Shown in pieces: positions 1-64,000 of a DNA stretch of 64,000 nt. The notes below the pieces were generated by a model, which did no database searches, was not told the DNA's origin, and saw only the letters and a program-made list of their open reading frames with translations. This DNA comes from Mobula hypostoma (Eukaryota). The stretch covers positions 1,488,001-1,552,000 of the forward strand of contig NW_026948219.1 of assembly GCF_963921235.1 (NCBI RefSeq), given 5' to 3'. How positions within the stretch are numbered: position 1 is the first letter of the stretch; each line of letters begins with the position of its first letter. Made by a program: the position numbers and the translations under genes.

Positions 1-139
1 ACGTGCCGTGTAAGTTTATCAATTGAGCAGGAAGTGCCAGCCGGGTAAATTTATCTGATTGTTAATTGAGCAGGAGGCTTTGTGCCGGGTAAATTACTTA
101 GAGAACACGGGTCAATTGCAGTCGATTGATACGAGTGGG

Positions 140-1376
140 CCAGGAGCAGCCCTACACAATCTGTGTGAGAGTTTTCCAGACAAGGAAAAAAGATTTGCAA
201 ATGTTGAGTGCAGCACTGAATAAGAAACTGGTGAACAAAACGTGGCCACTGTGCGGGGCTGGGGGCGGGGAACCTGGAATATTACCTCCTGAGAACAAAC
301 AGTAAATTTGATTTGGAAAAAGAACTGTGGAAAGAAGTGGAAATTGTTGAAAAGGGAATGGAAGGAAAAGGCAGATGTAAAGTGGAACAGTATATGATCA
401 GCAAGTTGGAGGAATAATGCATGTGACCAAGGGAGGGAAGAATCCAATAAAACCCCAGAGTTAATGGCTCCACGAAGACAATTGCCGACCCGAATGCTGC
501 CCAATCCACGAGGAGGAGGGACAGCCCTCAGTGATTCCTGTGTATGCACCCTGGAAGCCTCAGGAAATGATAATGATCATGATCATGATTCAGCCCCAGA
601 TAGAAAAGAACAACCAGCACAGTTTGCTCAGTATGTCCGCAGTACTATACAAATGTATAATGTGACCCGGGAAGATTCATTCTGTCTCTGCTGCATGATT
701 CTCTCAGCTGATGAGGGGCGGAAATGGAAGGCAGAATTGAGATACCAAACCTATCAGGAGTTACAGGTGGGAAACCACAATGAGAATGAACAGACAGACC
801 AGATTATTCAAGCCTTGGAAGGGCTCTCCTGCAACCTGTAAACATCACTGAAGTACTGGAATGCAAACCTAAGCCTGGGGAATTGGGACCAGACTATTGG
901 GAGCAATTTGTGGCCTGCTACAGCACTTTCGCAGGAGACTAAGCCTTTAATTAATGGGAATTCATTCCGTCCCCCCTTTAATGCCTACTGTTCCAATGCT
1001 GACCAATTAAGTTAGCCAACACGATTAAAACTAATAATATGGATTGGCCTGACAATGACCAAAATCGAATGCGATGAGCTTTGACATATTATTGGGACCT
1101 GGTTTTCGAAACCATATCAACCCAAAAAGGAACTGATATTAAAGGTGAATATCTTAATTAACGAGAGCTGTATAACTCATCTCCTTCTACCTTAGGCCAC
1201 AAACTTATCAATCACCCCTGCTGTGGACACTTTCTGGAAGTCCAAGATCCATAATGCTGCACGACCGCTGGACTAAGTGTGTAAATGTAGGAGGGGGCTA
1301 TGTTGAAAAATAAATGTGCGAGGTTTTCTAAAATTGACTCCTTCTACCTTAGGGCACGAACTTATCAATCACCCCT
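140..1376 (+). pseudogene. gag: ERV gag remnant
   Basis: Broken frames. A major-homology-region-like segment 'VLECKPKPGELGPDYWEQF' lies at ~852-910, upstream of the pol remnants. Boundaries approximate. Confidence 0.55.
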
Positions 1377-2672
1377 CGTACTCAGTGCTCTACAGCTACC
1401 TCGAGTTTTGGCTATTATTAAATGTGTGGCCCACAGCCACATGTCCAACCGGGTCACTAAAGGCAACGCTTTAGCAGATTAGACAGCGAAAAGTGCGACA
1501 CAATCCTCAGTAGTTGTCGTCCCCTCGGGTTCCCATCAAACAACCCTCTGTGACTGAAGCAGAACGGGTTTGCCAGACATGCGGGAGGTACGTACCTTTC
1601 AGTGGGACGCCTCTGAGGAGGAGCTCAAACTGTGGTCCCAGATGGGGTGCCAGAAAGACCCCAACCTAGGTTTTTAGATCACCCCAGTGGGACAGGTTTG
1701 TGTTCCTACACAGTTTTTACCAATATTGGTCGATTATATACATAATTGTACACACCTGGGAAAGGATGGAATGGTTGGTAACCTGTACCCTGCACACCGG
1801 GTACGACTCCCTCGACAGGTGAATCTTTTTCGTGTCTACAAGTTGATTTTATTGTATTGCCTAGAGTATATTGCTATAGATACTGCTTAGTTACTATAGA
1901 TGTGTTTAGTAGATGGATTGAAGCTATTCCAACTACCAATAATACTGCTATGACTGTTGTGAAGGTATTATTATGGGAAATAATTCCCAGGTACTGAGAA
2001 ACTGAGAGGTACTGAGCTCTGACAATGGCCCACGCTTTGTGGTGAAAGTAGATAAAGAGACATGTAACAACATGTAACAACTTGGCTATCCAGCAACAAT
2101 TCCACTGTGTACACAACCCACAGGCCGCTGGCATTGTGGAAAGAGCCAATGGCACTCGGAAGAGTAAATTGGCCAAACTAGCGGCGGAGACTGGACTCAC
2201 TTGGTTGGAGGCCCTACCGTTAGCCCTATGCCACATGAGGGTTACCCCTCAGGGGAAAACAGGGTTGTCACCAGCTGAAATCATTTATGGACGGCCCATG
2301 AGGACACCCTGGGGACCAAGACCTTGTGTACCATTGATCCCAGTAAGTCTACCAGCAAAATTAGATATGCACACCCTAGGGGAAGAGATGGGGAAATATA
2401 CATGCAAACTAACCAACATTTTCCAAGCATTACATTCACAGGTACGACGGGCTTACAAGGAAGAGAACTACCCCGCAGAGAGGAGTTACTATCTCACCCT
2501 AGAACCTGGGGATTTTGTCCTGATCAAGAACTGGGATTCAGGGAAACTCGAACCTCACTGGAGAGGACCATATCAGGTGCTACTGACCACTCCCGTGGCT
2601 GTGAAACTGAAGGGGCAATCTTGGTGGATACATCGAACAGACTACAAATGTGTTACTGAAGGAACTGAGTAG
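1377..2672 (+). pseudogene. pol: ERV pol remnant: RNase H C-terminus and integrase; protease and RT absent
   Basis: 'LQLPRVLAIIKCVAH...GNALAD' (RNase H); 'IHNCTHLG' (Zn-binding); 'QVDF...IDVFSRWIEA', 'SSDNGPRF', 'GIVERANG' (D,D,E core); 'PHWRGPYQVLLTTPVAVK' (GPY/F C-terminus). Confidence 0.92.
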
Positions 2673-2695
2673 AAGCACTCTCACAGACTAAAGGA

Positions 2696-3622
2696 AAATG
2701 TATTGGTTGATAGTGGTGTTGATGTCTATGTCTTTGAGTGGGCTCACCCCAGCATCCGGGGGCCCCCATGTTAACACCTTTCTGTCTCTCTGTCAGATCT
2801 ATGCCAAACAGGTAGAACTGGGGCCTGCTGGGTTTGTGCCAAAATTCCACAGCATGGTAAAACTATGATTCCAATGTCAGTAATCCCGCTCAACCAGAGT
2901 GAGGAACTCTCAGCCTGGGCTTTCTCAAATAACAGCCAGGGAAGTGAGGTGAGGAACTGTGGTCCAGTCAGAGATGACTATGGCTGTCAGTGTTTTGAGA
3001 GATGGTATCTCCGGCCCCCATCAAACAGAACTTCCTATACTGGGAAACATGCATCCTGGCCATACTTGCAGGTGCCCAGCATTGGAGAGGAATAACTGAG
3101 ACTGAGCGATTTTGGATGATCACTTTTCTCCCCTATGGAGTAGCCAGGAATTCACGAGAGATAATCAATTTGGCTACAGCACTTGAGGAGCTGGCCACAA
3201 TACTGCAGGGGCCCTGACAGAAACACAGGCCCAAGTAACAGAAATATCCAGTGAAATGATTGCAATCTAGCAAACAATCCTACAGAGTCGTATAGCTTCA
3301 GATTTTATCCCAGCTGAGAAAGGGGGAACCTGTGCTATTATTAACACAGAATGCTACACCTATATCCCTAATGAGTCTACTAACATTACATCTCTCTCTG
3401 ACCACACTGCCAAGGAGACTGCAGCATTAAGAAAGTACGACAGGACTTACACGGGTTCACCAAAGGGTCGAAATGATGGTCTTCGAAGGCCTGTTCGGTA
3501 ATATGTGGGGCATGATATTGCATTATGGCCTAATAGTTGTACATATCATTATTATAATTACTGTTGTACGCTGTTTTTACCCACTGATAAGTCAATGCTG
3601 TACTCGGTTGCTTTCTGTGTAA
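2696..3622 (+). pseudogene. env: ERV env remnant (gamma-type), SU largely deleted
   Basis: CWVC at ~2826; immunosuppressive domain and cysteine motif 'ILQSRIASDFIPAEKGGTCAIINTECYTYIP' at ~3277-3370; hydrophobic TM segment ~3510-3580. Confidence 0.88.
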
Positions 3623-3654
3623 AACATTACTGATTTGATCATCATGTAATGGTC

Positions 3655-4999
3655 AAAAGGAGATCATTGTGGACTTCAGGTATGACAGGAGTCACACTCA
3701 CGTCCCCATCTACAACAACGGATCTGTCGTGGAGCGTGTATCAAGCTTCAAATTCCTCGGTGTCCACATTTCCGAGGATCTCACTTGGTCCCTGAACTCC
3801 TCCATCCTGATCAAAAAGGTGCAACAGCGCCTTTATTTCCTGCGGAGCATGAAGAAAGCTCACCTCTGTCCCAGGGTACTGACGGACTTTTACCGCTGTA
3901 CCATTGAGAGCATACTCACCAACTGCATCTCAGTGTGGTATGGAAATTGTCCCGTATCGAACCGCAAAGCACTCCAGCGTGTGGTGAAAACTGCCCAGCG
4001 GATTATCGGCAGCCAATTGCCCACCATTGAGAACATCTACCATAAACGCTGCCTGGGCTGGGCTAAACACATTATCAAGGATGCATCTCACCCTAACCAT
4101 GGACTTTTTACTCTCCTCCCATCCGGTAGGCGCGACAGGAACCTCCGCTCCCGCACCAGCAGGCACAGGAAGAGCTTCTTCCCTGAGGCTGTGACCCTGC
4201 TGAACCTCACATCACAGCGCTAAGCAGTACTGCACCCGTATTGTACTGTCTCAGTGCTTTTATATTTGTGTGCTGTAGCACTTTTTTTGTTTGCAGTTAT
4301 TCTGTAAATAACACCATTAGAACCATAGAACCATAGAAACTACAGCACAGAAACAGGCCTTTTGGCCCTACACAGCGGTGCTGAACCATTTTCTGCCTAG
4401 TCCCACAGACCTGCACACGGACCATATCCCTCCATACACCTCCCATCCATGTATCTGTCCAATTCATTCTTAAATATTAAAAAAGAACCTGCATTTACCA
4501 CCTCGTCTGGCAGCTCATTCCATACTCCCACCACTCTCTGTGTGAAGAAGCCCCCGCTAATGTTCCCTTTAAACTTTCCCCCCTTCACCCTTAACCCATG
4601 TCCTCTGGTTTTTTTCTCCCCCTGCCTCAGTGGAAAAAGCTTGTTTGCATTCACTCTATCTATACCCATCATAATTTTATATACCTCTATCAAATCTCCC
4701 CTCATTCTTCTACGCTCCAGGGAATAAAGTCCTAACCCGTTCAACCTTTCTCTGGAACTGAGTTTCTCAAGTCCCGGCAACATCCTTGTAAACCTTCTCT
4801 GCACTCTTTCAACCTTATTTATATCCTTCCTGTAATTTGGTGATCAAAACTGAACACAATACTCCAGATTCTGCCTCACCAATGCCTGAGACAACCTCAT
4901 CATATTCTTTGCATTTCTGGTGGGATGCTAAATGCATTTCATTGGCTTTGTATTTGTACTCGGTACAATGACAATAAAGTTGAATCTAATCTCATCTAA
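3655..4999 (+). mobile_element. 5'-truncated Rex1/Babar-type LINE, interrupted by a CR1
   Basis: ORF 3669-4223 'KEIIVDFR...FKFLGVHISEDLTWS...QRLYFLR...FYRCTIESILT...LLPSGRR' is the RT C-terminal region. The 3' UTR ends in AATAAA plus a (ATCTA)n-like tail at ~4973-4999. Confidence 0.88.
4319..4900 (-). mobile_element. 5'-truncated CR1 LINE
   Basis: ORF 'QRRFTRMLPGL...YSLERRRMRGDLIEVYKI...TRGH...FFTQRVVGVWNELP'; (TTCTATGG)n 3' tail at 4319-4340. Confidence 0.92.
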
Positions 5000-5465
5000 T
5001 GATAAAATATGTAAAAGGGTTAACTCTTAGTTAAACAATAGCAGTCTGTTTTTCTGAAAGAAACTGCTGATGATCAACAGATGTGCTAAGCCATGCTGAG
5101 CCACATTTCTTCTTGAGGGTGGCTAGCTAGGGTTTCAGGATGCTTATCTCCTTGTGCACTCATGTGTAGAGATAGGACAGCTTCAGTCTGTTCTGTGTGT
5201 GTAAGCCATTATGACTATTTTGTAATTTGTCTTTAGGGGCTGTCATGTAGTAAATAACTTTGGCTCCAGCCTGTCTTGTGTTGGGGGTATCTGGACGGAT
5301 ATATCTGTGGTGTAAGGGGAATTGTTAGTCAGTTAGTGGATTGGGCGGGAACAGTCATACACTGTTCCTGTTTGAGTGACTAACTGAGTAAAGGTCAAGT
5401 GCTTGGGCTAAAGAGTTTGCACTTATACCGTCTCTGAGTGACTTTATCCGGATTCGACTTCCACA
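5000..5465 (+). mobile_element. 3' LTR of the ERV (~465 bp)
   Basis: Starts TG after the Rex1 tail and ends 'cgacttccaCA'; AGTAAA at ~5387. Homology to the 15.0-15.36 kb host paralog begins right after 5465, which fixes the boundary. Confidence 0.7.
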
Positions 5466-5655
5466 GAATGGGAGTGGTTTTAAAGGGCTGGGCTGCTGGA
5501 AGCACATCACCAGACCTGGAGTGATTGCAACTGGGTCTGACAGAGGCATAACTGGTTCTTCTGGCAACATTCAGTCTCACTCCGACTATTCCCTACCTTC
5601 CTTTGTACAGGTATGTAATGTCTAAAGGACCAGTGTTTGAGTAAATGAGACTCAC

Positions 5656-5823
5656 CAAACTTTCTCCTGACTGAATCACTGGAATCTCCGAGTCAGATGG
5701 GTTCTCTCCAGTTGATGCTCTCAACCCTCGGGCTGGTTCACTTGTTGCTGTTCCCTCGTCTTCAGTCGTGGTTTGCTTCCAGTTGGGGTTTTTCTTCCAA
5801 TAAATCTCTCACCGCAGGTCTAA
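5656..5823 (-). other. Internal exon of a leftward-transcribed paralogous gene (downstream exons outside the window)
   Basis: Reverse-complement paralog of 15004-15172. Acceptor (ttcaag|) and donor (|gtgagt) are conserved, and flanking intron homology spans ~5466-5910. Confidence 0.6.
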
Positions 5824-5929
5824 CTTGAACATGAAAGATAATGAAGCACATTAACAATAAAAAGGAGAAACAAACATTTCTGCTTCATGTTACTAAGAAC
5901 AAAACTCACTGAAACTTGCCCCTCACATC

Positions 5930-6420
5930 TCCTCTGACCATAAATGTATTCGACTTTTCAACCACCTTGGATCGTCTGTCCACTCCATCAATTCCTCTCG
6001 TAATCTTATAAACATCCATCCAGTCTCAGCCCAGCCTGCGCCGCTCTGGAGAAAACAACCCAAGTTTGTCCAGCCTCTCGTTACAGCTCATGCCCTCTAA
6101 CCCAGGCAAACCTCTTCTGCGCCCTCTCCAAAGCCCCGGCATCCTTCCTAGAGTGGGGCGATCAGAACAGTATTTAATACTCCGGATGTGGCCTGACTGG
6201 AGTTTTATAAAGCTTCAACACAGCTTCCCGGCTTTTGAACTCAATGCAACAACTAATAAAGACAACCACGCCATTTGCCTTCTTAACCACCCGATCAATC
6301 TGTGCAGTCTCTTTCAGGGAGCGATGAACTTGGAGTCTAAGATCCCTCTGATCATCAACACCGTTCAGGGTTTTGCATTTAACAGTGTCCTGTCTCAGAC
6401 ATTCGACCTACCGAGCTGCC
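5930..6420 (-). mobile_element. Degraded CR1 fragment
   Basis: CR1-like 'ccctctaacccaggcaa...tactccggatgtggcctgac...ttcttaaccacc' antisense RT sequence. Confidence 0.6.
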
Positions 6421-6669
6421 ATGACTAATCAAATCTCACTGAGCTGTCTCAGGTCCTGTTGAATTTATTGCCAAGTGCACAAGTACGGGAAGGTACAGGG
6501 ACAGAGAAACACTGACTTGTAGCAGCATCACAGGCAAGTACATTCAGATAACACACAGAACACAAATTATACGATTCTCTGTCAGTAACAATCTATAAAT
6601 ATGCTTTATGTCATTAACAATATATAAAATACATTGTGTCATGATCAATATTGAAAGGTGCATTTTGTG

Positions 6670-7330
6670 TCAATTTAGGTGTCACCATTGAAGAAACCAA
6701 GAATATCAGGTCAAAATCCGTAATGATCTACGCTGGAATAGTCAGACACATCATGCAACAGTGAATGCAACAGGAGCCCTAAATTTTCACCATTGTTCAG
6801 CTTCAGTTAAGGAGAAGTTGTACCTCACCACTGTTAGGCCACATTTGGAATATGCAGTTGCTGCCTGGGACCCAAACACAAACAAAAACACTACTTCCAC
6901 CGAGCGAGTCCAAAGACAGGCAGCCCGATTTGTCACAAATACCTATGAGAGAGAAGCCAGTGTTACTCAACCTTCAAATTCATTAAAGTGGAACTCTCTC
7001 CAAGATAGATGTGACCTGTCTTTACAAAATGTTAAATGGTCAACTCGACAGAGACTACCAATCCCACATCAAACCCAAACCTTTTAGGAGCAGAAGAGGG
7101 CACTCAACTCAGTGTGAAATACTAACTACCAAATCAGATGTGTACAGCAATTCATTTTGCCCCGCACAATTAAAGCGAGGAATACTCGTCATCCTAACAC
7201 AGTCACACAACCAAACCCAATTAAACTTAAGGCAGCTTTTCTTCTGGAAAAATCTCCTTCTTAAACCCACCCCCGCCTCCTCCAGTTTAAATTCCATGCG
7301 GAATATTTTGGAGGATAAAGAATCAATAAC
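6670..7330 (+). mobile_element. Non-LTR retrotransposon RT C-terminal fragment (CR1/L2-superclade family distinct from the other CR1s here)
   Basis: 'LYLTTVRPHLEYAVAAWDP...ERVQRQAARFV...LKWNSLQDR...LYKMLNG...YSNSF'; frameshifted. Confidence 0.75.
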
Positions 7331-7539
7331 AGACTTGCAGATGTTGAATTTGGTCCCTGTCTCCATTCCTCCTGTCACCCACAACCAGCTCCGTTGTTTC
7401 TGTCACCGGGAGGCAGAGATCATTTCCTTGTGTCGGGGTGATGACTCCTTCTCTGCCGGCTGACCCGTTATTATTGGAGATGAGGCCGGTCAGTCAGCGG
7501 ATTTAACCCGCAGATTGGAGCTGTGGGTGGCGATACGGT

Positions 7540-7666
7540 CACGGGTGAACACACGGAGAGTGACGGGGACAGGGTGGGTGTGTGTGTCACGGGTGAACAC
7601 ACGGAGAGTGAAGGGGACGGGGTGTGTGTGTGTGTCACGGGTGAACACACGGAGAGTGAAGGGGAC

Positions 7667-7721
<55 letters not shown>

Positions 7722-10700
7722 CGGGTGAACACACGGAGAGTGAAGGGGACAGGCTGTGTGTGTGTGTGTCACGGGTGAACACACGGAGAGTGAAGGGGAC
7801 AGGCTGTGTGTGTGTGTGTGTCACGGGTGAACACACGGAGAGTGAAGGGGACAGGGGTGTGTGTGTGTGTGTGTGTGTGTGTGTCACGGGTGAACACACG
7901 GAGAGTGAAGGGGACAGGGTGTGTGTGTGTGTGTGTGTCACGGGTGAACACACGGAGAGTGAAGGGGACAGGCTGTGTGTGTGTGTGTCACGGGTGAACA
8001 CACGGAGAGTGAAGGGGACAGGGTGTGTGTGTGTGTGTGTCACGGGTGAACACATGGAGAGTGAAGGGGACAGGGTGTGTGTGTGTGTGTGTGTCACGGG
8101 TGAACACGGAGAGTGAAGGGGACAGGGTGTGTGTGTGTGTGTGTCACGGGTGAACACACGGAGAGTGAAGGGGACAGGGTGTGTGTGTGTCACGGGTGAA
8201 CACACGGAGAGTGAAGGGGACAGGGTGTGTGTGTGTGTGTCACGGGTGAACACACGGAGAGTGAAGGGGACAGGGTGTGTGTGTGTGTCACGGGTGAACA
8301 CACGGAGAGTGAAGGGGACAGGGTGTGTGTGTGTGTGTCACGGGTGAACACACGGAGAGTGAAGGGGACAGGGTGTGTGTGTGTGTCACGGGTGAACACA
8401 CTGAGAGTGAAGGGGACAGGGTGTGTGTGTGTGTCACGGGTGAACACACGGAGAGTGAAGGGGACAGGGTGTGTGTGTGTGTGTGTCACGGGTGAACACA
8501 CGGAGAGTGAAGGGGACAGGGTGTGTGTGTGTGTGTCACGGGTGAACACACGGAGAGTGAAGGGGACAGGGTGTGTGTGTGTGTGTGTCACGGGTGAACA
8601 CACGGAGAGTGAAGGGGACAGGGTGTGTGTGTGTGTGTGTGTCACGGGTGAACACACGGAGAGTGAAGGGGACAGGGTGTGTGTGTGTGTGTGTCACGGG
8701 TGAACACACGGAGAGTGAAGGGGACAGGGTGTGTGTGTGTGTGTGTCACGGGTGAACACACGGAGAGTGAAGGGGACAGGGTGTGTGTGTGTGTGTGTGT
8801 GTGTGTCACGGGTGAACACACGGAGAGTGAAGGGGACAGGGTGTGTGTGTGTGTGTGTGTCACGGGTGAACACACGGAGAGTGAAGGGGACAGGGTGTGT
8901 GTGTGTGTGTGTCACGGGTGAACACACGGAGAGTGAAGGGGACAGGGTGTGTGTGTGTGTGTGTGTCACGGGTGAACACACGGAGAGTGAAGGGGACAGG
9001 GTGTGTGTGTGTGTGTCACGGGTGAACACACGGAGAGTGAAGGGGACAGGGTGTGTGTGTGTGTGTGTCACGGGTGAACACACGGAGAGTGAAGGGGACA
9101 GGGTGTGTGTGTGTGTGTGTGTGTGTCACGGGTGAACACACGGAGAGTGAAGGGGACAGGGTGTGTGTGTGTGTGTGTCACGGGTGAACACACGGAGAGT
9201 GAAGGGGACAGGGTGTGTGTGTGTGTGTGTCACGGGTGAACACACGGAGAGTGAAGGGGACAGGGTGTGTGTGTGTGTGTGTGTCACGGGTGAACACACG
9301 GAGAGTGAAGGGGACAGGGTGTGTGTGTGTGTGTGTCACGGGTGAACACACGGAGAGTGACGGGGACAGGGTGTGTGTGTGTGTGTCACGGGTGAACACA
9401 CGGAGAGTGAAGGGGACAGGGTGTGTGTGTGTGTGTCACGGGTGAACACACGGAGAGTGAAGGGGACAGGGTGTGTGTGTGTGTGTGTGTCACGGGTGAA
9501 CACACGGAGAGTGAAGGGGACAGGGTGTGTGTGTGTGTGTGTCACGGGTGAACACACGGAGAGTGAAGGGGACAGGGTGTGTGTGTGTGTGTCACGGGTG
9601 AACACACGGAGAGTGAAGGGGACAGGGTGTGTGTGTGTGTGTGTCACGGGTGAACACACGGAGAGTGAAGGGGACAGGGTGTGTGTGTGTGTGTGTGTCA
9701 CGGGTGAACACACGGAGAGTGAAGGGGACAGGGTGTGTGTGTGTGTGTGTCACGGGTGAACACACGGAGAGTGAAGGGGACAGGGTGTGTGTGTGTGTGT
9801 CACGGGTGAACACACGGAGAGTGAAGGGGACAGGGTGTGTGTGTGTGTGTGTGTGTCACGGGTGAACACACGGAGAGTGAAGGGGACAGGGTGTGTGTGT
9901 GTGTGTCACGGGTGAACACACGGAGAGTGAAGGGGACAGGGTGTGTGTGTGTGTGTCACGGGTGAACACACGGAGAGTGAAGGGGACAGGGTGTGTGTGT
10001 GTGTCACGGGTGAACACACGGAGAGTGAAGGGGACAGGGTGTGTGTGTGTGTGTCACGGGTGAACACACGGAGAGTGAAGGGGACAGGGTGTGTGTGTGT
10101 GTGTCACGGGTGAACACACGGAGAGTGAAGGGGACAGGGTGTGTGTGTGTGTCACGGGTGAACACACGGAGAGTGAAGGGGACAGGGTGTGTGTGTGTGT
10201 GTCACGGGTGAACACACGGAGAGTGAAGGGGACAGGGTGTGTGTGTGTGTGTCACGGGTGAACACACGGAGAGTGAAGGGGACAGGGTGTGTGTGTGTGT
10301 CACGGGTGAACACACGGAGAGTGAAGGGGACAGGGTGTGTGTGTGTGTGTGTGTCACGGGTGAACACACGGAGAGTGAAGGGGACAGGGTGTGTGTGTGT
10401 GTGTCACGGGTGAACACACGGAGAGTGAAGGGGACAGGGTGTGTGTGTGTGTCACGGGTGAACACACGGAGAGTGAAGGGGACAGGGTGTGTGTGTGTGT
10501 CACGGGTGAACACACGGAGAGTGAAGGGGACAGGGTGTGTGTGTGTGTGTCACGGGTGAACACACGGAGAGTGAAGGGGACAGGGTGTGTGTGTGTGTGT
10601 CACGGGTGAACACACGGAGAGTGAAGGGGACAGGGTGTGTGTGTGTGTCACGGGTGAACACACGGAGAGTGAAGGGGACAGGGTGTGTGTGTGTGTGTGT

Positions 10701-11165
10701 GTGTGTGTCACGGGTGAACACACGGAGAGTGAAGGGGACAGGGTGTGTGTGTGTGTGTCACGGGTGAACACACGGAGAGTGAAGGGGACAGGGTGTGTGT
10801 GTGTGTGTGTGTCACGGGTGAACACACGGAGAGTGAAGGGGACAGGGTGTGTGTGTGTGTCACGGGTGAACACACGGAGAGTGAAGGGGACAGGGTGTGT
10901 GTGTGTGTGTCACGGGTGAACACACGGAGAGTGAAGGGGACAGGGTGTGTGTGTGTGTGTCACGGGTGAACACACGGAGAGTGAAGGGGACAGGGTGTGT
11001 GTGTGTGTGTCACGGGTGAACACACGGAGAGTGAAGGGGACAGGGTGGGTGTGTGTGTGTGTGTGTGTCACGGGTGAACACACGGAGAGTGAAGGGGACA
11101 GGGTGTGTGTGTGTGTGTCACGGGTGAACACACGGAGAGTGACGGGGACAGGGTGTGTGTGTGTG
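7540..11165. repeat. Compound minisatellite: 34-bp unit CACGGGTGAACACACGGAGAGTGAAGGGGACAGG plus variable (GT)n, about 70 copies
   Basis: Directly visible. The ORFs called here are repeat artefacts. Confidence 0.98.
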
Positions 11166-11199
11166 CTGAGGGTCGGAGAGACAGAGGTGAGGGAGCCAC

Positions 11200-11770
11200 T
11201 CTGACCACCTGCCAGACATCTGACAGGATCCAGACACGCAAGGCCGGGTGAAGGCCCAGGTCTCCGAGTTGACGCCTCCGTATGTCTCCTCCTACCTCTC
11301 GGCGATACATCAGACTCCGGCCGCAGGAGACGCTTCACAAACGCCGCCGGCTTCCCTCGGATGGAAATGGAAATAAATCAGAAAACGGGACATTTACTCT
11401 GAGAATTGTTCCGCTTTGACGGAGAGATCGGCGCCGGCGCGGAAGACGGAACCAACGGGGGTACCGCCCTCTCCGCTGGTCCGCTTCTGCTATTGGGTGT
11501 AACCAGTGATTGGCATTATATCCCACCAATGGCAATAGCGCAGCTGAGCGTTGGATTTCAGTGACGGGGAGGGATGATCACGTGATTAGTAGCCCAGCTG
11601 TTAAACCGACAAAGCTCGAGCACAGCAGCTTGTGGGTGACGTAGACACCGTGCACGTGAGGGAAGATCCCAGTCAGGGTAACCCGTGTGTGACGTCAGGC
11701 GCGTGGGGGGGGGGGTGCACCTGTGTGACGTCACCTGTGGGGAAGCGCTCGTATTTAAAAACACCTGAAT
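11200..11770. promoter_or_regulatory. CpG-island promoter, probably bidirectional
   Basis: High CpG; ETS-type GCGGAAG ~11439; CCAAT/ATTGG at ~11492, ~11509, ~11526; E-boxes CACGTG ~11579 and ~11653; perfect CREs TGACGTCA at 11690-11697 and 11726-11733; TATA-like TATTTAAA ~11752. Confidence 0.7.
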
Positions 11771-12039
11771 GGACGTTTCTGATGATTTCAGTGGGACAAC
11801 AACATTAATCCCGGGTTTCATCACTGAATCCAGTGTTGTGAGATGTAAAGTCCCCTGTTATGTGTCCGGCTGTGCCGTGTTGTTGGTGGAGTGGGCAGCG
11901 TGGTGTTTGTCTCGATTCGGGTCACAACACCAGAATTGCCAGTGGGGTCCACACACAGTGTATTAGTCAACAGAAAACCTCTCGTCCCTGCAGTCTCTGT
12001 CTCCTGGTAAACTCAACACCCTGTCCATGTGGACCATAG

Positions 12040-12565
12040 ACACCCCTTCCTCACCCGCTCCGTTTTTATTCAAATATTTCCCCCATTCCATCTCAGTTCT
12101 GAAGGAAGGTTCAAGGGGAAACGTCGACTGTTGACTCTTTTCATAGTCATAGTCATACTTTTTTGATCTCGAGGGAAATTGGTTTTCGTTACAGTTGCAC
12201 CAACCAATAATAGAGTATAAATATAGCAATATAAAACCATAAATAGTTAAATAATAATATGTAAATTATGCTAGGAAATAAGTCCAGGACTAGCCTATTG
12301 ACTCAGGGCGTCTGACTCTCCAAGGGAAGAGTTGTAAGGTTTGATCGCCACAGGCAGGAATGACTTCCTATGAGGCTCAGTTTTGCATCTCGGTGGAATG
12401 AGTCCCTGGCTGAATATACTCCTGTGCCCAACCAGTACTTTATGTAGTGGATGGGAGACATTGTCCAAGACGGCATTGTCGATAGATGCTGCCCGGCCTG
12501 CTGAGTTCCGCCAGCATTTTTTTTGTGTGGCTCTGGATTTCCGGCATCTGTAGACTTTCTCGTGG
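12040..12565 (+). mobile_element. Penelope-like short repeat with degenerate hammerhead core, split by a minus-strand Rex1-type 3' fragment (~12140-12480)
   Basis: 'cagttCTGAAGGAaggttcaagggGAAACGTCgactg' followed after the insert by 'tagatgctgcccggcctgctgagttc...cagcattt'. The insert reads 'IPPRCKTEPHRKSFLPVAIKPYN' with a catagt-repeat tail. Confidence 0.6.
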
Positions 12566-12589
12566 TTGTAATTAACCTCTCCATTGTCC

Positions 12590-12742
12590 CACGGGCCTCC
12601 GGCCACTGGAGGCGCTGTTTCGTCCTCCGGCCGCTGGCAGCGCTGTGTGGCCCTCCGGCCACTGGTGGAGCTGTGTGGACCTCCGGCTACCGGCGGTGAT
12701 TTGTAGCGCTCTGGGTGCCGACCGCAGCTGTCGCCGGCAGCG
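12590..12742 (+). promoter_or_regulatory. GC-rich putative TSS/exon 1 of ZNF gene 1, with four ~28-bp repeats (cctccggccactgg...gctgt)
   Basis: CpG-rich; ends at a strong donor GCG|GTGAGT (12742/12743). Confidence 0.55.
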
Positions 12743-14339
12743 GTGAGTACGGATCTGATCCCGGTATTGTGTGAATTGGAACCCTGCTGCAGTGGGAAAG
12801 GCCTGGGACCGTGTTCTCCCGGACGGCTGAAGGCTCCGGGCTCTCCGGTCCCGCAGCCCCGGTTTTAGCTTTGCGCCCGAGCCCGGGCTGTGAGATCCGT
12901 TCGTTGTGGTTCCCAGGCTGGGAGGGGGTTTGTCTGATCTGTATCCAAGGGTCTCTGCAGTTCCTCGCAGTCACGGGCAGAGTAATTACCATGCAAAAGC
13001 GTGAAGTGTCCGGTTGGGAAACTTTCTATGGTGTGGTGATTAAAAATTGGTGAGGGCCAAATTTCATATGCCAAAGTTCTTATTGTTTGTTCTAATTTTG
13101 TCATTTTAGGATCTTTGGTGCAGTAGTATGTACTATTCATTCACTATATGTGTATTGCTAGAGGATCATCAGTAATGATCCTAGATTTCTTCCCCACATG
13201 GTTCCCTCTGCTCATTCCCTGCCCATCTTGTTCAACCTTTGTCCTGTCTCCCCATCCCTCCCCACTTCAGTGATATGCATCAACCATCTGGGTCAACCTC
13301 AGTCCACCCTGTGTCCCACCTCCTCAATGTTATATATCAGCAATCTTTCTTCTAAACTTTGTCTGCATTGTGAAGTGTTTTTTTACACGTTTGGCCTCGC
13401 TGAGTTATTTCCAGAATCAGTTTTTGTTAGCTGGAATGCCAGAGGGTCATCAGGTACCAGTTGTGTTGTGCATTGGTGTGGAGGTGCTGGTTTTTGAACT
13501 GTGACTGGCTGACACACTGCAGCATTTTCCTGTCAGCAAAGAGTACTGGGAGAGTTGGTGCTTGGGCTATAATCCTGTGATCGGCATTCCAGGCATATGG
13601 TACTGTCGGTGTTCTGGATTTGACTTTGGTTAGTGCTTCTACAGATGGGACTGGATGTTCATCCTTCTGCAATGAAGCAGAAGTTTCGAGCAGCTGGACA
13701 TTGGTTGTGGGGAAATCCCGGATAGCACCACCCAGTCTGAGATGTGGGGACGATATGTGAGGCTCTGAGGGTTGGTCAGTGACAGGTTCAGCTGTGTGAC
13801 CCTGTGAGGTTGGGTCCTGGGATATCACAGTTTTAGATCCAAGTAAAATGGACCCAGGGATCAATCTGCCAGGGTTTCTGAGGTGTTGAGCATGTATTTC
13901 CCATCTTGGATCAAATGTATGTTTCTGGAGTTCCTTTGGAAGCCATGCTGTTGATCTGAGGAGGGAATGAGTTTGTATTCCATCCCTCACAAGGACAGGC
14001 TGTGATTAAATGGGCTGTTCTGTGTTTGCACCAGTAGAAATAGACCTGGGGGGTTCAGTGTTCGAACTGTGATTGGAAATTCTTCCTCACTGTCACCTGT
14101 CTGTCGGACAGTGGAAATCAAACAGAAACTCAATTTGCTGGAGATCTGCACTAAATTCTGAATCCATCCTGGCAAGATTGTGAACCTGAATCATTAAATT
14201 TGTTGCTCTCCCCACAGCAGTTCCTTACCTGTTGAGCGATTCTGGTGATTCCAGTTTCTTTTTATTACATTCACTCTGGAAAGGTTTAAATTTCCTGATT
14301 GTCTGTTGTACTTGGGAATGTGTTCAGTGCAGTTGTTGC

Positions 14340-14830
14340 ATACAAGGTTCACATGAATAATCTCAGGAATGATCGGTTTTATGTATGAGGAGCATTTGAT
14401 AGTTATGGGGCTGTGCTGAATGGAGTTCAGACGGGGTGGTGAAAGGGGAGGTGGTTAAGTAAACCTACTGAATGCTGAAAAGCCTGGATACAATGGACAT
14501 TGAGAGGATATTTCCATTAGATGGAGAGTCTGTGATCTGACAGCACAGTCTCAGAATAAAGATGCTTCCCTTTAAAACTGAGATGAGAAAAATTTCTTCA
14601 GCCAAAAGATGGCTGATCTGTGGAATTTGTCGCCACAGAGGGTGGCTGAGGCTGTCATTTGGGTATATTCAGGGCAGATTAAAATATTCATGATTGCTAA
14701 GTAGCTTCAGGGTTACAGGAGGAAGGCGGGAATATGGTGTTGGAATAAATCTCAGCCGTGGTTGAATGATGGAGCAGACTCGATGGATCGAATCACCTAA
14801 TTCTGTTCCTGTGTCTTATATCTTACCATG
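14340..14830 (+). mobile_element. Degraded CR1 3' fragment
   Basis: 'cacagtctcagaataaag...ttcttcagcca...ctgtggaattt...gactcgatggatcgaatcacctaattctg' matches the CR1 3' end. Confidence 0.7.
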
Positions 14831-15003
14831 ACTGAATGATGACTCCTTCCTATCCCTTATCAGGTTTTGTGACGTGTCAGGGATAATTACAGATTTGTTC
14901 ACTGAGATCATTATATTTGTCTTCAATGTTTAGATTTCAGTGAGCAGAAATATTTTGTTCTCCTTTGTATTGTTAACATGTTTCATTATCTTTCATTTTG
15001 AAG

Positions 15004-15172
15004 TTAGACCTGTGGTGAGAGATTTATTGGAACAAAAGCCCACAACTGGAAGCAAACCACGACTGAAGATGAGGGAACAGCAGCAAATGAACCAGCCCGA
15101 GGACTGAGAGCATCAACTGGAGAGAACCCTTCTGACTCAGGGTTTCCATTGATTCAGTCCGGAGCAAGTTCG
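15004..15172 (+). other. Putative exon 2 (5' leader) of ZNF gene 1
   Basis: Polypyrimidine tract, ttttgaag| acceptor and |gtgagt donor; conserved with the inverted paralog at 5656-5823. Confidence 0.6.
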
Positions 15173-15984
15173 GTGAGTCTCATTTACTCAAACACTGGTC
15201 CTTTAGACATTACATATCTGTACAAAATAAGGTAGGGAATAGTTGTGGTGAGACTGAATGTGCCCAGAAATACCAGTTACGCCTCTGTCAGACCCAGTTG
15301 CAATCACTCCAGGTCTGGTAATGTACTGTCAGTATCCCAGCTCTTTAAACTCACTCACATTCCCTCAGTGTTTGCTCATTTAAAGAACTTGCATCTTCTG
15401 AAGTAGCTTTTGGTCGGTTCTGAGTGTGGAGAGGGAAAGAGGGGTGTTTATATTACTATCTTGCAAAAAGAAGTAATTGTTTGAAATTACTTGCTGCAAA
15501 CTCACTCCCCATACCCTGTACATTCTCAACCAGATTATTGACATAGATGACAATTAACAATGGGTGTAACCCTGGGGAGCTCTATGAGACACGGACCTGG
15601 ACTCCAATAACCAGCCTCCCATCATCACCATCTGCTTCCTACCATCTAGCTGTTCCTAGACTCTGGGCTCTGTGACAAACACAATGTTAGCAGCAAGATT
15701 AGACAGTGATTAATATAAAGAGAGATTTGTTGCTTCCTGAAAGCTGTCTGATGCAACGGACGAGATCCTCTCTTGCTTCCAACTTAATCTGCCTAGGACC
15801 ACTCCTCCTGGGTCACACTGTGTCTGATAACCCACACATCTCCAACCTCCCTCCACCCCGCCAATAGCCCCACAACTTTCCCACCATTTACCCCACACCC
15901 GTACACGTAAACAGATCCACGTCACCGACATCCACTCTCACAGCTTGGGGACCACAACTAACTGATCCTACATTCCCAGCCCAG

Positions 15985-18900
15985 ACTGTCCAGCTGTCCG
16001 GCTCGGTCCCAGCCCTTTCCCACTGCAACCGCTCTTCGATTTACACAAACCCGAGATCAGACCCTTCCTCATCGCCGCCCAACCAGGAGAACCGCCGGCA
16101 ACAGCTGGGGTCGGCCCTGTGCTGTGATTTGCAGGAGGTCCCCACGGCGCCACCAGTGGCCGGAGGTCGGAGGGACAACGTCGAGGATCTGGCTGTTCGG
16201 TTCTTTCACTGTGACACCCCCGAACTCTGCATTAACTCCATCCAGCCAAACCTGGACCAACTTTAACGCCCAACAAATATCATTCCTCTCAGCGATCAGC
16301 TATCGTGAATGATTCACTCACTTTAGAGGAAGGGGTACCTACACTTTCGGGGTGTTTAGATTGCCGGGAGACAAGGACTGCAGGGATGAGAGGTCTTCTG
16401 TTAACTGATACGAACCTGTCTTTACCCTGCTGGCAATTCCGGTTTATATCAGTAAAACTGTTGTTTCTGAAAATACTAAACAACAAGACACTGCACTGAC
16501 TGACCCACCCCAGACCAGATCACCCCGGAAAGTCCTCCTCAGAAACGGTGGGGTTTTGTGACCCAACTCGAGACAAGCACCACACCGCCCACTCTACGGA
16601 CAACATGGCAGAGTAGGGTATCTTGCAGGGGACTTTAAGTCACACAATGTTGGATTCATTGATGAAAACCGTCGTTTCCTTTGTTCACCCCCTGATATCA
16701 TAAAAAATGTCCATCAAAAAGTTTTTGAATACAAACTCTCACCCACATGTGACGTCATTCTGTTGCCCCTACATAAAACCATAAAATATACTGTAGGAGC
16801 AAAATTAGGCCATTTGGCCCATCGCACCTGCTCTGCCATTTAATCATGCCTGTTCCATTTTTCCTCTGTCCCAGTCTCCTTCCTTCTCCCCGTAAACCGT
16901 CACCCATCAGGAATCTAGCAACCTCTGCCTTTGATATCCATAAATACCTGGCCTTCACAGCTGCCCGTGGCAAAGGATTCCACAGATTCACCACTCTCTG
17001 ACTGAAGAATTCCCCCTTATCTCCTTTCTAAAAGAACGCCCCTCTACCCCCTTTAATCTGAAGCTGCGTCCTCTGGTCATGGACTCTCCCAATACAGGAA
17101 ATATCCTCTCCACATCCACTCAATCAAGGCCATTCACCATTCAATAGGATTCAATGAAATCATCCTTCATTCCTCTGAATACAGGTCCAGAGCCATCAAA
17201 TGCTCTTTCTATGACAGGCCATTCAATTCTGCACTCATTTTCGTAAACCTGCTTTGAACTCTCTCCAGTGTCAGTGCATCCTTTCTGAGATAAGGGGCCC
17301 AAAACTGCTGAGAACAATCCAAGAGCTTTATAAAGTCTCAACATTACATCCTCACTGTTATATTTTAGTCTCCTTGAACTGAATGCAAAAATCACATTTG
17401 CCTTCCTCACCACAGACTCGACCCACAAATTAACCTTCAGTGAATCCTGCACAAGGACTTCCAATTCCATTTGCAGCTCAGATTTTTTGTACATTCTCTC
17501 CATTTAGAGAATAGTCAACCCTTTCATTTGGTACTAGAATGTACAATCATCACAGCAATATTTGATTCTGCGCTTCACTCTCCCTGGATTACAATTATTA
17601 AATATTAAAAATATTAAAAATAGTTAAAATTAGTAAATATTAAAAATTTAAATTATAAATCATAAATAGAAAATAGAAAAATGGGAAGTAAGGTCGTGTA
17701 AAAAAAACTGAGAGGCAGGTCCGGATATTTGGAGGGCACGGCCCAGATCCGGGTCAGGATCCGTTCAGCAGCCTTATCACAGTTGGAAAGAAGCTGTTCC
17801 CAAATCTGGCCATACGAGTCTTCAAGCTCCTGAACCTTCTCCCGGAGGGAAGAGGGACAAAAAGTGTGTTGGCTGGGTGGGTCGTGACCTTGATTATCCT
17901 GGCAGCACTGCTCCGACAGCGTGCGGTGTAAAGTGAGTCCACGAATGGAAGATTGGTTTGTGTGATGTGCTGCACCGTGTTCACGATCTTCTGCAGCTTC
18001 TTTCGGTCTTGGACAGGACAACTTCCATACCAGGTTGTGATGCACCCTAGAAGAATGCTTTCTACGGTGCATCTATAAAAATTAGTGAGGTTTTTAGGGG
18101 ACAGGCCAAATCTCTTTAGTTTTCTCTGCAAGTCAAGGCGCTGGTGGGCCTTCTTGGCAGTGAACTCTGCTTGGTTGGACCAAGTCAGGTCATTTGTAAT
18201 ATTGACCCTGAGGAACTTAAAACTTTTGACCTGTTGCACTTGCGCACCACCGATGTAAATTGGGTCGTGCGGTCCGCTACTCCTTCTGAAGTCAACAACC
18301 AATCCCTTTGTCTTGCTGACGTTGAGGGATAGGTTATTGTCTTCACACCATGCCACCAGGTTCTTAATTTCCTCTCTGTACTTAAACTCATCATTTCCCG
18401 ACATACGTCCTACAATTGTTGTGTCATCAGCAAACCTATATATTGAGTTTGATGGAAACTTGGCTACACAATTGTGGGTGTACAGTGAGTACAGCAGTTT
18501 TCCCTTGAGGAAACGATGCTGACTCAGGCCTATTGTATCTTGTGCCTCCAAGTCCCCTGAACTCACATCCTTATCAATCGACTCCAACATCTTCCTAACC
18601 ACTGTCAGATTCACTGGCCAGTAGTTTCCTTTCTTCTGCCTCTCTCCCTTCTTGATGAGTGGAGTGACATTTGCAATATTCCAGTCTTCCAGAACCATTC
18701 CTGAATTTAGTGGTTCTTGAAGGATCATTGCTAATGCCTCCACGATCTCTCCGGCCACCTCTTTCAGAACTCTGGGTGTAAACCATCTGACCCAGGTAGC
18801 TTTTCTGCCTTCAGACCTTCAGTTTCCAAAGAACCTTCTGTCTTGTTGTGGTCCCTTCTGTGCAGGTCCCACCTTCCCTGGAAGACAGCCATGGAACCAA

Positions 18901-18995
18901 AAATCTTATCCTCTCCCCTTCCCTCCCCCCTCCAATGCCTGATGTCACGCATGGGTTTGCTACACCGGGGTCTGACGTCACGTCCACTTCCTTAC
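15985..18995 (-). pseudogene. Inverted, decayed paralog of the 11640-12810 promoter/exon-1 module, split by a LINE nest at 16758-18900
   Basis: Reverse-complement matches: 15990-16175 to 12640-12810; 16348-16757 to 11726-12022; 18930-18995 to 11640-11700. The donor is mutated GTGAG to ATGAG. Confidence 0.75.
16758..18900 (-). mobile_element. CR1 fragment with a nested Rex1-type LINE (~17530-18498)
   Basis: CR1 peptides 'EDWNIANVTPLIKKG...' (18500-18760) and 'VNLWNPLP' (16755-16994) flank Rex1 peptide 'LLYSLYTHNC...FADDTTIVG...FYRCTVESIL...LPSGRR'. Confidence 0.88.
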
Positions 18996-19672
18996 GTCTG
19001 CGGGTTTGTTTCTCATGGTTGTTTAGTTTAATCTTTCTTCCATTCAGACAAGGGAGTGAGATCCAGATCTGTCACGTCCTCTCATTGTGGGTGGGCATTT
19101 TTTATTCATTGACTTCATTCCACTGTTACAAATTGCCGAAGTGTCGCCAATGTTTCGAGGTATATAGCCCTATTATTCCAAGAAGGAAGCCGTTTCTGTT
19201 TTTCTGGGCTTCTCAAACATTTGTACACTTCAGTGAAATCTCCCTCCAGAAGTTCCAGATGAGAAGCTCAGTCTGTCTAATATTTCCACACAATTAAAGT
19301 GGGGAATCGTTTATTATTGTCATGTACCGAGGTTCAATGAAAATCTTGTCTTGCAAACCATCATCTCAGATCCACACATTACAACAGTAGATTATGATAA
19401 AACATTAACAGTGTGTAACAAAGCAATGTGGTTACAGAGAAAATCCACTGCAGGTAGACATGGTGCAAGGTCACATCTAGTTACATTATGAAGTCAAGAG
19501 TCTACCTTATAATGCTGAGGAATATTCAGTTTGCTTATAACAGCAGAATGGAAAATATCCCAAGGTCTGGGGGTATGTTTTCTGTTTTTTCGTTTTCATT
19601 TATCTTCGACCCGAGGGGTGGTTGAGAATGAAGAATGTCTGGTCTGGGGTTCTGGGAATGTTTAATTGGATT

Positions 19673-19900
19673 ATTAGATTATGAAGACACACAGTCGTCT
19701 TTTATTGTCATTTAGTAATGCATGCATTAAGAAATGAAACAGTATTTCCTCCGGTGTGATATCACAAAACACAGGACAGACCAAGACTGAAAAAACTAAC
19801 AAAACCACGTAATTATAACATATAGTTACAACAGTGCAACAATACCATAACTTGATGAAGAACAGTCCGTGGCTCAGTAAAAAGTTCAAAGTCTCTCGAG
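19673..19900 (-). repeat. Interspersed SINE/LINE-tail repeat; an inverted copy lies at 55536-55710 plus 56686-56737
   Basis: Near-identical reverse-complement sequence at two loci in the window. Confidence 0.7.
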
Positions 19901-20659
19901 TGAGTGAGTGAGTCCGTGGAGGGGAGGCTTGTTTCCATGATGTGCTCAGCTGTGTCCACAGTTCTCTGCTGTTTCCTGAAGTCAACAGAAGAGAGTAGCC
20001 GTACAAAGGTGTGAAGTATCTGGATGGGATACTCTTTATGGTATAAACTTAAATTGGCCGGACCAATAACCACACCACAAACAGTTCTTTACTTTATCCT
20101 TTTCATCAGTTTATTTGTTTGAACTGAGCCGGTGAGAAGCTCAGAGCCGAGCATCAGAGAGACAGAACTCCTCTCCCTCTGGCGGCTCGTGACGAACCTT
20201 TGTCTAACATGCAGAAATGTTACAATTTATAGAACTAGCAAAACAAAGAGGACTTTAGTTCAACTGGTATTCCCACCTTGTCCGTTGGAGCAAAACTTAA
20301 TTTCTGAGATAAGAGAGTCCACTAAATCAGGGTTTTAATAACAAATGAACGTTCTGTCCAATCCTTATCAGTTATTCTCTTTTGTTAGACATGGGAGGGA
20401 ACTTAGTTCAATTCGTGTCTCATGAGAACTCAACTCTACGTAATGTTCCCAAGAGACATCTGTGAGTCGTTAATCTAAACAAGCTGCAAGCAGATTCCTC
20501 AGTGAAGGACAAAACAGAAATTTGCACACTATCCAGAACAGAGCACACATAATTTCACACTTAAATTTTAACCCATTATTTACAAGAGTCCAAGAATCAT
20601 TTCTTATTTCACCCAATCCCCTTAAAACTTCATCACCAGAGTATGGAAGCAGATGGATC

Positions 20660-22520
20660 TTCCCCTCCGACTGGAAGCCTGTGACTAGTTGTTTGTCATC
20701 TATATCAGTTATCTGGATGATATGGTGGTTAACTGGATCAGCAAATTTGTGGATGACACCAAGATTAGTGGTGTAGTGGACAGCGAGGAAGACTATCATA
20801 TCTTGCAGTGACATCTGGACCCACTGGAAAAATGGGTTGAGAAATGGAAAATGGAATTTAATGCAGACAAGTGTGAAGTGTTGCACTTTAGTAGGACCTA
20901 CCAGGGTAGGTCTTACACAGTGACTGGTAGGGCACCGAGAAGTGTTGTAGAAGAAATGAATCTGAGAATACAGGTCTATATTTCACTGAAAGTGGTGTCA
21001 CAGTTTGATAGGGATGGAAAAAAAGATTTTGGGACATTGGCGTTCATAAACCAAATTACTGAGTACAAGAGATGGATGTTATGTTGGTGTTGTACAAGAC
21101 ATTGGTGAGACCTAATTTGGAGTGTTGGGTCCAGTTTTGGTCACTGTTACGTACCCCGTAACTGGGTTGCCAAACCAGCAGAAATGGATCACTCAGTTGG
21201 AGTCTGGATTACTGGAACTAAGAAAGTTTTATTAAAGGAATAAGCAACACAGTACCCTAATAGTAAGGATATAAATGCAACAGGTTAGCAATGAATAAAC
21301 ACACATGTACACAGGACTAGGATAATAGGATCAATCAAGCTCTACCGCAGTCTAGGGGTAAAATGATCAATCACAAGTGACAGAGTTCAATTTAGTTCAT
21401 TTCACAGTAATCACTTTTGTGCCGTTGAAGAGAGAGAGAGAACGAATGAATATTCAAATCGGATTCCAAACAGACCTTCGATATTCCTCGCAGTTAGCTT
21501 TCGGGCGAGCCCTTTGTAATGTCTTCTGAGGTCACCGACTGTGACCCCTCCGTTTCAGACACGATCGTTCTTCTGCGGTGAACCTAGCACCCAGGCAAGG
21601 GCGGACACACACACCTGGTTCCTGCCGACCGTAACTTTCCACCCTGTGCGTCTATGGCTGGTCCTGTGACCAGCCCTCCAAAACTCCCACCGACTTGTGG
21701 GGGCGCACCGCTTCCAGGGTCTCGTTACCTCGTGGTGTCGTGAGTGGTGTCCGTTGCCTTAGCAAACCTGTCCCTTTTTATCCCCCCTATTGGGGTATCG
21801 CCTGTCCATCAGACTTCAAAAAGTTCAGGGTTCAAAGCAGCCGGTCTTGACAATACTCAGACCGGTGTCTCCTTCCATTAAACTCTCTCGTCTCTTCATT
21901 AACATTTCCAAATGTTGCTCCATTGTCTTACTTATCTCTCCTCCTGAAGACAGGTGGCAGATCAACTGACGATCCCACTGCTGATAGCACAGGACAGTCA
22001 ACATCTCAGTCTATGCACACCTTTGTCACATCACCAACCTGCAGGAAGATGTGAAAGAGGTTGAAAGAGTTCAGGGAAAATTCGCAAGGATGTTGCCAGG
22101 TCTGGAGGACTTGGGTTATAAGGAGAGATTGAACAGGATGGGGCTTTATTCCTTGGAATGTAAAAGATTGAGGGGAGATTTGATGCAGGTGTGCCAAAAT
22201 TATGAGGGTTATAGTTAGGGTAAATGCAAGCTGGCTTTTTCCACTGAGATTTGGTGGGACTACAACCAGAGGCCACAGATTAAGGGTGACATTGAAACAT
22301 GAAGGGGAACATGAGGGGAAACTTTTTCACACAGATGGTCATCCAGGTGTGGAATGAGCAGACAGTCCAACTGGTGCATGCGAGCTCAATTTCAACATGT
22401 AAGAGGTTTGTATAGGTACCTGGATGGTACGGGTACGGGGGTAGGTAGTTTAAATAGTTCAACACAAACTAGATGGGCCAAAGGGCCTGTTTCTGTGTTG
22501 TACTTTTCTATGACTCTGTG
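20660..22520 (+). mobile_element. Degraded CR1 RT/3' fragment, interrupted by a solo LTR
   Basis: 'SKFVDDTK', 'MEFNADKCEVLHF', and the CR1 3' end 'gggccaaagggcctgtttctgtg...ttctatgactct'. Confidence 0.85.
21145..22030 (-). mobile_element. Solo LTR (886 bp, Gypsy-like) with 4-bp TSD TCAC
   Basis: TG...CA termini; TCAC on both sides; minus-strand AATAAA ~21227-21232; empty site in the duplicate at ~32565. Confidence 0.85.
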
Positions 22521-22904
22521 ACAAGAACATGAAATAATATTAATATTCATTTAATTCCTTTTAACAGCTGTGCAGACCAACCATTCATCTGGGCAGAAGA
22601 TGTTTTCATGGCTTTAAAACTGTGGCACTTTATATTGACAGTAGATCAAAGAAAATCCCAGCTGTACATCAACAAAGGGGGGAACCCATTCACCTGCTGA
22701 GACAATGGGAATGGATTCAGTCGGTCATCTCAGCTGAAGGTGCATCAGCAAGTTCACACTGGGACAAGGCCATTCACCTTTTCTGTGTGTGAGAAGGGAT
22801 TCAGTCGGTCTTCCCACCTGTGGACACACCAGTCTGTTCACACTGAGCAGAGGCTGGTCATCTGCTGAATTTGTGGGGAATGTTTCACTCGGTTATCTGA
22901 CCTA

Positions 22905-23945
22905 ATGGCTCACCAGCGAGTTCACACCGGGGAGCGGCCGTTCACCTGCTCAGACTGTGGGAAGGGATTCACTAAATCATGTAAACTGAAGGTACATCAG
23001 CGAGTTCACACTGGAGAGAGGCCGTTCACCTGCTCAGACTGTGGGAAGGGATTTACTGTATCATCTCAGTTACTGAGACACCAGTCAGTTCACACTGGGG
23101 AGAGGCCATTCACCTGCTCAGACTGCGGGAAGGGATTCATTCAGTCATCTCATCTGAAGGCACACCAGCGAGTTCACACCAGGGAGAGACCATTCACCTG
23201 CTCAGTCTGTGGGAAGGGATTCACTTGCTCATTTAATCTGAAGGTACATCAGCGAGTTCACACTGGGGATAGGCCGTTCACCTGCTCAGACTGTGGGAAG
23301 GGATTCAAACTGTTCACTCACCTACTGACACATCAGCGAGTTCACACTGGGGAGAGACCATTCACCTGCTCAGACTGTGGGAAGGGATTCATTCAGTCAT
23401 CTCAACTGAAGGTACATCAGAGAGTTCACACCAGGGAGAGACCATTCACCTGCTCAGTCTGTGGGAAGGGATTCACTTGCTCATTTAATCTGAAGGTACA
23501 TCAGCGAGTTCACACTGGGGATAGGCCGTTCACCTGCTCAGACTGTGGGAAGGGATTCAAACTGTTCGCTCACCTACTGACACATCAGCGAGTTCACACT
23601 GGGGAGAGGCCGTTCACCTGCTCAGACTGTGGGAAGGGATTCACTCAGTCATATCAACTGAGGGTACATCAGCGAATTCACACTGGGGTGAGGCCGTTCA
23701 CCTGCTCAGTGTGTGGGAAGGGATTCACAAAGTCATCTGCTGTACTGAGACACCAGTCAGTTCACACTGGGGAGAGGCCATTCATCTGCTCAGTGTGTGG
23801 GAAGGGATTCGTAGATTCATCTCAACTGAAGGTACATCAGCGAGTTCACACCGGGGAGAGGCCATTCACCTGCTCAGACTGTGGGAAGGGATTCACTTGC
23901 TCATCTCATCTACTGAGACACCAGTCAGTTCACACCAGGGAGTGA
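22905..23945 (+). CDS. C2H2 Kruppel-type zinc-finger protein, 12 fingers, no KRAB (ZNF gene 1); last exon starts at acceptor 22567/22568
   Basis: 346-aa ORF of CxxC-x12-HxxxH repeats with TGERPF linkers; degenerate fingers on both sides. Confidence 0.9.
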
Positions 23946-24279
23946 CCATTCACTTGTTCAGTCTGTGGGAAGGGTTTCAATTGGTCATTTCACCTGCTGA
24001 CACACAGGGAAATGGCCGTTCACCTGCTCTGTCTGTGGGAAGGGATTCATTCAGTCATCTCAACTGAAGGAACATCAGCAAGTCCACACTGGGAAGGGGC
24101 CGATCAGCTGCTCAGACTGTGGGAAGAAATTCTCTCAGCCAAATCAACCAATTGTGCATCACTGAGTTCACACTGGGGAGAGGCCGTTCACCTGCTGTGA
24201 ACGTGGTGAAGTATTTACGGTGGACATGGACTGTGCCTTTAAATGAGAGAGAAAAACTGTCTGCAGTACTGCTGCCTGC

Positions 24280-25532
24280 TTCTTGGTTGCCATGGTGAGA
24301 GAGAGGCGGAGTTATGTGATGGACGGTTCGATGTTCACAGTTGCTTCTTGGTTGCCATGGTGAGAGAGAGGCGGAGTTATGTGATGGACAGTTCAATGTT
24401 CACAGTTGCTTCTTGGTTGCCATGGTGAGAGAGAGGCGGAGTTATAGAAACATAGAAACATAGAAAATAGGTGCAGGAGTAGGCCATTCGGCCCTTCGAG
24501 CCTGCACCGCCATTTATTATGATCATGGCTGATCATCCAACTCAGAACCCAGCCTTCCCTCCATACCCCCTGACCCCTGTAGCCACAAGGGCCATATCTA
24601 ACTTCCTTTTAAACATAGCTAATGAACTGGCCTCAACAGTTTGCTGTGGCAGAGAATTCCACAGATTCACCACTCTCTGTGTGAAGAAGTTTTTCCTAAC
24701 CTCGGTCCTAAAAGGCTTCCCCTCTATCCTCAAACTGTGACCCCTCGTTCTAGACCTCCCCAACATCGGGAACAATCTTCCTGCATCTAGCCTGTCCAAT
24801 CCCTTTAGGATCTTATACGTTTCAATCAGATCCCCCCTCAATCTTCTAAATTCCAACAATCTCTTTTAGCCATGTCTCTGTGATCCCAACTATATCATAA
24901 TCATTAATAACAATCTGCACTTTCAATTCATCCACCTTATTACGAATGCTCCTTGCATTGACACATAAAGCCTTCAGGCACTCTTTTACAACTCTCTTAG
25001 CCCTTTTTAATGCTTGCCCTGGATTTGTCGGCCTGCCACTTTTACTTTTCCCCTTTGTACTTTTTGCTTCTACGCTCACTTTACACCCCTCTGTCTCTCT
25101 GCACTGGTTCCCATCCCTCTGTTGTGAACTAACCTCCTCACACCTAGCCGCTTTAATTTGATTCCCACCCCCCAACCATTCTAGTTTAAAGTCACCTCAG
25201 TAGCCCCCGCTAATCTCCCTGCCAGGATATTGGTCCCCCGAGGTTATGTGATGGACAGTTCAATGTTCACAGTTGCTTCTTGGTTGCCATGGTGAGAGAG
25301 AGGCGGAGTTATGTGATGGACAGTTCGATGTTCACAGTTGCTTGGTTGCCATGGTGAGAGAGAGGCGGAGTTATGTGATGGACAGTTCGATGTTCACAGT
25401 TGCTTCTCGGTTCCCATGGTGAGAGAGAGGCGGAGTTATGTGATGGACAGTTCGATGTTCACAGTTGCTTGGTTGCCATGGTGAGAGAGAGGCGGAGTTA
25501 TGTGATGGACAGTTCGATGTTCACAGTTGCTT
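24280..25532. repeat. 65-bp tandem repeat (~7 copies) TTCTTGGTTGCCATGGTGAGAGAGAGGCGGAGTTATGTGATGGACAGTTCGATGTTCACAGTTGC
   Basis: Directly visible; split by the CR1 at 24446-25242. Confidence 0.95.
24446..25242 (-). mobile_element. Internally deleted CR1 (ORF2 start joined to the 3' end)
   Basis: 3' tail (ctatgttt)n and 'LRGDLIETYKIL' up to ~24857, directly joined to 'CVNARSIRNKVDEL...IVGITETWL'; GTTAT flanks both ends. Confidence 0.85.
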
Positions 25533-26288
25533 CGTAGCGTGTTTATTTAAACAAGGTCAGATGACTCTCCCAGAGACACACAGTGGGACACCGGTTAAGG
25601 CGACCAGTCAGTGAAAGGAGGCCAGTGACAGAGGAGTCACTGGGTGGAACTTTCGAGTGCCCACAAGCGAGGGTTGAGGATCGATCAGGGGAATTGATCA
25701 GTGGCTGTCATGGTGTGTGGAAGGGCTGACCCTGTGGAGGCTACCGGTGTGTCTACCCTTGCCTGGGTGGTAGTTTACCCTCGAAGATGGTCCCCTTAGT
25801 GATAACCTGCGTTTGGCTAACTCGAGAGTGGATTCGGAGCCTGAGGATGGAAGATCAACGGGACCTGTTTACTCGTTCTTCTCCCAGTGTGGTTTTCACC
25901 TTGGATTACAAATACCTTCCTCACACACACCAATTCCGTGGATTGAACTGAACTTCCTTACATCACTATCGTGAGACTTTAACTCTTGCCACTCGAGCTT
26001 GAGTGTGTTTGGGAATTATATTTACATACATATATATGCATAACACTACTAACTTTTGATTTACCTGGATTAAGTTACTATATTAACTAGATACTAATAT
26101 ATAGTGTTTTTTAATATCAAAACCAGACTCCAGGTGTGCTCTATTGCTGCTGGTTCATTTAGACCGTTACGTGTACGTAAACAGATTCATTCAGTGTGTC
26201 CTTATGACACACCACCAGGTTCACACCGGGGAGGGGGTGTTCACCTGCTGTGAATGTGGGAAGCGATTCACTCAATAATCTAACCTTA

Positions 26289-26736
26289 TGTAACTCTCCC
26301 TCGGCTAGCAGCTTAATATAGGGGGTGATAGCTCCCCAGCTCGGCCAGACTTAAGAAATCTCGTTTGGGTGGATGCTGCGCAATGTGTCCCCTGTTACAA
26401 AATCAGTACCCCGAAATAACAAACAGTACACAATATGTGATTAAACAATTGAGCTTCATAATTCTTACTTTGACTATTGGGTTAGTGAAGAAAACAAGAA
26501 AAAGGGTCCACTCTCTCCATCCGCGTCTTCTCATCTCTCCCCAGCAAAAGACCACGAAAATCTCTCTTCCAGACTCACAAGGAAGAACATTTCTGTCATT
26601 GGATACCCCGCACTCCAAAACCCTGTTATCTCTATTCGTAACCTAAACATTGCTGCTACAGAGAAACCATTACCTCAGCAGTGATACATTGCAGAGAGGC
26701 CATTACATGAACAGTGAAACCTTACAGCATGTTACA
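26289..26736 (-). mobile_element. Solo LTR (~450 bp) in a degenerate finger of the ZNF1 3' region
   Basis: TGTAAC...GTTACA inverted termini; TSD ctta/cttg; finger sequence resumes afterwards. Strand inferred from similarity to the LTR at 41636-42247. Confidence 0.75.
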
Positions 26737-26906
26737 CTTGTGACACACTGCTGGCTTCACACCGGGGAGAAAGTTTCAATAAGCTTCATGCTAGATATTT
26801 GTCTGTCGCCATTGCTGAATGCAATTTCGAGAGTGACTGTCTCCACTCTGAGGGTGGTGAATGTCTGTAAATCCCCACCACAGAGGGTGGTGAAGACTTA
26901 GTGATT

Positions 26907-29150
26907 AAACATAGAAAACATAGTAATAGGTGCAGGAGTAGGCCATTCGGCCCTTCGAGCCTGCACTGCCATTTATTATGATCATGGCTGATCATCCAAC
27001 TCAGAACCCCGCCCCAGCCTTCCCTGCATACCCCCTGACCCCTGTAGCCACAAGGGCCATATCTAACTCCCTCTTAAACATTGCCAATGAACTGGCCTCA
27101 ACAGTTTCCTGTGGCAGAGAATTCCACAGATTCACCACTCTCTGTGTGAAGAAGTTTTTCCTAATCTCGGTCCTAAAAGGCTTCCCCTCTATCCTCAAAC
27201 TGTGACCCCTCGTTCTGGACCTCCCCAACATCGGGAACAATCTTCCGGCATCTAGTCTGTCCAATCCCTTTAGGATCTTATACGTTTCAATCAGATCCCC
27301 CCTCAATCTTCTCAATTCCAACGAGTACAAGCCCAGTTCATCCAGTCTTTCTTCATATGAAAGTCCTGCCATCCCAGGAATCAATCTGGTGAACCTTCTT
27401 TGTACTCCCTCTATGGCAAAGATGTCTTTCCTCAGATTAGGGGACCAAAACTGCACACAATACTCCAGGTGTGGTCTCACCAAGGCCTTGTACAACTGCA
27501 GTAGTACCTCCCTGCTCCTGTACTCGAATCCTCTCGCTATAAATGCCAGCATGCCATTCGCCTTTTTCACCGCCTGCTGTACCTGCATGCCCACTTTCAA
27601 TGACTGGTGTATAATGACACCCAGGTCTCGTTGCACCTTCCCTTTTCCTAATCGGCCACCATTCAGATAATAATCTGTTTTCCTATTTTTGCCACCAAAG
27701 TGGATAACTTCACATTTATCCACATTAAATTGCATCTGCCATGAGTTTGCCCACTCACCCAACCTATCCAAGTCACCCTGCATCCTCTTAGCATCCTCCT
27801 CACTGCTAACACTGCCACCCAGCTTCGTGTCATCCGCAAACTTGGAGATGCTGCATTTAATTCCCTCATCCAAGTCATTAATATATATTGTAAACAACTG
27901 GGGTCCCAGCACTGAGCCTTGCGGTACCCCACTAGTCACCGCCTGCCATTCTGAAAAGGTCCCGTTTATTCCCACTCTTTGCTTCCTGTCTGCTAACCAA
28001 TTCTCCACCCACACCAATACCTTACCCCCAATACCGTGTGCTTTAAGTTTGCACACTAATCTCCTGTGTGGGACCTTGTCAAAAGCCTTTTGAAAATCCA
28101 AATATACCACATCCACTGGTTCTCCCCTATCCACTCTACTAGTTACATCCTGAAAAAATTCTATGAGATTCGTCAGACATGATTTTCCTTTCACAAATCC
28201 ATGCTGACTTTGTCCGATCATTTCACCGCTTTCCAAATGTGCTGTTATCACATCCTTGATAACTGACTCCAGCAGTTTCCCCACCACCGACGTTAGGCTA
28301 ACCGGTCTATAATTCCCCGGTTTCTCTCTCCCTCCTTTTTTAAAAAGTGGGGTTACATTAGCCACCCTCCAATCCTCAGGAACTAGTCCAGAATCTAACG
28401 AGTTTTGAAAAATTATCACTAATGCATCCACTATTTCTTGGGCTACTTCCTTAAGCACTCTAGGATACAGACCATCTGGCCCTGGGGATTTATCTGCCTT
28501 CAATCCCTTCAATTTACCTAACACCACTTCCCTACTAACATGTATTTCACTCAGTTCCTCCATCTCACTGGACCCTCTGTCCCTTACTATTTCTGGAAGA
28601 TTATTTATGTCCTCCTTAGTGAAGACAGAACCAAAGTAATTATTCAATTGGTCTGCCATGTCCTTGCTCCCCATAATCAATTCACCTGTTTCTGTCTGCA
28701 GGGGACCTACATTTGTCTTTACCAGTCTTTTCCTTTTTACATATCTATAAAAGCCTTTACAGTCCGTTTTTATGTTCCCCGCCAGTTTTCTCTCATAATC
28801 TTTTTTCCCCTTCCTAATTAAGCCCTTTGTCCTCCTCTGCTGAACTCTGAATTTCTCCCTGTCCTCAGGTGAGCCACTTTCTCTGGCTAATTTGTATGCT
28901 ACTTCTTTGGAATTGATACTATCCCTAATTTCTCTTGTCAGCCAAGGGTGCACTACCTTCCTTGATTTATTCTTTTGCCAAACTGGGATGAACAATTGTT
29001 GTAGTTCATCCATGCAACCTTTAAATGCTTGCCATTGCATATCCACCGTCAATCCTTTAAGTGTCATTTGCCAGTCTATCTTAGCTAATTCACGTCTCAT
29101 ATCTTCAAAGTTACTCCTCTTTAAGTTCAGAACCTTTGTTTCTGAATTAA
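26907..29150 (-). mobile_element. Young 5'-truncated CR1 LINE with an uninterrupted RT ORF (27001-29100, 699 aa)
   Basis: 'KSPGPDG', 'NYRPVSLT', 'YLDFQKAFDKVPH', 'GVPQGSVLGP', 'FADD'; CR1 3' tail at ~26907-26930. Confidence 0.96.
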
Positions 29151-29399
29151 TATGTACAGGTAAGAGAAATTAAAAATAGTATAAATACTGGAGTCATGAT
29201 GATCATGATGAAATCTGCTGGACAGAGACATATATACACATGCTGCCCTCCATAATTCAAAGAGATTGACGGATAAGGTTGCAGGGTGACAGAATGTGGC
29301 AGGAGCACTTGGAACTAAAAACTAATCCCTACCGGGAGGAAACAGCACCTGTTCTTTCCGCACTGTTCTCCAGCAGTTTAAGGACTAAGTCCAGCCGGA

Positions 29400-30260
29400 A
29401 GATAACTCACAAGTGCTCTTGAAAGTCAAGTATTAACCCTACTTGCCAACAACCAAGCATTGCCATCCTTGTCCCCTTCATGATAGCTTATGAAGAAGCA
29501 TATGACTTCCCTCCCAGAGATGATAGGTGTTTGTGCACTCGACTCTTGAATGCTTGCACCCCATCATCGCAGATGTTTCCAACCACAGCATCTGGAAGGC
29601 TCTTCCAAATTCTGATAGCACAGTGAAGGAAGCTTCTATCCAGTGTGTGGGTTCTCGCATCAGGCATAGAAACAGCCTGTGCAGGCATAGACAAACTTGA
29701 TCGTCTGGTGCGCCGTCTCTCATAAGATGAAGGCAGCATAGCGTGAGGGTCTGCAGGGCTGTGGCTGGCGGGCATTTTGTATATTCTGCATTGTGCATTT
29801 TCATCTACACCTATAATCCTGGGAGCCTTTCTCTGAATGGAATCAAGCTGGCTGAGGCCACTCTGTGAGGCATTCATCCATGATAAGCATACTCCATGAT
29901 ATTTCATAACAGGGCTTTGAAAACCGTGGCTCTGCCCTCTTTGTCTAATTTGGATGCTATTTTCCACAGAGCTCCAAGCCTTTGTCCAGCCATGTATGAA
30001 ATAGTGGAAAGGAGTTTATCCCATACCAACGTGCTGTCAATATTGACACCAAGGATTTTACAGTTCCCAAAATACAGGTCGGGGTTAGTTGGACTTCTCT
30101 TCCTGGACATCATCATCGCCTTGCACTTAGTAGGCTCAAAAGTGACATTCCAGTCGTCTGCCCAGGCTTTCATCCTGTCAAGATCCCTATTCAGGCCTGC
30201 TGTCACTGTATTACTCTCTCCTGCTCTAATTGAAGAGGCTTCTCTTGAATTCTCTGCAGA
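29400..30260 (-). mobile_element. Degraded non-LTR retrotransposon RT C-terminal fragment (duplicate at ~37420-38260)
   Basis: 'LNRDLDRMKAWADDWNVTFEPTKC...KILGVNIDSTLVW...AGQRLGAL...LDSIQRKA...AIRIWKSLP'. Confidence 0.8.
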
Positions 30261-30774
30261 TGGAGCAGGGTCAGAAACCAGAGGTGGGTCTGCACAGGGC
30301 AGAGTTTGGGGCTCTGGATGATGGTCGGGGTAAGAATGTATGATGAGGAGAAGGGAATCAGCAGCGGGGCGTGGCAATGAATGACAAAGTAGCAACATTT
30401 GGAAGCTGACTGGCAGAGAAAGTCTTTCGGTTTTCTGACTGATGATACAAACAATACCCATGGTGATGTGCTCCACTGATTGAGGAACATCTGTTGGTTG
30501 GGAATGGTTTTATCTATTGAGGGAGTTGATCCTGCTTGTATTGATTATCACATAATTGTTAATATTTTGACTGTAAAACTGGATCAGGCTTGAATTTATG
30601 GTGCCTTTATGATGTGATAGAGGGCATTCATGGTTTGTATTTTAAAGCAAGATTTTGGTGAATGATATATGCCATTTGATTGTCCCTTTGTAAGTAATCA
30701 GTTTGAGTTAAACTGCTACAGGATTGTGTCTGGTTTCTCTTGGCATTTTCTGCACTTACTGCTTAATGAAATAT

Positions 30775-31470
30775 AAGCATCTTAATGAAGAATTCCACCA
30801 TATTATGGTCACTCTTACCCAAGGGGCCTCTCACGACAAGATTAATAATTAACCCTTCCTCATTGCTCAAAACCCAGTCCAGAATAGCCTGCTCTCTGGT
30901 TGGTTCCCCGTCATGTTGGTTCAGAAAACCATCCCGCATACATTCCAAGAAATCCTCTTCCTCAGCACCTTTACCAATTTGGTTCACCCAATCTACATGT
31001 AGATTGAAGTCACCCATTATAACTGCTGTTCCTTTATTGCACACATTTCTAATTTCCTGTTTAATACCATCCCCGACCTCACTACTACTGTTAGGTGGCC
31101 TGTACACAACTCCCACCAGCGTTTTCTGCCCCTTAGTGTTATGCAGCTCTACCCATATCGATTCCACATCTTCCCGGCTTATGCACTTCCTTTCTATTGC
31201 GTTATTCTCCTCTTTAACCAGCAACGCCACCCCACCTCCTTTTCTTTCATGTCTATCCCTCCCGAATATTGAATAACCCTGAATGTTGAGCTCCCATCCT
31301 TGGTCACCCTGGAGTCATGTCTCTGTGATCCCAACTATATCATAATCATTAATAACAATCTGCACTTTCAATTCATCCACCTTATTACGAATGCTCCTTG
31401 CATTGACACACAAAGCCTTCAGGCGCTCTTTTACAACTCTCTTAGCCCTTATACAATTATGTTGAAAAGT
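30775..31470 (-). mobile_element. CR1 AP-endonuclease fragment (duplicate at ~38780-39470)
   Basis: 'ESIWVEL...GVVYRPPN...IMGDFN...LDWVLSN...KSDHNMV'. Confidence 0.88.
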
Positions 31471-32192
31471 GACAATCTCTTGAAATCAGTATTTATAACT
31501 GCCACAAATTCCTAGAATCATTGACAGCGAAAATTACAGAACAATCAGTCTTATAAGTCACATAATAAAGATTTTGTTGAGAATTGTTCTGAGTCGAATT
31601 AAAAACAAATTAAGACAGAAAATTCTAAACTGCAATATGGGTTTATTGAGGATAGAGGAAATAGGAACACAATTTTCATACTATGAATGCTTTCCGAAAG
31701 GGCAGTTGAATATGAAAATGATGTCTTTTTATGTTTTATCGATTTCACTAAAGCATTCGACAAAATGAAACATGATAAAATATTTCAAATTCTCGCTAAA
31801 CTAAACACTGACTGAAGGGACCAACAACTGCTTCAAAATTTATATTGGAATCAAACAGCGGAGGTAAAAATTGATGATAATATAAGCAGTTGGACTAAAA
31901 TTAAAGGAGCAGTTAGACAGGGATGCGTTGCCTCACCAGAAATATTTGATATCTATAATGAAGTGATTCTCAGAGAAATAGAAGACATAGATGGGATAAA
32001 AATTGGTGGTGTATCAGCAATATAAGATATGCAGACGATACTACCCTAACAGCAAGTGCTGCAGAAGACCTACAAATCCTCCTAGACAAATTAATACAAA
32101 CAAGTGCAGATCTTGGTCTAACCATCAACTGTAAAAAAACAAATGTATGGTAATATCAAAACAACAGGATACCCCCGACTGCCAATTATACA
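31471..32192 (+). mobile_element. RTE-clade LINE RT fragment, truncated at the duplication breakpoint
   Basis: 'CFIDFTKAFDK', 'AVRQGCVASP', 'NIRYADD'; near-identical to 39471-40200. Confidence 0.8.
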
Positions 32193-33050
32193 TGTCCAAT
32201 GTCATGTCCAACCAATCTAATAGAGTCTCTCGAGGAAGTTATTAGGAAAGTGGATGAAGGCAAGGCAGTGGATGTTGTCTACATGGACTTTAGCAAGGCA
32301 CTTGACAAAGTCTCATATGGGAGGTTGGTCAAGAAGGTTCAGTCACTCAGCATTCAAGATGAGATAGTAAATTGGATGAGACACTGTCTTTGGGAGAAGC
32401 TAGAGTGTGGTAGCAGATGGTTGCCTCTCTGACTGGAGGCCTGTGACTAGTGGTTTGCCGCGGGGATCGGTGCTGGATCTGTTGTTGTTTGTCATCTAGA
32501 TCAGTAATCTGGATGACAGTTAGACATTGGTGAGGCCTAATTTGGAGTATTGTGTGCAGTTTTATCACCTACCTACAGGAAAGATGTAAAAGAGATTGGA
32601 AGAGTTCAGAGAAATTTCACAAGGATGTTGCCAGGTCTGGAGGACTTGGGTTATAAGGAGAGATTGAACAGGTCAGGGCTATATTCCTTGGAAGATCGAG
32701 GCGAGATTTGATGGAGGTGTGCCAAAATTATGAGGGTTATAGATGGGGTAAATGCAAGCTGGCTTTTTCCACTGGGATGGGGTGGGACTACAACCAGAGG
32801 CCATGGATTAAGGGTGAACGGTGAAACATGAAGGGGAACATGAGGGGAAAATATTTCACACAGATGGTCATCCAGGTGTGGAATGAGCAGACAGCCGAAC
32901 TGGTGCATGCGAGCTCAATTTCAACATTGAAGAGGTTTGTATAGGTACCTGGATGGTAGGGGTACGGGGGTAGACAGTTAAAATAGTTCAACACAAACTA
33001 GATGGGCCAAAGGGCCTGTTTCTGTGTTGTACTTTTCTATGACTCTGTGA
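32193..33050 (+). mobile_element. Degraded CR1 fragments
   Basis: 'VDVVYMDFSKALDKV' and a CR1 3' end paralogous to 22031-22520. Confidence 0.82.
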
Positions 33051-33433
33051 CAAGAACATGAAATAATACTGATATTCATTTAATTCCTTTTAACAGCTGT
33101 GCAGACCAACCATTCATCTGGGCAGAAGATGTTTTCATGGCTTTAAAACTGTGGTACTTTAAATTGACAGTAGATAAAAGAAAATCCCAGCTATACGTCA
33201 ACAAAAGGGGGAACCCATTCATCTGCCCAGACAGTGGGAATGGATTCAGTCGGTCATCTCAACTGAAGGTACATCAGCAAGTTCACACTGGGACGAGGCC
33301 ATTCCCCTGTTCTGTGTGTGAGAAGGGATTCAGTCGGTCTTCCCACCTGTGGACACACCAGTCAGTTCACATCGAGCAGAGACTGGTCATCTGCTGAATT
33401 TGTGGGGAAGGATTCACTCGGTTATCTGACCTA

Positions 33434-34222
33434 ATGGCTCACCAGCGAGTTCACATCGGGGAGCGGCCGTTCACTTGCTCAGACTGTGGGAAAGGATTCA
33501 CTGTGTCATCTCAGTTACTGAGACACCAGTCAGTTCACACTGGAGAGTGGCCATTCACTTGCTCAGTGTGTGGGAAGGGATTCACTCAGTCATGTAACCT
33601 GAAGATACACCAGCGAGTTCACACTGGAGAGAGGCCATTCACCTGCTCAGACTGTGGGAAGGAATTCACTTGCTCATTTAATCTGAAGGTACATCAGCGA
33701 GTTCACACTGGGGAGAGGCCATTCACCTGCTCAGACTGTGGGAAGGAATTCACTGAGTCATATCAACTGAAGGTACATCAGCGAGTTCACTCTGGGGAGA
33801 GGCCGTTCACCTGCTCAGACTGTGGGACGGGATTCACTCAGTCATATCAACTGAAGGTACATCAGCGAATTCACACTGGGATGAGGCTATTCACCTGCTC
33901 AGTCTGTGGGGAGGGTTTCACAAAGTCATCTGCTGTACTGAGACACCAGTCAGTTCACACTGGGGAGAGGCCATTCACCTGCTCCGTTTGTGGGAAGGGA
34001 TTCGTAGAGTCATTTGAACTGAAGGTACATCAGCGAGTTCACACTGGGGAGAGGCCGTTCACCTGCTCAGACTGTGGGAAGGGATTCATTCAGTCATCTC
34101 ATCTGAAGGCACATCAGCGAGTTCACACCGGGGCGAGACCGTTCACCTGCTCAGTCTGTGGGAAGGGCTTCACTTGCTCACCTCATCTACTGAGACACCA
34201 GTCAGTTCACATCAGGGAGTGA
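33434..34222 (+). CDS. C2H2 zinc-finger protein, 9 fingers, no KRAB (ZNF gene 2; tandem paralog of gene 1)
   Basis: 262-aa ORF; acceptor ttttaacag| at ~33096; upstream in-frame ORF 33137-33397. No own promoter or leader exons are seen in the duplicated unit. Confidence 0.85.
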
Positions 34223-34408
34223 CCATTCACTGGCTCAGTCTGTGGGAAGGGATTCAATTGGTCATTTCACCTACTGACACACAAGGAAATGGCCGTTCAC
34301 CTGCTCTGTCCGTGGGAAGGGATTCATCCAATCATCTCAACTGAAGGAACATCAGCGTGTTCACACTGGGGAGAGGCAGATCACCTACTGTGAATGTGGT
34401 GAAGGATT

Positions 34409-35690
34409 TGTGGTGGACATGGACTGTGCCTTTAAATAAGAGAGAGAGAAAAACTGTCTGCAGTACTGCTGCCTGCTTCTTGGTTGCCATAGTGAGAGAG
34501 AGGCGGAGTTATGTGATGGACAGTTCATGTTCACAGTTGCTTCTTGGTTGCCATAGTGAGAGAGAGGCGGAGTTATGTGATGGACAGTTTGATGTTCACA
34601 GTTGCTTCTTGGTTGCCATGGTGAGAGAGAGGCGGAGTTATGTGATGGACAGTTCGATGTTCACAGTTGCTTCTTGGTTGCCATGGTGAGAGAGGCGGAG
34701 TTATGTGATGGACAGTTCAATGTTTACAGATGCTTCCTGGTTGCCATGGTGAGAGAGGGGCGGAGTTATGTGATTGACAGTTCGATGTTCACAGTTGCTT
34801 CTTGGTTGCCATGGTGAGGGAGAGGCGGAGTTATGTGATGGACAGTTCAATGTTTACAGATGCTTCCTGGTTGCCATGGTGAGAGAGGGGCGGAGTTATG
34901 TGATTGACAGTTCGATGTTCACAGTTGCTTCTTGGTTGCCATGGTGAGGGAGAGGCGGAGTTATGTGATGGACAGTTCGATGTTCACAGTTGCTTCTTGG
35001 TTGCCATGGTGAGAGAGAGGTGGAGTTATGTGATGGACAGTTCGATGTTCACAGTTGCTTCGCAGCGTGTTTATTTAAGCAAGGTCAGATGACTCTCCCA
35101 GAGACACACAGTGGGACACAGGTTACGACGACCAGTCAGTGAAAGGAGGCCAGTGACAGAGGAGTCACTGGGTGGAACTTTCGAGTGCCCACAAGCGAGG
35201 GTTGAGGATCGATCAGGGGAATCGATCAGTGGCTGTCATGGTGTGTAGAAGGGCTGACCCTGTGGAGGCTACCGGTGTGTCTACCCTTGCCTGGGTGGCA
35301 GCTTACCCTCGAAGATGGTCCCCTTAGTGATCAGCTGTGTTTGGCTAACTCGAGAGTGGATTTGGAGCCTGATGACCTGTTTACTCGTTCTTCTCCTGGT
35401 GTGGTTTTCACCGTGGATCACAAATACCCTCTCTCACACACCAATTCCGTGGATTGAACTGAACTTCCTTACATTACCATAGTAAGACTTTAACTCTTGC
35501 CACCCAAGCTTTAACAAGTTTGGGAAGTATATTTATACACATATATATGCGTAACACTGCTAACTTTTGATTTACCTGGTTTAAGTTACTATATTAAATA
35601 GTTACTAATAAATAGTGGTTTTTAACATCAAAAGCAGACTCCAGGTGTGCTCTATTGCTGCTGGTTCATTTAGACCATTGTGTGTACTTA
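34409..35690 (+). mobile_element. Solo LTR with 65-bp array (~9 copies, 34477-35060); paralog of 24216-26183
   Basis: gatt|TG start; AATAAA at 35607-35612; 3' end hit by a CR1; gatt resumes at 36039. Confidence 0.78.
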
Positions 35691-36038
35691 ATAGTAACAT
35701 AGAAAATAGGTGCTGGAGTAGGCCATTCAGCCCTTCGAGCCTGCACCGCCATTCAGTATGATCATGGCTGATCATCCAACACAGAACCCTGCACCAGCCT
35801 TCCCTCCATACCCCCGATCCCTTTAGCCACAAGGGCCATATCCAACTCCCTCTTAAACATAGCCAATGAACCAGCCTCAACTGTTTCCTGTGGCAGAGAA
35901 TTCCACAGATTCACCACTCTCTGTGTGAAGAAGTTTTTCCTAATCTCGGTCCTAAAAGGCTTCCCCTCTATCCTCAAACTGTGACCCCTCGTTCTGGACT
36001 TCCCCAACATCGGAAACAATCTTCCTGCAATCTTCCTA
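35691..36038 (-). mobile_element. Short CR1 3' fragment
   Basis: '[19 protein letters not shown]...VVNLWNSLP' plus tail. Confidence 0.9.
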
Positions 36039-36146
36039 GATTCATTCAGTTGTCTATCCTTATGACACACTACCAGGTTCACACCGGAGAGAGGCTGTTC
36101 ACCTGCTGTGAATGTGGGAAGCAATTCACTCAGTCATCTAACCTTA

Positions 36147-36598
36147 TGTAACTCTCCCTTCGGCTAGCAGCTTAATACAGGGGGTGACAGCGCCCCAGCC
36201 CGGTCAAACTTAAGAAATCTCGTTTGGGTGGATGCTGTGCAATGTGTCCCCTTTTACAAATCAGTACCCTGAAATAACAAACAGTACATAATGTGATAAA
36301 ACAATTGAGCTTCATAATTCTTACTTTGAGTATAGGGTTAGTGAAGTAAACAAATAAAAGAGAAAGGGCCCACTCTCTCCCTTCGCGTCTTCTCATCTCT
36401 CCCCAGCAAAAGACCACGAAAATCTCTCTTCCAGACTCACAAGAAAGAACATTTCTGTCATTGGATACCCTTCCCTCCAAAACATTGTTATCTCTAGTCA
36501 TAACCTAAACATTGCTGCTACAGAGAAACCATTACCTCAGCAGTGATACATTGCAGAGAGGCCATTCCATGAGCAGTGAAACCTGACATCATGTTACA
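36147..36598 (-). mobile_element. Solo LTR, same insertion site as 26289-26736
   Basis: TGTAAC...GTTACA; ctta/cttg TSD. Confidence 0.75.
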
Positions 36599-36839
36599 CT
36601 TGTGACACACTGCCGGGTTCACACTGGGGAGAAAGTTTCAATCAGCTGCATGCTGGATATTTGTCCATCACCGTTGCTGAATGTTATTTCGAGAGTGACT
36701 GTCTGTGCTGAACTCTGCAATTATTGCTGCTGCTCACCACACCCAGTTCTGCGCCCTGGTCACTGGGCATGGGAGGAGTTTCTTCTGCTGCACATTCACC
36801 TTTAATGGGACTGGAATTTAATAGTCTGTATCTGAGACA

Positions 36840-36845
36840 AATAAA
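36840..36845 (+). terminator. Putative polyadenylation signal of ZNF gene 2
   Basis: AATAAA conserved at the homologous position downstream of ZNF gene 3 (~61282). Confidence 0.55.
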
Positions 36846-39470
36846 TCCGTTTATTTTAAACTCTGTCTCCAGTACTTAGTGAATTTATAACACAACTAGT
36901 GTACAGTAGAGAGTCAACTCAGGCTGACTGGACACTGCCAGTGATTCAGTTCCATGACAGTCCTTTTAAATCCTCCCCTGTCGTTCACCTCTCACTCTCT
37001 CTGTGATGATGGGTTCCAAGCAGTTACCACTCTGTGGGTTTTTTTTATTAAATGCAATTGTGAACAATAGCCAGATCAGAAATGCTGATCAAGTCAACTA
37101 GTTCCCAAAGAGAACTCTGATAGGCCAATCAGAAGGTTCACTGCTGCTCAGCGATAGAATATATAAAAAAAAACATATGGACAGGTAAGAAACATTAAAA
37201 CATAGTAGAAATACTGGAGTTATGATCATCCTGATGAAATCTGCTGGAGAGAGACATTTATACACATGCTACCTTCTATAATTCAAAGAGATTGAAGGAT
37301 AAGGTTGCAGGGTGACAGAATGTAACACTTGGAACTGAAAACTAATCCCCACTGGGAGAAAACAGCACCTGTTCTTTCCGCACTGTTCCCCAGCAGTTTA
37401 AGGACTAAGTCCAGCCGGAAGATAACTCACAAGTGCTCTTGAAAGTCAGGTATTAACCCTACTTGCCAACAACCAAGCATTGCCATCCTGGTCCCCTTCA
37501 TGATAGATTATGAAGAAGCATATGACTTCCCTCCCAGAGATGATAGGTGTTTGTGCACTCGACTCTTGAAGGCTTGCACCCCATCGTCGCAGATGTTTCC
37601 AACCACAGCATCTGGAAGGCTGTCCCAAATTCTGATAGCACAGTGAAGGAAGCTTCTATCCAGTGTGTGGCTTCTCGCATCAGGCATAGAAACAGCCTGA
37701 GCAGGCATAGACAAACTTGATCGTCTGGTACGCCGTCTCTCATAAGATGAAGGCAGCATGGCGTGAGGGTCTGCAGGGCTGTGGCTGGCGGGCATTTTGT
37801 ATATTCTGCATTGTGCATTTTCATCTACACCTATAATCCTGGGAGCCTTTCTCTGAATGGAATCAAGCTGGCTGAGGGAACTCTGTGAGGCATTCATCCA
37901 TGATACTTTGTACCTGGGCTTTGTAAACCATGGCTGTGCCCTCTTTGTCTAATTTGGATGCTACTTTCCACAGAGCTCCAAGCCTTTGTCCAGCCATGTA
38001 TGAAATAGTGGAAAGGTGTTTATCCCATACCAACGTGCTGTCAATATTGACACCAAGGATTTTGCAGTTCCCAAAATACAGGTCGGGGTCAGATGGATTT
38101 CTCTTCCTAGACATCACCAACCCTTGCACTCAGTAGGCTCAAAGGTGATATTCCAGTCGTCTGCCCAGGCTTTCATCCTGTCAAGATCCCTATTCAGGCC
38201 TGCTGTCACTGTATTACTCTCTCCTGCTCTAATTGAAGAGGCTTCCCTTGAATTCTCTGCAGATGGAGCAGGGTCAGAAACCAGAGGCACGTCTGCAGAG
38301 GGCAGAGTTTGGGGCTCTGGACGATGGTTGGGGCAAGAACATATGATGAGGAGAAGGGAATCAGCAGCGGGGTGTGTCAACTGATGACAGAGTAGCAACA
38401 TTTGGAAGCTGACTGGCAGAGAAAGTCTTTCGGTTTTCTGACTGATGATACAAACAAGACCCATGGTGATGTGCTCCACTGATTGAGGAACATCTGTTGG
38501 TTGGGAATGATTTTATCTATTGAGGGAGTTGTTCCTTCTTGTATTGATTATCACATAATTGTTAATATTTTGACTGTAAAACTGGATCAGGCTTGAATTT
38601 ATGGTGCCTTTATGATGTGATAGAGGGCATTCATGGTTTGTATTTTAAAGCAAGATTTTGGTGAATGATATATGCCATTTGATTGTACCTTTGTAAGTAA
38701 TCAGTTTGAGTTAAACTGCTACAGGATTGTGTCTGGTTTCTCTTGGGATTTTCTGCACTTACTGCTTAATGAAATATAAGCATCTTAATGAAGAATTCCA
38801 CCATATTATGGTCACTCTTACCCAAGGGGCCTCTCACGACAAGATTAATAATTAACCCTTCCTCATTGCTCAAAACCCAGTCTAGAATAGCCTGCTCTCT
38901 AGTTGGTTCCTCGTCATGTTAGTTCAGAAAACCATCCCGCATACATTCCAAGAAATCCTCTTCCTCAGCACCTTTACCAATTTGGTTCCCCCAATCTACA
39001 TGTAGATTGAAGTCACCCATTATAACTGCTGTTCCTTTATTGCACACATTTCTAATTTCCTGTTTAATACCATCCCCGACCTCACTACTACTGTTAGGTG
39101 GCCTGTACACAACTCCCACCAGCGTTTTCTGCCCCTTAGTGTTATGCAGCTCTACCCATATCGATTCCACATCTTCCCGGCTTATGCACTTCCTTTCTAT
39201 TGCGTTATTCTCCTCTTTAACCAGCAACGCCACCCCACCTCCTTTTCTTTCATGTCTATCCCTCCTGAATATTGAATAACCCTGAATGTTGAGCTCCCAT
39301 CCCTGGTCACCCTGGAGCCATGTCTCTGTGATCCCAACTATATCATAATCATTAATAACAATCTGCACTTTCAATTCATCCACCTTGTTACGAATGCTCC
39401 TTGCATTGACACACAAAGCCTTCAGGCGCTCTTTTACAACTCACTTAGCCCTTATACAATTATGTTGAAA

Positions 39471-40800
39471 AGTGACAATCTCTTGAAATCAGTATTTATA
39501 ACTGCCACAAATTCCTAGAATCATTGACAGCGAAAATTACAGAACAATCAGTCTTATAAGTCACATAATAAAGATTTTGTTGAGAATTGTTCTGAGTTGA
39601 ATTAAAAACAAATTAAGACAGAAAATTCTAAACTGCAATATGGGTTTATTGAGGATAGAGGAAATAGGAACACAATTTTCATACTATGAATGCTTTCCGA
39701 AAGGGCAGTTGAATATGAAAATGATGTCTTTTTATGTTTTATCGATTTCACTAAAGCATTCGACAAAATGAAACATGATAAAATATTTCAAATTCTCGCT
39801 AAACTAAACACTGACTGAAGGGACCAACAACTGCTTCAAAATTTATATTGGAATCAAACAGCGGAGGTAAAAATTGATGATAATATAAGCAGTTGGACTA
39901 AAATTAAAGGAGCAGTTAGACAGGGATGCGTTGCCTCACCAGAAATATTTGATATCTATAATGAAGTGATTCTCAGAGAAATAGAAGACATAGATGGGAT
40001 AAAAATTGGTGGTGTTAACATCAGCAATATAAGATATGCAGACGATACTACCCTAACAGCAAGTGCTGCAGAAGACCTACAAATCCTCCTAGACAAATTA
40101 ATACAAACAAGTGCAGATCTTGGTCTAACCATCAACTGTAAAAAAACAAATGTATGGTAATATCAAAACAACAGGATACCCCCGACTGCCAATTATACAT
40201 CGGTAACCAAGAGATTGAACAAAAGACCGGCTTTAATTACCTTGGTAGCTTTATATCACAAGATGCTGGAACTAAAGTGGAAATAATAAAAAGAAGAATT
40301 GCCATTGCCAAAACCAGCTTCCAAAAAATGAAACCCATTTTTACTAACAGACACACTTCTCTGACAACAAGGCTGAGGCTACCAAAATGTTACATCTGGT
40401 CAATCTTGCTGCATGCTTCCAAAACACGGACTATAACACCGGAACTCTAAAGAAACTCAGAAGCAACAGAAATATGGTTTCTTAGAAGAATGCTGAAAAT
40501 ATCATGTAGGGATATGGTAACTAATGAGACAGTACTCCAACGTGACCATACAGAAAGATCTTTAATGAGAACATTAAATTAGAGAAAACTTAAATTCCTG
40601 GGCCATGTCTATAGAAAGGGAGAAATAGAATGTCTTACATTACAAGGCCGTATGCCTGGGAAAAGCGGAAGAGAAAGGCAAGGAAGAAGATATATGGACA
40701 CTGTGAAAGATCAGATTTAAATGTGCGAGATATCATTGACGCTGCGATGTGGAAAGCCACGATCGCCCAAGCGTGGAACACGCAAGGCACATGGAGAAGA
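39471..40800 (+). mobile_element. RTE-clade LINE fragment (RT to 3' end)
   Basis: 'NISNIRYADDTTL', 'FNYLGSFI', 'RRIAIAK', 'CYIWSILL', 'MWFLRRML'. Confidence 0.82.
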
Positions 40801-42247
40801 TGATCAAAAAGTTAGGTTCTCCCAGTGCATGACTGGAAACCGAGTCCTCATAATGAATTTGGGTCTAACAGGGAAGTATAAGTTGGCTCACCGCTGGGAA
40901 GCTATGACCAATGTAATGGAGAGTCAAATGCCAAACGTACTAGTTTTCTGAGTGATACCAGAGGATGGGAATGGACCTGTCAGGATTCTGCATCGGAACC
41001 GCCTTCTCCCTCTGGGGCAAGAGGTGCGTGTTAACCCAGAGCCTGGCCTGGACCCTACACCTAGTAAGAGGACCTTGCCGCAACGTGGAGAGACTGAAGG
41101 ACTCGGAGGATGAGGTAACGGGGTTGTGGTATTTGCTGCCTTTCGCCAACTCCCCAAAATTAATGAAGGGGTTCTCAGCCTTTCTCTCGCTGAGGCAGGT
41201 GACCTGGGCGGGTGGTTGGGGTGGGGGTTGTGTGGGGGATTAGCAGTGCTCAGGCAGGCTTGCAGCTGGACTAGGAAGCGGGTCTCGGCTCCAGAGTAAC
41301 TGGGGATGAAGCCGAGCAGAGGGATCCGGGTTGCAGGAAGGCACGAGTGATAGACCGGGGGAACCCTCGTCATCTACACCAGAGGCATCCCAAGGAGTGT
41401 CTGAAACTGAAGTAGTGGATGGGGTAAGGAAGTCTCAAAGGATCAGCTTGCCTATGTAGGGCCAGGGTAACAGAATGCTCCGACTATCCCCCTAGTGAGA
41501 TATGTCACTACCTTTCAAAAATGGATTGGAGTTGCTGACCTCACGAAATTCCCTTGAAAGTGGTGTTATTAATGTGAGAGGATAAATTATTTCCAATCAT
41601 GATGACATGACTATTTTGGTGTGAGGAGAGGGTAATGCCCTGGTTATTACTTTTACTGTTGTGCTGTATGTATTTCATATTGTCAGTTCTGTAAAAGCAG
41701 CTTGTTTTCAGCTTGTTTGGCTTATGGTTGAACATAAGAGATGAGGAGAAATGTGTGCTATCCAATTAGGATGGTTGAATGAAGGGGCTGTTTCTCTGGT
41801 GAGGGACACTCAGGTTGGGCTTGGGTTTTGTTCGGCGGTAGGTGGGGAGAGAAGACGCTGTAGAGACCCGGTCGAAGCACAGGATCCGGCGGGAGACCCG
41901 TTTGTTCGAGATGGATTGCGAGCGCCGTTCGGAAGGTGGTGTGAGCTTTCACGTTGACCGAGGACCCAGCGCCCGAGTGACAGAGAAGTTCCAGATGAGT
42001 TCCAACGTGTGCACGTGTGACTGTTTGATTTGAATTGGGCAGTTTATTTCTGTTATTCTTTACTGACCTTTCAGTTAAGCTAAGATTCATAAGTATGCAG
42101 TGTACAGTCTGTTATTTGTAACAGGATCGCAAATTGCACAGCATCCACACAACCCGGGGTTTGGGGTGGGATCGAGTCGTCTCAGTCTCAGGAGTTTGGC
42201 GGGAATTCAGAGTGTTTTCCTTAGACTTACACAGCCAAGGAAACCAG
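40801..42247 (+). mobile_element. Gypsy/Ty3 3' fragment: integrase C-terminus, PPT and 3' LTR (41636-42247)
   Basis: 'NLGLTGKYKLAHRWE...ESQMPN...GPVRILHRNRLLP'; purine tract gaggagaggg then TG at 41636; ctggtt/aaccag terminal repeat. Confidence 0.7.
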
Positions 42248-44663
42248 TAATTCTTTTTTGTTCATGTTTCGAGGAGCGGAGTTATCGACAAATAATTTTT
42301 GCCAGTGTAATATGACAGCCCAAGCTCTGTTTGTTTGTGTTTTTTTTTAAGTTTAGTTTCTTTTTATTTTAGGGGTTTTTCTTTTTCTATCTTTATAAAA
42401 TATCTTTTTCATGGTGAATTACTATGAGGTTGGGAGGCTAAACTATATTTGCTACTTGGAATTTGTGCTTGTACATGCTAACTGTTATTATAGTAATCCC
42501 GATCTCTATGTATCATTACTATTATTGTTATGTTTAATTTTGAAACTGAATAAAAATATTGAAGAAGAACATAGATATTGACAGCACATTACAGGCCCTT
42601 CGGCCCACAGCAGAGAGACCTACTCCAGAGACGGCCAAGAATTTCGCCAGCGCTCAGCCCGCTGTTTTGCTCAGCTCTGTGTCCCTGGATCACAGTGGAT
42701 GTGTCTCATCCAGGACCAGGACATAATGGTGGCGAGGACCGAATACTTCAGAAAATCACGTAAAAAATGTTCCCTTCAAAATGCTGAAAGACGTGGAGTG
42801 GCAGAGAAAATAAAAAGAGTTGTGAATGAGAGAATGCTTAAAAGTGGAAGGAATAGACAGGCTACGGACCTGAGGGATGTTACGGCAGAAACTTCACCAA
42901 GGATGGACTTCCAGGGTGGACATGACTGAAAGAGCGCAGAACTCTGGGATCATGGGACTAATTTGGACGGGATATTGGAGTGATTTGGATACAAGTGCAT
43001 AGAATTATAAACCCAGCGTTCTCGATTTAGTTGTCCCGTTACTTATGCAAACATCCGTCTTCATTTTATCCCCCAAACCTCGTTTGCCATCTGTGCCTCC
43101 TTAAATATCTTTTTCTCCCTTCATCACCGTTTCCACATCGCTCCCCTTATCACTTCATTTCCTGAATATTGAGATCAGCTCTCTTTATATCGGTATGGGA
43201 ATGTCATGGGAGAAAATTCCGGTCATCAAAATTTATGGATATACAGCTCGGAAGGCCGCTCATCTCAGCGAATAAGGAGTCGGTGTCGTCTTGTGCCGGC
43301 GGCGTCATGTGTCACAAATATAATTGTGCTTTTAAAGGAATAATCTCCACGATTTAACGAAGCAGGAAGGTAGACAGAGTTTGGATGGCCTTCAGTAATG
43401 TTTCTAACAAGGCACCCATGGCAGATACAGGAACGCGGAGATGAATTGGCAAGCTAATCACACAATTAGCTTGGTAAATGGATGCGAATGGCAGTGTGCG
43501 AGCGTGTCTCTCCTCCCGGACCCGGCAATAAGCGGCGAGCTGTAGATTTGCTGCTGGGTCCATTATTGTTTGTAAAAGAGGATGTGAAACAAAATGTGAC
43601 TTAATCCACGTTGTGAAATAAAATTCTGGGAGGACATATAGACCTTTGGGGGGGGTCGTTTTTAGTTGTAACCTTGCAACGCTAGGTCATACCTTTCTGA
43701 ATGCAGTCGGACAGTACAGCGAAAGTGGATTTTGCATTGTTCACCGAGGATTTGAGTGGAAGAATTCCGACTCGGTCTTACAGCGATACGGAGCACTGGT
43801 GATAACAGACTGAGAGCAATCGGTGCAATTCTGATTGCCACGCCATGGGAAGGATGTTGTAAAAACTGATGGAAGATCAATATTCACCAGATTGTTTCCT
43901 GGACTGTGGGAAAGGGGATAAACTCTAAGGAGAAGTTTGATTGTCTGAAATAGCAAATAAAATGAATGGTCCCTGTAAAAGTTTATACAATTATATGGAG
44001 GTGTATATTGTACAGATAGCCAATAACTTTGTCTTCTATGTCAGCAGTGGCACATCCATACGCAGATCTGAAGACATTCTCTTTTTCTCGCCCAGTGCGG
44101 CGTGGTTATGTCTGCAGTAGACGTGCTGGATGCAGGTGATAATAAAATAATGGAAACGTGCCTGGATAACCCTTGGTTAACAAAGGTAGAGAGGGATACG
44201 GGCTGGATTATGGCTCTGGAGATTGGCATAGGTCGCTATAGTCGAGTAGGTGCAGGATCTATGCGATATTGATTCCCCACTGCAATCTACAAGAAGGTAG
44301 CTCTGTCACAGCGCTGACCGCAGCGAATCTCCACTGCCAGTGTAAAAGTCATTGCGATGACTCCACCTTTACCCGAGTTACCCAGCGGCCAAATGACCCC
44401 GACTGTCAACGGAGCTGTCAAACGCAACGAGTGACTGAAATCAACTGAGCGATCGGATACCAGGATTGTTGATGACGTCACGGCTATCAAGGACGCTTCT
44501 GCACAGAAATGAAGTTTTATATTATTTCATGTCAATTTAATAGTGAGACGTATTATACTCAAACACATAAAACCCAGATGTACATCGCGACAGAATAACA
44601 AATTTCCAATGCGGAGAATTAGTGGGTAATGAACTTTCGAACTTTAGGAACATGTGCTTTGCT

Positions 44664-45574
44664 TTACCTGTGTTTTTTAACCAATATTAAAAACAAAGTC
44701 CAAGGAGATTTTAACACCAGCCGCATTTCCTCTCTAAACTTAGCCTGAGTCGCTGTATAAATGCAGGTGTTCGTGCAGGAACTCAGATACATGATCATGT
44801 AGCCGGCTTCAGTGGCGACATAGGCAGAGTCGGTGTAATCGCCTTCGTAATGCGCGGTTCCTGTGAGTCGGGTGATCTGAAAGATCACAGTGACCGACAG
44901 CCACAACAGAATGAAACTGCCGGACACACTAAAGAGTAAAATGATGGATTTCCGGCGGCCTTCCATCTCCGGATCCTTCTGTGTTTGACTGTTGTGACCG
45001 CGCAGTCCGCGGCGCACTTTACTGGCTAATAAAATGCGCCTTACCGTCAGACAGTTAAACAGGGTTATCAGAACAAAAGGTAATATAACCGTTAAAATAC
45101 TCTGCAGAAAGGAGAATGCGACGCCCACAAGAGACGTAATGAACCACGAGCTCGGCTGACAGCCCCATTGAATACCGTTAACTACACGCACAGGTTTATA
45201 CTCAAATAGATACGGGACGTTCTGTAAATGCACCAGGAGCGGCACGGTTATAATGCCGGCAACAGCTGTCCTCGCCGTGCAATATTTCGTTTTAAGCTTC
45301 TGACAACAGATCACTACAAACCGATCGGCTGTGAACAGGACAGAGTACCAGACCAAGGTTTGCAGACAGGTCGAATTGAAGTACAGGACGACCTTACAGG
45401 CGGATGTGTAGGACAGGAAGGAGATTGGAAACTGGTACATGACGATATGATACGCAATTACACAGAGGATCATCACCAGGAGATCTGCCATTGCCATGAA
45501 AGCCATGTAGAGCGATATACATTTGGAAAGGCCGCAATTCCCTCGGAAGAGGACCACCGTTGTCAATAGGTTCG
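44664..45574 (-). CDS. Class A GPCR, GPR139/GPR142-like, exon 2
   Basis: Acceptor ttttcctag| at 45575; phase matches exon 1 (G|CG = Ala); 'MAMADLL', 'TADRFVVIC', 'LPFVLI', 'SCTNTCIY'. Spliced product 326 aa with no stops. Confidence 0.9.
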
Positions 45575-45758
45575 CTAGGAAAAGAGTCACAAATTGTGAG
45601 TTACAAACAGGGCGAGGAGAAGCGTTCTTGGAATTCAATGTGAAAATACTTTTCCGACAGTGATGGGCAAAATTACCGGGGAAATATGTTCCAAGAGAGA
45701 ATCAAAACTCCTCATTCAGTGAACTAAAACGGTTTGCATTCGATCTGCGCATTTGCTC

Positions 45759-46788
45759 CCTTGGCGATGTAACCGAGAGGGGGCAGCACTGCTCCTGGTT
45801 AAGTTGCTGGTGACGTGCTCTCGATGTCACCTTGGCGATGTAACCGAGAGGGGGCAGCACTGCTCCTGGTTAAGTTGCTGGTGACGTGCTCTCGATGTCA
45901 CCTTGGCGATGTAACCGAGAGGGGGCAGCACTGCTCCTGGTTAAGTTGCTGGTGACGTGCTCTCGATGTCACCTTGGCGATGTAACCGAGAGGGGGCAGC
46001 ACTGCTCCTGGTTAAGTTGCTGGTGACGTGCTCTCGATGTCACCTTGGCGATGTAACCGAGAGGGGGCAGCACTGCTCCTGGTTAAGTTGCTGGTGACGT
46101 GCTCTCGATGTCACCTTGGCGATGTAACCGAGAGGGGGCAGCACTGCTCCTGGTTAAGTTGCTGGTGACGTGCTCTCGATGTCACCTTGGCGATGTAACC
46201 GAGAGGGGGCAGCACTGTTCCTGGTTAAGTTGCTGGTGACGTGCTCTCGATTTCACCTTGGTGAAGTAACCGAGAGGGGGCATTACTGCTCCTGGTTAAG
46301 TTGCTGGTGACGTGCTCTCCATTTCACCTTGGCGATGTAACCGAGAGGGGGCAGCACTGCTCCTGGTTAAGTTGCTGGTGACGTGCTCTCGATGTCACCT
46401 TGGCGATGTAACCGAGAGGGGGCAGCACTGCTCCTGGTTAAGTTGCTGGTGACGTGCTCTCGATGTCACCTTGGCGATGTAACCGAGAGGGGGCAGCACT
46501 GCTCCTGGTTAAGTTGCTGGTGACGTGCTCTCCATTTCACCTTGGCGATGTAACCGAGAGGGGGCAGCACTGCTCCTGGTTAAGTTGCTGGTGACGTGCT
46601 CTCGATGTCACCTTGGCGATGTAACCGAGAGGGGGCAGCACTGCTCCTGGTTAAGTTGCTGGTGACGTGCCCTCGATGTCACCTTGGCGATGTAACCGAG
46701 AGGGGGCAGCACTGCTCCTGGTTAAGTTGCTGGTGACGTGCTCTCCATTTCACCTTGGCGAAGTAACCGAGAGGGGGCAGCACTGCTG
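45759..46788. repeat. 71-bp intronic tandem repeat, ~14.5 copies
   Basis: Unit CCTTGGCGATGTAACCGAGAGGGGGCAGCACTGCTCCTGGTTAAGTTGCTGGTGACGTGCTCTCGATGTCA. Confidence 0.98.
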
Positions 46789-47448
46789 CTCATTCGCCAT
46801 CACAACCCAGAAAAATAGGGGAGATCACCATCTTCTCCCATACCTCCCTTGCGCCCTACATTCCCTACCCGTGGGATCGTCATTTCAATTGCTCTTACCC
46901 TCGAAGCCCCATTCAGACACCAGCCGTAGTGAATGAGAGCCGTGACACAGCCGAACACAGTGGCTGTAGGAGGATCGGCTGATGTGCATTCGACAGATTC
47001 CACTCAACGGAACTCTATTATTGAGCCGGTACTGACCCGGAGTAAGTGGGGCCGTACCCGCTGTCGGTCATCAGCCCCAGGGTGAAACCGATGCACTCAT
47101 TCCCTCCGTTTAGTCAATGAATGAGCGCAGGGCCTGGTGAACAGAATCGGACTTCACTGACTCGTCTAGGGTCGCTTGTACGCAATCTAGCTTAAACTCG
47201 AACAGTTTCAGAAACGTCCATCAATAAATAAGCTCTCACTTGGATATAACCGTCATTTTTGATCACATTCATTATCATCTTAAAGGTGCGACAGGGAGAA
47301 ATTAATTCAAATCCCTTGCTGGTCACCCCATTCTTGTGCTAGCTATGTTTACTATAATTCCCAACTGGTTCGGGTAAGACAGATAATGAAAGGTTTGATC
47401 GGAAATCCACAAAGGGGGAAGGGAAGGAGAGGGAGAGAGTGAGTGAGC

Positions 47449-47451
<3 letters not shown>

Positions 47452-47516
<65 letters not shown>

Positions 47517-47527
47517 GTGAGAGAGAA
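47452..47527. repeat. (GA)n(GACA)n microsatellite
   Basis: Directly visible. Confidence 0.95.
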
Positions 47528-47921
47528 AATTCAGCTACGGCGGCAGTTGGTACAATCCGCAACGTTCCCACAAATCGTACTGTTCTACTGCTCCTTCACC
47601 AAAAGTTAGGTCACAAAATACATTTCAATCTGCAACAATCCCGGTATCAGATTTACGCTGACAGTGGTGAACAGCGGAGAGGATTGATCTCCCTGAATTT
47701 CAGCAGCATCGTCTATGATGAACTCTGGGGGCGGGATGGGGGGTCGGGGTGACAGTGAACTTGACCCTGCATCAGCGTGTGGAGCGGAGATGAACCGTTC
47801 AGCGGCGGTAGTCTGCCGTGTCTCCGCGCTGGGTCGGTTTCGCCGGTAAACAACACCCAGTGAAATGACTGTTAATTGAAGTCCGTCCCTAACATTTCAG
47901 ACAGAGGATGTGTCGACTTAC

Positions 47922-47991
47922 CCGGAACACCGAAAGCTGCGAGAATAGGGTAAAATACAATCCTCAGATGCCGGATTGTTGGTAGAGCCAT
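47922..47991 (-). CDS. GPR139/142-like GPCR exon 1 (MALPTIRHLRIVFYPILAAFGVP)
   Basis: ATG at 47991; TM1 start 'YPILAAFGVP'; donor G|GTAAGT at 47921, phase 1. Confidence 0.88.
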
Positions 47992-48065
47992 GTTCGGGTG
48001 TTGTACAAAATGTACCGCACTGCTAGCACTGAGAGCCACTCGCCTGTGTTCTGACCTCGCTGCCC

Positions 48066-48072
48066 TTTTATA
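48066..48072 (-). promoter_or_regulatory. TATA box of the GPCR gene
   Basis: TATAAAA about 75 bp upstream of the ATG. Confidence 0.6.
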
Positions 48073-49129
48073 CATTAATCTATACCCCGGTGAGAGAAAC
48101 ACAGAGGTTGCACAATAACTCGAGTTAGTTACAGTCAGTTAACAAACAAGGCGCCGTTTCTACTTCTGTGTCCTCTCGGCACCGCGGGGAATACTTAAAG
48201 CTCGGTCCATAACACCGTCTAGTAAAGTAGACAATCAGAAAGTTTTTAAAGCTGTTCCCCGCACTCCGGATTGAAATGTCAGTCATGACCTATCACCTAC
48301 TTATATTAACACACACAACATGCTGCGTTCCACCGGCATTTTATGTATGTTGCTTGAATTTCCAGCATATGCAGATTTTCTCGTATCTGCTTCTATTCTA
48401 GCCTTCACATTCATTTCATTTTATATTAATTGTGTGATATCTCGCTCCATATCTCTCAAAGTCAATGTTACCTCTGAGTTATCTCACGATTTATCCTGAA
48501 ACCAATCCCACATTATATGAACATTACAGCGGGCCTGCACAGTCTGCGTTATTTGCCCAGTGTCATTGTAGACCACACGGATTCCATCACCTTATTCCAA
48601 CTTTGTCCATACTTCCTCAGTCACAGTGAACTCAGCAGCCCAGTGTGCGGGCAAGATTGACAAGGGCAGCACGGAATGTATTGAAGTAATTCCCGCTTTT
48701 TGACATTGAAGGTTAAAAATCTCTATAATAACCTCTGTGACAAATATTCCCGATACCGAATGTGCATCGGGTTTTCCGGCTCCGAATAAGGTCTCAGTAA
48801 ATGACGGTGCATATTATGGATCATCACTGGCTCCTCATTTCCATCATCAGAATCGGAACCAGCATCACGTTTACTGTCTCCAGTAAATGCCGTGAAATGT
48901 GTGTGCAGTGCAATACGTCCAAAAGCACTGAAATAAACAATAAATAAATAAACAAGAGAGGCAGCGCTAAAAGAATGCAAACAGTGACGTAGTATTGTTT
49001 AATTTAGAAAAGTTTAGAAATAATTTAGGAAGCCGATGCTTGAAGAGAATAAGCTCAACGAAGATATACGAGGCTTAGCGAGTATTTTGGAGATACTGAC
49101 GACAACTCCCTGAACTCTCACACAGCCAT

Positions 49130-51950
49130 GGACAAGGATATGAGCAGAATATATTGGGACTTGTTTAATTTGCGGGAGTCCCCATCATGACGCTATGAGA
49201 CAGGACCCTGGGGATGTGAACTGGGAACGGATGCGTTCAGGGAAATGCCCAACAGAAATGTGCACGATGTTCCGGGTGCCCTTGCTTGGCGTTCTGGGCA
49301 GGTTTGCCCCGCTGAGGTAGGGAAAGTATACTAACTCGCAGGGGTCACGGCTGTGACGAGATGAGGAATATCCATTCTGGAGGAAGAAAGAAGCATGTTT
49401 AAGGGTTAAGAAGCCGAGATCATCAGAGAGGGTTCTGGAGAGTTACAAGGTCGCCAAGAAGGAGCCAAATAGTGGATATTAGTGTTAGGAGTGTGCATTG
49501 GCGAGGAGGGGAACAGGAGGACGAGAGTGTAGAAACGATGAAGGATACAAGAGGAAAGAAACATGTGCCTGGTGTCGGGGGCGGTAGTGCGGGTCGGTAA
49601 TGAATGCTTTGCTCCAGTATTCACCAGTGCAGAGCTTCCCGTCAGATCTGATGCCGGGGACCAGCACTATTCAGCCAGGACTCCGTAGACCAGAAAGTAG
49701 GAATCCCAGAGGGAACTTGTTGAATGCGGGGGCAGCGAGAACAGCCTGATATGCTGGAATATGTCAAGGTTTCGAAGGAAGATGCATTGGAGATTTTGAA
49801 GAGCGTGAGGATAGATAAGACCCCGAGACCGAAAGGAATATCGCACATGTTACTAATGGATGCGTGGGAAGAGATTGCCTCGGCTTTGGTGATGACATGT
49901 GCGTCCTCACTGGACAGGAATAGGTGCGAAGGATTAGACGGTGGGAGGTTCTGACAAATATCATTATTTTGTTCAAGAAACGTACCAGGATTAACCCTTG
50001 GAATGATAGACCAATTACTTACTTCAGAGATGGGGATAATTGGGGAGAATTTCTGGAGATGACGTTTAGTAGCTCCAGGAGTCTCGGCACATCAACCTGT
50101 AATTGGAACTCACTCATCGTACCCAAACGAGGAAACTAAGCAAGTGCGCATCAAATCCCCAAAACTTCAGCACAGGCGCCCCGCAGTGGTGTGTACAGAG
50201 CCACGTCTCTACTCTCTCTCTTCGCCCATGACTGCCCTCCCGCTCCTGCTACAAACTCAGTCAGCATAGTCGCAGAGGTCACAACAGTGACTGGCCTCAT
50301 CACAAACACTGATGAATCTGCATATAGAGAGGATGAACCTCAAACTTCGACCAGCATTAAGAAGACAATAGAGATGGTAATCGACTTCAAAAATGCAAGA
50401 AGTGTCGAAAGCCCCCTATCCCTAAATGGTGAAGTAATGGGGAGCGTTCAGAGGTTCAGGTTTTTGGGGATGAATATCACCGAGGAGCTCTCTCGGCCCA
50501 TCAGCAAAACCTCGTTAGCAGCGAAAGCACAACAGTGACTATACTATATGAGGTGATTAGGGAGAGCTAATCTGTGTCAGAAATAGCTGGTCAACATTTT
50601 CTGTGCGATAGAGAGCAGACTGACACACGGAATGGCAGTGCTGTGCTCCAGATGCAGCGGGACAGATTGTAAACCACTCAAAGGGTTGATTAGGGCGGCT
50701 CCGAACATCACTGGGGCTCAACTACCGGACTGGGAGACAATCTAACTCCGGATGCCCGCGGCAACAGTAAAGACCCATCCGATCCCTGACACTGTCTGTT
50801 TAATTTCCTGCCGTCTGGTAGGAGAGAGGGAAACATCTTCGCCATGGCATTAGACGGAAATAACTTCATCCCGAGGGCCATTGTTTTGCTGAATAATGCA
50901 ACACCCTGCCTTGCCAATGGCCTTTGAGTGTCACTGAAATCATTTGTGTATGTAAATACAGTTTTTGTCTTGTTTTAATGAATCCGGACCGCACGCATTG
51001 CAAATATCTGTTTAGCGCGGTCTGGAGCAGCGCCGCCATTTTGTTGTCTTCAGCCATGACAATACAGTTCCATTGTATCCTATTGATTTGCCGAAGCACA
51101 GTCTGATTAGGGATAGTCGGCAGGACTTTCAGAAGAGCAGAACATATCTCACGAAAATGATTGAATACCGTGAGGAATTGGCAAGACAGACTGATTAAAA
51201 CCAAGGACTGGAGGTCGTGAATATGGATTATAGTATGATATGTTCGCCCAACGATAAGCTCATTTGGGACGGTAGGAGGCACGAATTCCAGGGGAAATTA
51301 CCCGTGTGGATTCAGAATTGGTTTGGCCGCAGAAGGCAGAGGCTGCGGTGATCTTCATTAGAGGGAGGAATGAGGGTAAGAGCCGTGAGGTAATTTTGTA
51401 GCCCTAGAAAACCCCGCTGAATCCGTACTTTCTGTTTTCTGTTCCGTTCCGGTGGTCACATTGTAGGAAGGATGTCGAATCGTTAGAGATCGAGCAGAGG
51501 AGATTCACTGCGATGACGCGAGGATTATGAAGAGCAGTTGACCGAGCTAAGGTTTTGCTTTAGGAGGACAGAAAATGAGCTGTGATGTCGGGAAGGTGTA
51601 CACAATGATAAGAGGCAGAGGTCGATTGTACAGCAAGAGATACTGTATGTTTCCCAGGCGGAAATGGCGAATACACGGAGACATAACTTTATGGAGTTGG
51701 GCGGAAGGTATTGTGGTGATGGCGGGGGCATTTCTTTGACACACTGAGGGGTGTGTACGTGTGACGCTCTGTAATCAGCGGCGTGGCGTCATTTCCGTTA
51801 TGGACATTCCACAGACTCTCAGATAGGCGGGTGGATGAATGGGAAAGATGAGGGCGATGTAGTCGGAAAGGGTCAGATTGATCTTGGAATAGACTAAAAC
51901 GTGGGCACAACCGAGTGTCTACGATGCCACATTGTTGTATGCATTGTGCG
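49130..51950 (+). mobile_element. Heavily degraded CR1 with a nested Rex1-type fragment (~50130-50910)
   Basis: CR1-like 'RIDKTPRPKGI', 'IIILFKK' and 3' end; Rex1-like 'LLSLFAHDC...IEMVIDFK...RFRFLGMNITEEL'. Confidence 0.65.
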
Positions 51951-53199
51951 ATCATGTGTTAGTGAAACGTTCAGGGTGAGTCTTGTGACCAGGTACCTGC
52001 TTACTGATGCCAGCAATGCAAAGTGTTCCGGATCTTCAGGGTCCTCAATGATGGATGCCGTCTCTTCAGACATTGCTTTCTGAATATGGTGGGAGCCTGA
52101 TGCCTTTGCTGGAGCTGACTGACTTTACAACACGTTGTGGCTTTTTCCGATCTTCTGCATTAGCGCCTCCACACCTGACGGGATGCAACAGCCCGCACAC
52201 TGTCCGGGGGACATCACAAATCTTCTCAAACCTTTTCCGTAATTGCATCAATTCCTCATCTCCAACTCATCACCTACAGAGCTGTGGACCCACGGGAAAT
52301 GGAGGCTCCTCGGCCTTTCCTCTGCTGACCCGTCGAGGAAGACGTACCTGTTTACAGTTCAAAATACAAAGTGCATTTATTATACTCTTTCAACAATTAG
52401 ATTCGTCTCCTTACAAATAACCACAAAACAAAGAAACATAGAAAATAGAACCGGTTAAGAAAGAAAATCGTCAAACACCCGACGCGCAGAGAATAAACAA
52501 CAAAAAGACCAAAGCTGCAAACGATAAACTTAACCAAATAACATTAAGAACTGAAGTTCAGAAAATTGAGTCCCCCCACGGTTCGGAAGCCAGGTATTGC
52601 AACAACCGATTCAAGAACATGTCCCTGCCTCTGTTGAACGTAGCGCCGAGAAAACGTCGCGGAGTACCGAGCCGAAGCGTCCCGTCCATCGTCCAATCTG
52701 TTCCGTCGTTGAAAACGTCCGAACATCGCGTCGTTCCTCGCTTTCGGAGCCGCGCCCTGCTGCTTCGATACTCCCTCGGGCCTGGCCTCACCGCCTCGAT
52801 TCCGCTCGTTCCGATCTTTCCAATTGGGCCCCACTTTAAACTCGATCAAATCTCGGATCGGTCCTCGCTGTCGGGCACGGGGCCGGGCTCTGCCTCGCCT
52901 CCGCTCGCCTCTGTTCCGCTACATCGAATCGTCTCTAAATCCGCGCCGGTAATTGGCTCGTCCTCGGGTCTCCGACCCGGACCCCGACGGCTGGATCCGG
53001 CTTTCAAGGCAGCAGCGTCCAGCGCTTTCGAGCTTTCAGATCGCACCGCATTTATGGAATGGTGACATACATCAACAGTGAATTTCAACACCTCTTTTTT
53101 GCATTGGATTTGATGAGTGTCCTACTATCAACACCCGAGGAAAGTGGACGTTGGTCACCATTGACCAGAACGTAGCTTGGTCAGACACATCATGATCAA

Positions 53200-54180
53200 T
53201 AAGAAGAGATCAGATGCTGTGGGACGTTTTGGTTTGGATGGAGGCCGAGATCGGCAAACTCTGGTCAAGTGTCCTTTCTTTGGCAAGTAAAGCGGAATGA
53301 GTCTCGGTGTCAACAGTCTGCAGGCTTCCGGTGAAATTCAGCGCAACGGTGACATCGGAAAACCCGGAGTACAATTCTTCTGATTCTTAGCTGGGGGCAC
53401 CTTGTTAGGGTCAGTACAATCTGCGGCAGTTGTAGGTGATGGAGATGTCAGCGCTCTTTGTACTTGGCACTCTTGCGACAAAACTGCATTTTAATCTGCC
53501 GCTTGCATGCCATTTGCCATATCAAAAGCTGACTGAAGTGAGAGCTCTGATTCTGCCGATAAGCGACGCTGATTGCGAACATCACGCCGACGACTGAGCG
53601 ATCTCGTATCATAACTTCTCGAACAGCAACGTAAACACAAAGTTCAGTCAGTTTTCTTAATTCAGCAACAAACGTTGCTGTTAGTTCGTTTTCTAACTGA
53701 AAACGAGAGCGGAATCTAACGCGCTGCACAATATCCAATGGTTTAGGATTGTAATGCGATCAAATCTCAGAAGATCCTCATAAGATTTCGAAGAGAGCAA
53801 ATCGGGATTCATCAAACTTCGGACGATATTGTGTGTTTCCGGACCACAAAAACCACGCAAGATAGTATCCTTTTGATTGGGCTCAGTGATGTTGTTTGCC
53901 GCGAATAACTAGCCAAACATTTCAATGTAAACCTTCCCGTGGTCTGTGAATCATAATATTCCTGAGCTTGTCCAATGATGGTCATTGTTCAAGTGTGAAC
54001 ATCGATTCCAAAAGAGCGAGTGTCACAGATCCCATCCCCGTCACCACTGTTTTACTAAGAACGTTAATCGTGTCCAGTGCAGCCGAACGGGTCTGGTCGA
54101 TTCGTAATCACGCAGAAAAAAAAACATGTTCACACGCACAGAATTTGTAGGTCAAACGCGAATCGATTGATGGAGAAACC
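53200..54180 (-). mobile_element. Gypsy-type 5' fragment: LTR end, PBS and degenerate gag
   Basis: 'IVQRVRFRSRFQLENELTATFVAELRKLTELC...MIRDRSVVG' resembles retrotransposon gag; PBS-like TGGTGACGGGG at 54036-54046. Confidence 0.65.
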
Positions 54181-55710
54181 GGCGACATCGACAGATCCCG
54201 TGATGTCACATGACAGACTAATAACGCCCACACAGTGGATAGGACACTCCACTCTCACCTCTATCTCTTCCTCCCTTTTAACCCCATTCTCCCTCTATCT
54301 CCCCATCCCACTTCCTCTACCGCTATCTCAGCATTCTCTCCCACCCTTCTCTCTCACCTTCCATCTCGCCACCCATCTACTGTATCTCTCGATCTCTCGC
54401 TATCCCCCCTCCCTGCCTCTCGGTCTATCCCTCTCTCTACTCTACCGGCCGAGTTCCTCCCAACATCTCCTTCTCCAACCTTTCCCCGCTCCCCTCTCTC
54501 TCTCACCGTGAGTGTGGTCACGGTAACTTTGCTGGTAAGCTGTTTCGTGTCGCTGATGGTGTCCTGGGTTCTTGCAAACGGGGATTTCAGCAACCCTTCC
54601 AGTTTCCAGCGTCGCAGTCCCGTTGGAAATGAACGGAAAGAGATCTCATTGAGAGTGCAAATGGTGGGAGTGGGTGGGAAGGGATGGAGTCCACGGGGGT
54701 GCGGATGATGGTAGTGAATGAGAAGGGGTGCGATCCCATTGGGAGTTCGAGTTCGGACAATCCTGCCGCTCCCCTCTCACTCTCCCTGTGATGACAGGTT
54801 GCAGTTAGTCACCACACCGTGGGAGAAGAGATTTCCCGTGAATTTCACAGAATCATAGAACTCTACAGCACGTTACAGGCCCTTCGGCCCGCAGTGTTGT
54901 GCCGACCATGTAACCTACTCCAGAAACTGCCTAGAATTACCCTCCCGCATCGCCCTCTATTTTTCTAGGCTCCATGTACTATCGAACATCTGTGTAATAT
55001 CTAAGAGTCTCTTAAAAGACCCTATTGTATCCGCCTCTAGCACTGTCGCTGGCAGTGCTGTCCACACACACACCACTTAGCTCCGACATCTGCTCTGTAC
55101 CTACTTCCAAGCAAGTTAAAACTCTGCCCCCTCGTGTTCAGCCGGTTCGGCGGGTGGAGCGAGGGCAGTGCGTGCAGTCCTTCGGTGAAATGATATCGTA
55201 TCCGTTAAATAGGGGCCGTGGACAATTCTGATTTGATGGAGAGGGACGTGAAAGTATAGAGGAACATCTGGAGAAACTTTTGAAATGCCCGTTCGCTGCT
55301 GTCCTTGCTGCGCGATCGTGAATCTTCCGGAGGGAAGGCCTCAAAATCCCCGGCTTTGCCTGCTATTGGCGACCGACATTGAGGTCGAATCGCTCGGATA
55401 GAGATGATACTCGGTACTCGGTGTCGGAGAGCTGATCGGAGGCTCGAAGTTTTCGGACGACTCGGAGTCGGACTGTGGTCGGGCATGGCAGGGAGAGTTT
55501 TTCTTCCTTCTCCCGTCTGCGTGAGATGTGGGACATTTGAGAGACTTTGAACTTTTTACTGTGCTCATGGACTGTTCTTCATCAAGTTATGATATTGTTG
55601 CACTGTTGTAACTCTATGTTTTAATTATGTGATTTTGTTAGATTTTTCAGTCTTGTTCTGTCCTGTGTTTTGTGATATCACACCGGAGGAAATATTGTAT
55701 CATTTCTTAT

Positions 55711-56685
55711 AGATAGATGGATAGATCGATAGATATACTTCATTAATTCTGAGGGAAGTTGAGTTTCGTTACAGCCGCACCCACCAAGAATAGAGCATAA
55801 ATATAGCAATACGAAAACCACAAACAATCAAGCAACAAAATGCAAACTATGCCAGATGGAAATTAAGTCCAGGACCAGTCTACTGACTCAGGGTGTCTGA
55901 TCCTCCACGGGAGGAGCTGCAAGTTCGATGGCCAGAGGCAGGAACGACCTCCCGTGCCGCCCAGTGTTGTATCTCGGTGGAATATGGCCAAAGTCGAACA
56001 GTAAAAAGTTCAATATCCGGTCTGCAAACACGTTCCTCGATCGTAATATGACCCGGATTGCACCATCCGTTGTTAAACAGAACAGTAAGCACCCAACTGC
56101 TGTACGCTTACCGCTCTCAGTGCACTTCCGGTCAGCCGGAACGGTCTGGAAGCCGTCCATGGAGAAGTTTTGATCGGGAATGTCCTCGTGCAGCCCCGTT
56201 CCGGTAAAACACATCACACTACACTCCCGAAATGTTCTTTGACGCCTGGCTAGCGCCGTGAACTCGTCCATTTTATTACCCACCGAACTTCTCTTCTCCA
56301 TAAGTCTCTGTTGTCTCGACCCGGTCCTCCTTCCTCGCTTTTGTGATCCCCCTCTGCATCCTCTGTGTGTTTTCCTCCAGATTTCAGCAGGGTTGTCCGC
56401 CGCTCTGCTCGCTAAACCGGCCGGCATTAGCTCAAGCAGCTTATCCCAGGAATGAACAATGCGACCATGCTTCTGTCCCGCATGTCGGGATGTAACTATT
56501 TCCAGCGCTAAAAACCCAAATAAAACTCTCTCTACCAGCATATTAGAGAGGGTGCAGCTTCGACGTGTTACCGTGAAAAAAAAAATACAAAAAAAAACGT
56601 AAGTTAAAAGTAAGAAGAAGAAAGTAAGAATACTGAACGGAACGGCTGTACCAGGCTGCATGCACGACCGGCGCATGCGCACATG
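55711..56685 (-). mobile_element. Internally deleted Rex1-type element (5' end and endonuclease start fused to the extreme 3' end), inserted in a SINE-like repeat
   Basis: 'SVGNKMDE...FRECSVMCFT...WCNP...DIELFTV.L.PY' joined to 'IPPRYNTGRHGRSFLPLAI'; (TCTA)n tail. The host repeat resumes at 56686. Confidence 0.75.
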
Positions 56686-57569
56686 CATTGCTAAATGACA
56701 ATAAAAGAGGACTGCGTGTCTTCATAATCTAAATCTAAGCCCTAGGAACAAGCCTGTGGCTATCCACACGACTAATGTCTCTCATCATCCTATACACCTG
56801 CATGAATTTCCTGCATGCTTCTCTCCAGGCTAAATAAGACGATGAGCTCACTGTGGTTTTGACGTCCTTTAGGGCTCTGGATGAAGTTGGTTAAACTCCT
56901 TCTTCCCCGCTCTTTTCAACGTTTTGTGTGATTTTCACTCATTTCAAAGGACTGTGTCTCAGACAGCTGGGTTGTTGCAATGCACCTCTAAAGTCTGACA
57001 GCAGACTAGTGAGTGAATCTTCGATGGGGCAGAGTCAGAAATCAAAGAGTAATCAGCCTGAATAAGGGCTTTGGGGCTCCTGAAAGAGATGGGACCTAGA
57101 GTTTACCAGGAGGAGCAGGAAAAGGAATCAGACCGGTAGGATGTGGTTGCAAATGAAAGATCACAAACATTTTGAAACAGTTTGAAAAAAAAGGTGGTTA
57201 ATTTCTGCAAAATACTGGAGGAAATCAACAGATCAGGCTGCAAATGTGGAGAGGAATAAATAGACGTTTATGCTGAGCCACTTCAGCATGTCTAGACTGT
57301 GTACTCCTCTGCTTAGTTGCTGCCTGAACTGCGGAGTTCCTCCAGCATTTTGTGCGTGTGCGTCTTTGTACTGTATTTCCAGCAACTGTAGAATCTCTGT
57401 GTTTTATATGTACATTTGTAAGAGGATTGTACTTTGGCATTAGATACACGTTGATATTGACTATATTCTTTACGGGAACCGCTTTCTGCGTTAAAACAGC
57501 TGCTGAATTTTCTATGCGCACCAAAAAAAGCTGAGCTACGGACATGGAACTGGTGCTTCCGGAAACTTT

Positions 57570-57717
57570 TAATGGCACCGTGATTGCCCATAAATCCTTG
57601 CGTTACAAATTTCGCCGTCGCCGAAGCACCGATCAAATGCGCAGGCGTCAGCGTTGTGACGTTCCCGAATATCACGCATGCGCGCAGTACACGAAGGCCT
57701 TAGAAGAGCGGCGGCAG
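57570..57717 (+). promoter_or_regulatory. CpG-island promoter/exon 1 of ZNF gene 3
   Basis: NRF1-like TGCGCAGGCG (~57638) and GCATGCGC (~57676); donor CAG|GTAGGA at 57717/57718; G-rich tract follows. Confidence 0.65.
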
Positions 57718-57948
57718 GTAGGAGCGAGTTTCCGGGGGTAGGGGAGGAGGGAGAGAGGGTGGGGGGGGGGCAGGGGGAAGGGAGAGAGGGTGGCGGGGGC
57801 GGGGAAAAAGGAGAGAGAGAGGGGGGGTGGCGGGGAGAAGAGGGGAAGGGGCGGTGGTGTTCAACACCAACTTTTAGACTATTGCTGTGACTCCAGACAC
57901 CGTGAGCCGCAATCCCGGGACAGTCCTGCTCTCTTCCCTCTCTCTCAG

Positions 57949-58096
57949 CCCCACCATCCGTACACGGGCCCCGGGGAGCTTCCGGCTGATGAGGGAATGG
58001 GAACCGATGGATCTCTCAGACAGAGCTGAGCTCCAGCTGTCTAAATGCAAGGATTGGGAACTCGGAGAAAAGGAACAAAATCTTTTACATCACCAG
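57949..58096 (+). other. Exon 2 of ZNF gene 3; carries a uORF from ATG 57989 (MREWEPMDLSDRAELQ...)
   Basis: Acceptor ctctctcag| and donor CAG|GTGAGA. Splicing to 59260 gives a 54-aa ORF ending at TAG 59314-59316. Confidence 0.65.
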
Positions 58097-58379
58097 GTGA
58101 GAAAATCACCTTTGTACTGCCTCCAATCACAAACAAGAGAAAATCTGCAGAGGGCACAGTCTTAAGGCGCTTGGAAGCGGGTATGAAGGAGATGTCAGGG
58201 GTGTTCTGTTCTTTATACATACCGTGGGTTACTAATAACAAACTATATTCTGGCAGAATTGAACTTTAATTTAACAGCAACAAAACCACGTTTTACACTG
58301 CCATGCTTCTCCATCATTCTTCATTTCTGCTCATGTCAGGAACTCTGTCCAGTCACGTCCTGACACGTGATATCACCAC

Positions 58380-58925
58380 AAGAGGTAAGTTTTTACACAG
58401 GGTGGTGAGCGTGCGGAATGGGCTGCCAGCGACTGTGATGAAGCCGGATACAATAGGGTCTTTTAAGAGGCTCCTGGATAGGTATATGACGCAGAGAAAA
58501 ATAGAGGGCTGTTGGGAATTCCTCAAGTAAGTAATGTTCGACATAGCGTTGTGGGCCGAAGGGCCTGTATTGTGTTGTATCAATGGGGAAGTCACTTACC
58601 CATGACCTCTGGTTGTCGTTCCACCCAACATCAGTGGAAAAAGCTGCTTGCATTCACTCTATCTATACCCTCATACTTCTGTATACTTGCAACAAATCCT
58701 CAAAGCAATGTATAATTTCCTTGTTTATGTTTAGAGCCTTTTTTTATCTGTATAAAATGATAAGAGACATTGATCGTGTGGATAGCCAGAAGCTTTCCCC
58801 AGGGCTGAAATGGCTAACATGAGGGACGTAGTTTTAAGGTGCTTTGAAATAGGTACCGAGGGGATGTCAGGGGTAAGTTTTTTTACACAGAGAGTGGTGG
58901 GTGTGTGGAATGCACTGCCGGCTAT
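58380..58925. mobile_element. Several small CR1 3' fragments in mixed orientation
   Basis: 'FLHRVVSVRNGLP', 'FFTQRVVGVWNALP'. Confidence 0.75.
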
Positions 58926-59665
58926 TTGTGTGAGAGTGTATCAGCTACTATGGGGCCAGGGACCCATGCAGCTCATTGGGAACAGGGAATAATAACAATG
59001 GAGAGAGTCAGACTGAGCCAGGTCACAGATTGGAGATGGCAGAAATGCCCCATTCTTATAGAGACAGGAAGAGCATCAGAGAGTTTAATGGTCATTCCAG
59101 ATACCAGCACTGTGCCTAGTTAGAAGATGATTTCTCTCTCCAACTTGGGTTGAACCTCACTGTAACAGTGTGATGCCAGATCACACCTTGACAACTCAAG
59201 TGACCTCATCTGAAATGTTGTCCAACACCCATTGATAGATTTTGTAAATCTTTTTACAGGTTAAAAATGACAAGGAATTTGTCTACGGGAATCTCAAACA
59301 CAACACGCCAGTTTAGCTGTCTCTGTCCAGATATTTAAGAAGTGGAGCAAGGGATTCACTCAATTATACTTCCTGCTCAGACTGTGGAGAGGAATTCACT
59401 CGGTCATCTGACCGACTGGCACACCTGTCATTTTACACGGGGGAGACCATTTGTCTGCTCAGACAGTGGGAATGGATTCACTCAGTCATTTCAACTGAAG
59501 GTACATCAGCAAGTTCGTACTGGGACAAGGCCATTCACCTCTTCTGTGTATGAGAAGGGATTCAGTCAGTCATCCCACCTGTGGACACACCAGTCAGTTC
59601 ACACTGAGCAGAGGCTAGTCATCTGCTGAATTTGAGGAGAAGGATTTACTCGGTCATTCGACCTA

Positions 59666-60535
59666 ATGGCTCACCAGCGAGTTCACACCAGGGAGCAGCT
59701 GTTCACCTGTTCAAAATGTGGGAAGGGATTCACTCAGTCATCCACCCTAATGGCACACCAGCGAGTTCACACTGGGGAGCGGCCGTTCACCTGCTCGGAC
59801 TGTGGGAAAGGATTCACTTGCTCATCCAAACTGAAGGTACATCAGCGAGTTCACACCGGGGAGAGGCCGTTCACCTGCTCGGACTGCGGGAAGGGATTCA
59901 CTCGGTCATCCGACCTGCTGGTACACATGTCAGTTCACACTGGGGAGTGGCCATTCACCTGCTCAGACTGCGGGAAGGGATTTGCTCGGTCATCTCAACT
60001 GAAGGTACATCAGCGAGTTCACAATGGGGAGATGCCATTCAGCTGTTCAGTCTGCGGGAAGAGATTCACTTGGTCATCCGACCTACTGGTACACAAGTCA
60101 GTTCACACTGGGGAGAGGCCATTCACCTGTTCAGTTTGCGGGAAGGGATTCACTTTGTCATCTCAACTAAAGGTACATGAGAGAGTTCACACTGGGGAGA
60201 GGCCGTTCACATGCTCAGAGTGTGGGAAAGGATTCACTCAGTCATCCAGCCTACAAGCACACTGGTCTGTTCACACTGGGGAGCGGCCATTCACCTGCTC
60301 ATACTGTGGGAAGCGATTCGCTCATTCATCTCAACTGAAGGTACATCAGCGAGTTCACACTGGAGAGAGGCCGTTCACATGCTCAGACTGCGGGATGGGA
60401 TTCACTCAGTCATCCACCCTAATGGCACACCAGCGAGTTCACACCGGGGAGAGGCCGTTCACCTGCTCAGTGTGTGGGAAGGGATTCACTTGGCCATCTC
60501 AACTGCAGAGACACCAGCAAGTTCACACTGGGTAG
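59666..60535 (+). CDS. C2H2 zinc-finger protein, 10 fingers, no KRAB (ZNF gene 3)
   Basis: 289-aa ORF with TGERPF linkers; last exon acceptor tttttacag| at 59259/59260. Confidence 0.9.
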
Positions 60536-60590
60536 AGGCTGATCACCTGCTGTGATTGTGGAAAGTGATTCACTCAGTCATCTAACGTTA

Positions 60591-61040
60591 TGTAACTCTT
60601 GCTTCAGCTAGCAGCTTAATATTGTGGGGTGACAGACACCAGCCTGACCAAACTTAAGAAATCTCGTTTGGGTGGATGCTGTGTGATGTGTCCCCTGTTA
60701 CAGATCAGTACCCGGAAATAACAAATAGTACACAAGATGCGAAAAAAAGTTTGAGCTTTATAATTCTCACTTTGACTATATGGTTAGTGAAGTAAACAAA
60801 AAGAAAAAGGGCCCACTCTCTCCATTCACATCTTCTCATCTCTCCTCAGCAAAAGACCATGAAAATCTCTCTTCCAGACTCACAAGGAAGAACATTTCTC
60901 TCATTGGATAGCCCCGCATTCAAAACCCTGTTATCTCCAGTCGTAACCTAAACATTACTGCTACAGAGAAACCACTACCTCAGCAGTGAAACATTACAGG
61001 GAGGCCATTACATTGGAAGTGAAACTTACAGCGTATTACA
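60591..61040 (-). mobile_element. Solo LTR at the same finger position as in ZNF1 and ZNF2
   Basis: TGTAAC...ATTACA; followed by cttg and the resumed finger 'tgacacactacggggttcacactgggga'. Confidence 0.75.
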
Positions 61041-62954
61041 CTTGTGACACACTACGGGGTTCACACTGGGGAGGAAGTTTCAATAAGCTGCATGCTGGAT
61101 ATTTGTCCATCACCGTTGCTGAATGCAATTTCGAGAGTGACTGTCGGTGCTGAACTCTGCAATTATTGCTGCTGCTCACCACACCCAGTTCTGCACCCTG
61201 GTCACTGGGCATGGGAGGAGTTTCTTCTGCTGCATATTCACCTTTAATGGGACTGGAGGTTAATATTCTGCATCTGTGACAAATAAATCAGTTCTATTTT
61301 AAACTCTGTCTTTGGTACTTTGTGAATTTATTACACAGCTAGTGTACAGTCGAGAGTCAACTCAGTCTGGCTGGACCCGGCCAGTGATTCTGTTCCACGA
61401 AATTCCTTTGAAATCCTCCCCTGTTGTTCATCTCTCGCTCTCCCTGTGGTGATGGCTTCCAGTCACCACTCTGTGGGTGAAGAAATTTCCCTTGAATTTT
61501 TGTGCAGACTGAAGAAGTCAAGTTGACTGCAGTTCTGTCTGAGCTGTTCTTCGCCCCTCTAATCTCTGGGCTGAGGAAGAATGACATTGGTAGTTAACCT
61601 CCTTATTCTGGGCTCATTTGCACATTATGGGTCATTTTCCCTGCTTCTAAATGGTTGTTAGAAAACACCACCGTCCTCTAAAGACTGAAAGCAGAATGGG
61701 AAACCATTAGTTGGATGTTCAACAGAGTAGGGTCAGAAACCAGAGGCGGGTCCGCACGGGGCAGAGTTTGGGGCTCTGGATGATGGTCGGGGTAAGAATA
61801 TGTGATGAGGAGAAGGGAATCAGCAGCGGGGTGTGGCAACGAATGACAGAGTAGCAACATTTGGAAGCTGATTGACAGAGAAAATAATTTGGTTGTCTGA
61901 CTGATGACACAAACAATATCTGGTGTGAGGTGCTCCACTGATCGAGGCACGTGTGTGGTGGGAATGGCTATATCTATTGAGGGAGTTGTTCCTGCTTGTT
62001 TATCCTGTTACGTTATACCCAGATGGTTATTATGGATTGTCCTATCTGAAATAATGTATTGGTTATCTATAGTTTGTGAGATTTTGACTCTAAAACTGGA
62101 ACAGGCTTGAATGTACGGTGCCATGATGAAATGGAGGTCAGTTTGTATTTTAAAGCAAGATTCTGGTCAATGATATTTGCCACTTGATTGTAATCAAATT
62201 GAGTTCAACTGCTGCAGGATCGTGGAATGTGTTGGAATGTGTCTGGTTTCTCTTGTTATTCCCTGCATTTATTCCCCTGTTTGTTTGTATTGTACAACGT
62301 TTGCATGTAGTTTTGATTTTTTTCTTATTTTTGTTAACCACCTTGTCCTGTATTTCTGCAAGGAACCCCTGTTTCTGGGAAGAGGTCTCCAACTCTCAGT
62401 CAGGTGCTCGATGCTTCCTTGTCAACATCTGGTCTGCTCAGATCGTTGGGATGTCTCCCATGGAGGGTCAAACTCATTCCACTGGTTAATGTTTTCTTCC
62501 ATAGTGATGATTCATTTTTCTGAGTGGGCCTCTCATTTAAGTTTTCTAGTCTGTATTTTATTGCATATGCTGAATCCTGTACATTTTTGATGAAAATATA
62601 TACTTAGAAGCTTTATCTGACTGTTGAGTGTTTTTTTTTTCATGTGTGTTATTTCTCTTCCTCCTTCTGTCCAAGGCAGTGTTAATCTAAGTGGGTCTGT
62701 GTGTAAATAGTCTTTTCTAAAGTTCTTACTTTTCTTTGTGTATTTTACTGATTGAAATGGGACCAAGATATTTCTATAAAAAAATTCAATGTCGGTATTG
62801 ATGAAAGAAGTACTTGCTTTTGTTGTGTTTGTTAACTACTGAGCTCTGTTTGACAGGTTTTTTTAAGCCTTGAACGAAATTTTCTCAAAGTTTTTTTCCC
62901 TATTTCGCAGTACTTTCTACTTTCTTTGCTTGTTGATATTCCAGATACGTGGGT

Positions 62955-63090
62955 ATCAAGAGTCCCGATGAAGGATCTTGACCCGAAATGCTGATTCCCA
63001 TCCATAGATACTGCCTGAAATGTTGAGCTCCTCCAGTACTTTGTGTGTAGTTCTCTAGATTTCTAGCATCTGCAGGTCCTCTTGTTTCCC
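62955..63090 (+). mobile_element. Penelope-like short repeat with degenerate hammerhead core
   Basis: 'agtcCCGATGAaggatcttgacccGAAAtg...catagatactgcctg...tcctccagtactttgtgtgt'. Confidence 0.55.
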
Positions 63091-63124
63091 AGATGCTAAC
63101 AAGTTTCTTGAAAGAACAAGCTGG

Positions 63125-64000
63125 TAGTGGGGTTGTGTGGCTCTGTTGGTAAAATATTAAATAAAATCATTAGAAAGAGGTGGCATAGGGTTGGAAGGGG
63201 TAGAATCTGTGGGTAGAATTAAGGAACAGCAAATGTAAAAAAAAAAAAAATCCCTGATGGGAATTGTATGGAGACCTCCAAACAGCAGTAAGTATGTAGT
63301 CCACAAATTACAATGGGAGATAGAAAATGCGTGCCAAAAGGGCAATGTTACAATAGTCATGGGGGATTGTCATGCAGGTGATTAGGAAAATGAGGATGGT
63401 ATTGGTCTCAAGAGGAGGAATTCCTAGAATGCCAACAAGATGCTTTTTTGGAGCAGCTCGTGGTTGAGCCCACTTGGGGATCAACTATTCTGGACTGGGT
63501 GTTGTAATGAACTGGAATTAATTAGGTCACTTAAGTTGAAGGAACCCTTAGCGACAAGTGATCTTAATATGATCAAATTCACCCTGACATTAGAGAAGGA
63601 GAAGCTAAAATCAGATGTGGAATAAAGAGAATTGGAGAGGCATGAGAGAAACATTGGTCAAAATTGATTTGAAATGAACACGGGCAGGGATGAAACACAG
63701 TGCAGCAATGGCTGGAATTTCTAGAAGCAATTCAGAATGCAGGGGATATAGACATCACAAAGAGGAAGTCGTTTTCTAAAGGTAAGGGGACAAAACGTGG
63801 CTGATAAGAGAAACTAAAGACAACATAAAAATCAAAGAGAGGGCACAGCGCAAAAATTATGAGCAAGTTAGAAGATTGGGAAGCTTTTAAAAACTAACAG
63901 AATGAACAAATAATTTAAAAAAGGAAAAGATGGAATACATAGGTGAGCTAGCCAGTAATATTAAAGAGGATACCAAACTTTTCTTCAGGTACATATAGTG
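63125..64000 (+). mobile_element. Degraded CR1 endonuclease/linker region, running off the window
   Basis: 'ESVGRI', 'GIVWRPPNSS', 'IVMGD', 'LATSDLNMIKF'. Confidence 0.8.

What the first reader, a model, noticed from the sequence alone, without database searches (positions are those of the whole stretch)
11200..61300. Candidate system: KRAB-less zinc-finger cluster built from a repeating module physically wired to LTR elements
Seen: three effector-less C2H2 arrays share one architecture: leader exon(s), degenerate fingers, a conserved TGA, 'MAHQRVH' start, variable array, degenerate fingers hit by solo LTRs, then a shared 3' flank. They sit among ERV, Gypsy, CR1, Rex1 and RTE insertions. Established: tandem ZNF clusters in tetrapods (KRAB) and teleosts repress transposons and turn over quickly. 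Inference: this is the chondrichthyan-type equivalent, with a different co-repressor link (see PMDLS finding) and LTR-derived regulatory sequence in its own transcripts.
Basis: partly seen in the sequence, partly recalled or inferred. Interest (0 to 1): 0.7.

Follow-up and report, generated by a model that had tools for sequence, protein, structure and literature searches.

The report
Fingers-only zinc-finger gene family, rays
These three genes belong to a young family of over a hundred copies, in what is likely a ray genome, whose reading frames hold only zinc fingers; they likely read fast-changing DNA such as transposons, but the retrotransposon ends in their tails are inherited passengers and the proposed co-repressor motif is not part of the finger reading frame.

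Summary
The three arrays are real (12, 9 and 10 fingers). Each starts at MAHQRVH, 13 codons after an in-frame TGA, between decayed fingers. They belong to a family of at least 99–107 copies. In close paralog pairs, zinc ligands are under strong purifying selection (dN/dS 0.09). Contact residues are much freer (0.84–1.24) but not significantly above 1. Upstream pseudo-fingers, linker and one leader exon are neutral. So these are coding, effector-less genes.

The LTR 'wiring' is two single insertions inherited by duplication; 10 of 42 genes with the 3' flank lack LTR-B. PMDLS lies in a leader exon that a relative splices onto the finger exon (weak support), but no examined copy gives an open fusion. 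The shared leader is only partly true: unit 2 has no promoter and unit 1 has another leader exon. Transposon repression is plausible by analogy to KRAB and FiNZ zinc fingers but untested. The scan noted similar fingers-only clusters in other shark/ray genomes before. Verdict: a variant of a known kind, moderate interest.

The parts
11200..11760 (.). CpG-island promoter, likely bidirectional: serves unit 1 (+) and a head-to-head finger gene on the - strand
   Evidence: GC 0.57, CpG o/e 0.94 vs 0.51 for the window; homologous to upstream regions of 14 of 40 paralog loci; minus-strand 12-finger array in L141 and inverted leader exon near 5640-5805
15008..15172 (+). Unit 1 leader exon (E2), non-coding
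   Evidence: AG|..|GT ends in all 32 copies examined; dN/dS 1.18 with stops and frameshifts; homologous to the segment joined to the family acceptor in annotated Hypanus protein P0121
22568..22904 (+). Unit 1 inferred 5' part of last exon: decayed fingers with TGA at 22866-22868; acceptor inferred (the family acceptor is deleted in units 1 and 2)
22905..23945 (+). Unit 1 ORF, 346 aa, 12 C2H2 fingers, no effector domain
24216..26183 (+). Solo LTR-A with internal 65-bp repeats and a nested insertion; target duplication TATT/GATT
   Evidence: 75-77% like the LTR of a SCAN-gag (Gmr1-like) Gypsy element
26289..26736 (.). Solo LTR-B in unit 1, target duplication CTTA/CTTG
   Evidence: empty sites in L051, L056, L088
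29150..32193 (+). Left copy of a 3-kb direct repeat of LINE pieces flanking unit 2
   Evidence: 96% to 37175-40200
32201..33433 (+). Unit 2 truncated intron and decayed fingers (TGA 33395-33397); no promoter
   Evidence: close paralogs L030, L036, L076 have promoter and PMDLS exon 5.6-6 kb upstream; the window copy matches them only from 32201
33434..34222 (+). Unit 2 ORF, 262 aa, 9 fingers
34409..35690 (+). LTR-A, same insertion as in unit 1; sense-strand AATAAA/ATTAAA-type signals at 35593 and 35607
36147..36598 (.). LTR-B, same insertion as in units 1 and 3
36599..37040 (+). Unit 2 3' flank with poly(A)-type signal at 36840
37175..40200 (+). Right copy of the 3-kb direct repeat
57480..57717 (+). 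Unit 3 CpG-island promoter and inferred exon 1 (donor GT at 57718)
   Evidence: GC 0.59, CpG o/e 0.83 over 57480-58000; donor read from sequence
57949..58096 (+). PMDLS leader exon; its ATG (57989) opens a 54-codon upstream ORF that stops 18 codons into the finger exon
   Evidence: joint 58096|59260 GT..AG in a relative's contigs
59260..59665 (+). Unit 3 last-exon 5' part: fossil linker and decayed fingers, TGA 59627-59629
59666..60535 (+). Unit 3 ORF, 289 aa, 10 fingers
60591..61040 (.). LTR-B in unit 3
   Evidence: joint 60586-61041 (LTR-less paralogs) in relatives' contigs
61041..61300 (+). Unit 3 3' flank with AATAAA at 61282

Best explanation
These are members of a young family of over a hundred genes, in a likely ray genome, whose open frames encode only strings of C2H2 fingers kept under purifying selection; they likely bind fast-changing DNA such as transposons by occupancy or through an unknown partner, while the LTRs in their tails are insertions inherited by duplication. 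Shown: one founder-type cassette (CpG promoter, leader exons without clear coding constraint, one large last exon with decayed fingers, TGA, ATG, array, decayed fingers) was multiplied by segmental duplication, with finger number varying from 0 to 34. Inferred: translation starts at the MAHQRVH ATG after upstream ATGs are passed; the founder once had an N-terminal extension that the TGA cut off; unit 2 is a promoter-less recombination product.
For: 99 exact matches to the TGA..ATG junction and 107 to the acceptor, controls 0. 79 of 92 examined genes have at least 5 fingers open from the ATG, median 12; 1146 of 1178 fingers keep CCHH. Collinear paralog pairs: zinc ligands dN/dS 0.09, hydrophobic core 0.03-0.04, non-contact 0.33-0.41, contact 0.84 and 1.24; upstream pseudo-fingers 1.14 with 17 stop changes. 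336 distinct contact fingerprints among 874 unique fingers. Stop at the same codon in 30 of 31 leader-anchored genes not selected for it. LTR-B at one site with empty-site paralogs and absent in 10 of 42 genes with the 3' flank. Unit 1 sits in blocks of 21 kb or more at 96.5-99.5% identity on two other contigs. Two Hemitrygon proteins also start MAHQR.
Against: No binding or repression data. Contact-site dN/dS is not significantly above 1 in collinear pairs (intervals 0.41-1.28 and 0.73-1.80), and the same positions in the non-coding pseudo-fingers also look raised (1.57, 1.14-2.13), so mutation context or gene conversion may explain part of it. The main ATG has a weak -3 base, and a median of 2 ATGs lie between acceptor and start. 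With no effector domain, how silencing would work is open. Splicing support is from relatives' contigs only guessed to be RNA. Some near-identical copies on unplaced contigs could be assembly duplicates.
Confidence: 0.6

Rival explanations
1. One reading: a transposon-silencing system that recruits the CtBP co-repressor through PMDLS and depends on LTR-derived regulatory sequence in its transcripts.
For: The PMDLS exon is spliced to the finger exon in a relative. PxDLS is present in 59 of 66 exon copies. From the acceptor the phase-0 frame reaches the finger frame with only the TGA between in 9 of 81 genes. In another clade a Gmr1-like LTR supplies the stop codon in 9 of 20 genes, and LTR-A carries sense poly(A)-type signals in unit 2.
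Against: 0 of 81 genes are open from acceptor to ATG. The PMDLS exon has dN/dS 0.73 (0.35-1.65), 4 frameshifts, 4 stops and 5 amino-acid changes in the motif, and only 9 of 66 copies keep GT. None of 8 GT-donor loci showed an open fusion; the finger exon was located in 4 of them. No PxDLS in any finger ORF. The exon peptide has no credible protein homologue. The TGA is followed by A, not a leaky-stop context (recalled). LTRs are missing from intact paralogs.
Confidence: 0.1
2. A selfishly expanding repeat family of mostly non-functional finger genes: arrays stay open through gene conversion and recent duplication, not because the proteins matter.
For: Many copies are 96-100% identical. Unit 2 lacks a promoter. 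13 of 92 ORFs have fewer than 5 fingers, 3 of them cut by the locus edge. The 5' parts evolve neutrally.
Against: Near-zero dN/dS at zinc ligands and core while synonymous changes accumulate at the same codons, and a change from neutral to constrained at about the ATG. Conversion would not spare synonymous sites.
Confidence: 0.12
3. Functional DNA- or RNA-binding proteins with targets other than transposons, such as satellites, subtelomeric repeats, host promoters or the cluster itself.
For: The same selection data fit. Clusters lie near contig ends of C5, C9 and C58 and on repeat-rich unplaced contigs. Contact-site positive selection is not significant.
Against: In zebrafish and mammals comparable young families are tied to transposons (PMC10547256, passages). 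The high fingerprint diversity suggests many targets.
Confidence: 0.2

Closest known systems
Cyprinid FiNZ-ZNF genes (Wells et al. 2023, PMC10547256; passages, section 4 and supplementary table rows read)
   Same: Large lineage-specific clustered family of tandem C2H2 genes, single array exon, variable contact residues, transposon-rich setting. The paper's table already counts 315-1851 ZNF ORFs in the seven chondrichthyan genomes I looked up.
   Different: FiNZ genes have a conserved 28-aa coding exon upstream. Here the upstream exons show no clear coding constraint and a TGA blocks any fusion. Knockdown evidence for transposon repression exists there, none here.
Tetrapod KRAB-ZFP clusters, especially young mouse clusters (Bruno et al. 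2025 [author name recalled], PMC12575710; passages and section 12 read; PMC4592553 passages)
   Same: Expansion by segmental duplication that copies earlier LTR insertions, giving LTR enrichment without new transposition; variable finger number.
   Different: No KRAB domain. The genome-wide KRAB search found nothing, but its control also rang nowhere, so that search is inconclusive.
Actinopterygian KRAB-like ZNFs with TRIM33 (PMC11603059, passages)
   Same: A proposed non-tetrapod transposon-control route through zinc-finger proteins.
   Different: Those carry a KRAB-like N-terminal domain; these proteins have only 12 residues before the first finger.
Gmr1-like Gypsy elements, source of the SCAN domain (as cited in PMC4592553 passages; the original paper was not held)
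   Same: A SCAN-bearing gag element is inserted at the array end in a paralog clade, and LTR-A is 75-77% like its LTR.
   Different: It lies 3' of the fingers and its gag frames are broken, so no SCAN-finger fusion was seen.

Membership tests
KRAB-ZFP | N-terminal KRAB domain in an upstream coding exon | tested here: not met
   ORFs start 12 residues before finger 1 behind an in-frame stop; no KRAB hit in window frames or leader exons
KRAB-ZFP | Tandem C2H2 array in one last exon with TGEKP-type linkers | tested here: met
KRAB-ZFP | Clustered birth-and-death evolution by segmental duplication | tested here: met
KRAB-ZFP | TRIM28 recruitment and transposon repression | not testable with these tools
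   needs biochemistry and binding maps
FiNZ-ZNF / KRAB-like ZNF | Conserved short coding N-terminal domain exon | tested here: not met
   E2 exon dN/dS 1.18, linker 1.23, PMDLS exon 0.73 (wide interval), all with stops or frameshifts; no open fusion in 81 genes. No FiNZ profile was run.
FiNZ-ZNF / KRAB-like ZNF | Positive selection at base-contacting residues | tested here: inconclusive
   finger-level 1.3-1.8 without intervals; collinear pairs 0.84 and 1.24, not significant; non-coding control also raised
CtBP-recruiting (PxDLS) zinc-finger repressor | PxDLS motif in the same polypeptide as the fingers | tested here: not met
Solo LTR of Gypsy type (LTR-A, LTR-B) | TG..CA ends, 4-bp target duplication, dispersed copies or empty sites | tested here: met
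   LTR-A: dispersed copies, target duplications in 3 of 5 inspected (one imperfect); LTR-B: three clean empty sites

The most novel reading that the evidence does not exclude
A single nonsense mutation stripped the N-terminal part, possibly a PxDLS co-repressor exon, from one ancestral ray zinc-finger gene. The resulting naked finger array then expanded over a hundredfold and now restrains young retroelements with no effector domain at all, while a Gmr1-like LTR was recruited as stop codon and 3' end in one clade. That would be a vertebrate transposon-defence family that works by DNA occupancy or finger-borne partner binding.
Probability: 0.25. Interest if true: 0.7.

Novelty: new variant of a known kind. 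Interest (0 to 1): 0.4.

Why it matters
Cartilaginous fishes have hundreds to nearly two thousand tandem zinc-finger ORFs, which the papers I found only count. No co-repressor route is known for them. This family shows such genes can be kept under selection as bare finger arrays, with UTRs built from their own dead fingers. If they bind young transposons, the vertebrate zinc-finger/transposon arms race does not need KRAB or FiNZ. The shared ATG context also makes a family-wide knockdown feasible, like the zebrafish FiNZ experiment. The LTR association itself is ordinary.

Tried and rejected
No RNA holder listed: none of 24 runs is on record as RNA and none holds half of the words, so expression of these exact loci is untested. 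Protein searches with the PMDLS peptide gave nothing or two unrelated repeat translations. The genome-wide KRAB search was blank with a silent control, so it is uninformative. Selection on the TGA itself: 37 of 38 unselected matches keep it, but neighbouring codons are about as invariant, so it is read as inheritance, not selection; readthrough or selenocysteine has no support. E2 exon as a hidden effector domain: rejected, neutral codons. A conserved signature lead finger, as in earlier shark notes: not seen; finger 1 is as variable as the rest. The regex LTR classification missed some LTR-B copies, so LTR-B counts come from BLAST. The first non-coding control kept only 10 of 92 sequences and was redone with 67. 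Five loci with an anchor but no located ATG and six without an anchor were left out of the 92. No binding-motif predictor was available, so transposon-target enrichment was not computed. Paper searches found no description of this family; subscription journals are not covered, and three supplementary files of PMC10547256 were not searched. P0122 could come from this genome's own species and is not counted as independent.
Full report
OBSERVATION. The window is G000:C148:1488001-1552000 of a 3.48-Gb genome. The closest named relatives by identity are ray proteins: Hemitrygon at 80-83% over the first 60 residues of unit 3, and Hypanus at 69-94% to the linker region. A ray genome is therefore inferred. 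Three + strand arrays are present, with ORFs of 346, 262 and 289 aa and 12, 9 and 10 fingers; each begins MAHQRVH, 13 codons after an in-frame TGA. Decayed fingers lie on both sides. Pfam finds only finger families in the arrays and no KRAB, SCAN or BTB domain in the window frames scanned.

FAMILY. An exact TGA..ATG junction pattern has 99 matches and an acceptor pattern 107, with 0 in the reversed controls. The unit 3 leader gives 352 first-look candidates, which are not copy numbers. Copies lie on small unplaced contigs and near the ends of C5, C9 and C58. Of 39 loci fetched by the leader, 33 showed a same-strand array within the 5-10 kb fetched. In 92 genes with a located ATG (89 fetched plus the three here), 79 have at least 5 fingers open, median 12, maximum 34. 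A stop stands at the same codon in 30 of 31 leader-anchored genes that were not selected for it.

SELECTION. I counted changes along minimum spanning trees (Nei-Gojobori type, bootstrap over edges); this is rougher than a codon model. In collinear paralog pairs (24 and 29 of 80 edges), zinc ligands have dN/dS 0.09, the hydrophobic core 0.03-0.04 and non-contact sites 0.33-0.41. Contact sites -1, 2, 3 and 6 have 0.84 (0.41-1.28) and 1.24 (0.73-1.80). The 44 codons upstream of the ATG are neutral, at 1.14 with 17 stop changes. At finger level the contact value is 1.3-1.8, with -1 and +3 near 2.5, and there are 336 fingerprints among 874 unique fingers. Against a firm positive-selection claim, the same positions in the non-coding pseudo-fingers are also raised, at 1.57 (1.14-2.13). 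So protein function is well supported, and an arms race is only suggested.

5' ANATOMY AND PMDLS. Contigs of a related organism (runs X1 and X3, one study, RNA only guessed, 27 letters on the short side) join 58096 to 59260 across GT..AG, and loose ends at 59259 show other exons joined to the same acceptor. In unit 3 that splice gives a 54-codon upstream ORF. Across paralogs the phase-0 frame from the acceptor reaches the finger frame with only the TGA in between in 9 of 81 genes, and it is fully open in none. This suggests the founder once had an N-terminal extension, but which exon supplied it is unknown. Annotated Hypanus proteins join other upstream segments to the same acceptor. One of these is the exon at 15008-15172 in unit 1, whose splice sites are kept in 32 of 32 copies while its codons are neutral at 1.18. 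The linker is neutral too, at 1.23. The PMDLS exon has dN/dS 0.73 (0.35-1.65), 4 frameshifts and 4 stops, and a GT donor in 9 of 66 copies. No GT-donor locus showed an open fusion, and no finger ORF contains PxDLS. That PxDLS binds CtBP is recalled, not tested.

LTRs. LTR-B has one insertion site, CTTA/CTTG, shared by all three units. Three paralogs show a clean empty site, and 10 of 42 genes that reach the 3' flank lack it, 8 of those with 10-17 open fingers. Relatives' contigs also skip it. LTR-A is one insertion shared by units 1 and 2 and their clade; the family is dispersed genome-wide at 80-84% with its own target duplications. A third element, a Gypsy with SCAN, zinc-knuckle and integrase hits, sits at one linker site in 20 of 92 genes and supplies the stop codon in 9. 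That is the best case for co-option, but it lies outside this window and its use is untested. Mouse KZFP clusters show the same enrichment by duplication of earlier insertions (PMC12575710, section 12).

LOCAL HISTORY. Unit 1 lies in a block repeated at 96.5-99.5% over 21 kb or more on C193 and C152, where it runs straight into the 37175 segment with no unit 2. On C140 a unit 2 copy with its promoter and PMDLS exon runs into the same segment. The window looks like a recombinant of the two, with a 3-kb direct repeat flanking a promoter-less unit 2; an assembly join cannot be excluded. The CpG island at 11.2-11.8 kb also faces a minus-strand finger gene left of the window.

MECHANISM. Shown: coding fingers-only ORFs, variable contact residues, growth by duplication, passenger LTRs. 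Inferred: translation from the downstream ATG, DNA binding, and transposons as targets; I put transposon targeting near 0.4, by analogy to FiNZ and KRAB families (PMC10547256 passages and section 4; PMC11603059 passages; PMC4592553 passages). With no effector domain, action by occupancy or through a partner is the most likely route.

NOVELTY. Chondrichthyan ZNF ORF numbers are in the Wells et al. supplement. My searches found no paper on this architecture. The scan's own notes report similar clusters in other shark/ray genomes; these are leads, not support. The family works like a young KRAB/FiNZ-type cluster but fails membership of either. Interest 0.4.

Noticed in passing
window:44667-45701 (-): Intact 345-aa single-ORF rhodopsin-family receptor (Pfam 7tm_1) inside the cluster, with a 71-bp tandem array at 45759-46790 just upstream.
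   Followed up: no
window:5466-5884 (-) and L141: Inverted copy of the E2 leader exon and a 12-finger minus-strand array left of the window: a head-to-head partner of unit 1 on one CpG island.
   Followed up: partly
L023 5340-8467 and 19 other loci: A Gmr1-like Gypsy element with SCAN-type gag inserted in a finger linker; its LTR gives the stop codon in 9 of 20 genes. Observed only.
   Followed up: partly
window:2052-3095: Broken retroviral pol fragment (MLV-type integrase C-terminus) and an env-like frame without a Pfam hit, probably in the intron of the minus-strand finger gene.
   Followed up: no
window:7350-11160: GT-rich satellite with a period of about 50 bp directly left of the bidirectional promoter.
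   Followed up: no
window:24277-25533 and 34474-35061: 65-bp tandem repeat expanding inside LTR-A, with copy number varying among paralogs.
   Followed up: no
window:27004-29169 (-): 722-aa open CR1-type reverse-transcriptase frame, 96.5% to a copy on C2: a young LINE that cuts unit 1's 3' flank.
   Followed up: no
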